Shown one piece after another: positions 1 to 64,000 of a DNA stretch of 64,000 bases. Position numbers and translations under genes: made by a program. The notes below the pieces were generated by a model that saw nothing but the letters and a program-made list of their open reading frames with translations, was not told the origin of the DNA and made no database searches. Numbering within the stretch: the first letter of the stretch is position 1; the number at the start of each line of letters is the position of its first letter. The stretch is from Chiloscyllium plagiosum (taxonomy: Eukaryota), in contig NC_057719.1 of NCBI RefSeq assembly GCF_004010195.1, positions 16,479,929 through 16,543,928 on the forward strand, read 5' to 3'.

Positions 1-929
1 ACAAATCACCCAAGACTGAACACTGAGAGTCTCTGAGCAGGTCGTTGTGTGAAATCTTACAAGCATCAGCCATGAATGACTTACATCTGTTGACAACTGG
101 CAGCTGTTTATGTATGTGGATTTCACATTTGCATAACATTACACAAGCATCCATAGCCTTTGGGTCTGGTGATCAGATCTCTCGCTGAAACAAACAGGAA
201 CAGAAATTGCTGGAGAAACTCAGCAGGTCTGACTTAATGATGCTGAGACATGAATGATCTGTGAGTCTCATTCTGAAGCAGGACTGAATTTAACACTCCC
301 AATGCAGCCTGCTGTCATCACAACGAAGTATCATCTTGATGTCAGCTTCTTGTCATTTTGAATTAGCTAATTATTGCCCATTAATGCTACGAACAGTACA
401 TTTGACTGAAGGAACATGCCCCCAAGATGGGAATATAGTCTGTGCACATCAAACATGTCAGACATGAAACTTGATATGTTTTTTTTCCCAGTCTCTGGAA
501 AGGGAAGATGTGAAACATGGAGGTGAGTTCATGCCTGGCTTTAGCAGGAAAAGCTGCTGAAAGGCATTCAATCGTGAAATCTTTGGTGTGTATGCACATC
601 TGAATATAATCAGGGCTTTCCCTCATTATAATACCTGCTAACTTAATGACACTATATTCTTGTTTTGGTGCCGAGTCTCCTGTGGGCATGGTGGAATCTC
701 TGAGAGATACCTCCTCAAGACTGGAGGGGAGGAGGAGGAGGAGACAGAGGAGCCAACAGTCACATGGTGTGGAGGAAGGAGGCCAACCTGCTGAGGAACA
801 AGGGGCTGCAGGCATACAGGTGCAGATAAAAGGCATATAAACTGCCCATGGTGTATAAAGGGTGAATATGTCATATCTGCAGTGATTTCATGCCTTGCAA
901 GTCCCTGAGAGAGCATTCAATTGTGTGCA

Positions 930-1405
930 TGGCCATTTGATATCTGTGACATTAAAAGTGCTTCTAGCTGTGAACCTCTACGACTCCAGGTCAGTAAGAG
1001 CTGGCTATGGAGACCTGAGTGGGACAAACTACTCTGGAACACACAACCGTATAAAGCTTTCAACAAATATAATACTTTTTTGCCATAGTCATCAATTCGT
1101 TAACTTCAATGTAGACAACAGCGATCACATGGAAGGAGGAGTTTCCCAAGAATGCAAGATGTCATTTATTATATCCATGTCCCCATCATGACACCAACTC
1201 AACAGTCAAGGGTTATAAGTAGAAATGTGTACCACTCCAGCAACAGCCAATAGTTTTCAACCGCCAAAAGACACCACGTAGGTGTGTGCAAGGGAGCACC
1301 TTGACTCTTGCATCCTTAGGAACTCCCAGGTGCCATGAATGTTTTCTGTGATGGATGCTGCTGATTGATAGAGGCCACCCTGTGAAGAGGTGACTCATGA
1401 TGTCT
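930..1405 (+). mobile_element. Degenerate PIF/Harbinger (HARBI1-like) DDE transposase relic
   Basis: Collinear decayed motifs: LKVLLAVNLYDSRS..GDLSG (cf. VKVTxALNFYASGS..GDLCG), FP../QDVIYYIHVPI (cf. FPxVQGVIDCTHVAI) and LLIDRGHPVKR*LM at ~1357-1398 (cf. LLGDKGYPLKxWLMTP). Frameshifts and stops are present. Confidence 0.6.
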
Positions 1406-1454
1406 AAACATACTTAAACCAAGAGCCATTATTACCCAAGTCAGAATCATGCCA

Positions 1455-2180
1455 CAAATGGTAATGTTGAAGGACAGATGGACTTAGGGGTTTGGTTACA
1501 TAATTCTTTGAAATTTGTGTCACAGGTAGACAGATTGGTTAAAAGGTATTTAGCACGTTTGCTTTCATTGCTCAATGCTTCCATTGTAGGAGTTGAGAAG
1601 TCATGTTGAGGTTGTACAGGACATTAGTGAGACTCCTGGAGTACCGTGTTGACTTCTGGTCACCCAGTTAGAGGAAAGATATTAATAAGCTAGAGAGGAT
1701 TCAGAAGAGATTTACCAGGATGTTATCAAGTATGGAAGGCTTGAGCTATAAAGAAAGGTTGTATAGGCTATGAGTTTTTTCACTGGAGCATAGGAGGTTG
1801 AGGGGTGAACTTATAGAGGTATATAAAGTCATAAGGGGTACACATAGGTAAATGGTAGTTGTCTTTTCTCTAGGATGGGTATTTCAAGACCATGAGGCAC
1901 ATTTTTAAGGTGAGAGGAGAGAGATTTAAAAAAGGTTGATGTGCAAATTCTTTACACAGGGGATGGTTCGCATGTGGAATGAACCTCCTGAGGAAGTGAT
2001 GGATGTGAGCACAGTTACAATGTTTAAAAAACACTTAGATAAATACATAAATAAGAAGAGGGTTATGGGCCAGTAGCAGGCAGGTGGGGTGAGTTTAGTT
2101 TGGGATTATGTTTGGCATGGACTGATTGGACCAAAGAGTCTGTTTCTGTGCTGTTTGACTCAATAACTCTTTGACTCTGT
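1455..2180 (+). mobile_element. CR1/HER1-type LINE, 5'-truncated 3' fragment
   Basis: Decayed RT C-terminus (LEYxVxFWSP..RKDI.KLERIQKRFTRML..RRLRG), followed by the typical 3'UTR ending in TGACTC-type tail repeats. Confidence 0.85.
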
Positions 2181-3600
2181 GTAATACAAGAAAATTCGGT
2201 GCAGTGATTATGATCTAAAATTGCATGCTGAACAAAGAAGAAAAGTCAGATTATTTTCAGTCCCTAATTTGCTGATGTGTTTTTTTCCCACCTTACCAGA
2301 TAAATTCAAAAGAATTTAACCATCCATTCCCTCACCACAGTTGCACTAGATTCTCCTCCAAAGCTGCGAACTGCAGATTGACTCCCCACTTGATCTGGAA
2401 ATAATGATAAATGTGTCAAGTACGAAACTCCTAAAACTCTGAAAAGAGACATTCAGTTGACTGTCAGTATTCCTCCCTTATCTCCAGAGCTGTGACAGAC
2501 CTGCTGCCAGTTCAGGCTCCTTTCTTAGATTCTTGGAATCCCTCCTCATTTCACTGTAAAGGGAACAAAGGCCTCTGAGTCAGATTTTTTGTCCACATTT
2601 TCTGACTATACATCCTGGCAAGGATGAGAAAAATCCAATATATTTCTGTTAAGTGTCAATATGACAATAATCTATGCCATTTGTGATCACTTCGCTGTCA
2701 GTTTGAGCTGCAGGATGCACAGACATAGCCCAAGAACTGATTTATCTAAATTTATCATATACAACAGCTCGAAGTCCATTCTATAGAAGGTTAGAGTCAC
2801 TATTTAATGTAACCAATGCGAAACCTATCCAATAACATGAATCAAAGTTTGAGTATTTGACTGTCTTAACAACACATCAGAGAGAAAAAAAACCTCCTTA
2901 CTTCTCAACTTCTCAGTTTTACGTATCAAAAGTTGCTGTACCCTCAAAGTGGAGTGTTGCATATACACATGCAAACTAATAGCGTTCACACAGAGATCTG
3001 TAGTTGTAAGATATTGTTAACTTGTTTGTGCTTGCTGACAGAAAGCAATGTTAAAGTGAGTTTCCAATGGGGTCAGCAGAAAGTAACTTTTAAATTTCTC
3101 CTGTGTATCCAAAATATAGCTAAAGGTAAAGATGCTATAGTCCTAAAAGAACATAGGGTTGCTATCCCACGAACAAAAGACAACTGGTGGTGATCTAATC
3201 AGAGAGTCACTGTGGCTCATGTAGTGGGAAGAGGTTGAGAAGGAAAGTCCTTCACAGTAACTTCAGGCATTGAACCTTTAAGGTTAGGGTTACTGCAAAC
3301 CAGCCATCCAACCAATTGAGCTAGCCAACCTCCTAACCATGAAAAACATCCACACGGACAATAAGTGACTCCCATTTTGGTTCAAACTAGTGAAAATGAT
3401 TATCTTTTAAAAGTCTGTCAATTCAGGTGAGCTCCTCCTTCAGTTCTGATAACTTCACACACCTCAAAATAATAGTTATTGATTGGAAGATATGAAATAT
3501 GTCTTGTTTTAAGAAAGAGTTTGGGATAAATATGTGAATGCATTATTGAATTACAAGAAAAGATTAGTGGAGTTGCTCTTGACTACAATCAGATGGGCAT

Positions 3601-4890
3601 AGTCAGAGATGTACAGCACGGAAACAGACCCTTCAGTCCAACTTGTCCATGACGACCAGATATTCCAAATAATCTAGTTCCATTTGCCAACGCTTGGCCC
3701 ATATCCCTCTAAATCCTTCCTATTCATGTGCCCATTCAGATGCCTTTTAAATGTTGCAATTACAAGCCTCCACCACTTCCTCTGGCAGTTCATTCCATAC
3801 ACGCACCACCCTCTACGTGAAAAAGATGCCCCTTAGGTCCCTTTTGCATCTTTCCCCTCGCACCCTAAACCTAAGCCCTCCAGCTCTGGACTCCCACAGC
3901 CCAGGGAAAATACCTTGTCTGTTTATCCTACCATACCGCTTATGGTTTTATTAGCCTCTAAGAGGTCACCCCTCAGCCTTCGATGCTCCAGGGAAAATAG
4001 CCCCAACCAACACAGCTTCTCCATGTAGCTCAAATCCTCCAACCCTGGCAACATCATTGTAAATCTTTTCTGAAACCTTTCATGTTTCACAACATCATTC
4101 CTATAGGACGGAGAGCAGAATTCTATACAATATTCCAAAGGTGGCCTAACCAATATCTTGTACAGCTGCAACATGACCTCCCAACTACTATACTCAATGC
4201 TCTGACCAATAAAGGAAAGCATACCAAACGCCTTTTTCACTATCCTATCTACCTGCGACTCTACTTTCAAGGAGCTATGAATCTGCACTCCAAGGTCTCT
4301 TTGTTCAGCAACACTCCCAAGGACCTTACCATTAAGAGTATAAGTCTTGCAAAGATTTGCTTTCCTAAAATGCAGCACCTCACATTTATCCAAATTAAAC
4401 TTCATCTGCCACTCCACAGGCCATTGGCCCATCTGATCAAGATCCCATTGTAATCTGAGGTAACCTTCTTTGCTGTCCACTACACCTCCAATTTTGGTGT
4501 CATCTGCAAACTTACTAACTATACCTCTTATGCTCACAACCAAATCATTCATATAAATGATGAAAGGTAGTGGACCCAGCATCAATCCATGTGGCACTCC
4601 ACTGGTCAAAGGCCTCCAGTCTGAAAAACAACCCTCCACCACCACCCTCTGTCTTCTACCTTTGAGCCAGTTCTGTATCCAAATGGCTAGTTCTCCCTGT
4701 ATTCTATGATATCTAACCATTATTACCAGTCTCCCATGGGGAACCTTTTTGAACACCTTACTGAAGTCCATATATATCACGTCTACCGCTCTGCCCTCAT
4801 CAATCCTCTTTGTTACTTTTTCAAAAAAACCCAATCAAGTTTGTGAGACATCATTACTCACGCACAAAGCCATGTTGACTATCCCTAAGC
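3601..4890 (-). mobile_element. CR1/HER1-type LINE with a 303-codon open RT segment (3923-4834)
   Basis: ORF with AVDVIYMDFSK, SGVPHGLMLGPL, SKFADDTKIGG, MKFNLDKCEVLHF and RRLRGDL. The 3'UTR ends near 3601. Confidence 0.92.
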
Positions 4891-5231
4891 AGCCTTAAAA
4901 ATGAACCAGCTGAGTGAAGTCCTTGGACAGGAGAGGAGAATGATTTGGTTGATAAGAGGTCTAAGAAGGGAAACACCAAAACAGAAATTAGGAGCAGGAG
5001 TAGGCCACTTGGTCCTTCGAACCTACTCTGCCATTCAGTATGAACACAGCTGATCTACTATCTCAATGCCATATTCCTGCTTTCTCCCATAACCTTTCAT
5101 ATTTTTAAAATATATCAATCTCTTTCTTGAATACACTCAGTGATTTGGCCTCCACAGCCTTCTTACTTTTCCTTATTTCAGTTCCATATCCTGAGACTGT
5201 GTCCCCTGGTTCTAGACTTCCCAACCAGTGA

Positions 5232-5440
5232 CTGGATTAGTGGTGCTGGAAGAGCACAGCAGTTCAGGCAGCATCCAAGGAGCTTCGAAATCGACGTTTC
5301 GGGCAAAAGCCCTTCATCAGGAAGGGCTTTTGCCCGAAACGTCAATTGCAAAGCTTCTTGGATGCTGCCTGAACTGCTGTGCTCTTCCAGCACCACTAAT
5401 CCAGAATCTGGGTTCCAGCATCTGCAGTCATTGTTTTTAC
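5232..5440. mobile_element. Palindromic PLE-derived mini-element with 15-bp TSD, nested in a LINE fragment
   Basis: Inverted arms span 5232-5404. The direct repeat CTTCCCAACCAGTGA lies at 5217-5231 and 5441-5455. A hammerhead motif sits at the inversion centre. Confidence 0.85.
5291..5322 (-). ncRNA. Minimal hammerhead ribozyme motif (intact core, weak stem I)
   Basis: Minus strand reads UC-CUGAUGA-A-GGGC-UUUU-GCCC-GAA-ACGU-C-GA. Confidence 0.65.
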
Positions 5441-5639
5441 CTTCCCAACCAGTGAAAACATCCTTTCTGCATGTAGACTACCCAGCCCTGTTTGAATTTT
5501 AATTATTTCAATTCGAACCACTCTCCTTCCATGAAGATGAATACAGCACCATAATCACAGAGACTGCCATGTGAGTGTTTGGTTAAAGGTAGTCTACTGT
5601 AAAAGATAAGGAACGTGATTCAAACAGGCAGTTGTAGGA

Positions 5640-6070
5640 AAAATTGGGGTGGGTTTGGGATGTGACAACACATTTAAGGAAAGTACTTTGTAAATGAACC
5701 ATGATTGAAAAAATGAAGGGACAGTGGTATGCATTATGAAGAAGCTGGTGAGGACAGCCATTTTGAAAGGATTGGGCATAGTATCTGAGGAGATGGAACT
5801 ACTGTGTGTCAACTGATATAGACATCAGAAATGGAGACTGAGTGGTCAAGGACTCAAGGAGCAAGACATTTCCTTGGATGAGATGAGCTTTGAAAGGATG
5901 TAGGGAGATAAGAGAGACAGTCAGCAAGATGGATATTTGACTTGGTGACAATGGAAAGAGGGGAGAAGCAGCTGAGGCAATTGGAAGGATGCAGGTTCTT
6001 AGCTTGATGATAAAGAAGTCCATAACTTCCTCAACATCATTTGAAATGAAGATCATAGTCGCAGACAAAA
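5640..6070 (-). mobile_element. Old L2-like LINE ORF2 fragment
   Basis: ISSDTMPNPFKMAVLTS resembles L2-type SLSSGxVPxxFKxAxITP. Heavily decayed. Confidence 0.5.
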
Positions 6071-6314
6071 AGGCATTGAAAGGGATGGGTCGTATTGGAG
6101 AAACATTCTACTGAGTCATCAACTGTGCACAAAGAAGAGTTTTGTTTGAGTTATTAGCAATTGTGTTATACTGATGCAGTTTCTGCTGGATATCACTAGC
6201 AGGTGCAATGTAAATATTGAGCTGACTTCATTAAGTGTGTTGCTATTCTTATTCTTGTCCACCAGGGGATGCTAATGTAAAACACACAATCCATCAAAAT
6301 GCTATTTTCAATTA

Positions 6315-6680
6315 TAGAGTCAGGGAACAACCTGGAAACAGACCCTTTGGTCCAACTAGTCCACGCCAACTGTGTTCCTAAATTAACCTAGTCCCACTTG
6401 CCAGCTCCTGCCCATATCCTTCCAAACCTTTCATATTCATGAACTTATCCAAATACCTTTTAAATATTGTAACCATACCCGCATCCACCACTTCCTCAGG
6501 AAGTACATTTCACACACCAACCACACTTTGTGTAGAGAAGTTGCCCCTCACGTCCCTTTTAAAATTAAAAAAAAACCTGATCCTCATCAATAAACGGGAT
6601 ATGGGTGGGTTGCGCTTCGGCGGGTCGGTGTGGACTTGTTGGGCCGAAGGGCCTGTTTCCACACTGAATCTAATCTAAAA
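6315..6680. mobile_element. CR1 3' end (minus, ~6315-6560) plus HE1-type SINE 3' tail (plus, ~6597-6680)
   Basis: Same 3'UTR text as other CR1 copies. The SINE tail is GGGCCGAAGGGCCTGTTTCCACACTG..AATCTAATCTA. Confidence 0.7.
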
Positions 6681-7050
6681 AAAACAATAGTCCCATCAGA
6701 ATACATCCTGTCCATTCCCAATGCTATTAAAAATCAATAAAACCCCCAGCCCAGAACATGAATGGGACATTATAGTTTATTTCTTGTCCTTTGCAAGTAT
6801 TTGGTCTTTTGTCATTTCTCTATAACTTCACTTTTTTTCTATAGAAGTGTTATTTTATCTGTGAGCAAGAAGTATTTGAGGGCATGCCCTTTCAAACCTA
6901 ACTGCCAGGGATTTCCATACTGCTATTCCATTACTAATTATAATCATGGATGATTTCAGAACAGTTTCCAGGCCCCTTCTCTTCTTATACTGTGAGTATT
7001 ACATCGATTAGTTAAACTACAATCAGCTTCCAATACTGCACTACAGGATG

Positions 7051-7210
7051 TACAAAGTTAAAAATCACACAATACCAGGTTATAGTCCAACAGGTCTAAT
7101 TGGAAGCACCAGCTTTCGGAGTGCTGCTCCTTCATCAGGTGGTTGTGGGAGCAATGTTGTGTGATTTTTAACTTTATATGCCCCAGTCCAACACCAGCAT
7201 CTCCAAATCA
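7051..7210 (-). mobile_element. PLE-derived mini-element (GGAGC/GCUCC family) with 13-bp TSD and mutated hammerhead
   Basis: TSD GCA(C/A)TACAGGATG at 7038-7050 and 7211-7223, with internal inverted AAAGTTAAAAATCACAC arms. Minus strand reads CAC-CUGAUGA-A-GGAGC-AGC-ACUCC-GAAAGCU-G; G at the cleavage position is predicted inactive. Confidence 0.8.
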
Positions 7211-7874
7211 GCAATACAGGATGCCTGTTTAGACACATAATAATTGTATTAGTGTGTATTTCAGGCGCTGGCTGGGAAAATCATTGCCAATCTAGATTTC
7301 TTTGATCCGGATCTTAATGATTGCATCAGCAATTCAGTAGTAGCATTCCCAGGGGAAGTCTTTTCTGGTACAGTGGTAATGTCCATGTCTCCAAGTCAGG
7401 AGACCTAGGGTTCAAGGGCCCACCTGCCCCAGAGATGTGTCATAACATTTCTGAACAGATTGATTAAAAAATATCTTGACCCAGATCTTGTTGAATTTAT
7501 GACAGTGATACTGCAAACTGACATTAATGGGTTTTAAATATGAATTACAAGTAGGTTATTAATAATTAAACTGAGACAAAGGCTGGAAATTTACAACCGG
7601 TTGATCAGCATTGTGGGAAGGATATGGATGAATTGGAATGTGTCAGTGATGGAGAATCAGGAGAATAAAGAGATAAAAGATGAACCCGAAAAAAAGACAA
7701 GGTCAGGTTTTGGTCAGGATTTCTTTGAACTGGTAGGAAGGGCACATCTGACTGAAGGGGAGGAGAACGAAAACTGGAGATGACCCCGACAGTCCAGGCG
7801 AGACCCTTGATTACATATGAATCATTCATTTAACCCTTTGTTTTGCCATTCAACGAGATCATCATGGATAGAGT

Positions 7875-8120
7875 GTGGCGAGGTGATGGTATTATCACTA
7901 GATTATTAATCTGGAGACCCAGGTAATGTTCTGGGGACGTAGGTTCCAATACCGTCTCAGCAGATGGAATCCAAACTCGACAAACATCTGGAATTAAGAG
8001 TCTAATAGTGTTATAGAGTCATGCAGCCCTGCTAATGAATTGATGTCCTTTAGGGAAGGAAACTTACCCAGTCTGGCCTACATGTGACTCCAGTTCCACA
8101 GCAATGTTGTTGCCTCTGGA
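7875..8120 (+). mobile_element. Degenerate Deu/SacSINE-like SINE
   Basis: Contains the GTCCTTTAGGGAAGGAAA...TCTGGCCTACATGTGACTCCAG block that recurs at ~53010 and ~58455. Confidence 0.6.
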
Positions 8121-8374
8121 TTGAAGACTACCATATCCAGCCTCTAGGACACTGAAGCTGAGAATGGTCCACGTTTGAAATTATCTTTTAAAATAGATAT
8201 TTTAGCAAGGCAGACCTGTACTGCCAGGATGGCTATCTTTGTTGAGCTTTTAACATTGTAGGGTTTGTTGCAATGCTAAAAATGTTGTTAAATTCTCAAG
8301 TGTGAACTGGAGATTCAATCAAACTCAGAGAATTGGGCAGAATAACATAAAGAGGCAATACTTTCTTGTAATTA

Positions 8375-8531
8375 TGACTTGGAGGTGCCTGTGTTGGACT
8401 GGGATGGATAAAGTTAAAAATCACACAACACCAGGTGGTTGACAACTACCTGATGAAGGAGCAGCGCTCCGAAAGCTAGTGCTTCCAATTAAACCTGTTG
8501 GATTATAACCTGGTGTTGTGTGATTTTTAAC
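8375..8531 (+). mobile_element. PLE-derived mini-element with 12-bp TSD
   Basis: TSD TTCTTGTAATTA at 8363-8374 and 8532-8543. Inverted arms AGTTAAAAATCACACAACACCAGG / CCTGGTGTTGTGTGATTTTTAACT enclose the ribozyme. Confidence 0.85.
8447..8481 (+). ncRNA. Minimal type-I hammerhead ribozyme motif (intact)
   Basis: UAC-CUGAUGA-A-GGAGC-AGC-GCUCC-GAA-AGCU-A-GUG. Stem I is UAC/GUG, stem II has 5 bp, stem III is palindromic AGCU, and cleavage is predicted after CUA at 8478. Confidence 0.75.
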
Positions 8532-9639
8532 TTCTTGTAATTAGTTCATCTGCGCGGATGTAATTAAGATGAATAAACACTTCAACACCCTGAGCAGTGA
8601 ATTTACCATTTCCCTACGTTCTGTCTGGTTCAGGCCGGGAATCATAGTCTAAAATATTACCATTCCGCCCACTGTTCCCGTGCTGTCCCTTAGCAAACTC
8701 GATGGCAATAGATTGGATCGCTTGCTCCCTTCCTTTCGTCCTGCCTTCCTCATCAAGTGGTTATTCAATTCCCTTCAATCTACTTGGAATGTCGTAATGA
8801 GTGGTTGTGGGGAAAGAAGGGGTCACCTCCTCCTCCTCCCAACCCAGAACCGTCAGATGCAAATAACGTCAGCTCAAATCCTGCCTTGATATCACATTTG
8901 GACCCGCGAATGCGGATTTCCCCCATTGGTTTTCCATCAAGCTCCCTCGAAGTAAGACAATATTGAAGCATATTTCGGTGGCGCATGAACAGAGGAATGC
9001 TATCCCTTAATTTGAAATTCTACAATGTAGACACTGATGGTTACACGTCTTGAATGGAAGGGAACCCGCCCGAATTCTTGGGGGGGTGGGGGGGAGAATC
9101 AAATTTTGGACATAAACCTGTGACAACCCCGACAGAGCAGCAAAAGTTGAAACAAATCATCCCCAGGCAACAGTTGGAAGGTGAAATAGTGAGACCGGAC
9201 TTCCTACCCTCCCCCATTCTTGTTCAAAGGTTTCAAAAATGTCAAGTCGAAACAGCAAAGTACACCGCGGAATGTTGTCGGATCTAGGGGGCGGGGGAAG
9301 TGGAGAGTCCGGTTTCTGTTCACACCATTTCCTTTCCTGTGACTGAAGGAAACACGACTCACGAGGTGAACAATATCCCGCTGAAAAGAGAGAGCGAGAG
9401 AGAGGGGGAGAAAGAGAGGCTAGTCGTGTTAATTACAGCCTCTTACCTCCCGCAGAGTTTCAGTCTCTTCCCAAAGACATGGAATAATCATTGAACTATG
9501 ACCTCGAACTTTACAAACGAGTTGATCTTGGTAAATCAGATTTGTTTTTTGTTATTAATTTGTGGGATTTGGGTATCGCTGGCTATCATTTAGTGTCCGT
9601 CCCTAGTTGCCCTTGAGAAGCTGCGTTCTTGAACCGTAA

Positions 9640-10790
9640 TCACCTGACGAAGGAGCAGTGTACTTCCAAATAAACCTTTTGGATTATAACCTGGTGTGGT
9701 CTGATGTTTAACTTTGTCCTCCCAGTCCAACAACGGCACCTCCACATCATCATCTCGACCAGACACACAATCGTTCTGAAGAAAGGTCACAGGACCCGAA
9801 ACTCTTTCTCTCCACAGATAGAGTTTTTTTCAGGTCTGAAGAAGGTCTATATCTCTCTCCACACATGTCGCCAGACCTGCTGAGTTCCTTCAGCATTCTT
9901 TTTTCCAAGTTCAAAAATGTACTTTATTCATACATGATCTCTAACTAAAGACAACAAGTCCACAGCAGGAACAAAAACAGAAACTGCTAGGAAAACTCAG
10001 CAGGTCACTGGACTGGAAAGGTTAATGCTGTTTTCTCTCCAGACCCGCAGAGTTTTCCCAGCAATTTTTTTGTCTGATTTCCGACATCCGTAGTTCTTTT
10101 TTAACAACAGTTCTGCAGAAAATACAATGGAATTTTGACATTTTTCCTTCAAGCTTTAATCTCACTGCATCAAAAAGAGACATTTTCTAAACGCGAAAGA
10201 AAATTATTTACATTCCCCTTAGGGCTACCAGGGGATGTAATTGCTGGTCTTATAACACCATTTGATTCAGGAGCAAAATTAGGCCATTTGGCCCATCAAG
10301 TATAATTGCAACATTTAAAAGGCAGCAGGATTGGTAAATGAATAGGAAGGGTTTGGAGGGATATGGCAAAAATGAGGACTGCAGATGTTGGAAATCAGAG
10401 TCTAGATTAGAGTGGTGCTGGAAAAGCACAGCATCCCAGGAGCAGGAAAATCGACGTTTTGGGCAAAAGCCCTTCATCAGGATATGGGCCGAATGCTGGC
10501 AGTTGGAACTAGATTGGGTTGGGATGTCTGGACGAGTTGGACCGAAGGGTCTGCTTCCGTGCTGTATGTCTCTATGACTCTATAACCCTCCTCATATTTT
10601 TCGAAAAACGGAAAGAACTGTGGATGCTGTAAATCGGAAACAAAAACAGAACTGAGGAAGGGCCGCTCGCTCCGAAACTTAACTCTGATTTGTCCCTACA
10701 GATGCTGCCTGACCTGCTTTGCTCTTCCAGCACCACTCTAATCTAGACTCTGGTTTCCACAATCTGCAGTCCTTAAATTTACATAGTCTT
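9640..10790. mobile_element. Cluster of decayed PLE-derived mini-elements and a CR1 tail
   Basis: Partial HHR cores at ~9644 (CTGACGAAGGAGC), 9776 (CTGAAGAAAGGTC..GACCCGAAAC), ~10452-10480 minus (GAAA mutated to AAAA; element ~10367-10479 between GGATATGG repeats inside a CR1 3'UTR) and 10652 (CTGAGGAAGG..CCGAAAC). Confidence 0.7.
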
Positions 10791-10879
10791 GAGCTTTGGA
10801 ATGTTGTGTGTTACACATTGACTGGAAAGTGATTTCTGCTCCCAGGTAGTGAAGGCTGTGGACCATAAGTGATACAATT

Positions 10880-12717
<1,838 letters not shown>

Positions 12718-12719
12718 TG

Positions 12720-13060
12720 ATTTATTTTGTCACATGTGTACCTAACCTTAGTGCAAAGTTTTTTGTGTGTGTGTGACATTTTGTTTTGCTTTATTTCAAA
12801 GTTACAGCCGCAAAGAAGGTGCACAAAAAGTAATATCAGCATTAGATTTGAAATTTGATGCGTCCATTCAGAAGTCTGATAACAGCGGGGAAGAAATGGT
12901 GCATGAACATGTTGTTATGTATGTTTAAGCTTTTGTACCTTCAGGGTGATGGAAGAGGTTGGAAGAGATTACAACCAGGGTGGGAGGGGTCTTTGATGAT
13001 GTTGGCTGCCTTTCTGAGGCATGCAGAAATGTAGATGGAGTCAATGGATTGAAAGTTTGA
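12720..13060 (-). mobile_element. Rex1/Babar-like LINE 3' fragment
   Basis: Recalled Rex-type 3' region (minus: AACATCATCAAAGACCCCTCCCACCCTGG...TTCTTCCCCGCTGTTATCAGACT...ACATGTGACAAAATAAA). Confidence 0.55.
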
Positions 13061-13119
13061 CAACATCCCACATGCGAAATAGAAATGTACATATTAAAAT
13101 TGCCAAAAAAAATTGCCCA

Positions 13120-13290
13120 AAGAACCGCGGATGCTGGAAATCAGAAATCAGCAGGTCTGGCTGCATCTGTGGAGAGAAAACAGATGCAACATTTCAGGTC
13201 CAGTGACCCTTCTTCAGAAGAAATGTTAACACTGCATCCTGTCCACATATGCTGCCAAACCTGAGTTTCTCCACCAATTTCTAATTTTGT
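13120..13290. mobile_element. Decayed palindromic PLE mini-element (GGGUC/GACCY family)
   Basis: Minus strand reads CUGAAGA-A-GGGUC-ACUG-GACCU-GAAAUGUU at ~13188-13217, between imperfect inverted arms. Confidence 0.65.
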
Positions 13291-13338
13291 TGTTAGTTGT
13301 CAGTGATGCTCTGTGGTGAGCCCACCTCACACCTCACA

Positions 13339-13462
13339 CTGAAGAAGGGCTTATGCCCGAAACGTCGATTCTCCTGCTCCTTGGATGCTGCCTGACCTGC
13401 TGCGCTTTTCCAGCAACACATTTTCAGCTCTGATCTCCAGCATCTGCAGCCCTCACTTTCTC
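13339..13462 (+). mobile_element. PLE-derived mini-element beginning at an intact hammerhead core (13339-13366)
   Basis: CTGAAGA-A-GGGC-TTAT-GCCC-GAAACGTC followed by the family tail GATTCTCCTGCTCC...CAGCATCTGCAGCCCTCACTTTCTC. There is no cis stem I. Confidence 0.8.
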
Positions 13463-16400
13463 CACAAGGTCAGCCTGGTAGACCTCTTTGAATATGAGTT
13501 CCCTGATTGGGGCTGTTAATCTGCTCTGATCAGGGAGCCTACAGGAGTGTCAGACATCAGGATTAGTCTGAGAGCTGGCTCTGAAGGAGTTGGATCTGTG
13601 TCAAGGACTCGCCATGTGTAAATCAAGGGTGACTTAGTGATGGGTGCATAGGAGGCTGAGGATGACCTTTATAGATATTTAAAAATCATAAGGGGCAGAA
13701 ATAAGGTGAATAGCTAAGATCTTTCACTCAGGGTCAGAGAGTCCACAACCAGAGGGTTTAAGGTGAGAGGAGAAAGATTCAAAAGGGGCCTGACGGGAGC
13801 TGAGAGCCTCTGTGGAGTTATTTCAATGGCGATGAGAGGAAAGCACATCCTGAAGAAACTCATTTGCAGCAGTCATCTTTCAGTTGGGGTAAGCATTGCT
13901 TGCATCATGCTGTTATTTTAGTGATTGATGGAGAAAATGCTACAAGGTCTACCCCAGGTTGCCATTTATCTAGATGTTGTGCTAATAACAGGGAAGCACT
14001 TAGAAAACTTGGTCACAGTCCTCAGACATTTCTCCCAGGCGGGTGTATGCCTTAAAAGGGAAAAATGCGTTTGCCAGACACTCCAAGTGACCCACTAGGG
14101 TTACAGAATCGACAAAACCAGGCTACAGCTGTTGGAAGGTAAAGTGAGGGCTATCAAAAGTTCCTCGGCTCCCACGTCTGTACCAGAGCTTAGGGTTATT
14201 CCTTGCACGGTTAAATTATTATGGAGAGTTCATACATAACCTGGCCTTCATTCTGGTAGCTTTGCATCATATCTTAAAGAAGGGTCAGCTGTGGAAGTGG
14301 TTGAATAGCCAAGCCATAGTTTCAGGGAAGTGAAGAAACAGCTGTCGTCCTCTAATGTGTTGGCACACTGTGATCCCAAACGCAATCTGATATTGACATG
14401 GGATGCCTCCCCATACATTTCTGAGGTATTATAAGACCATAGGTAAAAGTGAGGACTGCAGATGCTGGAAATCAGAGCCGAGATTAGAGTGGTGCTGGAA
14501 AAGCCCAGCAGGTCAGGCAGCATCCAAGGAGTAGGAAAATTGATGTTTCGGGCAAAAGCCCTTCATCAGGAGCCCAATGGAGAGGAATAAGCCCTTCTTC
14601 AGGAATGCCCGAAACGTCGATTCTCCTGTTCCCTGGATGCTGCCTGACCTGCTGCGCTTTTCCAGCAACACATTTCCAGCTCTGATCTCCAGCATCTGCA
14701 GACCTCACTTTCTCCTCAATGGAGAGGAATGTCCAATAACGTATGCATCCAGGACTTTGGCAATGCAGTGCGTAAATACATCCAGGTAGAGAAAGAAGGT
14801 TTGGTGGACATATTTGGAGACAGGAGGTTCCACCAACATCTGTATGGGTGTAGATTTGTAATATTAATGGGACCTAACTGGGGTTTGTAGTCCTTGATAA
14901 GGACAAGGCAGTGCTGCCCTTAGTGTCAGAATAAATTCAGTAATTGTATCCCATATTTCCTCGTCAAAAAGGTGTTCCCTCTAAAACTAAGTGCATATAA
15001 TTACAAGTTGGAACACCATCTGGGAGGCCAAGCACCAAATGCAGATGCGTTCACCCACCTCCCACTGGCTCCCAGTGGCAGATACATCGCCAGTGGGACC
15101 ACTATTGGAAGGGTCCGTAAGGCTTTTAAATTTTCTGGACACATTTCCAGTCATAGTAGAGGACAGCATATTATTATGGGGAGCAAGACTGATTGCCCAG
15201 AGTAAAGCTACCGGCTGAACTCCACCAGGGTCATCCAGGGGTCTCCAGAATGCAGATGTTGGCAAGAGGTTATGTCAGGTAGCAAGAATTGGATGAAGAC
15301 ATAGCCATGTTGCTGGGGCAGTGCCCAGAGGGCCAATAAGGACAAAAATTGCATCCAGCAGCTCCCCCACATTCATTAGAATGGCTGGGTAAATCTGGAC
15401 TTGGTTACATGTCAACTGTGCAGGTAACTTCATGTGTTCAATGTTCTTAGTCATTGTGCATGTTCACTCAAAGTGGTTAGATGTGCATAGAGTTCATTCA
15501 TCAATGAATAATAAAAAACTGCACACATTTCAAAGTGTTGGTCACAGACAATGGGCCATCATTTACCCCAGCAGTGAATTTGAGTATTTCCGAAAGTCAA
15601 ATGGCATTCAACATATAAGGAAGCTTCAAACCATCTGTCATCCAATGGTGTGGCAGAAACAGCAGACCAAACTTTGATGGTAGGCATAAAGAAACAGTCT
15701 ACAGCTTCACCAGATACAAAACACTCTCAATTCCTATTTGATTATAGGAGCCACTTGCAACTATAGAGACAGCTCCAACGGTGCTGTTAATGGGGAGAAG
15801 ACTCCATACTTGGTTAAAATCTGATCTTCTCAGAATGAGAGAAGGGTGAAACAGCACCAAGAACGCAAAACTCCACTAAGCAAGTGACTTAGTTTACTTC
15901 AGGGGACGAAGTTTAGTGTAGGAACCATAGGAATGGCTCTGTATGGGTAAGAGGCATGGTCAATGTGAGGTCAGGTCTAGTGATGTATAAGATTTGGGTA
16001 GGAGTGATGGACCTGAACATGTGCATGGACATATGCAAGCTGCAAACTTGCAAATGGGGCTGGAGCAAAAACATGCCTAGCTTTTTGGAATGGTCGGGCA
16101 GACTCTGTGTGTTCTCCCTCTCAACCAATTGTTGTTGAGACCTCGGAAACTGAGATGGACTTGGTGGATTTTCCTCCTCGATATGTTTGCTGCTTGAAAC
16201 AGCGAATTAATTTCTTCTGTGAAGCTCCGGGCACAAGAGGCAACTATCTGAAGTAAAGTTGGAGGAACCTGACCCGGTGCTAGAGTGCCCCAGGGGAGCT
16301 CCAAGAAAAAGAATTAGCCTATGACCTCAGATTCAGAAGAGAAGATATGGAGTGATTGTAATGAGGTCAGTCAGGTGTGTCTCATAGCATATAAATTCCC

Positions 16401-16563
16401 TGATTGGGACTGTTAATTTGGTCCAATCGGGGAGCCCTGGCTGACAGACATACCTGACACTCTGAGAGCTGGCTCTGAGGGAGTTGGATTCATGTCAAGG
16501 ACTTTCCACGTGTAAATAAAGGGTGATTGGTGAAAGGATACTGGCCTCTACGGGGTTATTTCA
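13463..16563 (+). mobile_element. Internally deleted Gypsy (Mag-like) LTR retrotransposon
   Basis: The 3' LTR is 16357-16563 (TG..CA). The similar 5' LTR is ~13463-13825, split by a CR1 piece at ~13646-13795. PBS-like TGGCGATGAG lies at 13827. Pol motifs: VLAHCDP..LILTWDASPY, PITYASRTL, EKEGL..FG..RFHQHLYG, NADAFTHLPL, LHQGHPG, FLVIV..HSKWLDV, VTDNGP, SNGVAE. Confidence 0.88.
14441..14716. mobile_element. Two adjacent, oppositely oriented PLE mini-elements inserted in the Gypsy RNase H region
   Basis: The first (~14441-14570) has a minus-strand CUGAUGAAGGGCUUUUGCCCGAAACAUC. The second (14589-14716) has TSD CAATGGAGAGGAAT at 14575-14588 and 14717-14730 and a short 5' inversion that splits its ribozyme. 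Confidence 0.85.
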
Positions 16564-19500
16564 GAAAGGTTTGGCGGTATATGGGCTCAATGCAGACAAA
16601 TTGAACTAGTTCAGTTTAGGAAACGGAATTGGCATGGACGAGTTGGGCTGATGGATCTGTTTCCACGTTGTACGACTGTATGAGTCCAAGACTCCAGTCG
16701 GTAGCCAGTAGAATTTGCTCTGAAAATTTAACTGTCTAGTTAAAACGAAGCAGCTAATTGTATCCCATATTTCCTCGTCAAAAAGGTGTTCCCAGATTTA
16801 CATTTGATTTCAATGTAAATTGAAATTTCTTTCAGCCTTTCCTTTAGCCACTTTCCAATAGCCTTTCTTCCAATTGTTCAGAAATTGACCAGGAAAGGAT
16901 GAAAAATAGGAATAAGGAAAAAAAAATCATCTGCCAAATTCACTGTTTCCATAATTCACTTGGTGTGACGAAACATTTGAATATTACTGAGAAAACAGAC
17001 TTGTGTGTCTTGTATCTTTCACCAGGACAGACACAGGCCGAATTTCAAAGGGGGCAGCACTTCAAGTGACAGGTTTTTCAGTAATAGCATGTCTGAGGTT
17101 CACATGTTTTCCTTAGTGAATTTGGGAAAAGGCAACAATCTCCAATTTTGTCTGAAGGAACTGTGGGCCCAAGGGAAGTTCTTTTTTGAGAAGTCTGCAT
17201 TAGCACTACCAATTCAGATTCTGAAAGCACTATACAGATGTATTGGCATCTGGAGTGAAGCAGCAATCCAAACTACTCTTTTTATTTGATGGTTTTGTTG
17301 CATTTCCATGTCAAAACAGTCAAATAATTGTCCATGTCAAATGTGACTGAATCATCATGTAACTTTTCAAATTACTGAATAGGGCCTTCAGTATGTGCTT
17401 GTGTTCTGTTTGAAAAGCATCTCGTAAGAACTTTACAAATTTAATTTCAGAAATAGCATTTGTGAATTAAACCCTGTAAAAAAAAATGAACAATTTGCTA
17501 ATGAAAATTTGAAGAGAAAATGTGGGATATATTCAGACTTGTAAGGTTGGTAACCTGTCAGAGATTGTTCTGAGGGATATGGCAGTGGAAAGGAAAGTAG
17601 AATTAAGATCAGTCACCAGTTATGATTGTATTGAATGATGACGCATGCTTGAGAGACCGCAAATTTTATTTCTGTATCTTAGCTTTTTTCCTGAACAACG
17701 TGATTGTGATACTGTATATTCTAGGGGAATGTTAGTTTCTTAATGGGATATGCCTTTGAAACTAACATGGTTGCAGAATTGATTAAATTATGTATAAAAT
17801 GCACACACTATCACAACTGACTTATGTGGTAGTTTTGTTCTCACTTTGAAGGTCGCAGTTATGTAATTATAAGTCGCTGTATTTTGTAAGTTATGTGATG
17901 CAGGGTACACTGCTATACACAGTGTAATTGCATTGAATTGTGGAGTGATCTATTCTGACAGTACTATACCAAAATAGTTGGCCAGATAGCTCTCAAAAGA
18001 TCATGAGAAATAAAAGAATCGTGTATTTTTACAATATCTTTTAAAACCATTGGACTTTTTCAAGAGATTTACAACCAATGAACAAACGTCTTTTGAAGTG
18101 TGATCAATATATTGTGATGTAGAAAGTACTGCAACTATTTGTAATGTGATAATGGCCAGATAATCTGTTTTTTCTTACGTGGGGTGTTGGCAGAAGGAGA
18201 AACATTGTTCAGTGCACTGGGGATAATGTTGCTGCTCTTCAAAATAATGCCACAGCCCTTTTTATTTGGCCTGAGATTGCAAATGGTGCCGGTCTCAGAA
18301 GCTAGCCAATTGTGAACCATGTCTGACCTCTCTCACCCTGTATGAGCAAAAGGAAATATTAGTCACAGTTCTGAAGTTATGTTTCCTATTTCTTTAAGCC
18401 TCGAATGAGGACTGAATTGGACTCTGCCATGATTTTTGTTTGTTTCCTCCATCATCCCTTCAGTGTCAAAGATACAGGAGAGCAGACAGTTGACATTCTT
18501 TTCCTTTTTATATTGAGCATTTATGTAACACCTTTGACCATAGTGCAATTCCATAGGAGCTTTAACTACCAAAGTCGTAGACTTAACTATCTAATGGTGA
18601 TATTAAGACAGCCAAACAAAAGCTTGGTCGAAGACATGGATTTTAATGAATCTTTGAAGAGGTTGTGGTGGGTGAGGAGTGATGTTGTAACTCGGGGAAG
18701 GAGTTCCATGCTGAAGGCATAACAGGCCATGAAATAAATAATACAAGGGACGTGCCAGAGGCCAGAATCAGAGGATGGCAGAACTCTTAAATGGTTATAG
18801 GGCAGGAGGCATTTACATTTATACATGGGGCAAAACCTCTGGAGTGGGCTGTTGAGAAAACCAAACTTAGCACAAATTAAGATAAGAAAGGTGATTTATA
18901 TTCAAGCAAAATTGTCCAGCTGGTATTTTGAGTGTTGCCTATCTCACATCCCCTTCTCAGTATTGTGGGCCTGCTGTGGAAAGTGTGAGAGAGAATCACA
19001 ACAACCTTCCCTGCTGATTTGTATTTGCCAAGTCTAAAGGGTTAAATATTACTAAATTGTTCCATAGTCTTTCTAGTAGCTCCATTTTAACAAGCAGCAG
19101 GAACACGAGTTTGGTATTGATTGATTTGTTGTGTTTGTCTTTATAAACATGAAATCTGTCTACTTCTGTGTTGAATCAAAACTCAGAGCAAGTTTGCCTG
19201 TTTACTTAAAATGGATTTTAATGTTTCTTTTATTAAGATGTAACTTGGGAGCATGATTATTCATTTTCTGATGACCTGATGATTGTTAGATATGCTTTCA
19301 GCTACATTTGCTGTTTTTTTAGTTGTGGAGTGGTTATCTGAGCCAAAAAGACTATGATCTTATCAGCTTGTTTCCTCTAATCTTATCCTGTTTATTCCAG
19401 GATTACATTGGGCATATTCAAGTACCCGTGCATTGGAAAAAGAAACATGTCTAGTTTAACAGCAATTATCTTCCATAGAAGTGATGGGTCCTTTCAAAGT

Positions 19501-20270
19501 TGATATTATTGATATAACCTCATTGATTCATTAACTTTATTAACTTGTTGAGATACAGCCACTATTTGTTCACTCTTTGTATCCTGTTACATCTGTATAA
19601 CAAATTTCTGCACTGTAAGTTTAAAAGAGGGTTATTGTACTTGAGTCTACAGTGTTGCATTGAAATCCAAAAAAAAATGCTGGCATCATTACAGAGCTTG
19701 GCGGGGGTGGTCTGCGGTGGATTAGTGTTGTTGACTCAACAGTTCGGGAATCTGCTGGTTGTTGTGATTTGCATCAACACACCAGTTACATTTTTCTGAA
19801 TTGCATTAGCTCCATTCAGCTTAACAGAAAGTTGACAATTTGGAAATGCTGGGTTGACTCGGTGCTGCCTGCTGGATTTGGCGGTGGCCTCTGAGTCATT
19901 GTGCTGCTGGATCAGGGACCTTTTGCAAATGAGGAGGAAGGAGTGCAGCCAGCAGAACCTGAAAGGCCAGGTCTGTCAGCACACTAACTTGTGCAATTGG
20001 GAAATGGGCTGCAAGGGTTGTGTAAGTGGTTGTAGGAGTTGTCCGGGAGAGCTGGAACAGATTGATTCATAGTTCATGAGTCTTGCCTGAGGGAGTTGGT
20101 CTTTACCAGTTCTCCAAGACTGAGGGAAATGGCTTCTTTAAAAAAAAAGTCATGGGCTATGTGTTGCCCAGCACTTTTTGTTCATCCGTAATTGCCCTTT
20201 TGACAATGATGGTGAGTTGCTGTCTTTGAACCACTGTGGTCCATGCAATTTAGAAATCTGCATAATGCTG

Positions 20271-20294
20271 TTAGAGAGAGAGAGAGAGAGAGAG
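20271..20294. repeat. (AG)n microsatellite
   Basis: Read directly. Confidence 0.9.
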
Positions 20295-21045
20295 CACTAT
20301 GGTATTAGCTCCATTACAGTTGATGATATAGTTCAGAGTTAGGATGATGTGTGCTTTGGAGAGAGAGGAACCGGCAGGTGAATTGCTCCTATTTCTTTGC
20401 TGCTATTGTTCTAAGTGGTAGAGCTGGAAAATGTACATAAGAAGAATTTGAATCGACATCCAATTGGACAGAGGGTTTTGTAAAATTCACTCATGGGCAT
20501 TGCTGGCTGGCCAGCATTTATTGCCCATCCCTAGCTGCCCTTCAGAAGGTGGTGGTGAGCTGCCTTCTTGAACTGTTGCAGTCCTTGTGCTGAAGGTTGA
20601 CCCACAATTGGAGGGAGTATCAGGATTTTGGCTCAAGGGCAATGAAGGAATGGCGATATATTTCCAAGTCAGGATGGTGAGTGTCTTGGAGGGAAACTTG
20701 AAGGAGGTGGTGATCCCAAGTATCTGCTGCCCTTGGCCTTCCTGCATGAAATGGTTTGGAAGGTGCTGCCTAAGGATCTTTGGTGAATTTCAGCAGGCTA
20801 CCTTGTAGATAGGGTTGTTGGAGCTGCACCTAATGGGCAAGTGGGAGTATTCCATCACATTCCTGACCTGTGCTCGGTGGATGGTAGACAGGCTTTGGAG
20901 AGTCAGGAGGTGAGTTACAAGCCACACTATTCCTATTCTTGTAGCCACTGTGTGTATAAAGCTAATCCAGTTGAGTTTCTGATCACTCGTAACTCCCAGG
21001 ATATTCATAGTGGAGGATTCAGTCATGCTAATGCCATTGAATGTC

Positions 21046-22320
21046 GGTGATACCCTTTATTGTAACATGCATTCAATATAAAATACAGTGAAACGTGTGT
21101 ACTGTCGCTCGTACATAAATGCCATTCACAGAATTAAATAAAGAAAGATAACTTAAAGAAAGGCCAACTTTTCCTTCTCTGCTGCCACAGCATACCGCCG
21201 CCAGAGTCCTGCTTCGGGCTTCCCAGCCCATGCCATGCTGGAGGGAAAGTGTCCCACTCCAGACTACACCAGCCCACACCATGCTACAGGGAGGGTGCCC
21301 CACTCCAGGCTACACCAGCCCACACCATGCTGCAGGGAGAGTGAGCCGCTCTGGGCTACACCAGCCCACACCATGCTGCAGGGAGACTGTCCCATTTTGG
21401 GCTACACCAGCCCACACCATGCTGCAGGGAGGGTGCCCCACTCCAGGCTACACCAGCCCACACCATGCTGCAGGGAGAGTGAGCCGCTCTGGGCTACACC
21501 AGCCCACATCATGCTGCAGGGAGGGTGCCCCACTCCAGGCTACACCAGCCCACACCATGCTGCAGGGAGAGTGAGCCGCTCTGGGCTACACCAGCCCACA
21601 CCATGCTGCAGGGAGGCTGTTCCACTCCAGACTACACCAGCCCACACCATGCTGCAGGGAGGGTGCCCCACTCCAGACTACACCAGCCCACACCAGGCTG
21701 CAGGGAGACTGTCCCGTTCTGGGCTACACCAGCCCACACCATGCTGCAGGGAGGCTGTCCCACTCCAGACTACACCAGCCCACACCATGCTGCAGGGAGG
21801 GTGCCCCACTCCAGGCTACATCAGCCCACACCATGCTGCAGGGAGAGTGAGCCGCTCTGGGCTACACCAGCCCACACCATGTTGCAGGGAGACTGTCCCG
21901 TTCTGGGCTACACCAGCCCACACCATGCTGCAGGGAAAGTGTCCCAGCCCATGCCACGCCACAGAGAGGGTACCTCACTCCTGGCTTCCCAGCCCACGCT
22001 GTGTCACAAATTGTCCTGCTCCGGGCTATACCAGCCCATGGCATGCCGCTGTCGGGGATGTACATCATGTGAAAGCAAGACTACTGCTCCAGGCTTCATG
22101 GGCTGACTGCCTGACCGTCCCTGTAGCCATGCTGCCTCTGAAGATCCGATCACTGCTCTGGAGCACATTGAGGCCATCTCCTGCCAGAGAGGTGGCTCTC
22201 TTTATCAGGTAACTTTGAGGAAAAAAGAGAAGGTAGAAGGAAAAAGGCAAAAAAGAAAGATGCAGACGATGAGGACAAATCCAGGCATAGGAGCCCAAAC
22301 GCTGCCTACTCTACCACCGC
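21046..22320 (-). mobile_element. Non-autonomous insertion (Rex-like 3' tail) carrying an internal minisatellite
   Basis: The host LINE appears to read through as ...GAATGTC|AAGGGG... when the insert is removed. The minus-strand end TTTCACTGTA...ATGTTACAATAAA resembles the Rex-like tail at ~12720. Confidence 0.55.
21222..21955. repeat. 46-bp minisatellite, ~16 units with variant repeats
   Basis: Near-constant CTACACCAGCCCACACCATGCTGCAGGGAG starts at 21264, 21310, 21356 ... 21908 (exact 46-bp period, 15 starts), each followed by one of four 16-bp variants. Confidence 0.95.
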
Positions 22321-24075
22321 AAGGGGCATTAGTTAGATAGTTATTGCTGGGTATTTGTGTGGTACAAATACTACTTGCCACTTGTCAGTGCAAGTGTGAA
22401 TATTGTCCAAATGTTGCATTAGAACATGGACTGCTTCAATATTTGAGGAGTAGCAAATGGTGCTAAACATCGTGCAATCATCGGTGAACATTCCCGTTTC
22501 TGACCTTATGATGGAGGGAAGGTCATTGATGAAGCAACTGAAGATGGTTGGGCAAGGAACTACCCTGAGGAAGTCCTGCAGAGATGTCCTGGAGTTGAGA
22601 TGAATGACATCCAACAACCACAACCATGTTCCTATCTTCCAGGTTTGACGCCAACCAGCTGTGAGTTTGCCCCTGATACCCATTCATTCCAGTTTTGCTC
22701 GTGCTCCTTGATGACATACTTTGTCAAATGCAGCCTTAATATTAAGGGCTGTCACTCTCACCTCACATCTGGAATTCAGCTCTTTTGCTCATGTTCGCAC
22801 CAACGCTGTAATGAGGTCAGAAGCTGAGTAGTCCTATTGGAACCCAAACTGGGTTTCACTGAGCAGGTTATTGCTGAGCAGGTGCTGCTTGCTAGTACTG
22901 TTGATGACCCCTTCCATCACTTTCCTGATGCTCAATAGGGGACTGATGGGGCGTAATTGACAGAATTGCGTTTACCTTGCTTTTTATGTTCAGGGCATAT
23001 CTAGGCAAGTTCTGGAGCACAAGCCTTTAGTGTTATTGCTGGAATGTTGTCAGTGCCCTTGGCTTGTGCAGTATCCAGTGTCTCTGACCATTTCTTAATA
23101 TCACATGGAATGAATCAAATTAGCTGAAAACTGGCACCTATAATACTGGGGACCACTGGAGGAGACCGAGATGGATCATTCTTTGAGCACTTCTGGCTGA
23201 GGATTGCTGCAAATACTTAAGCCTTATCTTTTGCACTGACTTGCAGAGCAGTTCCATCATTGAGGTCGGGGGTATTTGTGAGCCTCCTCCTCTAGTGAAG
23301 TGTTTAATTGCCCACCACCATTCATGACTGGATATAGCAGGTGTGCAGAATTTATATCTGATCTGTGGTTGTGGGATCGCTTAGCTCTGTCTATCTCTTA
23401 CTGCTTATGCTGTTTAGCATGCACATAGTCTTGTTTGGTAGCTTCACCAGGTTGACATGGTATGCCTGATGCTGCTCCTGACATGCCCTCCTGCACTGTC
23501 CATTGAACCCTGATTTGATGGTATTGGTTGAGTGGGGATATGCCAGGCAATGAGGATACAGATTGTACTGGAATACAATTCTGCTGCTGTTAATGGCCCA
23601 TACGCCTTATGGATGCCCAGTCATGAATTGCTAGATTCATTTGAAGTCTGTCTGTCTTAGCACAATGATAGGGTTACACAACATGATGGAGGTTATTCTC
23701 AATGTGAAGGTGGGACTTCGTCTCCACAAGGACCGTGAGGTGGTTACTCTTACCGATATTGTCATGGACAGATTCATCTGCAGCTGACAGATAGGTAAGG
23801 ATGAGGAATAGTATGTTTTCCCTCTTAATGGTTCCCTTACCACCTGCTGCAGACTCAATCTAGCAGCTATGTCCTTTAAGGCCTATCTGGCTTGATCAGT
23901 AGTAATGCTGCAGAGTCACTGTTGGTGGTGAACTTTGTAATTCCCCACCCAGAGTACATTTTGTGCCCTTGCCACCCTCTGTGCTACCTCCAAGTGTTGT
24001 TCAACATGGAGGAGAACCGATTCATCAGGTGAGGGAGGACTGTATGTAATAATCAGCAGGAGATATCCTTACCCA

Positions 24076-24485
24076 TTTTGGATGTAAGTTTGCTCGCTGA
24101 GCTTGAAGTTTAATTTCCAGACGTTTCGTCACCCTACTAGGTAACATCTTCAGTGGGCCTCAGGCGAAGTACTGCTGAAAATTCCTGCTTTCTTTTTATA
24201 TGTTTGGGTTTCTTTGGGTTGGTGATGTCATTTCCTGTGGTGAAGTCAATTCCTGCCCCTTTTCTTAGGAGGGTGGTAGATGGGGTCTAACTTGACCCAA
24301 CCGGAACTCTATTAACAAACACATTGAGTTAGACCCCTTCTAGCACCCCCTAAGAAAAGGAACAGAAAGTGACTTCCCCACAGGAAATATCACCACAGGA
24401 AATGACATCACTAACCCAAAGAAACCCAAACATATAAATAGAAAGCAGGAAATTTCAGCAGTGCTTCACCTGAGGCCCACTGAAG
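24076..24485. mobile_element. Penelope-like element 3' end in inverted arrangement
   Basis: Arms ~24148-24292 and ~24328-24485 are inverted. The centre encodes NRNSINKHIELDP, resembling the extreme C-terminus of PLE GIY-YIG ORFs. A ribozyme lies in the left arm. Confidence 0.75.
24117..24156 (-). ncRNA. Minimal type-I hammerhead ribozyme motif (intact)
   Basis: Minus strand reads CCA-CUGAAGA-U-GUUACC-UAGUAG-GGUGAC-GAA-ACGU-C-UGG. Stem I is CCA/UGG, stem II has 6 bp, and GUC cleavage is predicted between 24120 and 24119. Confidence 0.75.
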
Positions 24486-24544
24486 TTGGTGATGGTGGCA
24501 TCTGGGACATTGTCTATCAGGTATGACTCTGTGATATAACTCTG

Positions 24545-24704
24545 TCAACATGGAGGAGAACCGATTCATCAGGTGAGGGAGGACTGTATGTAATAATCAG
24601 CAGGAGATATCCTTACCCATTTTGGATGTAAGTTTGCTCGCTGAGCTTGAAGTTTCCTTTCCAGACATTTCGTCACCCTACTAGGTAACATCTTCAGTGG
24701 GCCT
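24545..24704. repeat. 160-bp direct duplicate of 24001-24160 (includes a second HHR copy)
   Basis: Near-identical text with 3 substitutions seen; one changes ACGU to AUGU in stem III. Confidence 0.9.
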
Positions 24705-25294
24705 GTTGTCCATGTTGTCCATCTCCATGTTGTCGCTAGACTAGTCTGTGAGACAGTTCTCCCAATTATAGCATTAGCCCCCAAAGTTTAGAGAGGAGAA
24801 CTTAGTAGGTCAATAGTGCTGTTTCTGTCATTGTCATTACCAGTGTCTAGATTGATGCCAGATGGTCCATCCAGTTTCATTTCTTTGCGACAGAGTGGCT
24901 TCCTAGGCCATTTCATATGGTAGTTAAGTGTCGACTGTTGAGTCAGTTGGCTTTTTCCCGACAATTGAGAATGGTTTTATAGTCATTAGTCGATTCCTAA
25001 TTCCACCATCTGCCATGGTGCGATTTGAACCAAGGTCCCCCAGAATATTAGCTGAATTTCTGGATTAATAATCTGGCAGTATGCCACTAGCCAAAACCTC
25101 CCTTTCTCCTTGGGGAAGAGGAAGGGATAATAAATTGGGAAGAAGGATAAAAAGAGAGAATATGACTTGGAAGACAGATAAAAGAAAGTTATGGACAGGA
25201 GAAAAAGAAATTAAGGATTAATTTTCATTTGAAAATGGTCACTGATACATTAGTTGCTCCATAAAACATTTAGCCAATTTTAAGAAATTAAATA

Positions 25295-25430
25295 AAACAA
25301 AGGACTGTGGATGCTGGAAATCTGAAACAAAAACAGAAATTGCTGGAGAAGCTCAGTAGGTCTGTCAGTATCTATGGAGAGAAAGCAGAGGTAATGCTTT
25401 GAGATCAATAACCCTTCTTCAGAACTGAAG
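25295..25430 (-). mobile_element. Decayed PLE mini-element (similar relics at ~190-230, ~27620-27716, ~31705-31795, ~60295-60390)
   Basis: AAACAGAAATTGCTGGAGAAGCTCAG...CCCTTCTTCAGAACTG family text with a degenerate HHR on the minus strand. Confidence 0.6.
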
Positions 25431-27011
25431 AACTTAAGAATTGAAAGTTGATTTGCAATCATATTTATCAGTTTGGGAAATTAGTCCTTAAACTGAGAAT
25501 TTAAGGGGGAATCGATATTAGAAATGTAACCGCATTTTAAAATTTTCTGTAACAGTATCTGTTACAAATGACATAATTTAGTAACCAGAAGAGATACATT
25601 AAGCAGTTATACGGAATGTGGTCAGTCAGCTTTGGAGCAGGAATTTAGACAATAAGCAAATGGAATATATGTGCAAAAGTATACCTGTTCACCTGCTTGA
25701 GTCTGTCAGCACCTGGTGACCTCAGTACACCTGCAACAGGTATATGCACAGTCTATTTAACCCTTTCTTTATTGCAACAATCTTTCTTAGCTCATTTGCT
25801 TGTCTAAATAATATATTTGTATTATAAATCTTCTTTAATTATTGTTCATGTACTGAGTATAGATGTAGAAAATTCTGATGTGTTCATGTCGCCAAACAAT
25901 TACAGCTCACCTGTTTAGCCCATTTTGTTGGTGCTGTCTGTCTGCAGGAGCAGTTCAACTCGTGCCACCCCCTGAATTCAAGAGAGATGGATCTTTGACA
26001 ATATTTTCTGCCAGGAGTGCTTGTGGCCTTCACCTATTGAGTCAGCAAGTAATTCTTGCACAATGCTTCAAAATTTATGCAACCAGAGCTCTTTGTTTTA
26101 TTTTAAATGTGTGTTTTAAATTTGGCAGAATTGATATGCAGAAACCAGGTCATTTGTCACAATCAGCAATTCCTTTCCTCAACGCAGTCATTGCAATTGG
26201 TCTCGGGATCCAATTATTGAGACTGAAGGAGCCAAGTAAAAGTAGATACTCCCTAATCAACCTGTTCAGATACTATTACACATCTGTGGAGCAAGTGGGA
26301 TATGAACTTAGGTCTCCTGGCTCAAAGATAAGGACACCACAACTGCACCAGAATGGGACCCAAATTCATTAAGCTTCAACAAAGCAAGAACTGACACTTA
26401 TTGAGCCTGGAACCATTGACCATTCGGCCATAAGCTTGGCTCCTGTTCCTGATGTCTAGCAGCAGCCTGCTACATTGCCAGTGGTTTACCTTAACTGTAC
26501 TATATTGCGCAGGGTTGAGAGATGAAAAATGTTTACTTGAAGAAAATGCCAGAGGACAGCAAAACCCTCCTTCATTATGTCCCACTGCCTTCTGGAGAGA
26601 ATCATGGAGGTAGGAATTTTCAAGTTTGCATTTGCCAAGGATCAACCTAGACATATGTTGCTTAATTTGAATTGCCGTTAACCACACTGAATTCCAACAG
26701 TGTTTGCTGCATTTAGAAAAGCTAGGCTTGGAATTGTCTCATATCAAGATGTAAATATCAAAATGAAACAAGTCTTTGCGTACTGTAGTTGTTTTATTGT
26801 CTTTCATCTCCTTCTTTCTGCTACTGGAAAGGAAAATCTATACTGGCAGTTTTTTGTGTCTGTGATATTTTGAGCTCCGGCTATTGTATTGCAGGTGAAT
26901 ATGATTGTCAATTTGTAATAAGCAAATAAACACAAGATCATGTAACCACTTGTTGTGGTTTTGGTTTGAGGGCCAAATGGTGAACCAGGAGACTAGTGGG
27001 TACATCGAATC

Positions 27012-27385
27012 GTAGAGTCATAGAGAACTCCAGCAAGGAAACAGACCTTTCGGTCCAACTCATCCATGCCAACCAGATAACCGAAATTAATCTATTCCCA
27101 TTTTCCAGCACTTGGCCCATATTACTCTAAAGCCATCCAGATGGCTTTTAATTGTTGTAATTGTACCAGCCTCCACCACTTCTTCTGGCAGCTCATTCCA
27201 GATATGCATCACCTTCTGCAAGGAAGAGTTGCCCCTTAGGTCCCTTTTAAATCTTTCCACACTCACCTCAAAGCTATGCCATCTAGTTCTGGACTCCCCC
27301 ACTCCAGGGAAAAGACTGTGCCTATTTACCCTATCCAAGGCCCTCATGATTTTATAGACCCCTATAAGGACACCCCTCAGCCATT
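27012..27385 (-). mobile_element. CR1 3' fragment
   Basis: LRGVLIGVYKIMR..ESRTRWH..FKRDLRGN..WNELPEEVVEAGT plus 3'UTR. Confidence 0.85.
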
Positions 27386-29384
27386 GATTGTATAGAAGAC
27401 TGCACAGAAGAATTTGTAGATTGACATATATTGTGAATATCATGCTTTAGTGAAAAAGAAGATGGTGAAAACAACAAGGGCGGGAGTAATGGTTGAATTA
27501 GATTTAGAGTCAGATGAGAGGAATACAAATGAGTTTTTGGAAGCTGTGTCTCTAGTAAATGGGAGAGGCAGTCTGTAAGTAGTTGGAAGGGTGATAATAG
27601 AAAAGTTCTGTATTGAGGTGAAAATAGGAATTGCTGGAAAAGCTTAGCAAGTCTGGCAATATCTGTGGACAGAAATCAGAGTTAATGTTTCACATCGAGT
27701 GACCCTACCTCAGAACCTGAGGTGAATATTGCTCAAGTAAGATTTCAGCATTAGTAAACACAAGCATCCATGTAACATTTGTAGACAAAGTCAGCTTACA
27801 GATGCCAAACGGATGGGTTTGAAATTCAACTTGAAAGTGAATAGGATATCAAGGTTGTGTGTAGCCTTGTTTAACCTACACGTGAGGACAAAGAAGGGTC
27901 TAATTTTAAATTCATTCATGTGATGTGGCACTTACTGGCAAGAGTGCATTTATTGTCTATAACTAATTACCCTTGAGACGATATTGGTGAGCTGTTGCCC
28001 TAAGTACAATTGAATGACTTTCTGGGTCATTTCAAGGGACATTAGGAGTCAACCACACTGCTGTGCACCTGGAGTCACACAAAGGCCAGATAAGATCAGG
28101 GCAGAAAATATGAGGAATCAGATGTACTTTTATAACTAACCAGTACTTTCATTGGTGATATTGACTTTTTATTCCAAACTTCACTTTCCTGAAGCTGCAG
28201 TGTGGGATCTAAATCCATGCTCATTTCTCCAGGCCTCTACTTTTCTAGCCTGGTAACATTATCTCTATGCCTTCATCTCCAATGTTTGGATTTGGGAGTA
28301 AGGGTATGGAGCTGAGCACCTAATGATCCATTGGACAATGTTTTGTCTGGCCCATGACTTGGTGTCATTTGGCCACAAAAGATTACCTTCCTTCCCATAG
28401 TGGGATTACCCCATGCTCTTTTTTGAGGTGCCTGTTAGAACTGTTCTTGAATCAGCCATTAATATTCTATCATTGTGTTCACTTTTGATTGTTCTTCATT
28501 CTTCAATCCCTTTGGTTCTAACAATTGTTCAGTGCTAAACCCTAGATTGATGTCTAGGCAAACATTGAAAACAACAAACTATTAATCTGGTGACCATGTA
28601 TATATTTCCTTGACAACAATGGTTGTATTATAAAAATTACAACCTCGATGAGAATGTTACACAAGCCAGAATTATATTTTTAAGCAGGCAGTTTTCATAA
28701 TCTTCAGTGGAACACTGTGGGAGCAAAGATTTACTGATTGTGCTCTCCGAGATAACCCTTTTCTATATTGTACTTTACACTTGAAATGCAGCTGATTGCA
28801 CCAATGTTACACTTGGCTTGAAAGTGGAGTGGATAGTAAAACATTTAATTTTAATTGCATGTCCTCAATCGTGTAAAACACAAACACTGCTGTGGCGTGG
28901 AACATGATCGCTAATGTGGTCAGGAAAAGTGTTGCATTTGATTAGTGGTCGTGTATCTTTGTGTTCCAGTTTCAAGGCTAGAATGATAAAATTGGAACAT
29001 AGATTTTCAGAATTTTTTTGACAATTGACACTAAGAACAATTATTAATCTGGAAGGACTGACATAATTGTAGCTGGATTGTTGTCATTGGTATTGTCTTC
29101 TGCCAGGCTGTCTATTGGCAGGTTTTAAGCAGCCTCAAATGTGCAACATTCGTCCACAGTTAAAAGGTGCCGTTTGGGAAAGTGAAAGGTGTTTGTGAGC
29201 AGAATAACTTGTCATGTAAATGAAATTTAAAGGGAAGCATACCATTACAGGGGATATCTTTAACAATCTTCTCCAAACCTGAATAAGTAGAAAAGACAAA
29301 GAAGAGGTAGGCCAAATTGAGGGAGTAAAGTTACCTGAAGGGAGAGCCTGATATCTTCAGATCACAGGTGGGAGGTGATGTTGG

Positions 29385-29770
29385 TTGAGGGGTGACCTTA
29401 TTGAGGTTTATAAAATCATGAAGGGCATAGGTGGAGTGAATGACAAGAGTCTTTTCCCTAGAATGGAGGGAGTTCAAAACTAGGGAACATATTTTAAGGT
29501 ATAGGGAGAAAGACTTAAAAAGGATATGTGAGGCAACTTTTTTTTACACAGGTTCATGAGTGGAATGAACTGCCAGAGAAAGTGGTGGTTGCAGGTGCAG
29601 TTATAACATTTAAAAAACATTTAGCTAAGTTATTGAATTGGAAAGATTTGGAGGGATGTGCGCCAAGAGGAGGCAGGTGGGACTATTTTAGTTTATTTGG
29701 GAACATGGTCAGCATGAAATGGTTGGCCCGAAGGGTCTGTTTCCACGCTGTATGAATCTGACTCTATAAC
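29385..29770 (+). mobile_element. CR1 3' fragment
   Basis: RGDLIEVYKIM..WNELPEKVV..FKKHL plus 3'UTR tail. Confidence 0.8.
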
Positions 29771-31180
29771 TGAGTTTGATCTGCAATAGATCACCCCATT
29801 GAACAGCAAGATTGTTTATAAAGAAGATTGTTTCACTCCTCTATTGGCCTTACGTTTATTTAGTAATTGGTGATTACTAAATCACCAGGCCAAATTGGAG
29901 TCTTACCATGAACAATCTGTGCTAAGTTAGACAACAATCTTCAAAGCTGTGTTGAATGTAGTTTTTGAGCTGTTAGTTTGGGACAGAAGTTGTTCTGGTT
30001 TATAGCTTCCCAATGCCATTCTGTGACCATCTGCACCCCCAATATAACAGATGGGAGATTATTATGAGATTTTAAAGTATGCAAGAGTTGGAATAGACTG
30101 GGTGTTGCATGGTTCTTTTTCAAGACTGTGGAATGTATTGCTGCTTGGCATTATGACTGTTGATCTTTGTGCCTATTTACTAGAGGGAAATGGGTTAGTT
30201 CTTATCAGAAGCAGAGACTGCATAATATAGAAAGTAAACGTCTTTGTAGGTGACTTTTGAACTGTATAGTTTTCTGGACTGGTTTCAATCACCGGAAGAT
30301 ATGGGTTGGGTGTAGGGATGCATTTCCTTCTGGTGGTTTTTGAACTGTTATTTGAATAGTCGATTTTTTTCTGAACTGAGGACTGCTGCGCGACTTGTAT
30401 TCTGACTCTAGGAGTTAAGATATTCCTGTTTTCTATGCATAGTGTCAAACTGGAAGGAGAGAAATCTGCCTTTATTCTACCCCTGCACGAACCATGTTCC
30501 TTGCCCCTCAAGTGTCAAAAGACTTCACTTTTTTAAAGAAATCTGAAATTACAATCATGCAAAATGTAGGTATCACCTCGATATTCTATTCTAAGGATCA
30601 GCTGAGGCTTCAATTCTAAGTGTGTGATTATGAAATTCAATCTAGATGTAACACACCTTGTTGATGAAATACAGTCTTATGCTGTTGATCAATAGCCACT
30701 GATATACAGTACAAGTCTGTACTAGAATTTCGTTTGCCTGAAGGAAAAATCTAATAATTGAATTTGTGAAGCTGTATATATTCCCATGTGCACACTGGTT
30801 CATTCTGTCCTGATTTGCTTTAAAGAGTGTAGAGTAAATACACAGAACAGATTGTGTAGTTACTGGCAATTACTGAATATAGAACACCAACACCAGTTTG
30901 TGGGCTGTGTGCTGTGGAGCTGCTGGTTGATCAAGTCTAGTTAACACAGCTAATTGTGGATTAGAGAGCCTCATCAAAATTTCTGAACAATAGGTTTGTG
31001 TTCACCAACTCCAAGGAGAAAATGAAGAATTCAGAGAATCATACAACCCCTACACTGTGGCCCACTGAGTCAACACCAACCCTCCAAAGAGCATCCCACC
31101 CAGTCTCATTCCCTATCATATCACCTTGCACTTCCCAGGGCTAAGCCACCTCGTCTGCACATCCTTGGACAGGACAACTA

Positions 31181-31507
31181 GATTAGATTAGATTAGATTA
31201 CATTACATTACAGTGTGGAAACAGGCCCTTCGGCCCAACAAGTCCACACCGACCCGCCGAAGCGAAACACACCCATACCCCTACATTTACCCCTTACCTA
31301 ACACTACGGGCAATTTAGTATGGCCAATTCACCTGACCCTGCACATCTTTTGGACTGTGGGAGGAAACCGGAGCACCCGGAGGAAACCCACGCAGACACG
31401 GGGAGAACGTGCAAACTCCACACAGTCAGTCGCCTGAGGCGGGAATTGAACCCGGGTCTCAGGCGCTGTGAGGCAGCAGTGCTAACCACTGTGCCACCAT
31501 GCCGCCC
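31181..31507 (-). mobile_element. Full-length HE1-type tRNA-derived V-SINE nested in an older SINE (~31030-31690)
   Basis: Minus strand has A box TGGCACAGTGG, B box GGTTCAATTCC, V-domain GTGTGGAGTTTGCACGTTCTCCCCGTGTCTGCGTGGGTTTCCTCCGG and a (TCTAA)n tail. TSD ACAACTA lies at 31174-31180 and 31508-31514. Confidence 0.9.
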
Positions 31508-34374
31508 ACAACTAATTTACCAGTGGCTAATCTGCCAAATGTGCATATCTTTGGAATGTGGGAGGAAACCCATACAGACACAGGAAGAACATCTGTGTGA
31601 AGTTTACACAGTCAACCGAGGCTGGAATCATACCTAGGTCCTTGGTGCTGTGAGGCAGCTATACGAACCACGGAACCACTGTGCCACCTATGACCGGGGT
31701 AATACAAACATAAAATGCTGGAGCAACTCGACAAATCTGACAGCATCTATGAGGAAAACAACAGAGTTAACATTATAATTCCTCTTCAGAACTGAATGAG
31801 GGACAAAGACTCTGATTGCAGTAATTGTCAGGAGTAGTTATGACTGGTCCACTACCTGCTTTGACCACAAAAGGAAGAGGATTCTGACTCGCAGTGCAAA
31901 ATAGAACACTGTTCTGATCCAAAAAACTAAAGTCCTGAGATACTTGATATTGACAAAAAAAAATGGATTCTGAGCCTGAGAAAGGGATGAGAATGGGTGA
32001 CTCAAAAACTTGGTCAATAAGATAAGAGGAAGAGGGACAGAGATATGGAGTTTTCTATAGCTGGACGAATGGGTGCCAATGGTGTAGAAATGTATATAAA
32101 AGGCTGTAGTCAGAGAGTCAAAAAAAGTTAGAATTCTTTTCCTGTCAGACTTGCTGAGTTTCTCCAGCATTTTCTGCTTTTCTTACATTTGTTCTTTTTT
32201 GACTTGGAGCCATTCAGAAATGTTCATTAGATTCTCTAATCCACAATTAGCAATGTTAGTTACTTTTTTTAGCACAATGTTGAGACAGTAGCGTGCTCTC
32301 TTAACCTGTGTTGCCACAGATGGGCTGAAGAGGTGCAGGGTAATTATAGGGCTGCAAGACAATTGCAGAGGTAGCTAGGGGTTGAAATTAAGGGAGTTAA
32401 ACATAGATGCGAGGTCTAAATTTTGTTCATTTATGGGCTTGAAAGCCAACGTAGATAGCAAGGATAGAAATGATCAGTAACAAAGACTTGATGGCATAAA
32501 GGATACAAGCAGCAGAATCGTAATTTGTGGGGTTGGAGGTGGCAACTGAAAAGCATTGAAATAAATAACTTGAAGTTCTGTAGTACGTTACACAACTTTT
32601 AGGAGATAAGAAAATGCTTCACAGTTAATGAGCTGCTTTCAAGTGCGCTGTCATACTGCTTGGCTAATTTTCATGTAGCAAGACCTCAATCAGTGATGTT
32701 ATAATGTTCAGTTGATTAGTTTTACTAATGTTGGTCAGCGGTTTAATATTGGTCAAAATATTAAGGAAATTACCCTTGCTCTTAGAAATTGTTATAAGTA
32801 AGATAGGAAAAGTGCACTGTCTTTCTGTCATCCTGTTGCTCACAGGTCACAACATGCATTTAATTGTTTTACCGAGTTCCCAAAATGACTACTGTATGTT
32901 TTGAACTCTTTCAGAGGATTCTCATTTGAGAGCTGCTGGACCAGGATTTCAGGAGTATAGACCCACAACAGGTGTTCTTTTCCAGCCACAGGAGAGCTGT
33001 GCTGGGAAGCTTTGTTTTCTTCCAGCTGGTTTCTCCCCTACTACTCCAAATAATATTCTAACTGGAACCTGACAGTCACAAAGGCAGGCAGTATCCCAGT
33101 TAAACAATTATTACAAGATGTGACAGCCGAGCGATACTGTGTTTTTAACAAAGTGTTCCAATGCTATTTCATTAAACATTTTTTATTTCAAAAATTCTAT
33201 TGTCCACAAAAATGAAATATTGAATATGAAACCTCTAAAATGTAAAGATGTAGTACCATTTTCAAGTGTTTCATTCCAAATGTTTCAAGAATACAAATAT
33301 AAATAAATTAAATACATTGTACCTATTCATTCTCATTCTGACTTGTTACTTGTAACTTCCACAGTTATCTGAGAGTATCATGGTTAATGGATAATTCAGA
33401 CAAAGTTACATTCTTGACAAAACATCATCCGTTACATTATTTTTAATCGTAATGTGAATAATCTTTCAACGATAAGACTTTTTGAATTCATCCACAGTGG
33501 CTAAGGGTCTATGATGACTATATATCACTGTTTCTCTTTATCTGTGGTGAGCATAGATTGTGAGTAATGATTTGGCATCACCAGCAATCTCAGGGTTTCA
33601 TTTTTCACCAGAGACTGTCTCTTTTTGATGTCAATTTAGCTTCTTGGGAAAGGATCCCATTGGTTTATCTATGTCTGACTCATCATCTTGTAACAGAAGA
33701 ATATCAACCCACCAATCATTAGCACCTGTTGCTATCTTTAAAGATACAATGAAATTAGGGGCAGCCAACACAAGTTCATTGTTCAAAATAGTCTTCAGCC
33801 TCTCCATAAATACTTGGAACACTGCTACCACACTACCTTGACAGTTTTGTAGTAAATTTGACAGAGAAGCTGCGATGATGAAAAAATTTAATCAAACTTG
33901 TAATAGAAACCACCCCCATGTAAAAACAGCTTATTATTTCTCATTTAGGTTTAAGAGCAAAATAGGTACCCTTGCTGCTGATAACAATTACCCTTGCTCT
34001 ACTTTATCTTGTAGGTAACCAGCACTTTTCCAAATTCAGTTAAGATTTGTCAGCAGATCAGTCGATTCTTCTTTTTAAATAATTACTGTCAATTGTTCCA
34101 AGTGCTCCTTCCATGTATCATTGTAGAGCAGCACATCATCAACAGTTAGGAATATGAGTTACCACTTCACTCACGAATCTCTTAAAAAGTGGCTGTCATA
34201 TTTTTGGAAGCTGAAGAGCATCAGTCAGCATTGGAAAAGACTATTTTCTGTGAAAAGGGTTGAAATTTCTTTCCTGGCTTGATATGTTAAAAGAAACTGC
34301 TAATATCCTTTATAAAAACTTGATTTGGAGAGAAATCTTGCATTGCAATCTCTATCAGTCCAAACCAAATCGGG

Positions 34375-34575
34375 CAACTCGCTGTGTGGAGTTTGCACAT
34401 TCTCCCTGTGTCTGCGTGGGTTTCCTCCGGGTGTTCCGGTTTCCTCCCACATTCCAAAACATGTGCAGGTTGGGTGAATTGGCCATAATAAATTGCCAAT
34501 AACGTTAGGTGCATTAATCAGGGGTAAATGTAGGGAAGATGAGTCTGGGTGGGTTACTCTTCGGAGTTTGATTTG
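34375..34575 (+). mobile_element. Partial HE1-type V-SINE
   Basis: V-domain CTGTGTGGAGTTTGCACATTCTCCCTGTGTCTGCGTGGGTTTCCTCCGGG. Confidence 0.8.
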
Positions 34576-34942
34576 ATTTATTGTAGTCACTGCCTAATGT
34601 TATGGACCAGGCCAGGACCCCCTCAAAACATTTTTAAGAAGTTAGCCCAGACCCTAACTTTTTTCGTTGTTTCAGGCAGATGTGAGGTGGATATCCCAGG
34701 AGTTGTGCAGCTGGTTAAACCACTTGGCTTTAAGTAAAACAATTTATTACAGACTACCGAATGAAACACGAAGAAAAGAGAACAGAATATAGAATAACAA
34801 CCTATCTGAAAATCCAGCCGAGTCTATCACAACTTAATGACGCTGTTTGAATTTCCAGAAACATCCCCATAAACACACCCCTTGGTGAAAAAGGTAAATT
34901 CAAACCCTGGTTCTTACAGGAGAAGATGTTAGAGAGAGCATT

Positions 34943-35295
34943 GGAGGCTGAGGAGTGAACTTATAGAGGTTTATAAAATTATGAGGGTCATGGATAAGGT
35001 AAATACACAAAGTCATTTCCCTGGGGTGGGGGAGTCCAGAACTAGAGGGCATTGATATAGGGTGAGAGGGGAAAGATATAAAAGACACCTAAGGGGCAAC
35101 TTTTTCACACAGAAGATGGTACGTTTATGGAATGAGCTGCCAAAGGAAGTGGTGGAGGTGCAAAATTTAAAAGGCATTTGGATGGGTTTGAAGGGATATG
35201 GGCCGGGTGTTTGCAGGTGGGACTAGATTGGGTTGGGATATCTGGTCAGGTTGGACCGAAGGGCCTGTTTCCGTGCTGTACATCTCTATGACTCT
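34943..35295 (+). mobile_element. CR1 3' fragment
   Basis: Same RT C-terminus and 3'UTR as other copies. Confidence 0.8.
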
Positions 35296-36049
35296 CTCTC
35301 TCTTTTTCATCTTCCCCGATCTTACAACTTGAACTGCCTCTGCTTTCTTATTCTTCTCCAGTGATGCTATTGGTGGCCTTTTCCCAGCGATCAGTGGTGT
35401 CAATCAGATAAATGTACCAATTTTCTTGATTATCTTATGGGCCATAGAACCATGCTTTTAATGGTAACCCTTGTAAAGGCAGTCAAACTAACATCTCATA
35501 TCTTGGTGGAAATGTACACGCATTGGTATGTTTATCCGCCCACTCCTTTTCCTGGTAGTTTGCAAAGTTTTAAGGTATTCCTGAACCACTTGCAGGCTCC
35601 TGAGAACTACTCTCAGAATACAGATAAAAGTGAGGGTTTGTCCCGCTATTCTAAATATGTTTGTTTGGCTAGTTTCAGAGGACCTGTATGCCTCATCATA
35701 AACTAATTGAAAAGCACTAATACTGTTAGACATGTTAGCTGAATCTTGGTTGGCAAAAAATAGAAATTCCAGTCCTTTGTCCCAGTCCTGGGGATATGCA
35801 TGACAGTATGTTTTAATCATTGTTTTTGGTTTATGATGGCACCTTTTTTTGAAAGCTCTTGTGCTAATGGATGGTATGCTGAAGACATCTCTATCAGTAA
35901 TGTGTAAGGAGATGGATTAACATCACTCTCAAGAGTCTAGCTTCTTGAAATTGTGTAATAATATCCAAAGCAGCAAGAATACACTACTGTCCCATTTTTG
36001 TTTTCAGTAAGGGACCCTTACAGCTTACTAAATGTTTCCTCAAAAAACA

Positions 36050-37438
36050 GGAAGGGAATTATAAGCCAGTGAACCTGACATTGCTGGTGGGCAAGTTGTT
36101 GGAGGGAATCTTGAGGGACAGGGTTTACATGCACGGATAGCAAGGACTGATTAGGGATAGTCAACATGGCTTTGTGTGTGGGAATTTGTGTCTCGCAACC
36201 ATAATTTATTTTTTGAAGAAGTAACTGAGAGGATTGATGAGACCAGAGCGGTGAACGTGATCTATAAGGGCTTCAATAAGGCTTTCAACAAGGTTCCTCA
36301 TGGTAGACTGGTTGGCAAGGTTAGGTCTCAGAGAATACAGGGAGAGCTAGCCATTTGGATACATAACTGGCTCGAAGGTAGGAGACAGAGGGTGCTGATG
36401 GAGGGTTGCTTTTCAGATTGGAGGCCCGTGACCAGTGGTGTGCCATAAGGATCAGTTCTGGCTCCACTGCTTTTTGTCATTTATTTAAATTATTTGGATG
36501 TGAAAATGGGAGGTATAGTTAGAAGGTTTGTAGTTGACGCCAAAATTTGACATGTGATGGCCAGCAATGAAGGTTACCTCACAGTACAACGGGATCTTGA
36601 TCGATGGACCAATAGGCTGAGGAGTGGCAGATGGAGTTTAATTTAGATAAATGTGAGGTGCTGCATTTTGGAAAGACAAATCAGGGCAGGATTTATACAT
36701 TTCATGGTAAGGTGCTGGGGAATGTTGCTGAACAAAGAGACTTTGGAGTACAGGTTCATAGTTCCTTGAAATTAGAGTTGCAGGCAGGTGGGATAGTAAA
36801 TAAGGCATTTGGTATGCTAGCCTTAATTGGTCAGTGCATTGAGTATATGAGTTGGGATGTCATGTTGCTTGTGTACAGGACATTGGTTAGGCCACTTCTG
36901 GAATATTGTGTGCAAAACTGATCTCCCTGCTATAGTAAGGATGTTGTGAAACTTGAAAGCGTTCAGAAAAGACTGGCGAGGACGTTACCAGGCTTGAAGG
37001 GTTTGAATCGGCTGGGGCTGTTTTCCCTGGAGCATCGGAGGCTGAGGGGTGATCTTGTAGAGATTTACACAATCATGAGAGGTATCAATAGGGTAAATAG
37101 ACAAGGTCTTTTCCCTGGGGTGGGGTAGTCCAAACTAGAGTACATAGGTTTAAAGTGAGAGGAGAAAGATTTAAAAGGGAACTAAGGGGCAACTTTTTCA
37201 CACAGAGGATGCTGCATATATGGAATGAACTGCCGGAGGAAGTGGTGGCGGCTGATACAGTTGCAGTATTTCAAAGGCATCTGGATGGGTTTATGAATAG
37301 GAAGGTTTAGAGGGATATGGGCCAAATGTGGCTTAGAGGGATATGGCAAATTGAACGAGATTAATTTTGGATATCTGGTTGGCATGGACAATTTGGACCG
37401 AAGGTTCTGTTTCTATGTTGTACATCTCTATGACTCTG
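36050..37438 (+). mobile_element. CR1/HER1-type LINE, 5'-truncated (1.4 kb)
   Basis: FNKAFNKVPHGRL, WRPVTSGVP, MEFNLDKCEVLHFG, RPLLEYCVQ and RRLRGDL, with frameshifts and stops, then the 3'UTR. Confidence 0.9.
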
Positions 37439-38742
37439 AGATGCCAGTTTGTTGTCTGTTGTGGTTTTCACCTGATCAGACATAGTTTACAAAACTGTAT
37501 ATCATTTTAACGACCTGTCCAACAAAAATGTTAATTTAAATTTGCTTATGTCTTCAGGATCTCCACACATCCTGCCATGGAAATTTCATTACTATTCCTT
37601 AATGATATTTTGTAACACTGCTATCTGGGAAACCACTGTCACTCTCCATCTACATGTGTGTGAGAAGGTCTTGACTTCCTTGTCCAATTTTTAACCGAAT
37701 AATTTTCCAGAACTTCTGCCTCAGCCTCTGATTGAGCTACTTCATTTAACTCAGGTCAGCTTGCTGTGCCTCCTTCAGAAAAGACTTATTGACTACTTAG
37801 TTTGAATTATCCAAATCCCCAAAGAAAGTTTCAGGTGACCAAATACCATAGTGCCAAATTTGCCTCCTGCAGTGGACTTCATCAAACCCATTGCTCGAGT
37901 CATTGTACATGAAGCAGAAACCTTGGGAACTTTTCCCTGTGAACACTGTGTCTCTCTGGCTTCATTTTTTTGTGTCTACCGGAGAAGCTACTCCCTTCAG
38001 TCTGGCCAAATCATTCCCCAGGACAAGTTCAGCACTGTCTATAGGCAAAGTAAGGATCATCTGTACAGTTACTGTCCCAAGCATGAGGTCACACTTGATG
38101 TGCAAAAATGCTAATCTGTCCTCCCTACCAACATTGTTTACTGACATCATGGCCTCTAATGTGTTGTCTGCTGGGAGAGTACTGCCTTCTGCCAGCAAAA
38201 GAGTTTGGCTGGCTCCTAGCTCTTTAAGTATGACTTACTTGCCTCACTTGAGGAATAAGGGGAATTGCCTGCCACTCTCAAGCATTTTCTTTACTTTCCC
38301 TGTAATTATTTGTTGTGGGAACTTTTACACCTAGCTAAGAGGGCAGGTGGAACTTCAATTGAACACCCCAGCTGAAGCGAATCTCCTCTGGCAGTGGTGT
38401 ACTCCCTCAGTACTGTACTGGAATGTCAACCTGGATTCTGCTGACATAATGTGAACCTACAGCCTTTGTTAGTGCTAGTCATCAGCCACCTTGTGTTTGC
38501 GTTTGCAGTGCTGGAAAGGAACACAGCAGCTTAACGTTCTCTCTTTCAGAATTTAGGAGGCAACAATGGACCTAAATTGCCCATAGGAATACCCAGGATA
38601 TTGAAAATGTTTTCTTGCATACATCTGTGGTTCCCTTATCTTGTGCAGTGCTTCATGTTTCTGTAGTGTTCTTACTGCAAAGACTTAGGGTACAATGACT
38701 CACCACAGGCTGGAATAAAATGTTTCTTCACTGTAAGGATAT

Positions 38743-38805
38743 CTCTCTCACACACACTCATTCACTCTCTCTCACTCGCGCTCTCTCTCTATCTCTCGCT
38801 CTCTT
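38743..38805. repeat. CT/CA-rich microsatellite
   Basis: Read directly. Confidence 0.8.
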
Positions 38806-40663
38806 TGTATAGGTACTAGTGCAGGGATTGAATATCAGTTAACCACTACATTTGTGCTCCTGCATTGCATTGAATTCTTGAACACAATGGAGTTTAAATT
38901 CAGGGAGGAGAAAGGGATACAGAGGTTCAGTGAGTTTAGTTAGTAGAAAGCATGATTTCTAAATGAGGAAACAATTGCAAGGAAGGGTGATGTTCAATTT
39001 CTGGTGTGTCAACCTTTACCAAGTTAAACTGTCATTTCAGAAATGAGGGTACCTTTCCATTGCCTGCTGCCTTTTCCCTTTTTGCGTCTGAAACTTCATT
39101 CGCTTGGGTCGTGAATGGCTCTCCTTTCATTTGCTCTGCTCTTTCAAAACAACAACACAAAGGGCCCTGAAAAGAGCGTGACAGTTGTTTTGAAATCTTG
39201 GGGCAGGAGGGGTCAGCTTAGGGGAGAAAGGTCCTTCTTTCGTATCTGTCCTTTGTCTTGGTAATTGATTCCAGCTGATTTGGGGGACCCTGGAGCCTGG
39301 TGGGTGAATGGTGTTGAAGTAGTGAATTCGTGGGCAGGCGCAGAGAGAGAGAGCAGAAAGAGATTGATTGCTGCAAACTGCCTGTGTACTATCTCTCGTG
39401 GTAAACTCTATCTACATTGTCATTGGCTGTTGCATAGCAGCTGTAACTCAGTGATTTACAAAATGCTCCAAACAGAAGGGTCCAAGTAATAATAGTCCTC
39501 CAACGGTGACCTACCTGCGTGTACCCAGCAGTGAGGCAGTTTCATTGAGTTTAATGCAGGAGATTGGATTAGAAAGCAATTGGGCACTTGCATTATTAAT
39601 GGTAATTATAAAATTGAGATTAAACATTTTTGAACAATTTAGCACAGCTATTGAAGATCTTTACAACAGAGATTTTAAAAAATGAATCAGTTTCTCCCCC
39701 ACCCTGCCACACACACTTACGTTTTCCCCTCAAGGCATTAACTAATGCTGTGATACCGTTAGATGAGCAACAGCTGTCCAAGTGACCCCAGATAATGCTG
39801 ACAGCTTGCTTGGCTTTCAAATGTGTTCTAACTGAGCCCAAGCTCTTTTCAATTTCATTTTCCAAATTTCCTCTTGACTCTTGTCCAGTCAACCATAAAG
39901 TGGCACATTTCTTTTTGTACATCATTCTTGACAATGATCAGACCCCAGTTTGAACTTGAATATCGGTTTGCAGTGGTGAAGCAATTTTTAAGGTTCAGAT
40001 GTGATTTTCCTAATGTTTGATTTGTAACATAATTTTGCTCAGTGCCTAACATCTAGCGTCAAATGTTTTTCTTCCTGAGGGAGTTGGGTAGTGTTCTTTG
40101 TACTGATCTTTGTACTTTTGATACCAGTCTCATTGACACACAACAATGAAAGATCAGGCCTCTGGAGTGTACCGAGATGGAAGTTGAGTTGAGCACAATG
40201 CACACATCCTTCTGGGAGTAATGTTAAGGCTACTTTGAATAATGTAACTTGAGTAATGGATTTAACCGATGCTGATATTTTTGTTTCATCCTGGGATGAA
40301 AATGAAAATTCAAGGACAAGAAAAGCAAACTTCAATGAAAAATGTACCTAGTTGCCAGATTAAGGCCTGGAAAATTGGCAGAGGTTCCAACTCTTAAGAT
40401 GCTATTGAAAATAATCTGTCTACTGTAGATACACAGGAGTTGGGTCATGGTGAGCTCAAGATGTAGATTTGTCTCCATTCGACTAACCCACCTGTAGTTG
40501 AATTGCTAGCTGATAACTCGGTCATTGTTGAGTTTCATGTGTAGAACAGTCACATGGTGAAGCATTGACGTGAGTGGTGACAATGAAATTCTAGCCAGAA
40601 AAGAATCATAAATTTTTGGCTTAGGTGGGAGTAGATTGGCAAGTAGGAAGCTGGAGGAGGGAA

Positions 40664-40983
40664 GGTTAAGAATCACACAAAACCAGGTTATAGTCCAACA
40701 GTAGTCAATGATTTGGAGATGCCGGTATTGTGTTACAATCGAGCCCTCCACAATCACCTGATGGAGCGTCGCTCCGAAAGCTAGTGTGCTTCCAATTAAA
40801 CCTATTGGACTATAACCTGATGTTGTGTGATTTTTAACATAGTCCAACAGGTTTATTTGGAAGCACTAACTTTTGGAATGCTGCTCCTTCATCACCTAGT
40901 GCTTCCAAATAAACCTGTTGGACTGTAACCTGGTGTGATTCTTAACTTTGTCCACCCCAGTCCAACACCACTCATCCACATCA
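40664..40983. mobile_element. Compound/nested PLE mini-elements (GGAGC family) with two damaged hammerheads
   Basis: Plus strand has CAC-CTGATG-GAGC-GTC-GCTCC-GAAAGCTA-GTG at ~40755-40786 (core deletion). A degenerate minus copy lies at ~40864-40895, with repeated AATCACACAA/TTGTGTGATT arms. Confidence 0.75.
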
Positions 40984-42009
40984 AAGAGGAGGCAGTGATG
41001 ATCAGTAACTATGTGCAGCGTCATTGCAGATGTAAATGATGCATCCTTCAGTTTGCTGAGCAGGGCCAATATAAACGTTTCTGCTTGGATCTGGATAATC
41101 CATTTGTGTGCTTGGCAAGGGTCAGGGAATCTGTACAATGGAACGAGGGCTGGGAAGTGATCAGGCACAATGTAATTCAATGCTTGGATTAGGCATGCAT
41201 TCATATTGAGATGGCAGGACAGAATTCCGAGCCCCCTCCCCCACTGCTCTTCTGTCTCATGTTAAAAGTGCTTCCAACTCAGTGGGTGCTCAGATGCTTC
41301 CATGGTTGTCAGGTTTACGGACTGACTGGAGTAGGGAAACCATAATGCGGCCTTGCAACGACCAAACTGAAGTTGTTGAGCTCTAACTAATTTGATAGTA
41401 AACCGTATCTCATAAAGCTAATAAGCCCCTCCACAAAAGATACACTCGGAGCCTTTGATATGATTCGAGTGCAGGTAATAAAGACTGATGAATTTCCTCA
41501 GTGAACACAAGCTTTGTAAGGAATGTACAACTGCATTGTGTGTGGGGTGGGGTGGGGGTGGGGTGCAGTGGTGTACTTTCGAGAGAATGTTAATGCAGAA
41601 GCACTTTTCTCACTGGGCTGAAACATTTTAATGTTTGTGTGTGTGGTAGCTCTTTAATTCCTGCCACCCCCCCTCATTCTCTCTGTTCTCTCTCCCTTCC
41701 CACCACGGCTGCAGGTCATGAGATTACATTGTGTGGGTTGGTGAGCAGGTTCCCATAATGAGGATTGGCAAGCTATACAGTGTCTGTTTTGAGATGCAGA
41801 TGCGAATAAATGGCCCTCAGGGATGTCCAGGCACTTTTGTCTTTTTGTGGACAATGAAAATGAGCATTGTGTTCTCTCTTACAGTATAAGCCAATGTTGC
41901 ATTTAATTGGCATGGACCTGAATTTGCTGACACTGAAAGACTTTTTCTCTTTTCAAATTTTAGATTTATCTAGCAAAGTTTGAAAAAAAGGTCCTTTTTA
42001 AAACTTGCA

Positions 42010-42775
42010 GAGTCATAGAGATATATAGCATGGAAACAGACCCTCCAATCCAACTTGTCCATGTCGACCAGATATCCTAAATTATTATAGTCCCATTTGC
42101 CAGCACTTGGCCCATATCCCTCTAAACCCTTCCTATTCATATACCCATCCAGACGCCATCTAAATGCTGCAATTGTACTAACTTCCACTATGTCCTCTAG
42201 CAGCTCATTTCATACATGAACCATCCTCTGCGTGAAAAAGTTGCCTCTTAGGTGTCTTTTAAATCTATCCCCTCTCAAATTTAACTTATGCCTTCTAGTT
42301 CTGGACTCCCCTAGTCCACGGATAAGACCTTGTCTATTTATCCTATCCATGCCCCTCATGATTTTATAAACCTCTTGAAGGTCATCCCTCAGCCTGTGAC
42401 ACTGCAGAGAAAACAGCCCCAATCTATTGAGCCTCTCCCTATAGCTCAAACCCTCCAACCTGGCAACATCCTTGTAAATCTTTTCTAACTTTTTCAAGTT
42501 TCACAACATCCTTTTGATAGGAGGGAGACCAGAATTACAAACAATATTCTGAAAGTGGCCTAACCAATGTCATGTACAGCTGCAACATGACCTCCCAACT
42601 CCTATAATCAATGCTCTGACCAACAAAGGAAGGCATACCAACGCCACCTTCACTATCCTATCTTCCTGCAACTCTACTTTCAAGGAACTATGAGATTGCA
42701 CTCTCAAGATCTCTTTGTTTAGCAACACTCCCCAGGACCTTACTATTAAGTGCGCAAGTCCTGCCCTGATTTCCC
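42010..42775 (-). mobile_element. CR1 3' fragment
   Basis: LEGLSYRERLNRLGLFSL..RLRDDLQEVYKIM plus 3'UTR. Confidence 0.88.
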
Positions 42776-43394
42776 TTCAGGCAAAATTTCAAAAGTGGCA
42801 ATCAGGATAAACATCTGTACTTCTGGTGGTTAGCTATCAGTTGGTCCCACTCTTGTCTTGGAATCAGAAGGTCATAGATTCTTCCCCACTCAAAATCTTG
42901 AGTATAAAAGTCTTTCAAGTGACATTCTATGTATGATTGAGGGAGTGATGTATTGCTAGAAGTGTCATCTTTCAGCCAATGTTAAACCATCTCTATCTCC
43001 TTGTGTGAGATCCCATGGCTTTTTTCAGATACCACTGCTGCCAGCATGTGGTTTTTCTGCTGTGAGTAGTTTACTGCCACAAATTCTCCAGGAACTGTCT
43101 CATTATTGGTCAGAAAAGTTCTACATTAACGCAGTACTTCCATTCTCGTGCAACTCTGTGCTCTAAGAAAATTGCGTAGTAGCAGCACCATTTAAACTAT
43201 TGGGGCCAGAATCCTGTTATAACCAATATACGCTTTAAAAGTTCATGCTTTAGAAAAAGTGTCCCCAATTCATCGATCGTGTTACAGTGAATTCGCATTA
43301 ATGAAATGCATGTTATAGCAGAACAACCTGCAGTGGAGGATTGACCACTGCTGAGTCTAAACAGACGAGGCACTTGCCTTACAAAATTAAAATT

Positions 43395-44735
43395 ATAGAG
43401 TCCATACAGTTTAGAAAGGGCCCTTTGGCCCATCGAGTCAACACCGATACATGAGAAACAACTGACCTTCAACCTAATCCCATTTACATGCCCATCGCCT
43501 TGAATGTTATTGATGTCTCAGCTAAATATTTCTTAAAGGATGTGAGGCAACTCTCCTCTACCACCCTCTTAGGCAGTGCACTACAGTCTGTCACCACCCT
43601 GTGGGTAAAAAGGCTTTTCCTCACATTCCCCCTAAATTTCTTGCCCTTCACTTCGAACACATGTCCCCTTGTGCCTGACCCTTCAACTAAGGTGAACAGT
43701 TACTCCTTATTCACTCTGTTCCTGGCCCTCATAAACTCTTACACCTCAATCAGATCATCCCTCTGTCTTCTCTGCTCCAATGAAAACAGCCCAAGCCCAT
43801 CCAACCTTTCTTCATCCCTTAAATATTCTTTCCCAGACAGTATCCTGGTGAATCCTCTGCACCCGCTCCAGGGCAATCACATCCTGTAATGTGGCAACCA
43901 GAACTGCAAACAACACACTAGCTGTGGTCTTTATCTAATGCCTCAATTGATAGTGTCCCATATGCCTTTTTCACCATCCTATCAACATGCCCTTCTGCCT
44001 TCAGAGGTCTATGGACAAATACACCAAGGTCCCTCTGCACCACATGCCCTGATGTTTACTAAAGACTTTCTGGTGAAATTACTCCTTTCAAAGTGTATCA
44101 CCTCATATTTTTCAGGGTTAAATTCCATTTGCCACTTATGCCCATTTGACAACCTTGTTTATATCATCATGTAGTCTAAGACACTCCACCTCACTGATCA
44201 ATCTTTGTGTCATCCACAAATTTACCAATCCAATCCCCTACCTTGGTCATCTATGTTATTTATATAAATGATCAATAAAAGGGAACGCAGCACAGATCTC
44301 TGTGATATGTCACTAGACACTGGCTTTCACTCATTAAAGTAGCCTTATGTTATCACCCTCTGTCTCCTACAATGGAGCCAATTTTCAATCAACCTTATCA
44401 AATTACCTTGTATCCCATGTGCATTTACATTCTTCATAAGTCTCCGATGTGGGACTTTGTCAAAGGCTTTGTTGAAGTCCCTGTTAAACTTAAATCAACT
44501 GCATTACCCTCCTCTAAATACCTGATCACCTGGTCTCATTCCTGAAGAAGGGCTCATGCCCGAAACGTCGATTCTCCTGCTCCTTGGATGCTGCCTGACC
44601 TGCTGCGCTTTTCCAGCAACACATTTTCAGCACCAGTTCAATCAAACGTGTTAAGCATGACCTTCCTCTGACAAAGCAATGCTAACTATCCCTGATCAAA
44701 CATTGTCTCTCCAAATGAAGATAGATACTAGCCTT
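43395..44735 (-). mobile_element. Older CR1-like LINE fragment (different subfamily)
   Basis: Decayed RT text (minus: GACTTCAACAAAGCCTTTGACAAAGTCCCACAT = DFNKAFDKVPH) and a CR1-like 3'UTR. Confidence 0.75.
44535..44631 (+). mobile_element. PLE mini-element with intact hammerhead core (44542-44569), sense to CCDC85C
   Basis: AUUC-CUGAAGA-A-GGGC-UCAU-GCCC-GAA-ACGU-C-GAUU, then a family tail nearly identical to 13367-13430. Confidence 0.8.
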
Positions 44736-45527
44736 CAGAACTTTAGATAGAAGTTTGTATATTACATGAAAGTAATAGATACAGATTACATTGTGATGCT
44801 AAGGATTCTCCAGGAGCTGTACAGGATATATCTGCTTCCTTTGATTACTGTCAGAATCTGATGGTCTCTATCCAAAGATTTTGTTACATCATCAGATTGG
44901 GTGGAACTCAATATAACATGAACATTAACTCCTTCAAAGCATTTATCATACGTGACAGGCTCAATTTTGCATGATTGCGATGTTATTTCCCCAGTTCCTG
45001 GCCAGTATTTATCAGAAAACACTGGATGATTGTTTATTTTCACAATGTTTGTGGGAGCTTGCCATGCGCAAATTAGATGTCACATTTTGCCCATTGCCAT
45101 AGTGACTAGAATCAACATTTGGTTAATTTCTTGATAATGTGCCATGCTTGTGAAACGTACTATATAAAATTGTATCAGGTTCTTAAATTGAAATGCAAGA
45201 TTCGGGGACTATCTGTTGTTAAAAACTCTGCTGGACTATTCTTAGCTGATACACTGCACAGAATTGAGATATTAATGTGAAATTATTAATAATATTTTCT
45301 CATTAATACCTCAATTTTTTTGATCAACCCAATAGCCACCCTTTTAAGACCTCTGAACATATGATATCCATGGGTAAGTTAAAACATATTTCTATATTTA
45401 ACTATATAAACTATTTACTCAAAACGTTTTAATATAATCATCTTTAAATTGTATTTTAGTTTTTGAAAACATCAACATGCAGAACACCTTTTAATAGAAT
45501 GAAATCCCTAACACACTTCAGCAGAGG

Positions 45528-45707
45528 ATCTACAATACAAAACACCACATCAGGCGATGGTGAATTTGATGACTGAGGGTTGGAATTGAACCCGGGTCTC
45601 TGGCGCTGCGAGGCAGCAGTGCTAACCACTGTGCCACCGTGCCGCCCACAAATCTACAATACAAAACACCACATCAGGCGATGGTGAATTTGATGACTGA
45701 GGGTTGG
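45528..45707. repeat. 56-bp perfect direct repeat flanking a 68-bp SINE head (45584-45651, minus)
   Basis: ATCTACAATACAAAACACCACATCAGGCGATGGTGAATTTGATGACTGAGGGTTGG at 45528-45583 and 45652-45707. Confidence 0.92.
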
Positions 45708-45709
45708 CT

Positions 45710-45945
45710 CAAAGAGATATGTTTTAAGAGATGCTTTCATGGTGGAAGGTGAGTGGTTAGGAGGGAATTTCAGAGCTTCAAGCCCGAACAAATGAAGGTC
45801 ACCAGCGATTGAAGAATTATCACAGGAAGTAGCCAAGAAGTCACAATGAGACGAGTTCAGATATCTTGGAGGGTTGTGGGGTTGGAGAAGATTAGAGATG
45901 TGGACAGACAAGGTCATGGAGGGATTTGAAAACAAGGTGAGTGTT
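45710..45945 (-). mobile_element. L2-like LINE 3' fragment
   Basis: ISNLLQPHNPPRYLNSS...LKTYLF resembles the L2 ORF2 C-terminus. Confidence 0.55.
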
Positions 45946-46064
45946 TTAAATAAACATATTGTAAAGCTTACTGGAAGGTGTTCAGTTGTGTCAACTGGAC
46001 AGAATAAATATTCAGAGCTTCACTTGATACCTGGTAACTCTTAGGTAAAGTGGAAGAATCTAGT

Positions 46065-46072
46065 TTTTCTCT

Positions 46073-46114
<42 letters not shown>

Positions 46115-46128
46115 GGTGTGTGTGTGTC
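46065..46128. repeat. (CT)n(GT)n microsatellite
   Basis: Read directly. Confidence 0.9.
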
Positions 46129-49032
46129 TTTCCCCAATGCAAGGTTGGATACTTGTATCAAAAATGTGACTGGGATATCATATTAGAGTCATAGAGATGT
46201 ACAGCACAGAAACAGACGTTTTGGTCCAACTCGTCCATGCCGACCAGATACTCTAAATTAATCTGGTCCCATTTACCAGCATTTGGCCCATATCCCTCCA
46301 AACCGTTCCTGTTCATGTACCCATCCAGATGCCTTGTAAACGTTGTAATTATACCTCTTGTGGATCTATTCAATATCTTGAAAAATCCATGTATGTTCAC
46401 CTAAAAGTACTATGTCTAACAAAAGCATTGCAGTATAAAGATAAAAACAGAAAATATTGGGAGCCCTCAGCAAATACTCTGCACTATAGGGACTGTTTAG
46501 CCATCGTAACTCTCATGTGTTAACAGCATTGATGAGTTTGGACTCTTTTGTGCACGGAATATCTCCCCAGTGTATACAGTCCTATTCAGCTCTTTCCACC
46601 AGCTTCTAAACAGTGACAACTAGATTGACTTATGGGCGGTGGTAATGAATTTTATTAAACAACAAAAAGTAAAGAAGGCTTGAAAATTGCGTCTCCATGT
46701 CTTTTCTGTTTTTAAAATGGGATTGCCTATAATTAAATTCTATTTATACTCACACATAGTTGTAGACATATGAACTACATGAGCCAGGAACTACTCTTAC
46801 TTATGTTACTGGAGATGGTTACAGCATATTTAAACCCCAGAGCTTTAACCAGACTGTTTTTGTTATATATAGACGTTTCTTTGGGTTTACATTGCTGTGA
46901 AGATGTCAGCCTTTGCTGTGCGGTAGCATTGTCTGCCTCAGAGATGGAAGGTTCAGAGCATAAATTTTGTTGTGCAAGGGCAGCGGTTTTGGAGGTACCA
47001 GCTATGTAGTGAAGCAATGAACAGGTATCCTATTCGCCCTCAGTACCCAGAGCAGATCCCTTAACAATACTTTCAAGACTGGCAGGGACAGCTTTCAATA
47101 GTGTCCTGGCTGATTTTCATCCCTCAGTGTCATTAAAATTGAACATTTGGCCATTATCATTTGTGGGACCTCACTGTATTTTGCATAATAGAATGATGGT
47201 AAGGTGTCAGAAGCACAGGGGATTTATGATTACAAGTTTGCTATTCCGATTTTTTTTGTTGGCTACCAAACATCATGTCACACTGTGTGCGTTCAGTTGA
47301 GCAAGGACTGTGCCTCTGCCAGGAGCTTAAATAATAATCTACCTCCAAACTCACCATTTGAATCACATGGCTGACTATGAAACAGAATGGATACAGGCAC
47401 AAGAGGTCCTTGCCTTTCCATTTTCTGGGACTGGGGAATAGTGATGGATATGTCACCTCATCAAAGGCACACCCTATAAAAACAAGTTGCTGATGATAAT
47501 GAGATGAGGGAAAACCTTGATTTCCACCGGAATAGTGATCATTGATCCCAGTTCAGATTGGTAGCTCATAGCAGAATAATTTGTCAACGACTCAAAGTAA
47601 TGATAGTAAGCATCAAGTAGAGAAATCAGAGTAAGTTTTGTATGTAATGGATTTGACATGCTGTTTAAATAACACTGCAATTGTACATTCTCAACAAGAT
47701 TCTGATTCATTCTGGGCATAAACAAAGAAATTGACCCAGAGACTATAAGGTCAGTGTTTGTACAATAAAATGTTCAGTGGCTGGAAGTTTGATGCAGGCA
47801 TACAACTGGCCCAGTCTTTAGCTTGGTCTGTTTGTACAAAGGTGATTTGAAAGAGTGTAATTTTCCTCGAGAAAAGCCTTGCCAAAAATGTTTCTTTCTT
47901 CTTCTCTATCTCTGCCTTCAAAGAAAATTAAAGGTTTGCCAAATACTTTTCATGCAGTTTACTCATTAAAGGAAAGTAAGTGGTACTGCTGCTGCATTAT
48001 GTTCCCAACACTATGTAGATTTTGTACTAATTGTCACACTGCAATATTACCACTGCTCCTGAGATAATTAAGTTGTCTATCAAATTACCCCTGATCAGTA
48101 AAATCCATTAAATACCCTGGGAAGCTGTTGTAGGTATAAGGTAATGGTTCTAAAAGACTTCATGTTGAAGACTGCATAAAGTTCCACCCATTCTGCTGAT
48201 AACCTCAGGACTTGGGTGGAGAAAGGCAGGATATCTTAGTATCTTATAGAATGGAGTCACAGGACTCCTGATTATCTTGGCAAAAATATGGAACTTAGAA
48301 CCTGGTATAAAGTTACATCACCATCTTGAAATAAACTACATCTTGTTAAAGACAAGAACCTCTTCTCATTAAGAAGCACTTGTGGTTTTCTTCTACCATG
48401 GGGGAACCAACTGGGAGCTTAGACCAAGTCAACCAAAGAGGATAATGGCAGCAAACAACACCAACCACATGTTGGCATTGCAGCACGAACAACAGTTTCC
48501 AGAAGAAATCAGCAAAAGTCTCTGTTGGTGAAGCAAAATAACTCTGTGCTTTTCTGTTATAAATACCAGTTGTTGTGGTGCAAATCCTAGAAGATACCTG
48601 TGGGGATTATGGAGTTGCTACATTGAGGTGTGGGAAATAGTACAGGCTCATTCTGAATTTTCAGCTTGGGTTGTTGAAGGGGCATATTCCATTCATACTT
48701 AAGAAGCTACAGCAGAATTTTGAACCTGATGATGACTCTTAGGTTTGGAATATCCATATTTGTTTACTCGTCATCCAGTGCAGCTATCACTTTCCACTTC
48801 TCCAAAAATAAAAATTGCATCTTTTTTTACAATAGCTGCAAGGTCAAATTCCTTACAGGAGTTGGTTGGAATGTACAGACACAATTTTATATTTACAGAT
48901 CTTCATCCATGACCCCATGAAGATAAGGAAAGCACAAGGCAGGCTGCTGAAACGTCAGCCCACCTGAAACATGACAATGGTGGTATGCTGGCTGAGACCC
49001 AGCCTCTTGGCCAACACATGTTCACTTCACAG

Positions 49033-49256
49033 TTCTCTCTTTCTCTCTCTCTCTCTGTTTCACTTTCTTTCTCTCTCTCTCACCCTCTGTCTCTCTTCCT
49101 CTCTTTCTCTAAACCCCTCTCCTCCCTCCCTCTGTCTCCTCTCTTTCACTCCCATCCCTCTCTTTCCTCTTTCTCTGTCCTCCCCACCTCTCTCCCTCCC
49201 TTTCCCTCCCCCTCCCTCCCTCTCCCTCCCTCTCCCTCTCTCCCCACTCCCTCTCA
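49033..49256. repeat. ~220-bp polypyrimidine low-complexity tract
   Basis: Almost only C and T on the + strand. Confidence 0.9.
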
Positions 49257-51355
49257 TTTACACATTGTGAAAGCAGACGTTAGGCACATTTGGGCGGGCA
49301 GTTCAAATTATCCCTGAATTGAAAGTGGTGTGACTGATCAAAATGATGTGTGGTCAAGGCTAGCCCTTAAAAGTGCTAGCACATTAATCCCACTCCACTG
49401 TTCTTTCCTCATCGTTTTGACAATTCCTTTTCTCTTTGGAGATATTTTCCCACATTTCCTTGTAGGTTAGATTCTTGAAAGAGTCCCAACTGTGCAAAAA
49501 AACCTTACTGTTAAAATTCAGCTCCAGCGAGAAGGTATCCATGGAATGATGCCCTCTTGTATGTTTGCTTTCATGGGGTATGGGCATCCCACGTGGGCAA
49601 GACAAGCAGTTTCTGTCCATCCATAAGTACCCCTTGAACTGAGAGGCTGGTTCAGCCATTTCAGAGGGTAGTTAATAGTCAACCACATTATGTACGTCTG
49701 GAATCACATATAGGTCAAACTTGAAGTCGGCAGATTCTCTCTCTAAAGGACGTGAGTAAAACCAGATTTTATAACCATAAATGATACTTTCATGGTCTTA
49801 TGCTGAAATTAGCTTCTGATTTCAGATTTTATTTACCGAATTCAAGTTTCACCAGTCAATTTGAGCTCATGTCCCCAGAGCATTGGCCTGGGCCTCTGGA
49901 TCACATGCCCAGTGACAGTGCCACTGCCTTCCCCTTACTGTAGTGAGGTTTGGTCAAGTTATTTCTGCGTTGAAAGTGGCATTCATCAATGACCGTGATT
50001 GAAAGATTGGTGCTGTTATCCCAGCACGCTCCTCTGAAGTGACTTAAACAATGAACATGAATTGAAGTTTGTAGCCACTGTTTAGATTAGATTAGATTCC
50101 CTACAGCGTGGAAACAGGCCCTTCGTGCTATGAACTGAGAATTGTAAGGGAACAGTAACATCAAATTAGGCTAAGTTTCTGCAGAACATTCTTTCAAATA
50201 GCAAGTTGCCTAAGCAGGACCCTGTCACTACGCACCAGATTTCCACAAAGGGATTTCATAACCTTGCATTAATCACAATGAAGAGAATTCTGTGTAGGGC
50301 ACTGACATAAGTACAAAATAATAGTTGGCCAATAGAGAGTTTACCAGCAATAAAACAGAGCAGTTCTGATGATGGACACTGCAGGAGCAAAGCATGAGCA
50401 GCTTTTGAATGTCAGGGGAAGCCTGAGATGGAATTACTGTGAGATATTGTTCCTATATTCATGGCTTGATTCATTATGGGTGATGCCAGGAAATTGCAAT
50501 GTGCTAAAAGTGGGTAACTCGATATTCTGTTTGTGTCGAGGTAGTGAGCCATTCCCACACAGTTCCAGACTGGTAATTCAGGATCAGGTCAGGTTTATCT
50601 CGTGACCAATTAACAAAACAAGATGGAGTTGGACCATGCTACAAAACAAAATCACAAGCAAGTTCTCATTTGACATTGAGGTTTCTCCATGAAACTCTGG
50701 TTGAGGAGCCTGATGACCCTGAAAAGTCTAATGAATTGTTTCTCTAGCTGAACCTGCATAGCAATGCCGCAGTACAGCACATAAACACATCAGAGACCTT
50801 TTGACTGCACTGATGACCTGGCAACTTCATTGCGCTTTCCTGACAAAAGACTGTTAAGCAAAACAAGATTACTGAGGTTTTCCAGACCAACATTTTCGAT
50901 GACTTTTAATATTGGGCAACTGTAAGGTGTGAACAAATTGAAAAATAGATACTTTGCACATATCTACTGTGTCAGTGATTTTAATTTTTATTTGACATGG
51001 AACAGAATTGTCAGCAAAACCCTCGTCTGTTACCTCAATAGTCCACTTAATGTGAATTTGTGGGCAGTGTGACTAAATTTGTCACAGTTTTCTGCAGACG
51101 GTAAGCCATTATGTAGGATACGTTAATAGGGTTGGAAGTTGGAGAGGTTTGCGTGAAGTATAAATACTGGTATGGTTCAGTGGGTCGGCTGAATATTTTT
51201 GTGCTGTACCTTTATCTTTTTGTATTTTGTAAGTAATAATTATCCTTTTTTATAATCGATGTAGCAATTGTCCACTGTTCATTTCTTCATGGAAATCACA
51301 CCTTCCTCATCATAAAGATCTAAGAATGGATGCTGTGTTTGACTAATAAGTGTCT

Positions 51356-51484
51356 CTAGGAGAAAGTGAACACTGCAGATGCTGGAGATCAGAGTCGAAG
51401 AGTGTGGTGCTGGAAATACACAGCCAGTCATGCAGTATCCGAGGAGCAGGAGAATTGATGTTTTGGACATAAGTCCTTTCATTC
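51356..51484 (-). mobile_element. PLE mini-element with 13-bp TSD, degenerate HHR
   Basis: CTAATAA(G/A)TGTCT at 51343-51355 and 51485-51497. The family end GAGAAAGTGA..ACTGCAGATGCTGGAGATCAGAG is present. Confidence 0.75.
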
Positions 51485-51554
51485 CTAATAAATGTCTATT
51501 TCCACTGAACCTCTTTTTTGGAAGTAAGTAAATCTGAAGGGATTGAATAAGATG

Positions 51555-51855
51555 AATAGAATCCCTACAGTGCAGGAGGATGCCATTTGGCCCATCAGTC
51601 TGCAACGGCCCTCCAAAAAGCATCCAGTCTCCCACCCCCCATCCCCATAACCCTACATTTTCCTAATCTGTGCATCCCCAGACTCTAAACACAATTCCCC
51701 ATGGCCAGTCCACCTAACCTGAACATCTTTGAACTCTGGGAGGAAACCAGAGCACCCAGCAGAAACAGGGAGAATGTGCAAACTCCACACCCAAGGCTGG
51801 AATCAAACCCAGATCTATGGCACTGTGGCTAAACCAATGTGCCACCATGCCACCT
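51555..51855 (-). mobile_element. Old V-SINE copy (another on + at ~55168-55430)
   Basis: GGAGGAAACCAGAGCACCC...GAGAATGTGCAAACTCCACAC V-domain complement. Confidence 0.7.
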
Positions 51856-52502
51856 CCCATGGTTTGGGATACAGTGGGGTTGTGAATTCTAGTTGAGTGA
51901 ATTGCTAAACCTTTGACCTAATGATATCTAATCAACAAATCGTAGGCCATGTGGACAAAAGACAGTGCTCCCAGAGGTGAGCTGAGAATGACTGGTATTG
52001 TGCCTACCTTGAAGCCAGAATGTCTGGGTTCAAGTTTGCCTGCCCCAGGGGTGCGTTGTAACACATTTGAATGGATTCTGTTAAAGGAGGTGGATCATAA
52101 AATGTCCAAACAGGTTGATTAAACATAACTATAGCTCTGGGATTCTAAGTTAGTTGTTGTTTGACCTGCAGAAAGCAGGTGTCTGGACTGAGCCTGTCTT
52201 GAAGCCACTGTGTGTGTTTCTCTGGGTTATTGTCATTCATGAATTTTTTTTCTTAATACTGCTAGATTTACCACAACTTTGTACTTATAACCAGGTAATC
52301 TCCCCTTGTTCTGTCTTCCTAATTTCATGAGTGTTTTTCTTTTGTGTGTGTATGTGGAATAGTAAAGTAATTCCACCCCCTCAACTGCATGGTCTGTTAA
52401 TAAACACGGTTTTTGAATTAACCTCAAAGGATTTTGTTGTGGAATCTGAAAACCAGAGTTGGTAATACCCTTTGGCCTAACTCAAGTAGTTTGCAATTTA
52501 AG

Positions 52503-52923
52503 AATTATTAATTTTAATTGAATTTCCACCAACTGTCATCAAAGTCCCTAAGGCATTAGTCTGGGCCTCTGGATCACTGTCACCGTTACAACGACATCTT
52601 CCAAGTATCTGGACTTAATGCGCCAAAATTTATAAGTAAGAGACAAGTAAAAGGGAAAGGAATAAATTGAGTAAAGTCTCACTGTCTGTCTTGGGTTTAA
52701 GCAGGAGAAAGCAGTCATAATTTAAATTCAACCCCATTCCTCCTTTGTTTGTAACATCTCATTTTAAAAATCCCCCAAAATAATGAGAAAAAAAAAATTT
52801 TGGTGCATTAAGTCCAAATACTTGGAGGATGATGTTGTGGCAGTGATGGTGATCCAGAGGCCCAGACTAATGCCTTAGGGACTTTGATGGCAGCTGGTGG
52901 AAATTAAATTAAAACTAATAATT
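52503..52923. repeat. ~130-bp inverted repeat (52503-52631 / 52795-52923) with ~165-bp spacer
   Basis: For example CATCAAAGTCCCTAAGGCATTAGTCTGGGCCTCTGGATCAC versus GTGATCCAGAGGCCCAGACTAATGCCTTAGGGACTTTGATG. The right arm continues into a Deu-type SINE to ~53185. Confidence 0.88.
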
Positions 52924-55900
52924 TTTAAATTTCAAACTACTTTCCATGATGGTGGGCATAAACTGACTGTACTGATTGTTGTAAAATCTGATCTCGTAAA
53001 CCAATGCACTTTTCAGAGAAGGAAATCTGCAGACCTCACTCAGTTTGTCTACACTTGGCTTTGCCCTGGGGTAATGTAATTGATTCTTGAGTAACCTCTG
53101 AAACAGCCTCACATTTACCCAGTTCAAGGGCATTATGGGATGTGCAACAAATGCCGACGAGTCCCATATCTCATGTAGGAATAAACTTTTTTTAAAAATC
53201 TATCTCGATGCAATGATATGCAGTGTGATCACAGCAGCACAGGAATGTTGGATTTAGGCTATTTGCTTTCACGTGGATTTATAACTCTGAATGATTTTAA
53301 TGGGTAATATCCATTCAGTCATTCAGTTACTCACTCAGTCATTCAGCTTGATGACATCCCCCTCTTGTAATGCATGTTGGTATTTTATTTCTTTCTCAGT
53401 ATGTAGCCCAAATATGCTAGTGTGGTTATAATTTTCTTTGCTGTGGTGAGGAAGAATGTTTGGTGTTGGACCACCATGTTGTAATTGTTACAATTGCTAT
53501 GTCTCCCTCCATGCATTTGTTATATTTGGTGCCTTCGTGGTGGACAGGAAACAGTGGAAAAAACCTGGAAACATTTATGTCTTTGCTGAATTTTGGAAGC
53601 GTTGAAGAATTGGTGCTCTGTACTTCACAATACTAAGATGTCAACAAAATGGGCAGCAGTGCAATCATTTGCAATTTCCAAAGAGTTCTAAAGCACTGAA
53701 ACAACTACTGATATTTATCTGGTCCATTTAAATCATAGAAAACTCCCCAATACACTTGCCAGGACTAAAATCAGGACTAATTTGTCAGCAGCTGAAAAAT
53801 GGATAAGTTGGAATGAGTAACCAAAGATTGATTCAAGCAGGGCTTTGAAGAAGGGAATCCAAAGCTTTCTGTCCAGGTGCAGAGGCAAAAATAAGTGCCG
53901 CACACCCACAATTTGGAGCATAGTTCTCAAAGAGCTGTCATACTCCACTAAGTTACAGAGATAGAAATGGGTTAGACCATGGAGCTGGGGTCTGTGTTTT
54001 GGTAGTTTAAACATGAATTTCATAAGTGATGCTGCACACAACTTAGCATTTTGGATGGAATCAATATTTACTCAAGCACCACTGGATTGTTTCAACTGCA
54101 GTAATATTCAAAAATCATGCTGTGCAGCTCAGTGATTCTATGCTGAAATATATCTCGCCTCACTTTCCCCATCCTGTCTCTTATGTCTGATCTTTTTATG
54201 GTAGCTTCTGGTTTGCTGTACATCATGACATCAGGCTTACTGTTTGGAAGGTAATTTGAATTGCTTTCAGTAATAAAAGTAGTTAGTTGATCCATTAAGG
54301 TTAATTGCCGACTGTGACAGCCAACTGTGCCTTGTCTATCATGTTTTGCTTCCCAGAAAATGTTGGAGTTAAAGCAAGGTTTCCTTTTTGAATGTGGAAA
54401 TTTATGGATGAGATGGTGGCCATCGTGAGTATAAGTGTCTTTGTACTGAGAAAGAAAGAGAGTGATTGCTGTTTGTACAGACAGCAGAGTATGGTTGCTA
54501 TATACTTGTCATTGATAACCGAATTGGGCATCTATCAAACTAAATAGCCTGTAGTCAGAGTCTAGCTGCAATAAATGTCAAAACAACTGCTTAAATCTTC
54601 CAAGACCTTAATTAGAAGAATGAGCTATCTGTGCCTGACAGTGAGTGGGTTTTCTTCATTTATCCTTTGTACCTGTGTGGAATGGCTTATCAAGCCCATG
54701 AATACAAGTTCCATTGGAATTGAATGGTTATAGGCATCAAATCCAAGGCTTAAGGAAGGAGTCATGCCATCACAGCAGTTTCTCTCTTTTCTTCTTAGTA
54801 GGAAATAGAAATCCCTGTTTCCTTACCATTTGGAGGGTGACATCGCGCCTTGATCTGTGCTTGAAATGAAGGAATGTTAGATGATTACAACCCACAACTT
54901 GAGGCTTGATATAAATTTGGGGATTCAGCATGACAAAGCCAGATTGACCAGTTATTCTTGCATTGCTGTTGGCCAAATTAGCTGCCATATGTTTGACGTG
55001 GTGACTCAATTACAAAAGTACTTTGTTAGCTGTGAAGTGTTTCCAGCTGTGTTAGGTGGTACTTAAATGTAAATCTTCTTCATATGTTAATCTCCTTGTT
55101 GTAAAATTAGGTACAGGATAGCCGAGTTATTCATACTGTAGGATAGGAATGATGTGGTCCTCCCTCTCGGCACATGGTGGCTAAGTGGTTAGTACTTCTG
55201 CCTCACAGCACCAGGACTCTGTTCAATTCCAGCCTTGGGTGACTGTGTGAAGTTTGATACTCTCCCTGTGTTTATGTGGGTTTGCACTGGATGCTTCAGT
55301 TCCCTCCCACAGTCCAAAGATATGTGGGTTAAGTAGATTGGCTAAATGCAATGGGGATAGGATGGGGCAGTGTGGATTTGATTGGTCAAATGCCCTCTTT
55401 CTGCACTGTAGGGACTCTAATCTAACTCTAAATAGACTTGCTTAAGTCTGTTTTATACTTATTACCATTAGTGAGGTTTTGTTAGTATAGTTCTGAGGCT
55501 AATTGCAAACCTATTGAAACAGATTGCACCTGGAATGTAAGCTGGCTTTTTCATTCAATTCATTTTATCTAAACATGATACTACTGTAAAAAGACAATAA
55601 AAATAAGTACTCTCAAATGACTTGAATGCTCTTTGTGTTACGTTTTCTTTAGAAGAGAATTGTCTGGAGATGCAAGGGGCTACTGTAGATTTGTTGACCA
55701 TCTTCATTCTTGTGTGGTTACACTTTTACACCATTTGCTGCCTTTAGGGAATCTGTGTTGGGCTTTGGTATCAGGTTTATCTGCTAAAAAAAAAACTCTT
55801 TGGATAAGATTCAAAACCCAGAGTAGCAATGTCTGGATTTCAAAGATATCTGTTGATGTCCTTTGACATTACAGTACTCAGGAGAGGTGTGTGTTGAGAT

Positions 55901-55964
55901 ATGAATGTAGTCTGTTGTTCGCAGAACTAATGCTCAATTACAATATGTGGAGAGAAAGTGTAAG

Positions 55965-57685
55965 TATGGGGGAGATACTAAATGAGTATTTTTCATCAAT
56001 GTTTACTGTGGAGAAGGATATGGAAGCTAGAGAACCTGAGGAAATAAATAGCAATATCTTGAAAAATGTTCATATTACAGAGGAGGATATGCTGGACGGC
56101 CTAAAACACATAAAGGTGGATAGATTCCCGGTACCTGGTCAGCTGCACGCTAGCACTCTGTGGAAAACTAAGGAAGTGATTGCTGGGCCCCTTGCTGAGA
56201 TATCTGTGAAATCGATAGCCAGAGGTGAGATGTTGGAAGGATGGAGGTTGGCTAATTTGGTGCCACTATCTTAGAAAGATGGTAAGGAAAGCCAGGAAAC
56301 TATATGTCAGGTGAGCCTGACATTGTTGGTGGGCAAGTTGTTGAAGGGAATCTTGAGGAACAGGAGTTACATGCATTTCAAAAGGCAAGGACTGATTAGG
56401 GATAGTCAACATGGCTCCATGCACAGGAAATCATGTCTCACAAACTTAATTGAGGTTTTTTGAAGAAGTAACGAAGAGGATTGATGAGGGCAGAGACTAC
56501 ATAGACTCCAGTAAGACGTTCGACAGGGTTATGCATGGTAGACGGGTTAGCACAGTTAGATCACATGGAATGCAGGGAAAACTAGCCATTTAGATACAGA
56601 ACAGGCTTGAAGGTAGGAGACAGAATGCCCTGGTGGAGAGTTGCTTTTCAGACTGGAGGCCTGTAACCAGGAGTGTGCCACAAGGTTTGGTGTTTGGTCC
56701 ACTGCTTTTTGTCATTTATATAAATGATTTGGATGTGAACATAGGAGGCATAGTTAGTAAGTTTGCAGATGACACCAAAATTGGAGGTGTAATGGACAGC
56801 GAAGAAGGTTACCTCAAAATACAACGGGACCTTGATCAGATGGGCCAATGGGCCAAGGATGGGCAGATGGAGTTTAATTCATATAAATGGAGGTGCTGTA
56901 TTTTGGAAAGGCAAATCAGGGCATGACTTATTAACTTAGTGGTAAGGTTCTGGGGAGTGTTGTTGAACATAGAGATGTTGGAGTGCAGGTTCATAGTTCA
57001 TTGAAAGTAGAGTCGCAGCCAGATTGGATAGTGAAGAAGGCATTTCGTATGCTTGCCTTTATTGGTCTGTGCATTGAGTATAGGAGTTGGAAAGCCATGT
57101 TTTGCTGTACAGGATGTTGGCTAGCCCGCTTTTGGAATACTGCATTCAATTCTGGTCTCCCTGTTTTAAGAAGGATGTTGTGAAACTTGAAGGGGTTCAG
57201 AAAAGATTGATAAAGATGTTGCCAGGGTTGGAGGGTTTGAGCTATAGGGAGCGGCTGAGTAGGCTGGAGCTATTTTCCCTGGAGAGTCGGAGGCTGAGGG
57301 GTGACCTGATATGAGTTTATAAAATGATGAGGAGCGTAGATAGGGTGAATAGCCAAGGTCTTTTCCCCGGTGTAGCGGAGTCCGAGAGTGGAGGGCAAAG
57401 GTTTAAGGTGAGAGGGGAAAGATTTAAAAGGGATCTACGGGGAAACGTCTTCAGGCAGATGGTGGTGCATTTATGGAATGAACTGCCAGAGGAAATGTGG
57501 CAACTGATACAATTACATCATTTAAAAGACATTTGGATGTGTATATGAATAGGAAGGGTTTAGAGGATTTGGGCCAAATGCTGGAAAATGGGATGAGATT
57601 AATTTAGGATATCTGATCGCCATGGACAAGTTGGACCAAAGGGTCTGGTTCCATGCTATATAGCTCTATGACACTACGACTCTGT
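55965..57685 (+). mobile_element. CR1/HER1-type LINE, 5'-truncated (1.7 kb)
   Basis: EILNEYFSSMFT, WRLANLVPL, SVPQGLVFGPLLFVIYINDL, SKFADDTKIGG, PLLEYCIQFWSP and RRLRGDLI, then the 3'UTR. Confidence 0.92.
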
Positions 57686-60600
57686 AGAGATTTGTGTTTA
57701 ACCATTTGAGGCTTACAGTCTCTGAGAATGACATTTTCCACTTCTTTGTTATTGTTCAGATATTTGTGACGCTTCCAGTTGTGATAATGAAAGAACTTTC
57801 ATTTATGTATCACATTCACAGGAAATATGTAGTCATTGTCGTAATACAGTCAAAAGCTGCAACTAGTTAGTAGCCTGATGCATCATCATGCTCGTGTACA
57901 AGTCTTTGGAATACCAAGAGATTATAATAGACACTTCTACAAATCTTCCTTTGTCATTTGTGGGAGACTCTCATCAAATTCAGTGATACAATAGAAACTC
58001 TGTATAAGGTTAAGAGTTGGGAATTATCATGCCAGCCATCATCTCATTGAATGGTGGAACAGACTTGATGGGCTGAATGCCTATTTTATAAAAGTACTTT
58101 GGTCTTCAGTTTTTGTTGAAGATATTAAGCTAAAGTTGTTTTGGTTCTTTGTTTTGATCCTTGGGAGCTGTGGTTTCTGTCACCCATGCCAATTTTAAAA
58201 AAAATAGACAGTGCAAATATTGACCACACGGATCGAAATTGATGGAAAAGGGGCATACTATGTTAAAATAGCTTGTGGGTGCAATAGGTTGCCATATGCT
58301 TTTTGTACGTCCATTATTTTGTAACGCGGGTTTGAAACCCAACACATCAGACGGTGAAATTTAACCTTAAATAAAAATCTGGCAATTGAAAACCTTTCTA
58401 AATGCAACCATATAAACATTGTTGATTGCTGTAAATGTCCATCTAGATCATTCATGTTCTTTAGGAAAGGAAATCTGTCATCGATGCCTTCTCTGACCTA
58501 TATGTGACTCCAGACCCACAGCAATGTAGTTGACTTTTACCTGTCCTCCTGAAATCACCTAACAAGCCATTCACTTCAAGGGCAGTTAAGGAGGAGCCAC
58601 AACTGTTTGCCCAGCAGTGACTACCACATTCTATGAATAACTTTTTAAAAATCCTGCTTGGGAGTTGATGTGAGACAAAGTTTCCTAAAAATTGATGATC
58701 GAGAGAAGGTGTGTTTGTTTGTATCAGTAAAATTAATAAGGGATTGGGTCCAAAACTACACAGCCTGATGGTAAAACGTTGGCTGCTGCTATTTATTTTA
58801 ATTGGGACCACAGAGCCAGGAATCTGAGCAATGTAACTTTTCTAGAACGTTTTGCACTGTCTGCATGTTCCAGGGCACTGTACGGGCAGTCTGTACTTTG
58901 TGAAACATGGTCGCTATTGTAGTACATTATAGTCAGTTTGTGAAAAACAAGATCACACAATAAGCAAACGTTTCTGCGATGAAGCTGATAAGAAACATGC
59001 CTACTCCCTCATCAGATGACAAGTGTACCTTTTATCTTAGTTCTTCCTTTTAATTGGAGTTGATAGTTTCAAATTAACAGCAAAAACTGAGACTGAGTCA
59101 GTATGTTTTGCCATTGCAACCTTGTAATGCCTTCCAAGCAGATGAAGAGAAGTATTGGGCAGGTTCTTGGAACAGAAATACTACCTTGCATCTGGACATG
59201 CGTCTGGGATCAGGCCTGTTCATTCTCCCCCACCCCAGTTGGCCTGTTTATGCTTGTATATTTATTTAGTGCACTTACAAGATGCTCCAGCCTCTCTGAA
59301 ATTTTGGTGTCTGTGTGGTGCCGTGTAAAAGCCACAGATCTGCAGCGTGAGGTTTATTTGATGCCTTGATATTGTGCCACCACCCAAGAAAGGAATTTTT
59401 CCATGTAGATTCCAGTATGTCTTTGGAACACAAAGGAATCTTGTATGTGGCCACTGTCTGTGTCGCTCAAGACATTCGGTCCAGTGCAGCTCAAAGCCTG
59501 TACAGACGCCAACCTTTTTGGGGCCCAACCATTAACTTACAGTTACCTACCTGATATCAACCTGATCTGTGATATTTTCTCGAACGTGAAGGTAAATAGA
59601 TGGCAGCAATTATGTACTATTATGGAGTCTAAATCAATAATAGATCTCTTGCAAGCCTGCTTCAAATGCATTCTACAGTTTTATAGTTTTGTTTTCTGGG
59701 GTGAAGCATTTGACATAAAGAAGGTTTTTCTGAAAGGATGGTAACTAAAATACAGAAAAGCCATGGGAGCTTTGTGTTACATGATCCCACAGCTTGACGG
59801 AAAATATTTCTGATTTTTGGTTCACTTGAGCAAGAATCGGAAGCTCTTTCATTAACTGCAATTGCAAAATACAAAGTTCATTGCCAAAGTGTGGATCATG
59901 ACAGCTGACCTCAGTGCAGAGGAGGATCAACAGAAAACATGCTAATTTGTCCAGCTTCCCGAGAAGAATTGGGTTCAGAAAAATTCTGGAGTTTCGCAAG
60001 TGTCTTTGCAAAGTCGTGCTTGCAAGCATAAAGTACTGTCATTGTTGTAAACATGTATATGGCTGGTTGGAGCAAACGACTGTGTCCAATCGAAATCTGG
60101 TTGAAGGTGGTGAAATGGCAAATCCTGAAAAGTGGAGCTAATTCAAATGGGGTAACAACACTCTTACCAGGCAAGTCACTGATTCATTCAACTATTGTGA
60201 GAAGTTGATTGCTGATCCTTAGGAAATGAATTGGTTCTTGGCCTGCAACAACAGAACTCAAGAAAATTACTGAGATTGCTGGAAATCTGTATTATAAGCA
60301 GAAACTGCTGGAGATACTCAGCAGATATGACAGCATCTGTGGAGAGAGAATGAGTTAACTTTTTGAATCCAAAATGATTTCTGAGCTGAAAAAAGAGGTG
60401 TCAAAATGATGGGTTTCGTACTGTAGAGAACGTTGGGGAGGAGCTGTGGAGCAGCAGGGAAGTTTAGAGAGTGAGGGAGATTACAAGTGTCACAGCACAA
60501 GGCAAAGGAATTGGGAATGGTTGAAGAGAAGCCTATAAGTAGGTCTCAATGACAGAATATTGGGCAGCTTGCTCAAAGCAAAACCAGACGCTAGGCAGGG

Positions 60601-62176
60601 AGCGGACAGTGCAAAATGGAGGAGAGTTACAATACCATATAGCAGCAGTTCACGGATAGTGAAGACTGACACCATGTAAATCAGCTTAATCACTCCTGTT
60701 AAACCAGAATCTTTGCTTCTGTCACTTTGCTAACCTGCCTCAGTATCAATCACGACCGTGATATATGTCATCCACTCACCCAGGATTTCCAGTACTGTCC
60801 TCCCCTCATTAAAATGAGAGGTTTTGGAGATCACTTCAGTCAATTCTTTTATTATTATAATTGCTGCCAATCTGTGACTGTTGATAAGCCAAGTGAACAG
60901 ATTTATGTAATGATGATGGTGGAAAGCCTTTTTTGTTCAATTGAACACATGGGGCTGAAGCATCTTGGCTGCAGTCGGAGGGAGGTTGATTGAAGCTTCA
61001 AAGTGCATCGACGTAGCAGTTTGTGGCGGCAGATCAATGCATAGATGTGCTACAGCAGGCTTGGCGAAGCATCAACAGAAAGGTCAGAACGCTGCTGCCA
61101 GATTATCAATTAATGGCATCACGAGGAGTGGTGACTGAATGTCTGTTTGTCTCTGTGTGTCTGTGTGTACGCATATAGGGATGTCTGCAAATGCTCATGT
61201 ATTTTCCCTTTATTCCCTTACCAACACTCAAATAATTGGAAAATCATATTTTATGCTTCTTCATAAGAATCAAAATCCTGGAACTCTCTTCCTGATAGGA
61301 GGCCATGGGGTGGCAGGTTGGGTGGAAGGGTCTGACATTTCATAGACTGTAGCAATTCCAGAAGGCAAGAGTTTTCTCCACAACTTCCTCCAGGACAGTT
61401 AGGGACTGGCAATACAGCAATGCTCGCACACCCCGTGACAAACTTTTAATATGATTTTTAAAAAACAAATTATTAATCTTCGGACAGCTCCTGCTAAATG
61501 AGAATGCATGGAGGTGGCAGGTAAGGACAAACTGGTCCAGAGAGTGAGGTCAAATTCCTTGCTAACGCTCACTTTTCTATTTCTGATAGGGAGGACTGAA
61601 AGGCATGTTGTAAGATTAGATTAGATTAGATTACTTACAGTGTGGAAACAGGCCCTTCAGCCCAACAAGTCCACACCTCCCCGCCGAAGCGCAACCCATT
61701 TGTGGTAAACAGATGTCATGCTGGCACTTGTGCTGTGGTCATAGTAACATCTAGTTTTTCATTCTGGCTCATCTACCAAATAATAGAGCTGAATTGCAGA
61801 ATGCAAATTGGAAGCCCATTCCGATAGAAGCAGTATCTCTTTTGGTGAGGTATATTGCAGAATGTCTGAAGCCTATAAACCATACACAAGCAGGGAATTG
61901 AGGAAATGTGAGAGAAAATGAGTAAAACCAGATTATAATTTGAAAAAAATTCCCAGTGCTGATTTCCAGATTCAGGGTAATCTAGCAGAAGATGAGATGA
62001 AGTTTACTCACTCACTTATTCCTCCTGTAGTCTGTACACTCAATTCTCCATCTTTTACTCTCCATTGTTCACTCCCCCAACCCCACCAACACATAACACT
62101 TCCCATTTATAATCTGCAGTTGTGCCATTTCGTTGACATGCGTTGGAAGAACTGAGAGTCTACAGGATATCTCTTT

Positions 62177-62270
62177 TGAGTTGAAACTTTATTGCTGGAA
62201 CAGCACAGTAGGTCAGGCAGCATCCAGGGAACAGGAGATTCGACGTTTCGGGCACAGGCCCTTCTTCAGG
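62177..62270 (-). mobile_element. PLE mini-element with 14-bp TSD
   Basis: CAGGATATCTCTTT at 62163-62176 and 62267-62280; the second copy overlaps the ribozyme core. Confidence 0.82.
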
Positions 62271-62277
62271 ATATCTC
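62235..62277 (-). ncRNA. Minimal hammerhead ribozyme motif (intact; extended stem I possible)
   Basis: Minus strand reads GAGAU-A-UC-CUGAAGA-A-GGGC-CUGU-GCCC-GAA-ACGU-C-GA-AUCUC. Confidence 0.72.
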
Positions 62278-62845
62278 TTTGCTTTGTGAATAACCTGAAG
62301 CCTCCATGCAGATTGTGGCTTGTATTACCTATCCTCTCGCTATAACCTTTTGGGGGTGGGGAACTTGCCACACTGAATGGTGACCTGGCCAGAAACTGAG
62401 ACGTCTGGTCTTCTCTCCAGTTCCCGAAAGGGGTGGAATTGTAACCAGGGCCTAGACCATAAGGTGCTGTCCAACACAGCATCATGATCTGAAAAAGATC
62501 TTGCCCCACTGCCTCATTGTGTGTACCTTCTTCCACTCTTACCTCACTGAGCTTGAGTGAATTGACTTGCTACTTGCATTCGGTGATAAACTGCATACCG
62601 AGAATTTTCATTCCTTAATGGCAAGTTGATTGATCGTCATGTTTCTGAATGCCATTAGTTTGCTAAGGACCCAGACAGTGTGCTGTGATGACATTCGTTG
62701 GAGACCAGATTGTTAATGATGACTGTGTTGGCATTGTGCCCATTTTCTTGAGCAATGCAAAATGTTAAGTGCCTGTGCAAATCACAACTGTTTTGCTGGG
62801 TAAAAGGAACCACAGGCTTTTAAAGCAACGTGGCCATGTTATTTC

Positions 62846-63068
62846 TGTGAAATTTATTTGGTTACATTCTAATCCTGAATTACTCACATTTTTACGGATT
62901 TTGAGTCCCTTTTGAAGTGTGTGTACAACTGATTGGCAGTCTTTTGCCTTTGATTATTTGCGTGAAATCTGTATATTTGCATTTTAATCCTGAATTACTC
63001 ACATTTTTACGGATTTTGAGTCTCTTTTGAAGTGTGCGTACAACTGATTAGCAGCCTTTTACCTTCGA
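62846..63068. repeat. Two-copy tandem duplication, period 115 bp
   Basis: TAATCCTGAATTACTCACATTTTTACGGATTTTGAGTC... at 62870 and 62985. Confidence 0.9.
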
Positions 63069-63299
63069 CTGAAACGTAGAATGGTGAGGGTAGGTATGGA
63101 GAGGATGGTTTCTCTTCTGGGAGAATTGAGAACGAGGGGTCTTTTTTTTAATTAAGGGGGTGCCCGTTTGAAACAGATTAGGCAAAATATTTCCTTGGAG
63201 CTTTAAGAGTCTTTGCAATACTCTTCCAGAAAAGACACTGGAAGCAGTGTCTGTGAATAAGGCAAAAGTGGTTCAATTTATTAAGTAAGGGATTTTGAA

Positions 63300-63715
63300 T
63301 GATTAGAGTCGAAAAGTGTGAGGCTGGAAAAGCAGAGCAGGCCAAGCAGCACCAAGGAGCAGGAGCGTAGATGTTTCGAGCATAAGCTCTCTATCAGGAA
63401 TGTGGAAGGGGAGGGGAGAGCTGAGAGATAAATAGGGGGTGGGGGTGGGTAGGTGGGATGGCAATAGGTGGATACAGGTACGAGGTGATTGTGATAGGTT
63501 GGTGGGGAGGTAGATGGGCAAGTAGGCCAGGTCAAGAGGGCGGTGCCGAGTTGGAGGGTTGGATCTGAGATGAGGTGGTGGGGTGGGAAAATTTGGAAAC
63601 TTGTGAAATGAGCATTGACGTTGTGTGGTTGTAGTGTCCTGAGGCGAAAGACGAGGTGTTCTTCCTCCAGTCGTCGGGTGGCTTGGATTTGGCAGTGTCG
63701 ATATATGACCACCAC
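63300..63715 (-). mobile_element. Penelope-like element 3' end: GIY-YIG ORF C-terminus, 3'UTR and hammerhead-bearing terminus
   Basis: HCQIQATRRLEEEHLVFRLRTLQPHNVNAHFTSF resembles the PLE endonuclease end (R..E...IFxLGTLxPxGxN). A pyrimidine-rich UTR follows, then CUGAUAGA-GAGC-UUAU-GCUC-GAAACAUC at ~63370-63397 and the same tail as the mini-elements. Confidence 0.8.
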
Positions 63716-64000
63716 ACCGGTGTCCTTCAAAGCAAATGAAATGTGTCCTGGCAATGGTATCCCACCAGAAAAAAAACTTTTAAGTGATTATTTGTCTATT
63801 GGTCGTGTGTGTGTGAGATCTTGTTTTAAGTACAATAACTGACAGGGCTGTTGACATATCACTGTGCATGCAAATAACTCCAGAGCTTTGAAATGTTTCC
63901 AAGGGATGTGAGCGATTGATAACTTTCTGTTTTAAATTAGACCGAGAAACTCGCTGTGCGGATTCACAACAAGCAGTCCATGTTGAAAAATCACAACTCT

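Follow-up and report, generated by a model that had tools for sequence, protein, structure and literature searches.

The hammerhead ribozymes of metazoan Penelope-like elements (PLEs) occur mostly as single motifs, which the consulted part of one survey calls "probably related to truncated PLEs" (Cervera and de la Pena 2014, PMC4209133). The same part of the survey gives top counts of ~4,000 (coelacanth) and ~9,000 (Xenopus), proposes cleavage followed by circularisation, and has no shark among the genomes that it names. In the Poseidon element PAc of Anolis carolinensis, the tail is bounded by a pair of internal RT start sites, nicking and extension take place on both strands of the target, and insertion has no need of ribozyme cleavage, according to the accessible text (Frangieh et al. 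2024, PMC11167929). The Penelope element of D. virilis, as described in the available portions of two papers, has a TATA-less promoter and a start 46 bp ahead of an intron whose end lies at helix I (PMC2377424, PMC4209133). Regeneration of the partial tandem of PLEs has "no obvious mechanism" in the consulted portion of PMC2377424, and head-to-head inversions were earlier attributed to antisense self-priming (PMC3846280). Non-LTR retrozymes also carry a type-I hammerhead, are kin to PLE pLTRs, have been found in one chondrichthyan and form tandem arrays in which every unit has its ribozyme, as stated in the accessible part of 10.64898/2026.07.22.740005.

The window analyzed here, a whole stretch of 64,000 nucleotides of the shark Chiloscyllium plagiosum (contig NC_057719.1, positions 16,479,929 to 16,543,928), is populated by copies that share with the metazoan PLE motifs (PMC4209133, consulted in part) the core, the extra base between 9 and 10.1, G10.1-C11.1, the palindromic 15.2-16.2, the short helix I, and opposite-strand pairs. 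One exact 32-mer occurs 37,922 times genome-wide, well above the top counts quoted for other animals, which were obtained with different descriptors. In contrast to the proposed cleavage and circularisation, the shark copies come from uncleaved RNA. Unlike the retrozyme arrays, they are scattered as single or inverted copies, and their sequence is identical to that at the ends of coding elements. We found no earlier description of these shark families, or of a cap G in PLEs, in the accessible literature, which comprised few subscription papers and neither Repbase, Dfam, nor supplements. The new point is mechanistic: a fixed 5' stop with an extra G, which is likely a capped RNA start.

Hammerhead Cores and Insertion Sites in the Window

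A scan for CTGANGA, one extra base, a stem II of at least 4 pairs and GAAA recovered 10 intact minimal hammerhead cores from the window; across 200 dinucleotide shuffles it averaged 0.15 and never exceeded 2. An eleventh core, at 10652, has a stem II of only 3 pairs and falls under the scan threshold. The CUGANGA/GAAA core, the paired stem II and the extra base before G10.1 are all present, as in minimal type-I hammerheads of PLEs. Features outside the scan criteria were read from 30 family-assigned cores in 264 kb of DNA picked without any ribozyme pattern. Stem III is an exact palindrome, ACGU or AGCU, in 24 of these, and helix I forms its first pair in 24/30 and its second in 27/30, with sequences that differ from family to family. 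The initial annotation had listed six intact cores, and each was found at its coordinates and on its strand; its palindromic stem III, and its view of these motifs as minimal type-I hammerheads of PLEs whose structure is maintained between families, are likewise supported. Of the stem II types that it named, GGGC/GCCC, GGAGC/GCUCC, GGGUC/GACCU and GUUACC/GGUGAC stand in the window; GAGC/GCUC is intact at a neighboring locus and occurs in the window only in decayed form (51360-51480 and 63301-63402).

An Rfam search of the window gave no hammerhead match at E ≤ 1; its five weak miRNA matches were rejected as hairpin artefacts. The Rfam models overlook a motif with a density of ~1 per 8 kb in the sampled region (31 in 256 kb). 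Co-folding, done on four copies only, gave no clean catalytic dimer and is uninformative either way. BLAST with natural copies as queries returned 35 pieces in the window, which were merged by hand into ~22 insertion sites of ~50-700 bp each, so the "more than a dozen" insertions first reported are borne out.

Family A2 is represented by a head-to-head fold-back at 5223-5442, with an intact minus-strand core (5293-5320), one short and one long arm, and a 13-bp target duplication, and by minus-strand stubs at 10365-10482 (8-bp flanking repeat) and 14446-14571 (core 14542-14569). The A1 copies lie on the plus strand. A solo stub at 13339-13466 spans the core to the second tail end, and another at 44537-44631 (core 44542-44569) runs from the pile-up point described below to the first tail end. 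The A1 stub at 14587-14718 has a 21-bp inverted head and a 13-bp flanking repeat (14575-14587 and 14717-14729). A minus-strand A3 solo stub occupies 62179-62271 (core 62242-62269; 14-bp target duplication). Related to family A are a decayed family E stub at 51360-51480 and a long copy at 63301-63706, both on the minus strand. The long copy retains GIY-YIG C-terminal codons (63590-63706), a 3' UTR, a decayed ribozyme and a tail, and is the in-window link to the coding element.

Family B forms fold-backs at 7046-7210 (minus-strand core at 7110-7138; 9-bp target duplication) and 8374-8533 (plus-strand core at 8450-8478; 12-bp target duplication); in the latter, an arm begins at the family pile-up point with a G before it. 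Four family B pieces make up a composite at 40662-40968, and decayed B and D stubs cluster at 9660-10100. A family D fold-back lies at 13110-13291 (minus-strand core at 13188-13217, stem III decayed), a D-like plus-strand stub with a weak stem II at 10652-10782, and decayed minus-strand D stubs at 25277-25428 and 27615-27716, the last with an 8-bp flanking repeat. The family C inverted pair at 24079-24488 has its core on the minus strand (24120-24153), and its plus arm holds the last GIY-YIG ORF codons (24299-24391) and a TATA box. A second C core with its tail, on the minus strand at 24620-24702, sits within a 160-bp duplicate (98%) of 24001-24160. Endonuclease coding remnants persist in two window copies.

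Link to Protein-Coding Elements

A coding partner was traced for families A, B and C, not D. Judged by their sequences, these three families are the ribozyme-plus-tail ends of protein-coding PLEs. In family A, locus L085 presents RT motifs, GIY-YIG, UTR and the A1 ribozyme in that order; RT with GIY-YIG at the C-terminus, both upstream of this terminal repeat, is the arrangement of EN+ PLEs. A second family A locus, L300, matches RVT_1 at E 5e-06, under Pfam's cut-off, and shows 46% identity to a PLE-type protein bearing GIY-YIG. Pfam left the GIY-YIG pieces and the N-terminal part of the RT unrecognized, and pairwise comparison was used instead; the N-terminal RT part has 23,195 candidates genome-wide. 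The other two families were traced at the endonuclease end only. Sequence upstream of family C codes for a GIY-YIG end, and that upstream of family B is 84% identical to a protein aligning with the PLE thumb, zinc-finger linker and GIY-YIG. Compared directly with P0112, the family B piece was not significant (E 0.16), and the link is made only via P0123. A tblastn search with eight PLE proteins gave no match upstream of 79 family B contexts, and the patterns yielded no family D or E contexts. No intact full-length ORF was present among the copies read, which carry stops, deletions or assembly gaps.

A zinc-finger-like linker (C-x4-C-x2-C-like), a feature ascribed to Neptune and Nematis (PMC8557442), is found in family A and in the protein that matches family B. 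Assigned by linker and motifs rather than by a reference RT tree, A and B are probably Neptune-clade PLEs. Family C we take to be of Penelope/Poseidon type, a label that comes from its C-terminal motif. As in PLEs of these clades, there is a single ORF with RT, the KPADKG motif and GIY-YIG at the C-terminal end, and the pLTR with an optional 30-40 bp tail, the inverted copies and the target duplications known from Neptune and Poseidon elements are all present. The A1 ATG lies ~160 nt downstream, past the tail, whereas the PAc ORF begins inside the ribozyme (accessible text of PMC11167929).

Most Copies Begin at a Fixed Point

Among 99 core-anchored A1 copies, 67 begin no more than 6 nt upstream of the core, a pile-up that coincides with the edge of helix I. 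Copies anchored in the tail behave alike: only 2 of 27 end within the 43 nt from the anchor to +9, and 19 begin in the next 16 nt, between +9 and -6. With unselected tails, 49/91 begin between -12 and +10. As a single copy of the 91 starts at the cleavage site, the copies derive from uncleaved RNA. Two other candidates for the 5' end were rejected: the cleavage site itself (1/91 there, 2/27 near) and a splice acceptor, long copies being without AG at that place.

The junction often carries an extra G. Genome-wide, family A1 has 2,803 H-G-ATTC against 1,682 H-A/T-ATTC junctions, and long copies carry C at this position; one base further in, G accounts for 10 of the first 100 matches. In the 100-copy sample the extra G gave 13/18 versus 11/37 (p 0.004). 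Upstream sequences of 30 G loci that were read are unrelated, save for one duplicated pair, and a subfamily with a natural G was rejected on that ground. Family B has ~200 A-G versus ~81 A-A/T junctions (scaled from the first 100 of each), an excess read without a neighbor-position control. In most solo insertions, the duplicated target or the inverted arm ends in this same G; the excess therefore amounts to a preference at the junction, and only for a minority is the base clearly untemplated. Ends are also frayed, since A1 copies that start one base inside (6,033) outnumber those at the G junction.

Family B copies pile up 6-9 nt upstream of the core, ~32 nt behind a TATAAAT, more broadly than A1, and only 27/51 are short. 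In 24 of 25 long A1 copies, a TTTATC motif occupies a fixed place ~31 nt before the pile-up; this TATA-like motif is weak. Family C has little pile-up, with ~7/30 copies short, 2 of them near the start predicted from its TATA box. No start sites were visible across two raw RNA runs and two contig sets; a single-cell poly(A) run, of a library type unsuited to 5' ends, placed 1,729 reads on both strands with no spot where many molecules begin.

At the other end, A1 copies stop at two places, +85..99 (52/100) and +122..129 (38/100), which parallel the two priming sites of anole PAc in the consulted part of PMC11167929. Target duplications of at least 8 nt (range 8-16 bp) accompany 50 of 72 rows; after trimming, 27 remain against 0.78 in shuffled pairings. 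One arm is short and the other long in 35/38 fold-back rows, and in 20 of 30 loci that hold the ORF start, the sequence passes abruptly from a varying position within the ORF to the edge of the ribozyme.

A Proposed Capped Template and Its Alternatives

We take the insertions to be hammerhead-plus-tail ends of protein-coding PLEs, and consider it probable that internally primed reverse transcription running off a capped 5' end produced most of the family A stubs and many of those in family B. The element RNA would start, capped, just before the ribozyme, with the pile-up marking the start of transcription and the extra G a copy of the cap. Reverse transcription would be primed internally, ~95 or 131 nt downstream of the start of the uncleaved RNA, and would run off the cap to give short, strong-stop-like cDNAs. 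Joined to the target, such a cDNA would leave a solo stub; joined to another cDNA, one primed at the other site from the opposite nick, it would leave a fold-back with a short and a long arm; and by jumping to another point of an element RNA, it would give a partial tandem. One A1 copy in four carries a long upstream part, which priming at the 3' repeat of read-through RNA would explain. Ribozyme cleavage would play no part in producing these copies. A capped RNA start at the fixed stop would thus explain stubs, fold-backs and partial tandems alike. In LTR elements, minus-strand strong-stop DNA is primed near the RNA 5' end, runs off at the cap and then jumps. The likeness is one of working, not of membership; here there is no tRNA primer, integrase or LTR, and, unlike the LTR case, priming would be from nicked target DNA, so that the short product itself integrates. 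An extra G at full-length 5' junctions of LINE-1 has been taken as the cap (PMC11702581, consulted in part). The D. virilis arrangement differs, so the layout is not universal. The accessible part of the PAc paper reports no 5' pile-up, cap G or start site at the ribozyme (PMC11167929).

The pile-up might instead mark where the RT, on read-through RNA, is stalled by structure or bound protein as it reaches the ribozyme's 5' edge; the G would then arise when untemplated C is added there or, in family A, by a switch to cleaved RNA with the 5' end G-A-U-U-C. The A1 pile-up lies exactly at the helix I edge, the A1 cleavage product and the G junction open with the same five letters, PAc protein binds close to the ribozyme and helps cleavage (PMC11167929, in the part consulted), and the RNA reads showed no start. 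Family B fits poorly: it piles up at TATA spacing, ~5 nt past the 3 bp of its helix I, and has the G though its cleavage product lacks such homology. In family C, stem II is stronger but the pile-up is small. We regard a stall as unlikely.

Less likely still is the initial view of dedicated non-autonomous, SINE- or retrozyme-like short elements with their own RNAs of 95-130 nt, mobilized in trans, which did not hold up: coding elements end in the same ribozyme and tail, and there are no short-specific variants. In its favor, the copies are uniformly short, bear target duplications and are extremely numerous, a capped short RNA could leave the G too, and non-autonomous PLE derivatives are known (10.64898/2026.07.22.740005; PMC8557442; both consulted in part). 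However, 73 short and 25 long A1 copies do not differ in variant spectrum or in their two 3' ends, with no private variant in the short ones; the one of 39 listed sites that differed (p 0.035) reflects misaligned ends. The upstream TATA-like motif is missing from the stubs, and ARAGORN, a weak test for decayed heads, found no tRNA-like head in the window. Each internally deleted tandem has its own joint, and there is accordingly no master short element. Head-to-tail arrays with a ribozyme per unit are absent from the window, and the A1 copies sampled proved solo, inverted or UTR-joined. Being single or head-to-head on opposite strands, the copies are without the same-strand partner that dimer cleavage requires.

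A reading without any special stop, either plain random 5' truncation of TPRT products or fold-backs self-primed on an antisense template (PMC3846280), is very improbable for A and B, where the step in the end distribution (2/27, then 19/27) and the position-specific G excess contradict it, even though heavy 5' truncation of PLE insertions is known (PMC8557442, PMC4209133, in the parts consulted), certain copies stop inside the tail, and family C is consistent with it.

Discussion

Stubs of this kind number tens to hundreds of thousands in the genome, and annotating them as SINEs or as active ribozymes calls for caution. Stop points of reverse transcription are recorded in tens of thousands of near-identical junctions. 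Two unrelated families have a cap-like G at a fixed point, which speaks for a template that is sense, capped and uncleaved. The capped-template idea yields a prediction that is testable in the existing PAc in vitro system.

More tentatively, and with the balance slightly against it, Neptune-type PLEs may replicate through an obligatory strong-stop step, in which capped RNA begins at the hammerhead, RT is primed ~100-130 nt downstream, and run-off is followed by a forced jump. Failed jumps would leave stubs, paired products would leave head-to-head inversions, and successful jumps would build the partial tandem, or pseudo-LTR. If true, such a step would account for a structure whose origin has been termed unexplained in the literature.

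Hammerhead Cores Are Abundant in the Window and the Genome

All six hammerhead cores listed in the initial annotation (CTGANGA, stem II, GAAA) were found in the window. Cores with at least four stem II pairs number 10, versus 0.15 in shuffles, and 31 cores lie in 264 kb comprising the window and its surroundings. Palindromic stem III and helix I, neither demanded by the scan, are preserved with family-specific sequences. Intact or decayed copies occupy ∼22 insertion sites of the window (grouped by hand); an Rfam search of the window gave no hammerhead match. Across the 3.56 Gb genome, exact matches number 37,922 (family A1 core), 77,175 (A1 tail), 4,611 (family B core), and 240 (family C core), with zero for reversed control patterns. 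Because each count rests on a single pattern, these are lower bounds. Cervera and de la Peña, with a different descriptor, termed 4,000 and 9,000 motifs remarkable (PMC4209133).

Short ribozyme-plus-tail copies (stubs) sit upstream of the first coding exon of a CCDC85-family gene (11803–12518, plus strand; Pfam PF10226, E 2e-91) and downstream, apparently within its intron. A 160 bp direct duplicate (24001–24160 and 24545–24704; 98% identical), comprising flank, family C tail, and core, yields two same-strand family C ribozymes 544 bp apart, the second with a stem III change; it is either a local duplication or an assembly artefact. The window also holds a 46 bp tandem repeat (21223–21946; 15.7 copies, 85% matches) and an inverted repeat (52484–52942; 148 nt arms, 89% complementary, 163 nt apart) of MITE-like shape, unrelated to the ribozyme families. 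Dispersed repeats of one further family, each several hundred bp long and occurring in either orientation (3605–4892, 27007–27387, 34910–37459, 42009–42641, and 56392–57697), presumably represent CR1-like LINE 3′ parts.

Ribozymes of Families A, B, and C Lie on End Pieces of Coding Penelope-like Elements

Families A, B, and C are end pieces of coding Penelope-like elements (PLEs). In long family A copies, a 3′ UTR and a GIY-YIG C terminus precede the ribozyme; at 63301–63706 in the window, the endonuclease end is present within the copy itself. One locus outside the window (L085) has the order RT motifs, endonuclease, UTR, ribozyme, and two others (L299 and L300) hold near-full-length elements with inverted copies. 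The family A tail continues into the ORF start, and the proteins (23,195 candidates in the genome) match PLE-type RT/GIY-YIG proteins; bamboo sharks provide the closest named homologs of the element proteins. Family C is the end of a second PLE, with coding remnants at 24299–24391 in the window, and family B lies ∼550 bp downstream of the stop codon of a third. Family D shares an A-type tail with family A.

The ∼550 bp family B 3′ UTR has a CA-rich microsatellite directly after the stop codon (L181, L189, and L190, upstream of the core). In one copy (L028:828–1409), the endonuclease C terminus forms about four in-frame repeats. The family B endonuclease end is also part of predicted bamboo-shark gene models (P0122 and P0127–P0129), among them a PPP1R12A-like isoform and a GPCR-domain protein, through either exonisation or annotation error.

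The observation in the initial annotation is real and of a known kind, and its interpretation was half right: derivation from PLEs is supported, but the reading as a separate non-autonomous lineage did not hold. Haplotypes and 3′ ends are common to 73 short and 25 long A1 copies (first 100 A1 matches, two dropped for N). At 20 of the 30 loci with an ORF start, the sequence jumps to the ribozyme edge from an ORF point that varies between 178 and ∼435 nt in, and these joints differ between copies. The window contains no tandem array of hammerhead units. Earlier work has already described minimal hammerheads within PLE repeats, along with truncated single copies, tails, and inverted copies (PMC4209133, PMC8557442, PMC3846280); the present elements add new members to known PLE clades. 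Our literature search returned no description of these families, and none of a cap G in PLEs.

Copies Begin at a Fixed 5′ Point and End at Two 3′ Sites

Among 99 readable core-anchored A1 copies, 67 start at most 6 nt upstream of the core, seven at 8–12 nt, and the remaining 25 at least 25 nt upstream; the 5′ stop is a step rather than a gradient. Tail-anchored copies (27 readable of 30, three dropped for N) start between +9 and −6 of the core in 19 cases, near +30 in two, and far upstream in six. A 501 kb sample not selected for A cores holds 91 tails, of which 49 start between −12 and +10, 21 within the tail (about half being family D, whose ribozyme is unlike the references), 13 further upstream, and one at the cleavage site. 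With 5′ ends at the core edge and only 1/91 at the cleavage site, the RNA templates were therefore uncleaved. Family B shows a weaker pile-up 6–9 nt before the core, ∼32 nt behind its TATA box (TATAAAT), with 27/51 copies short.

The A1 3′ ends fall at +85 to +99 from the core (52/100) or +122 to +129 (38/100); the ∼35 bp between these sites is the PLE tail. Likewise, the tail of PAc, the Poseidon PLE of Anolis carolinensis, is described as bounded by two internal RT start sites; there each target strand is nicked and extended, and insertion does not need ribozyme cleavage (PMC11167929). Flanking repeats of 8–16 nt occur in 50 of 72 short rows (27 versus 0.78 in a trimmed control). Head-to-head inverted copies (fold-backs) have one short and one long arm in 35 of 38 rows, some pairs being counted twice, once for each arm.

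An Extra G Marks the 5′ Junction

In long A1 copies, C precedes ATTC. When junctions with a G two bases back are left out, 2,803 copies in the genome have G at this position and 1,682 have A or T, whereas composition predicts ∼0.36 G per A+T. Since T accounts for 44 of the first 100 A/T rows (counted by hand), G:T is ∼3.8, compared with 10:33 (also by hand) one base further in. A 100-copy sample gave G in 13/18 at the ATTC point versus 11/37 at the next three (p 0.004), and the G-junction loci are independent events. At most of these loci, the target duplication or inverted arm itself ends in this G, as would be favored by a cDNA carrying an extra terminal C; at several, the G is untemplated. 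Family B gave ∼200 A-G versus ∼81 A-A/T junctions, extrapolated from 79 and 15, respectively, among the first 100 rows of each set. Such a G, derived from the cap, is reported at full-length LINE-1 junctions (PMC11702581). Against this, family C copies are mostly long, and A1 starts one base inside outnumber those at the G. RNA reads on the element gave no start site, the poly(A) single-cell library being unsuited to 5′ ends.

A Model for Stub Formation

The data show end pieces of coding PLEs, two 3′ ends, target duplications, and a fixed 5′ point with a G. We propose that the element transcript would start, capped, at the first strand of the ribozyme. Staggered nicks would prime an RT dimer, which would begin at the two tail sites and reach the cap after ∼95 or 131 nt; the short cDNA may then join the target, join a second cDNA, or jump onto element RNA. 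Long, randomly truncated copies would arise by priming at the 3′ repeat. Little cleavage is expected, since most stubs lack a partner on the same strand and fold-backs yield long hairpins; monomer ribozymes are reported to have failed to cleave (PMC4209133). The junction signature makes the question of how pseudo-LTRs, the partial tandem repeats of PLEs, are formed testable.
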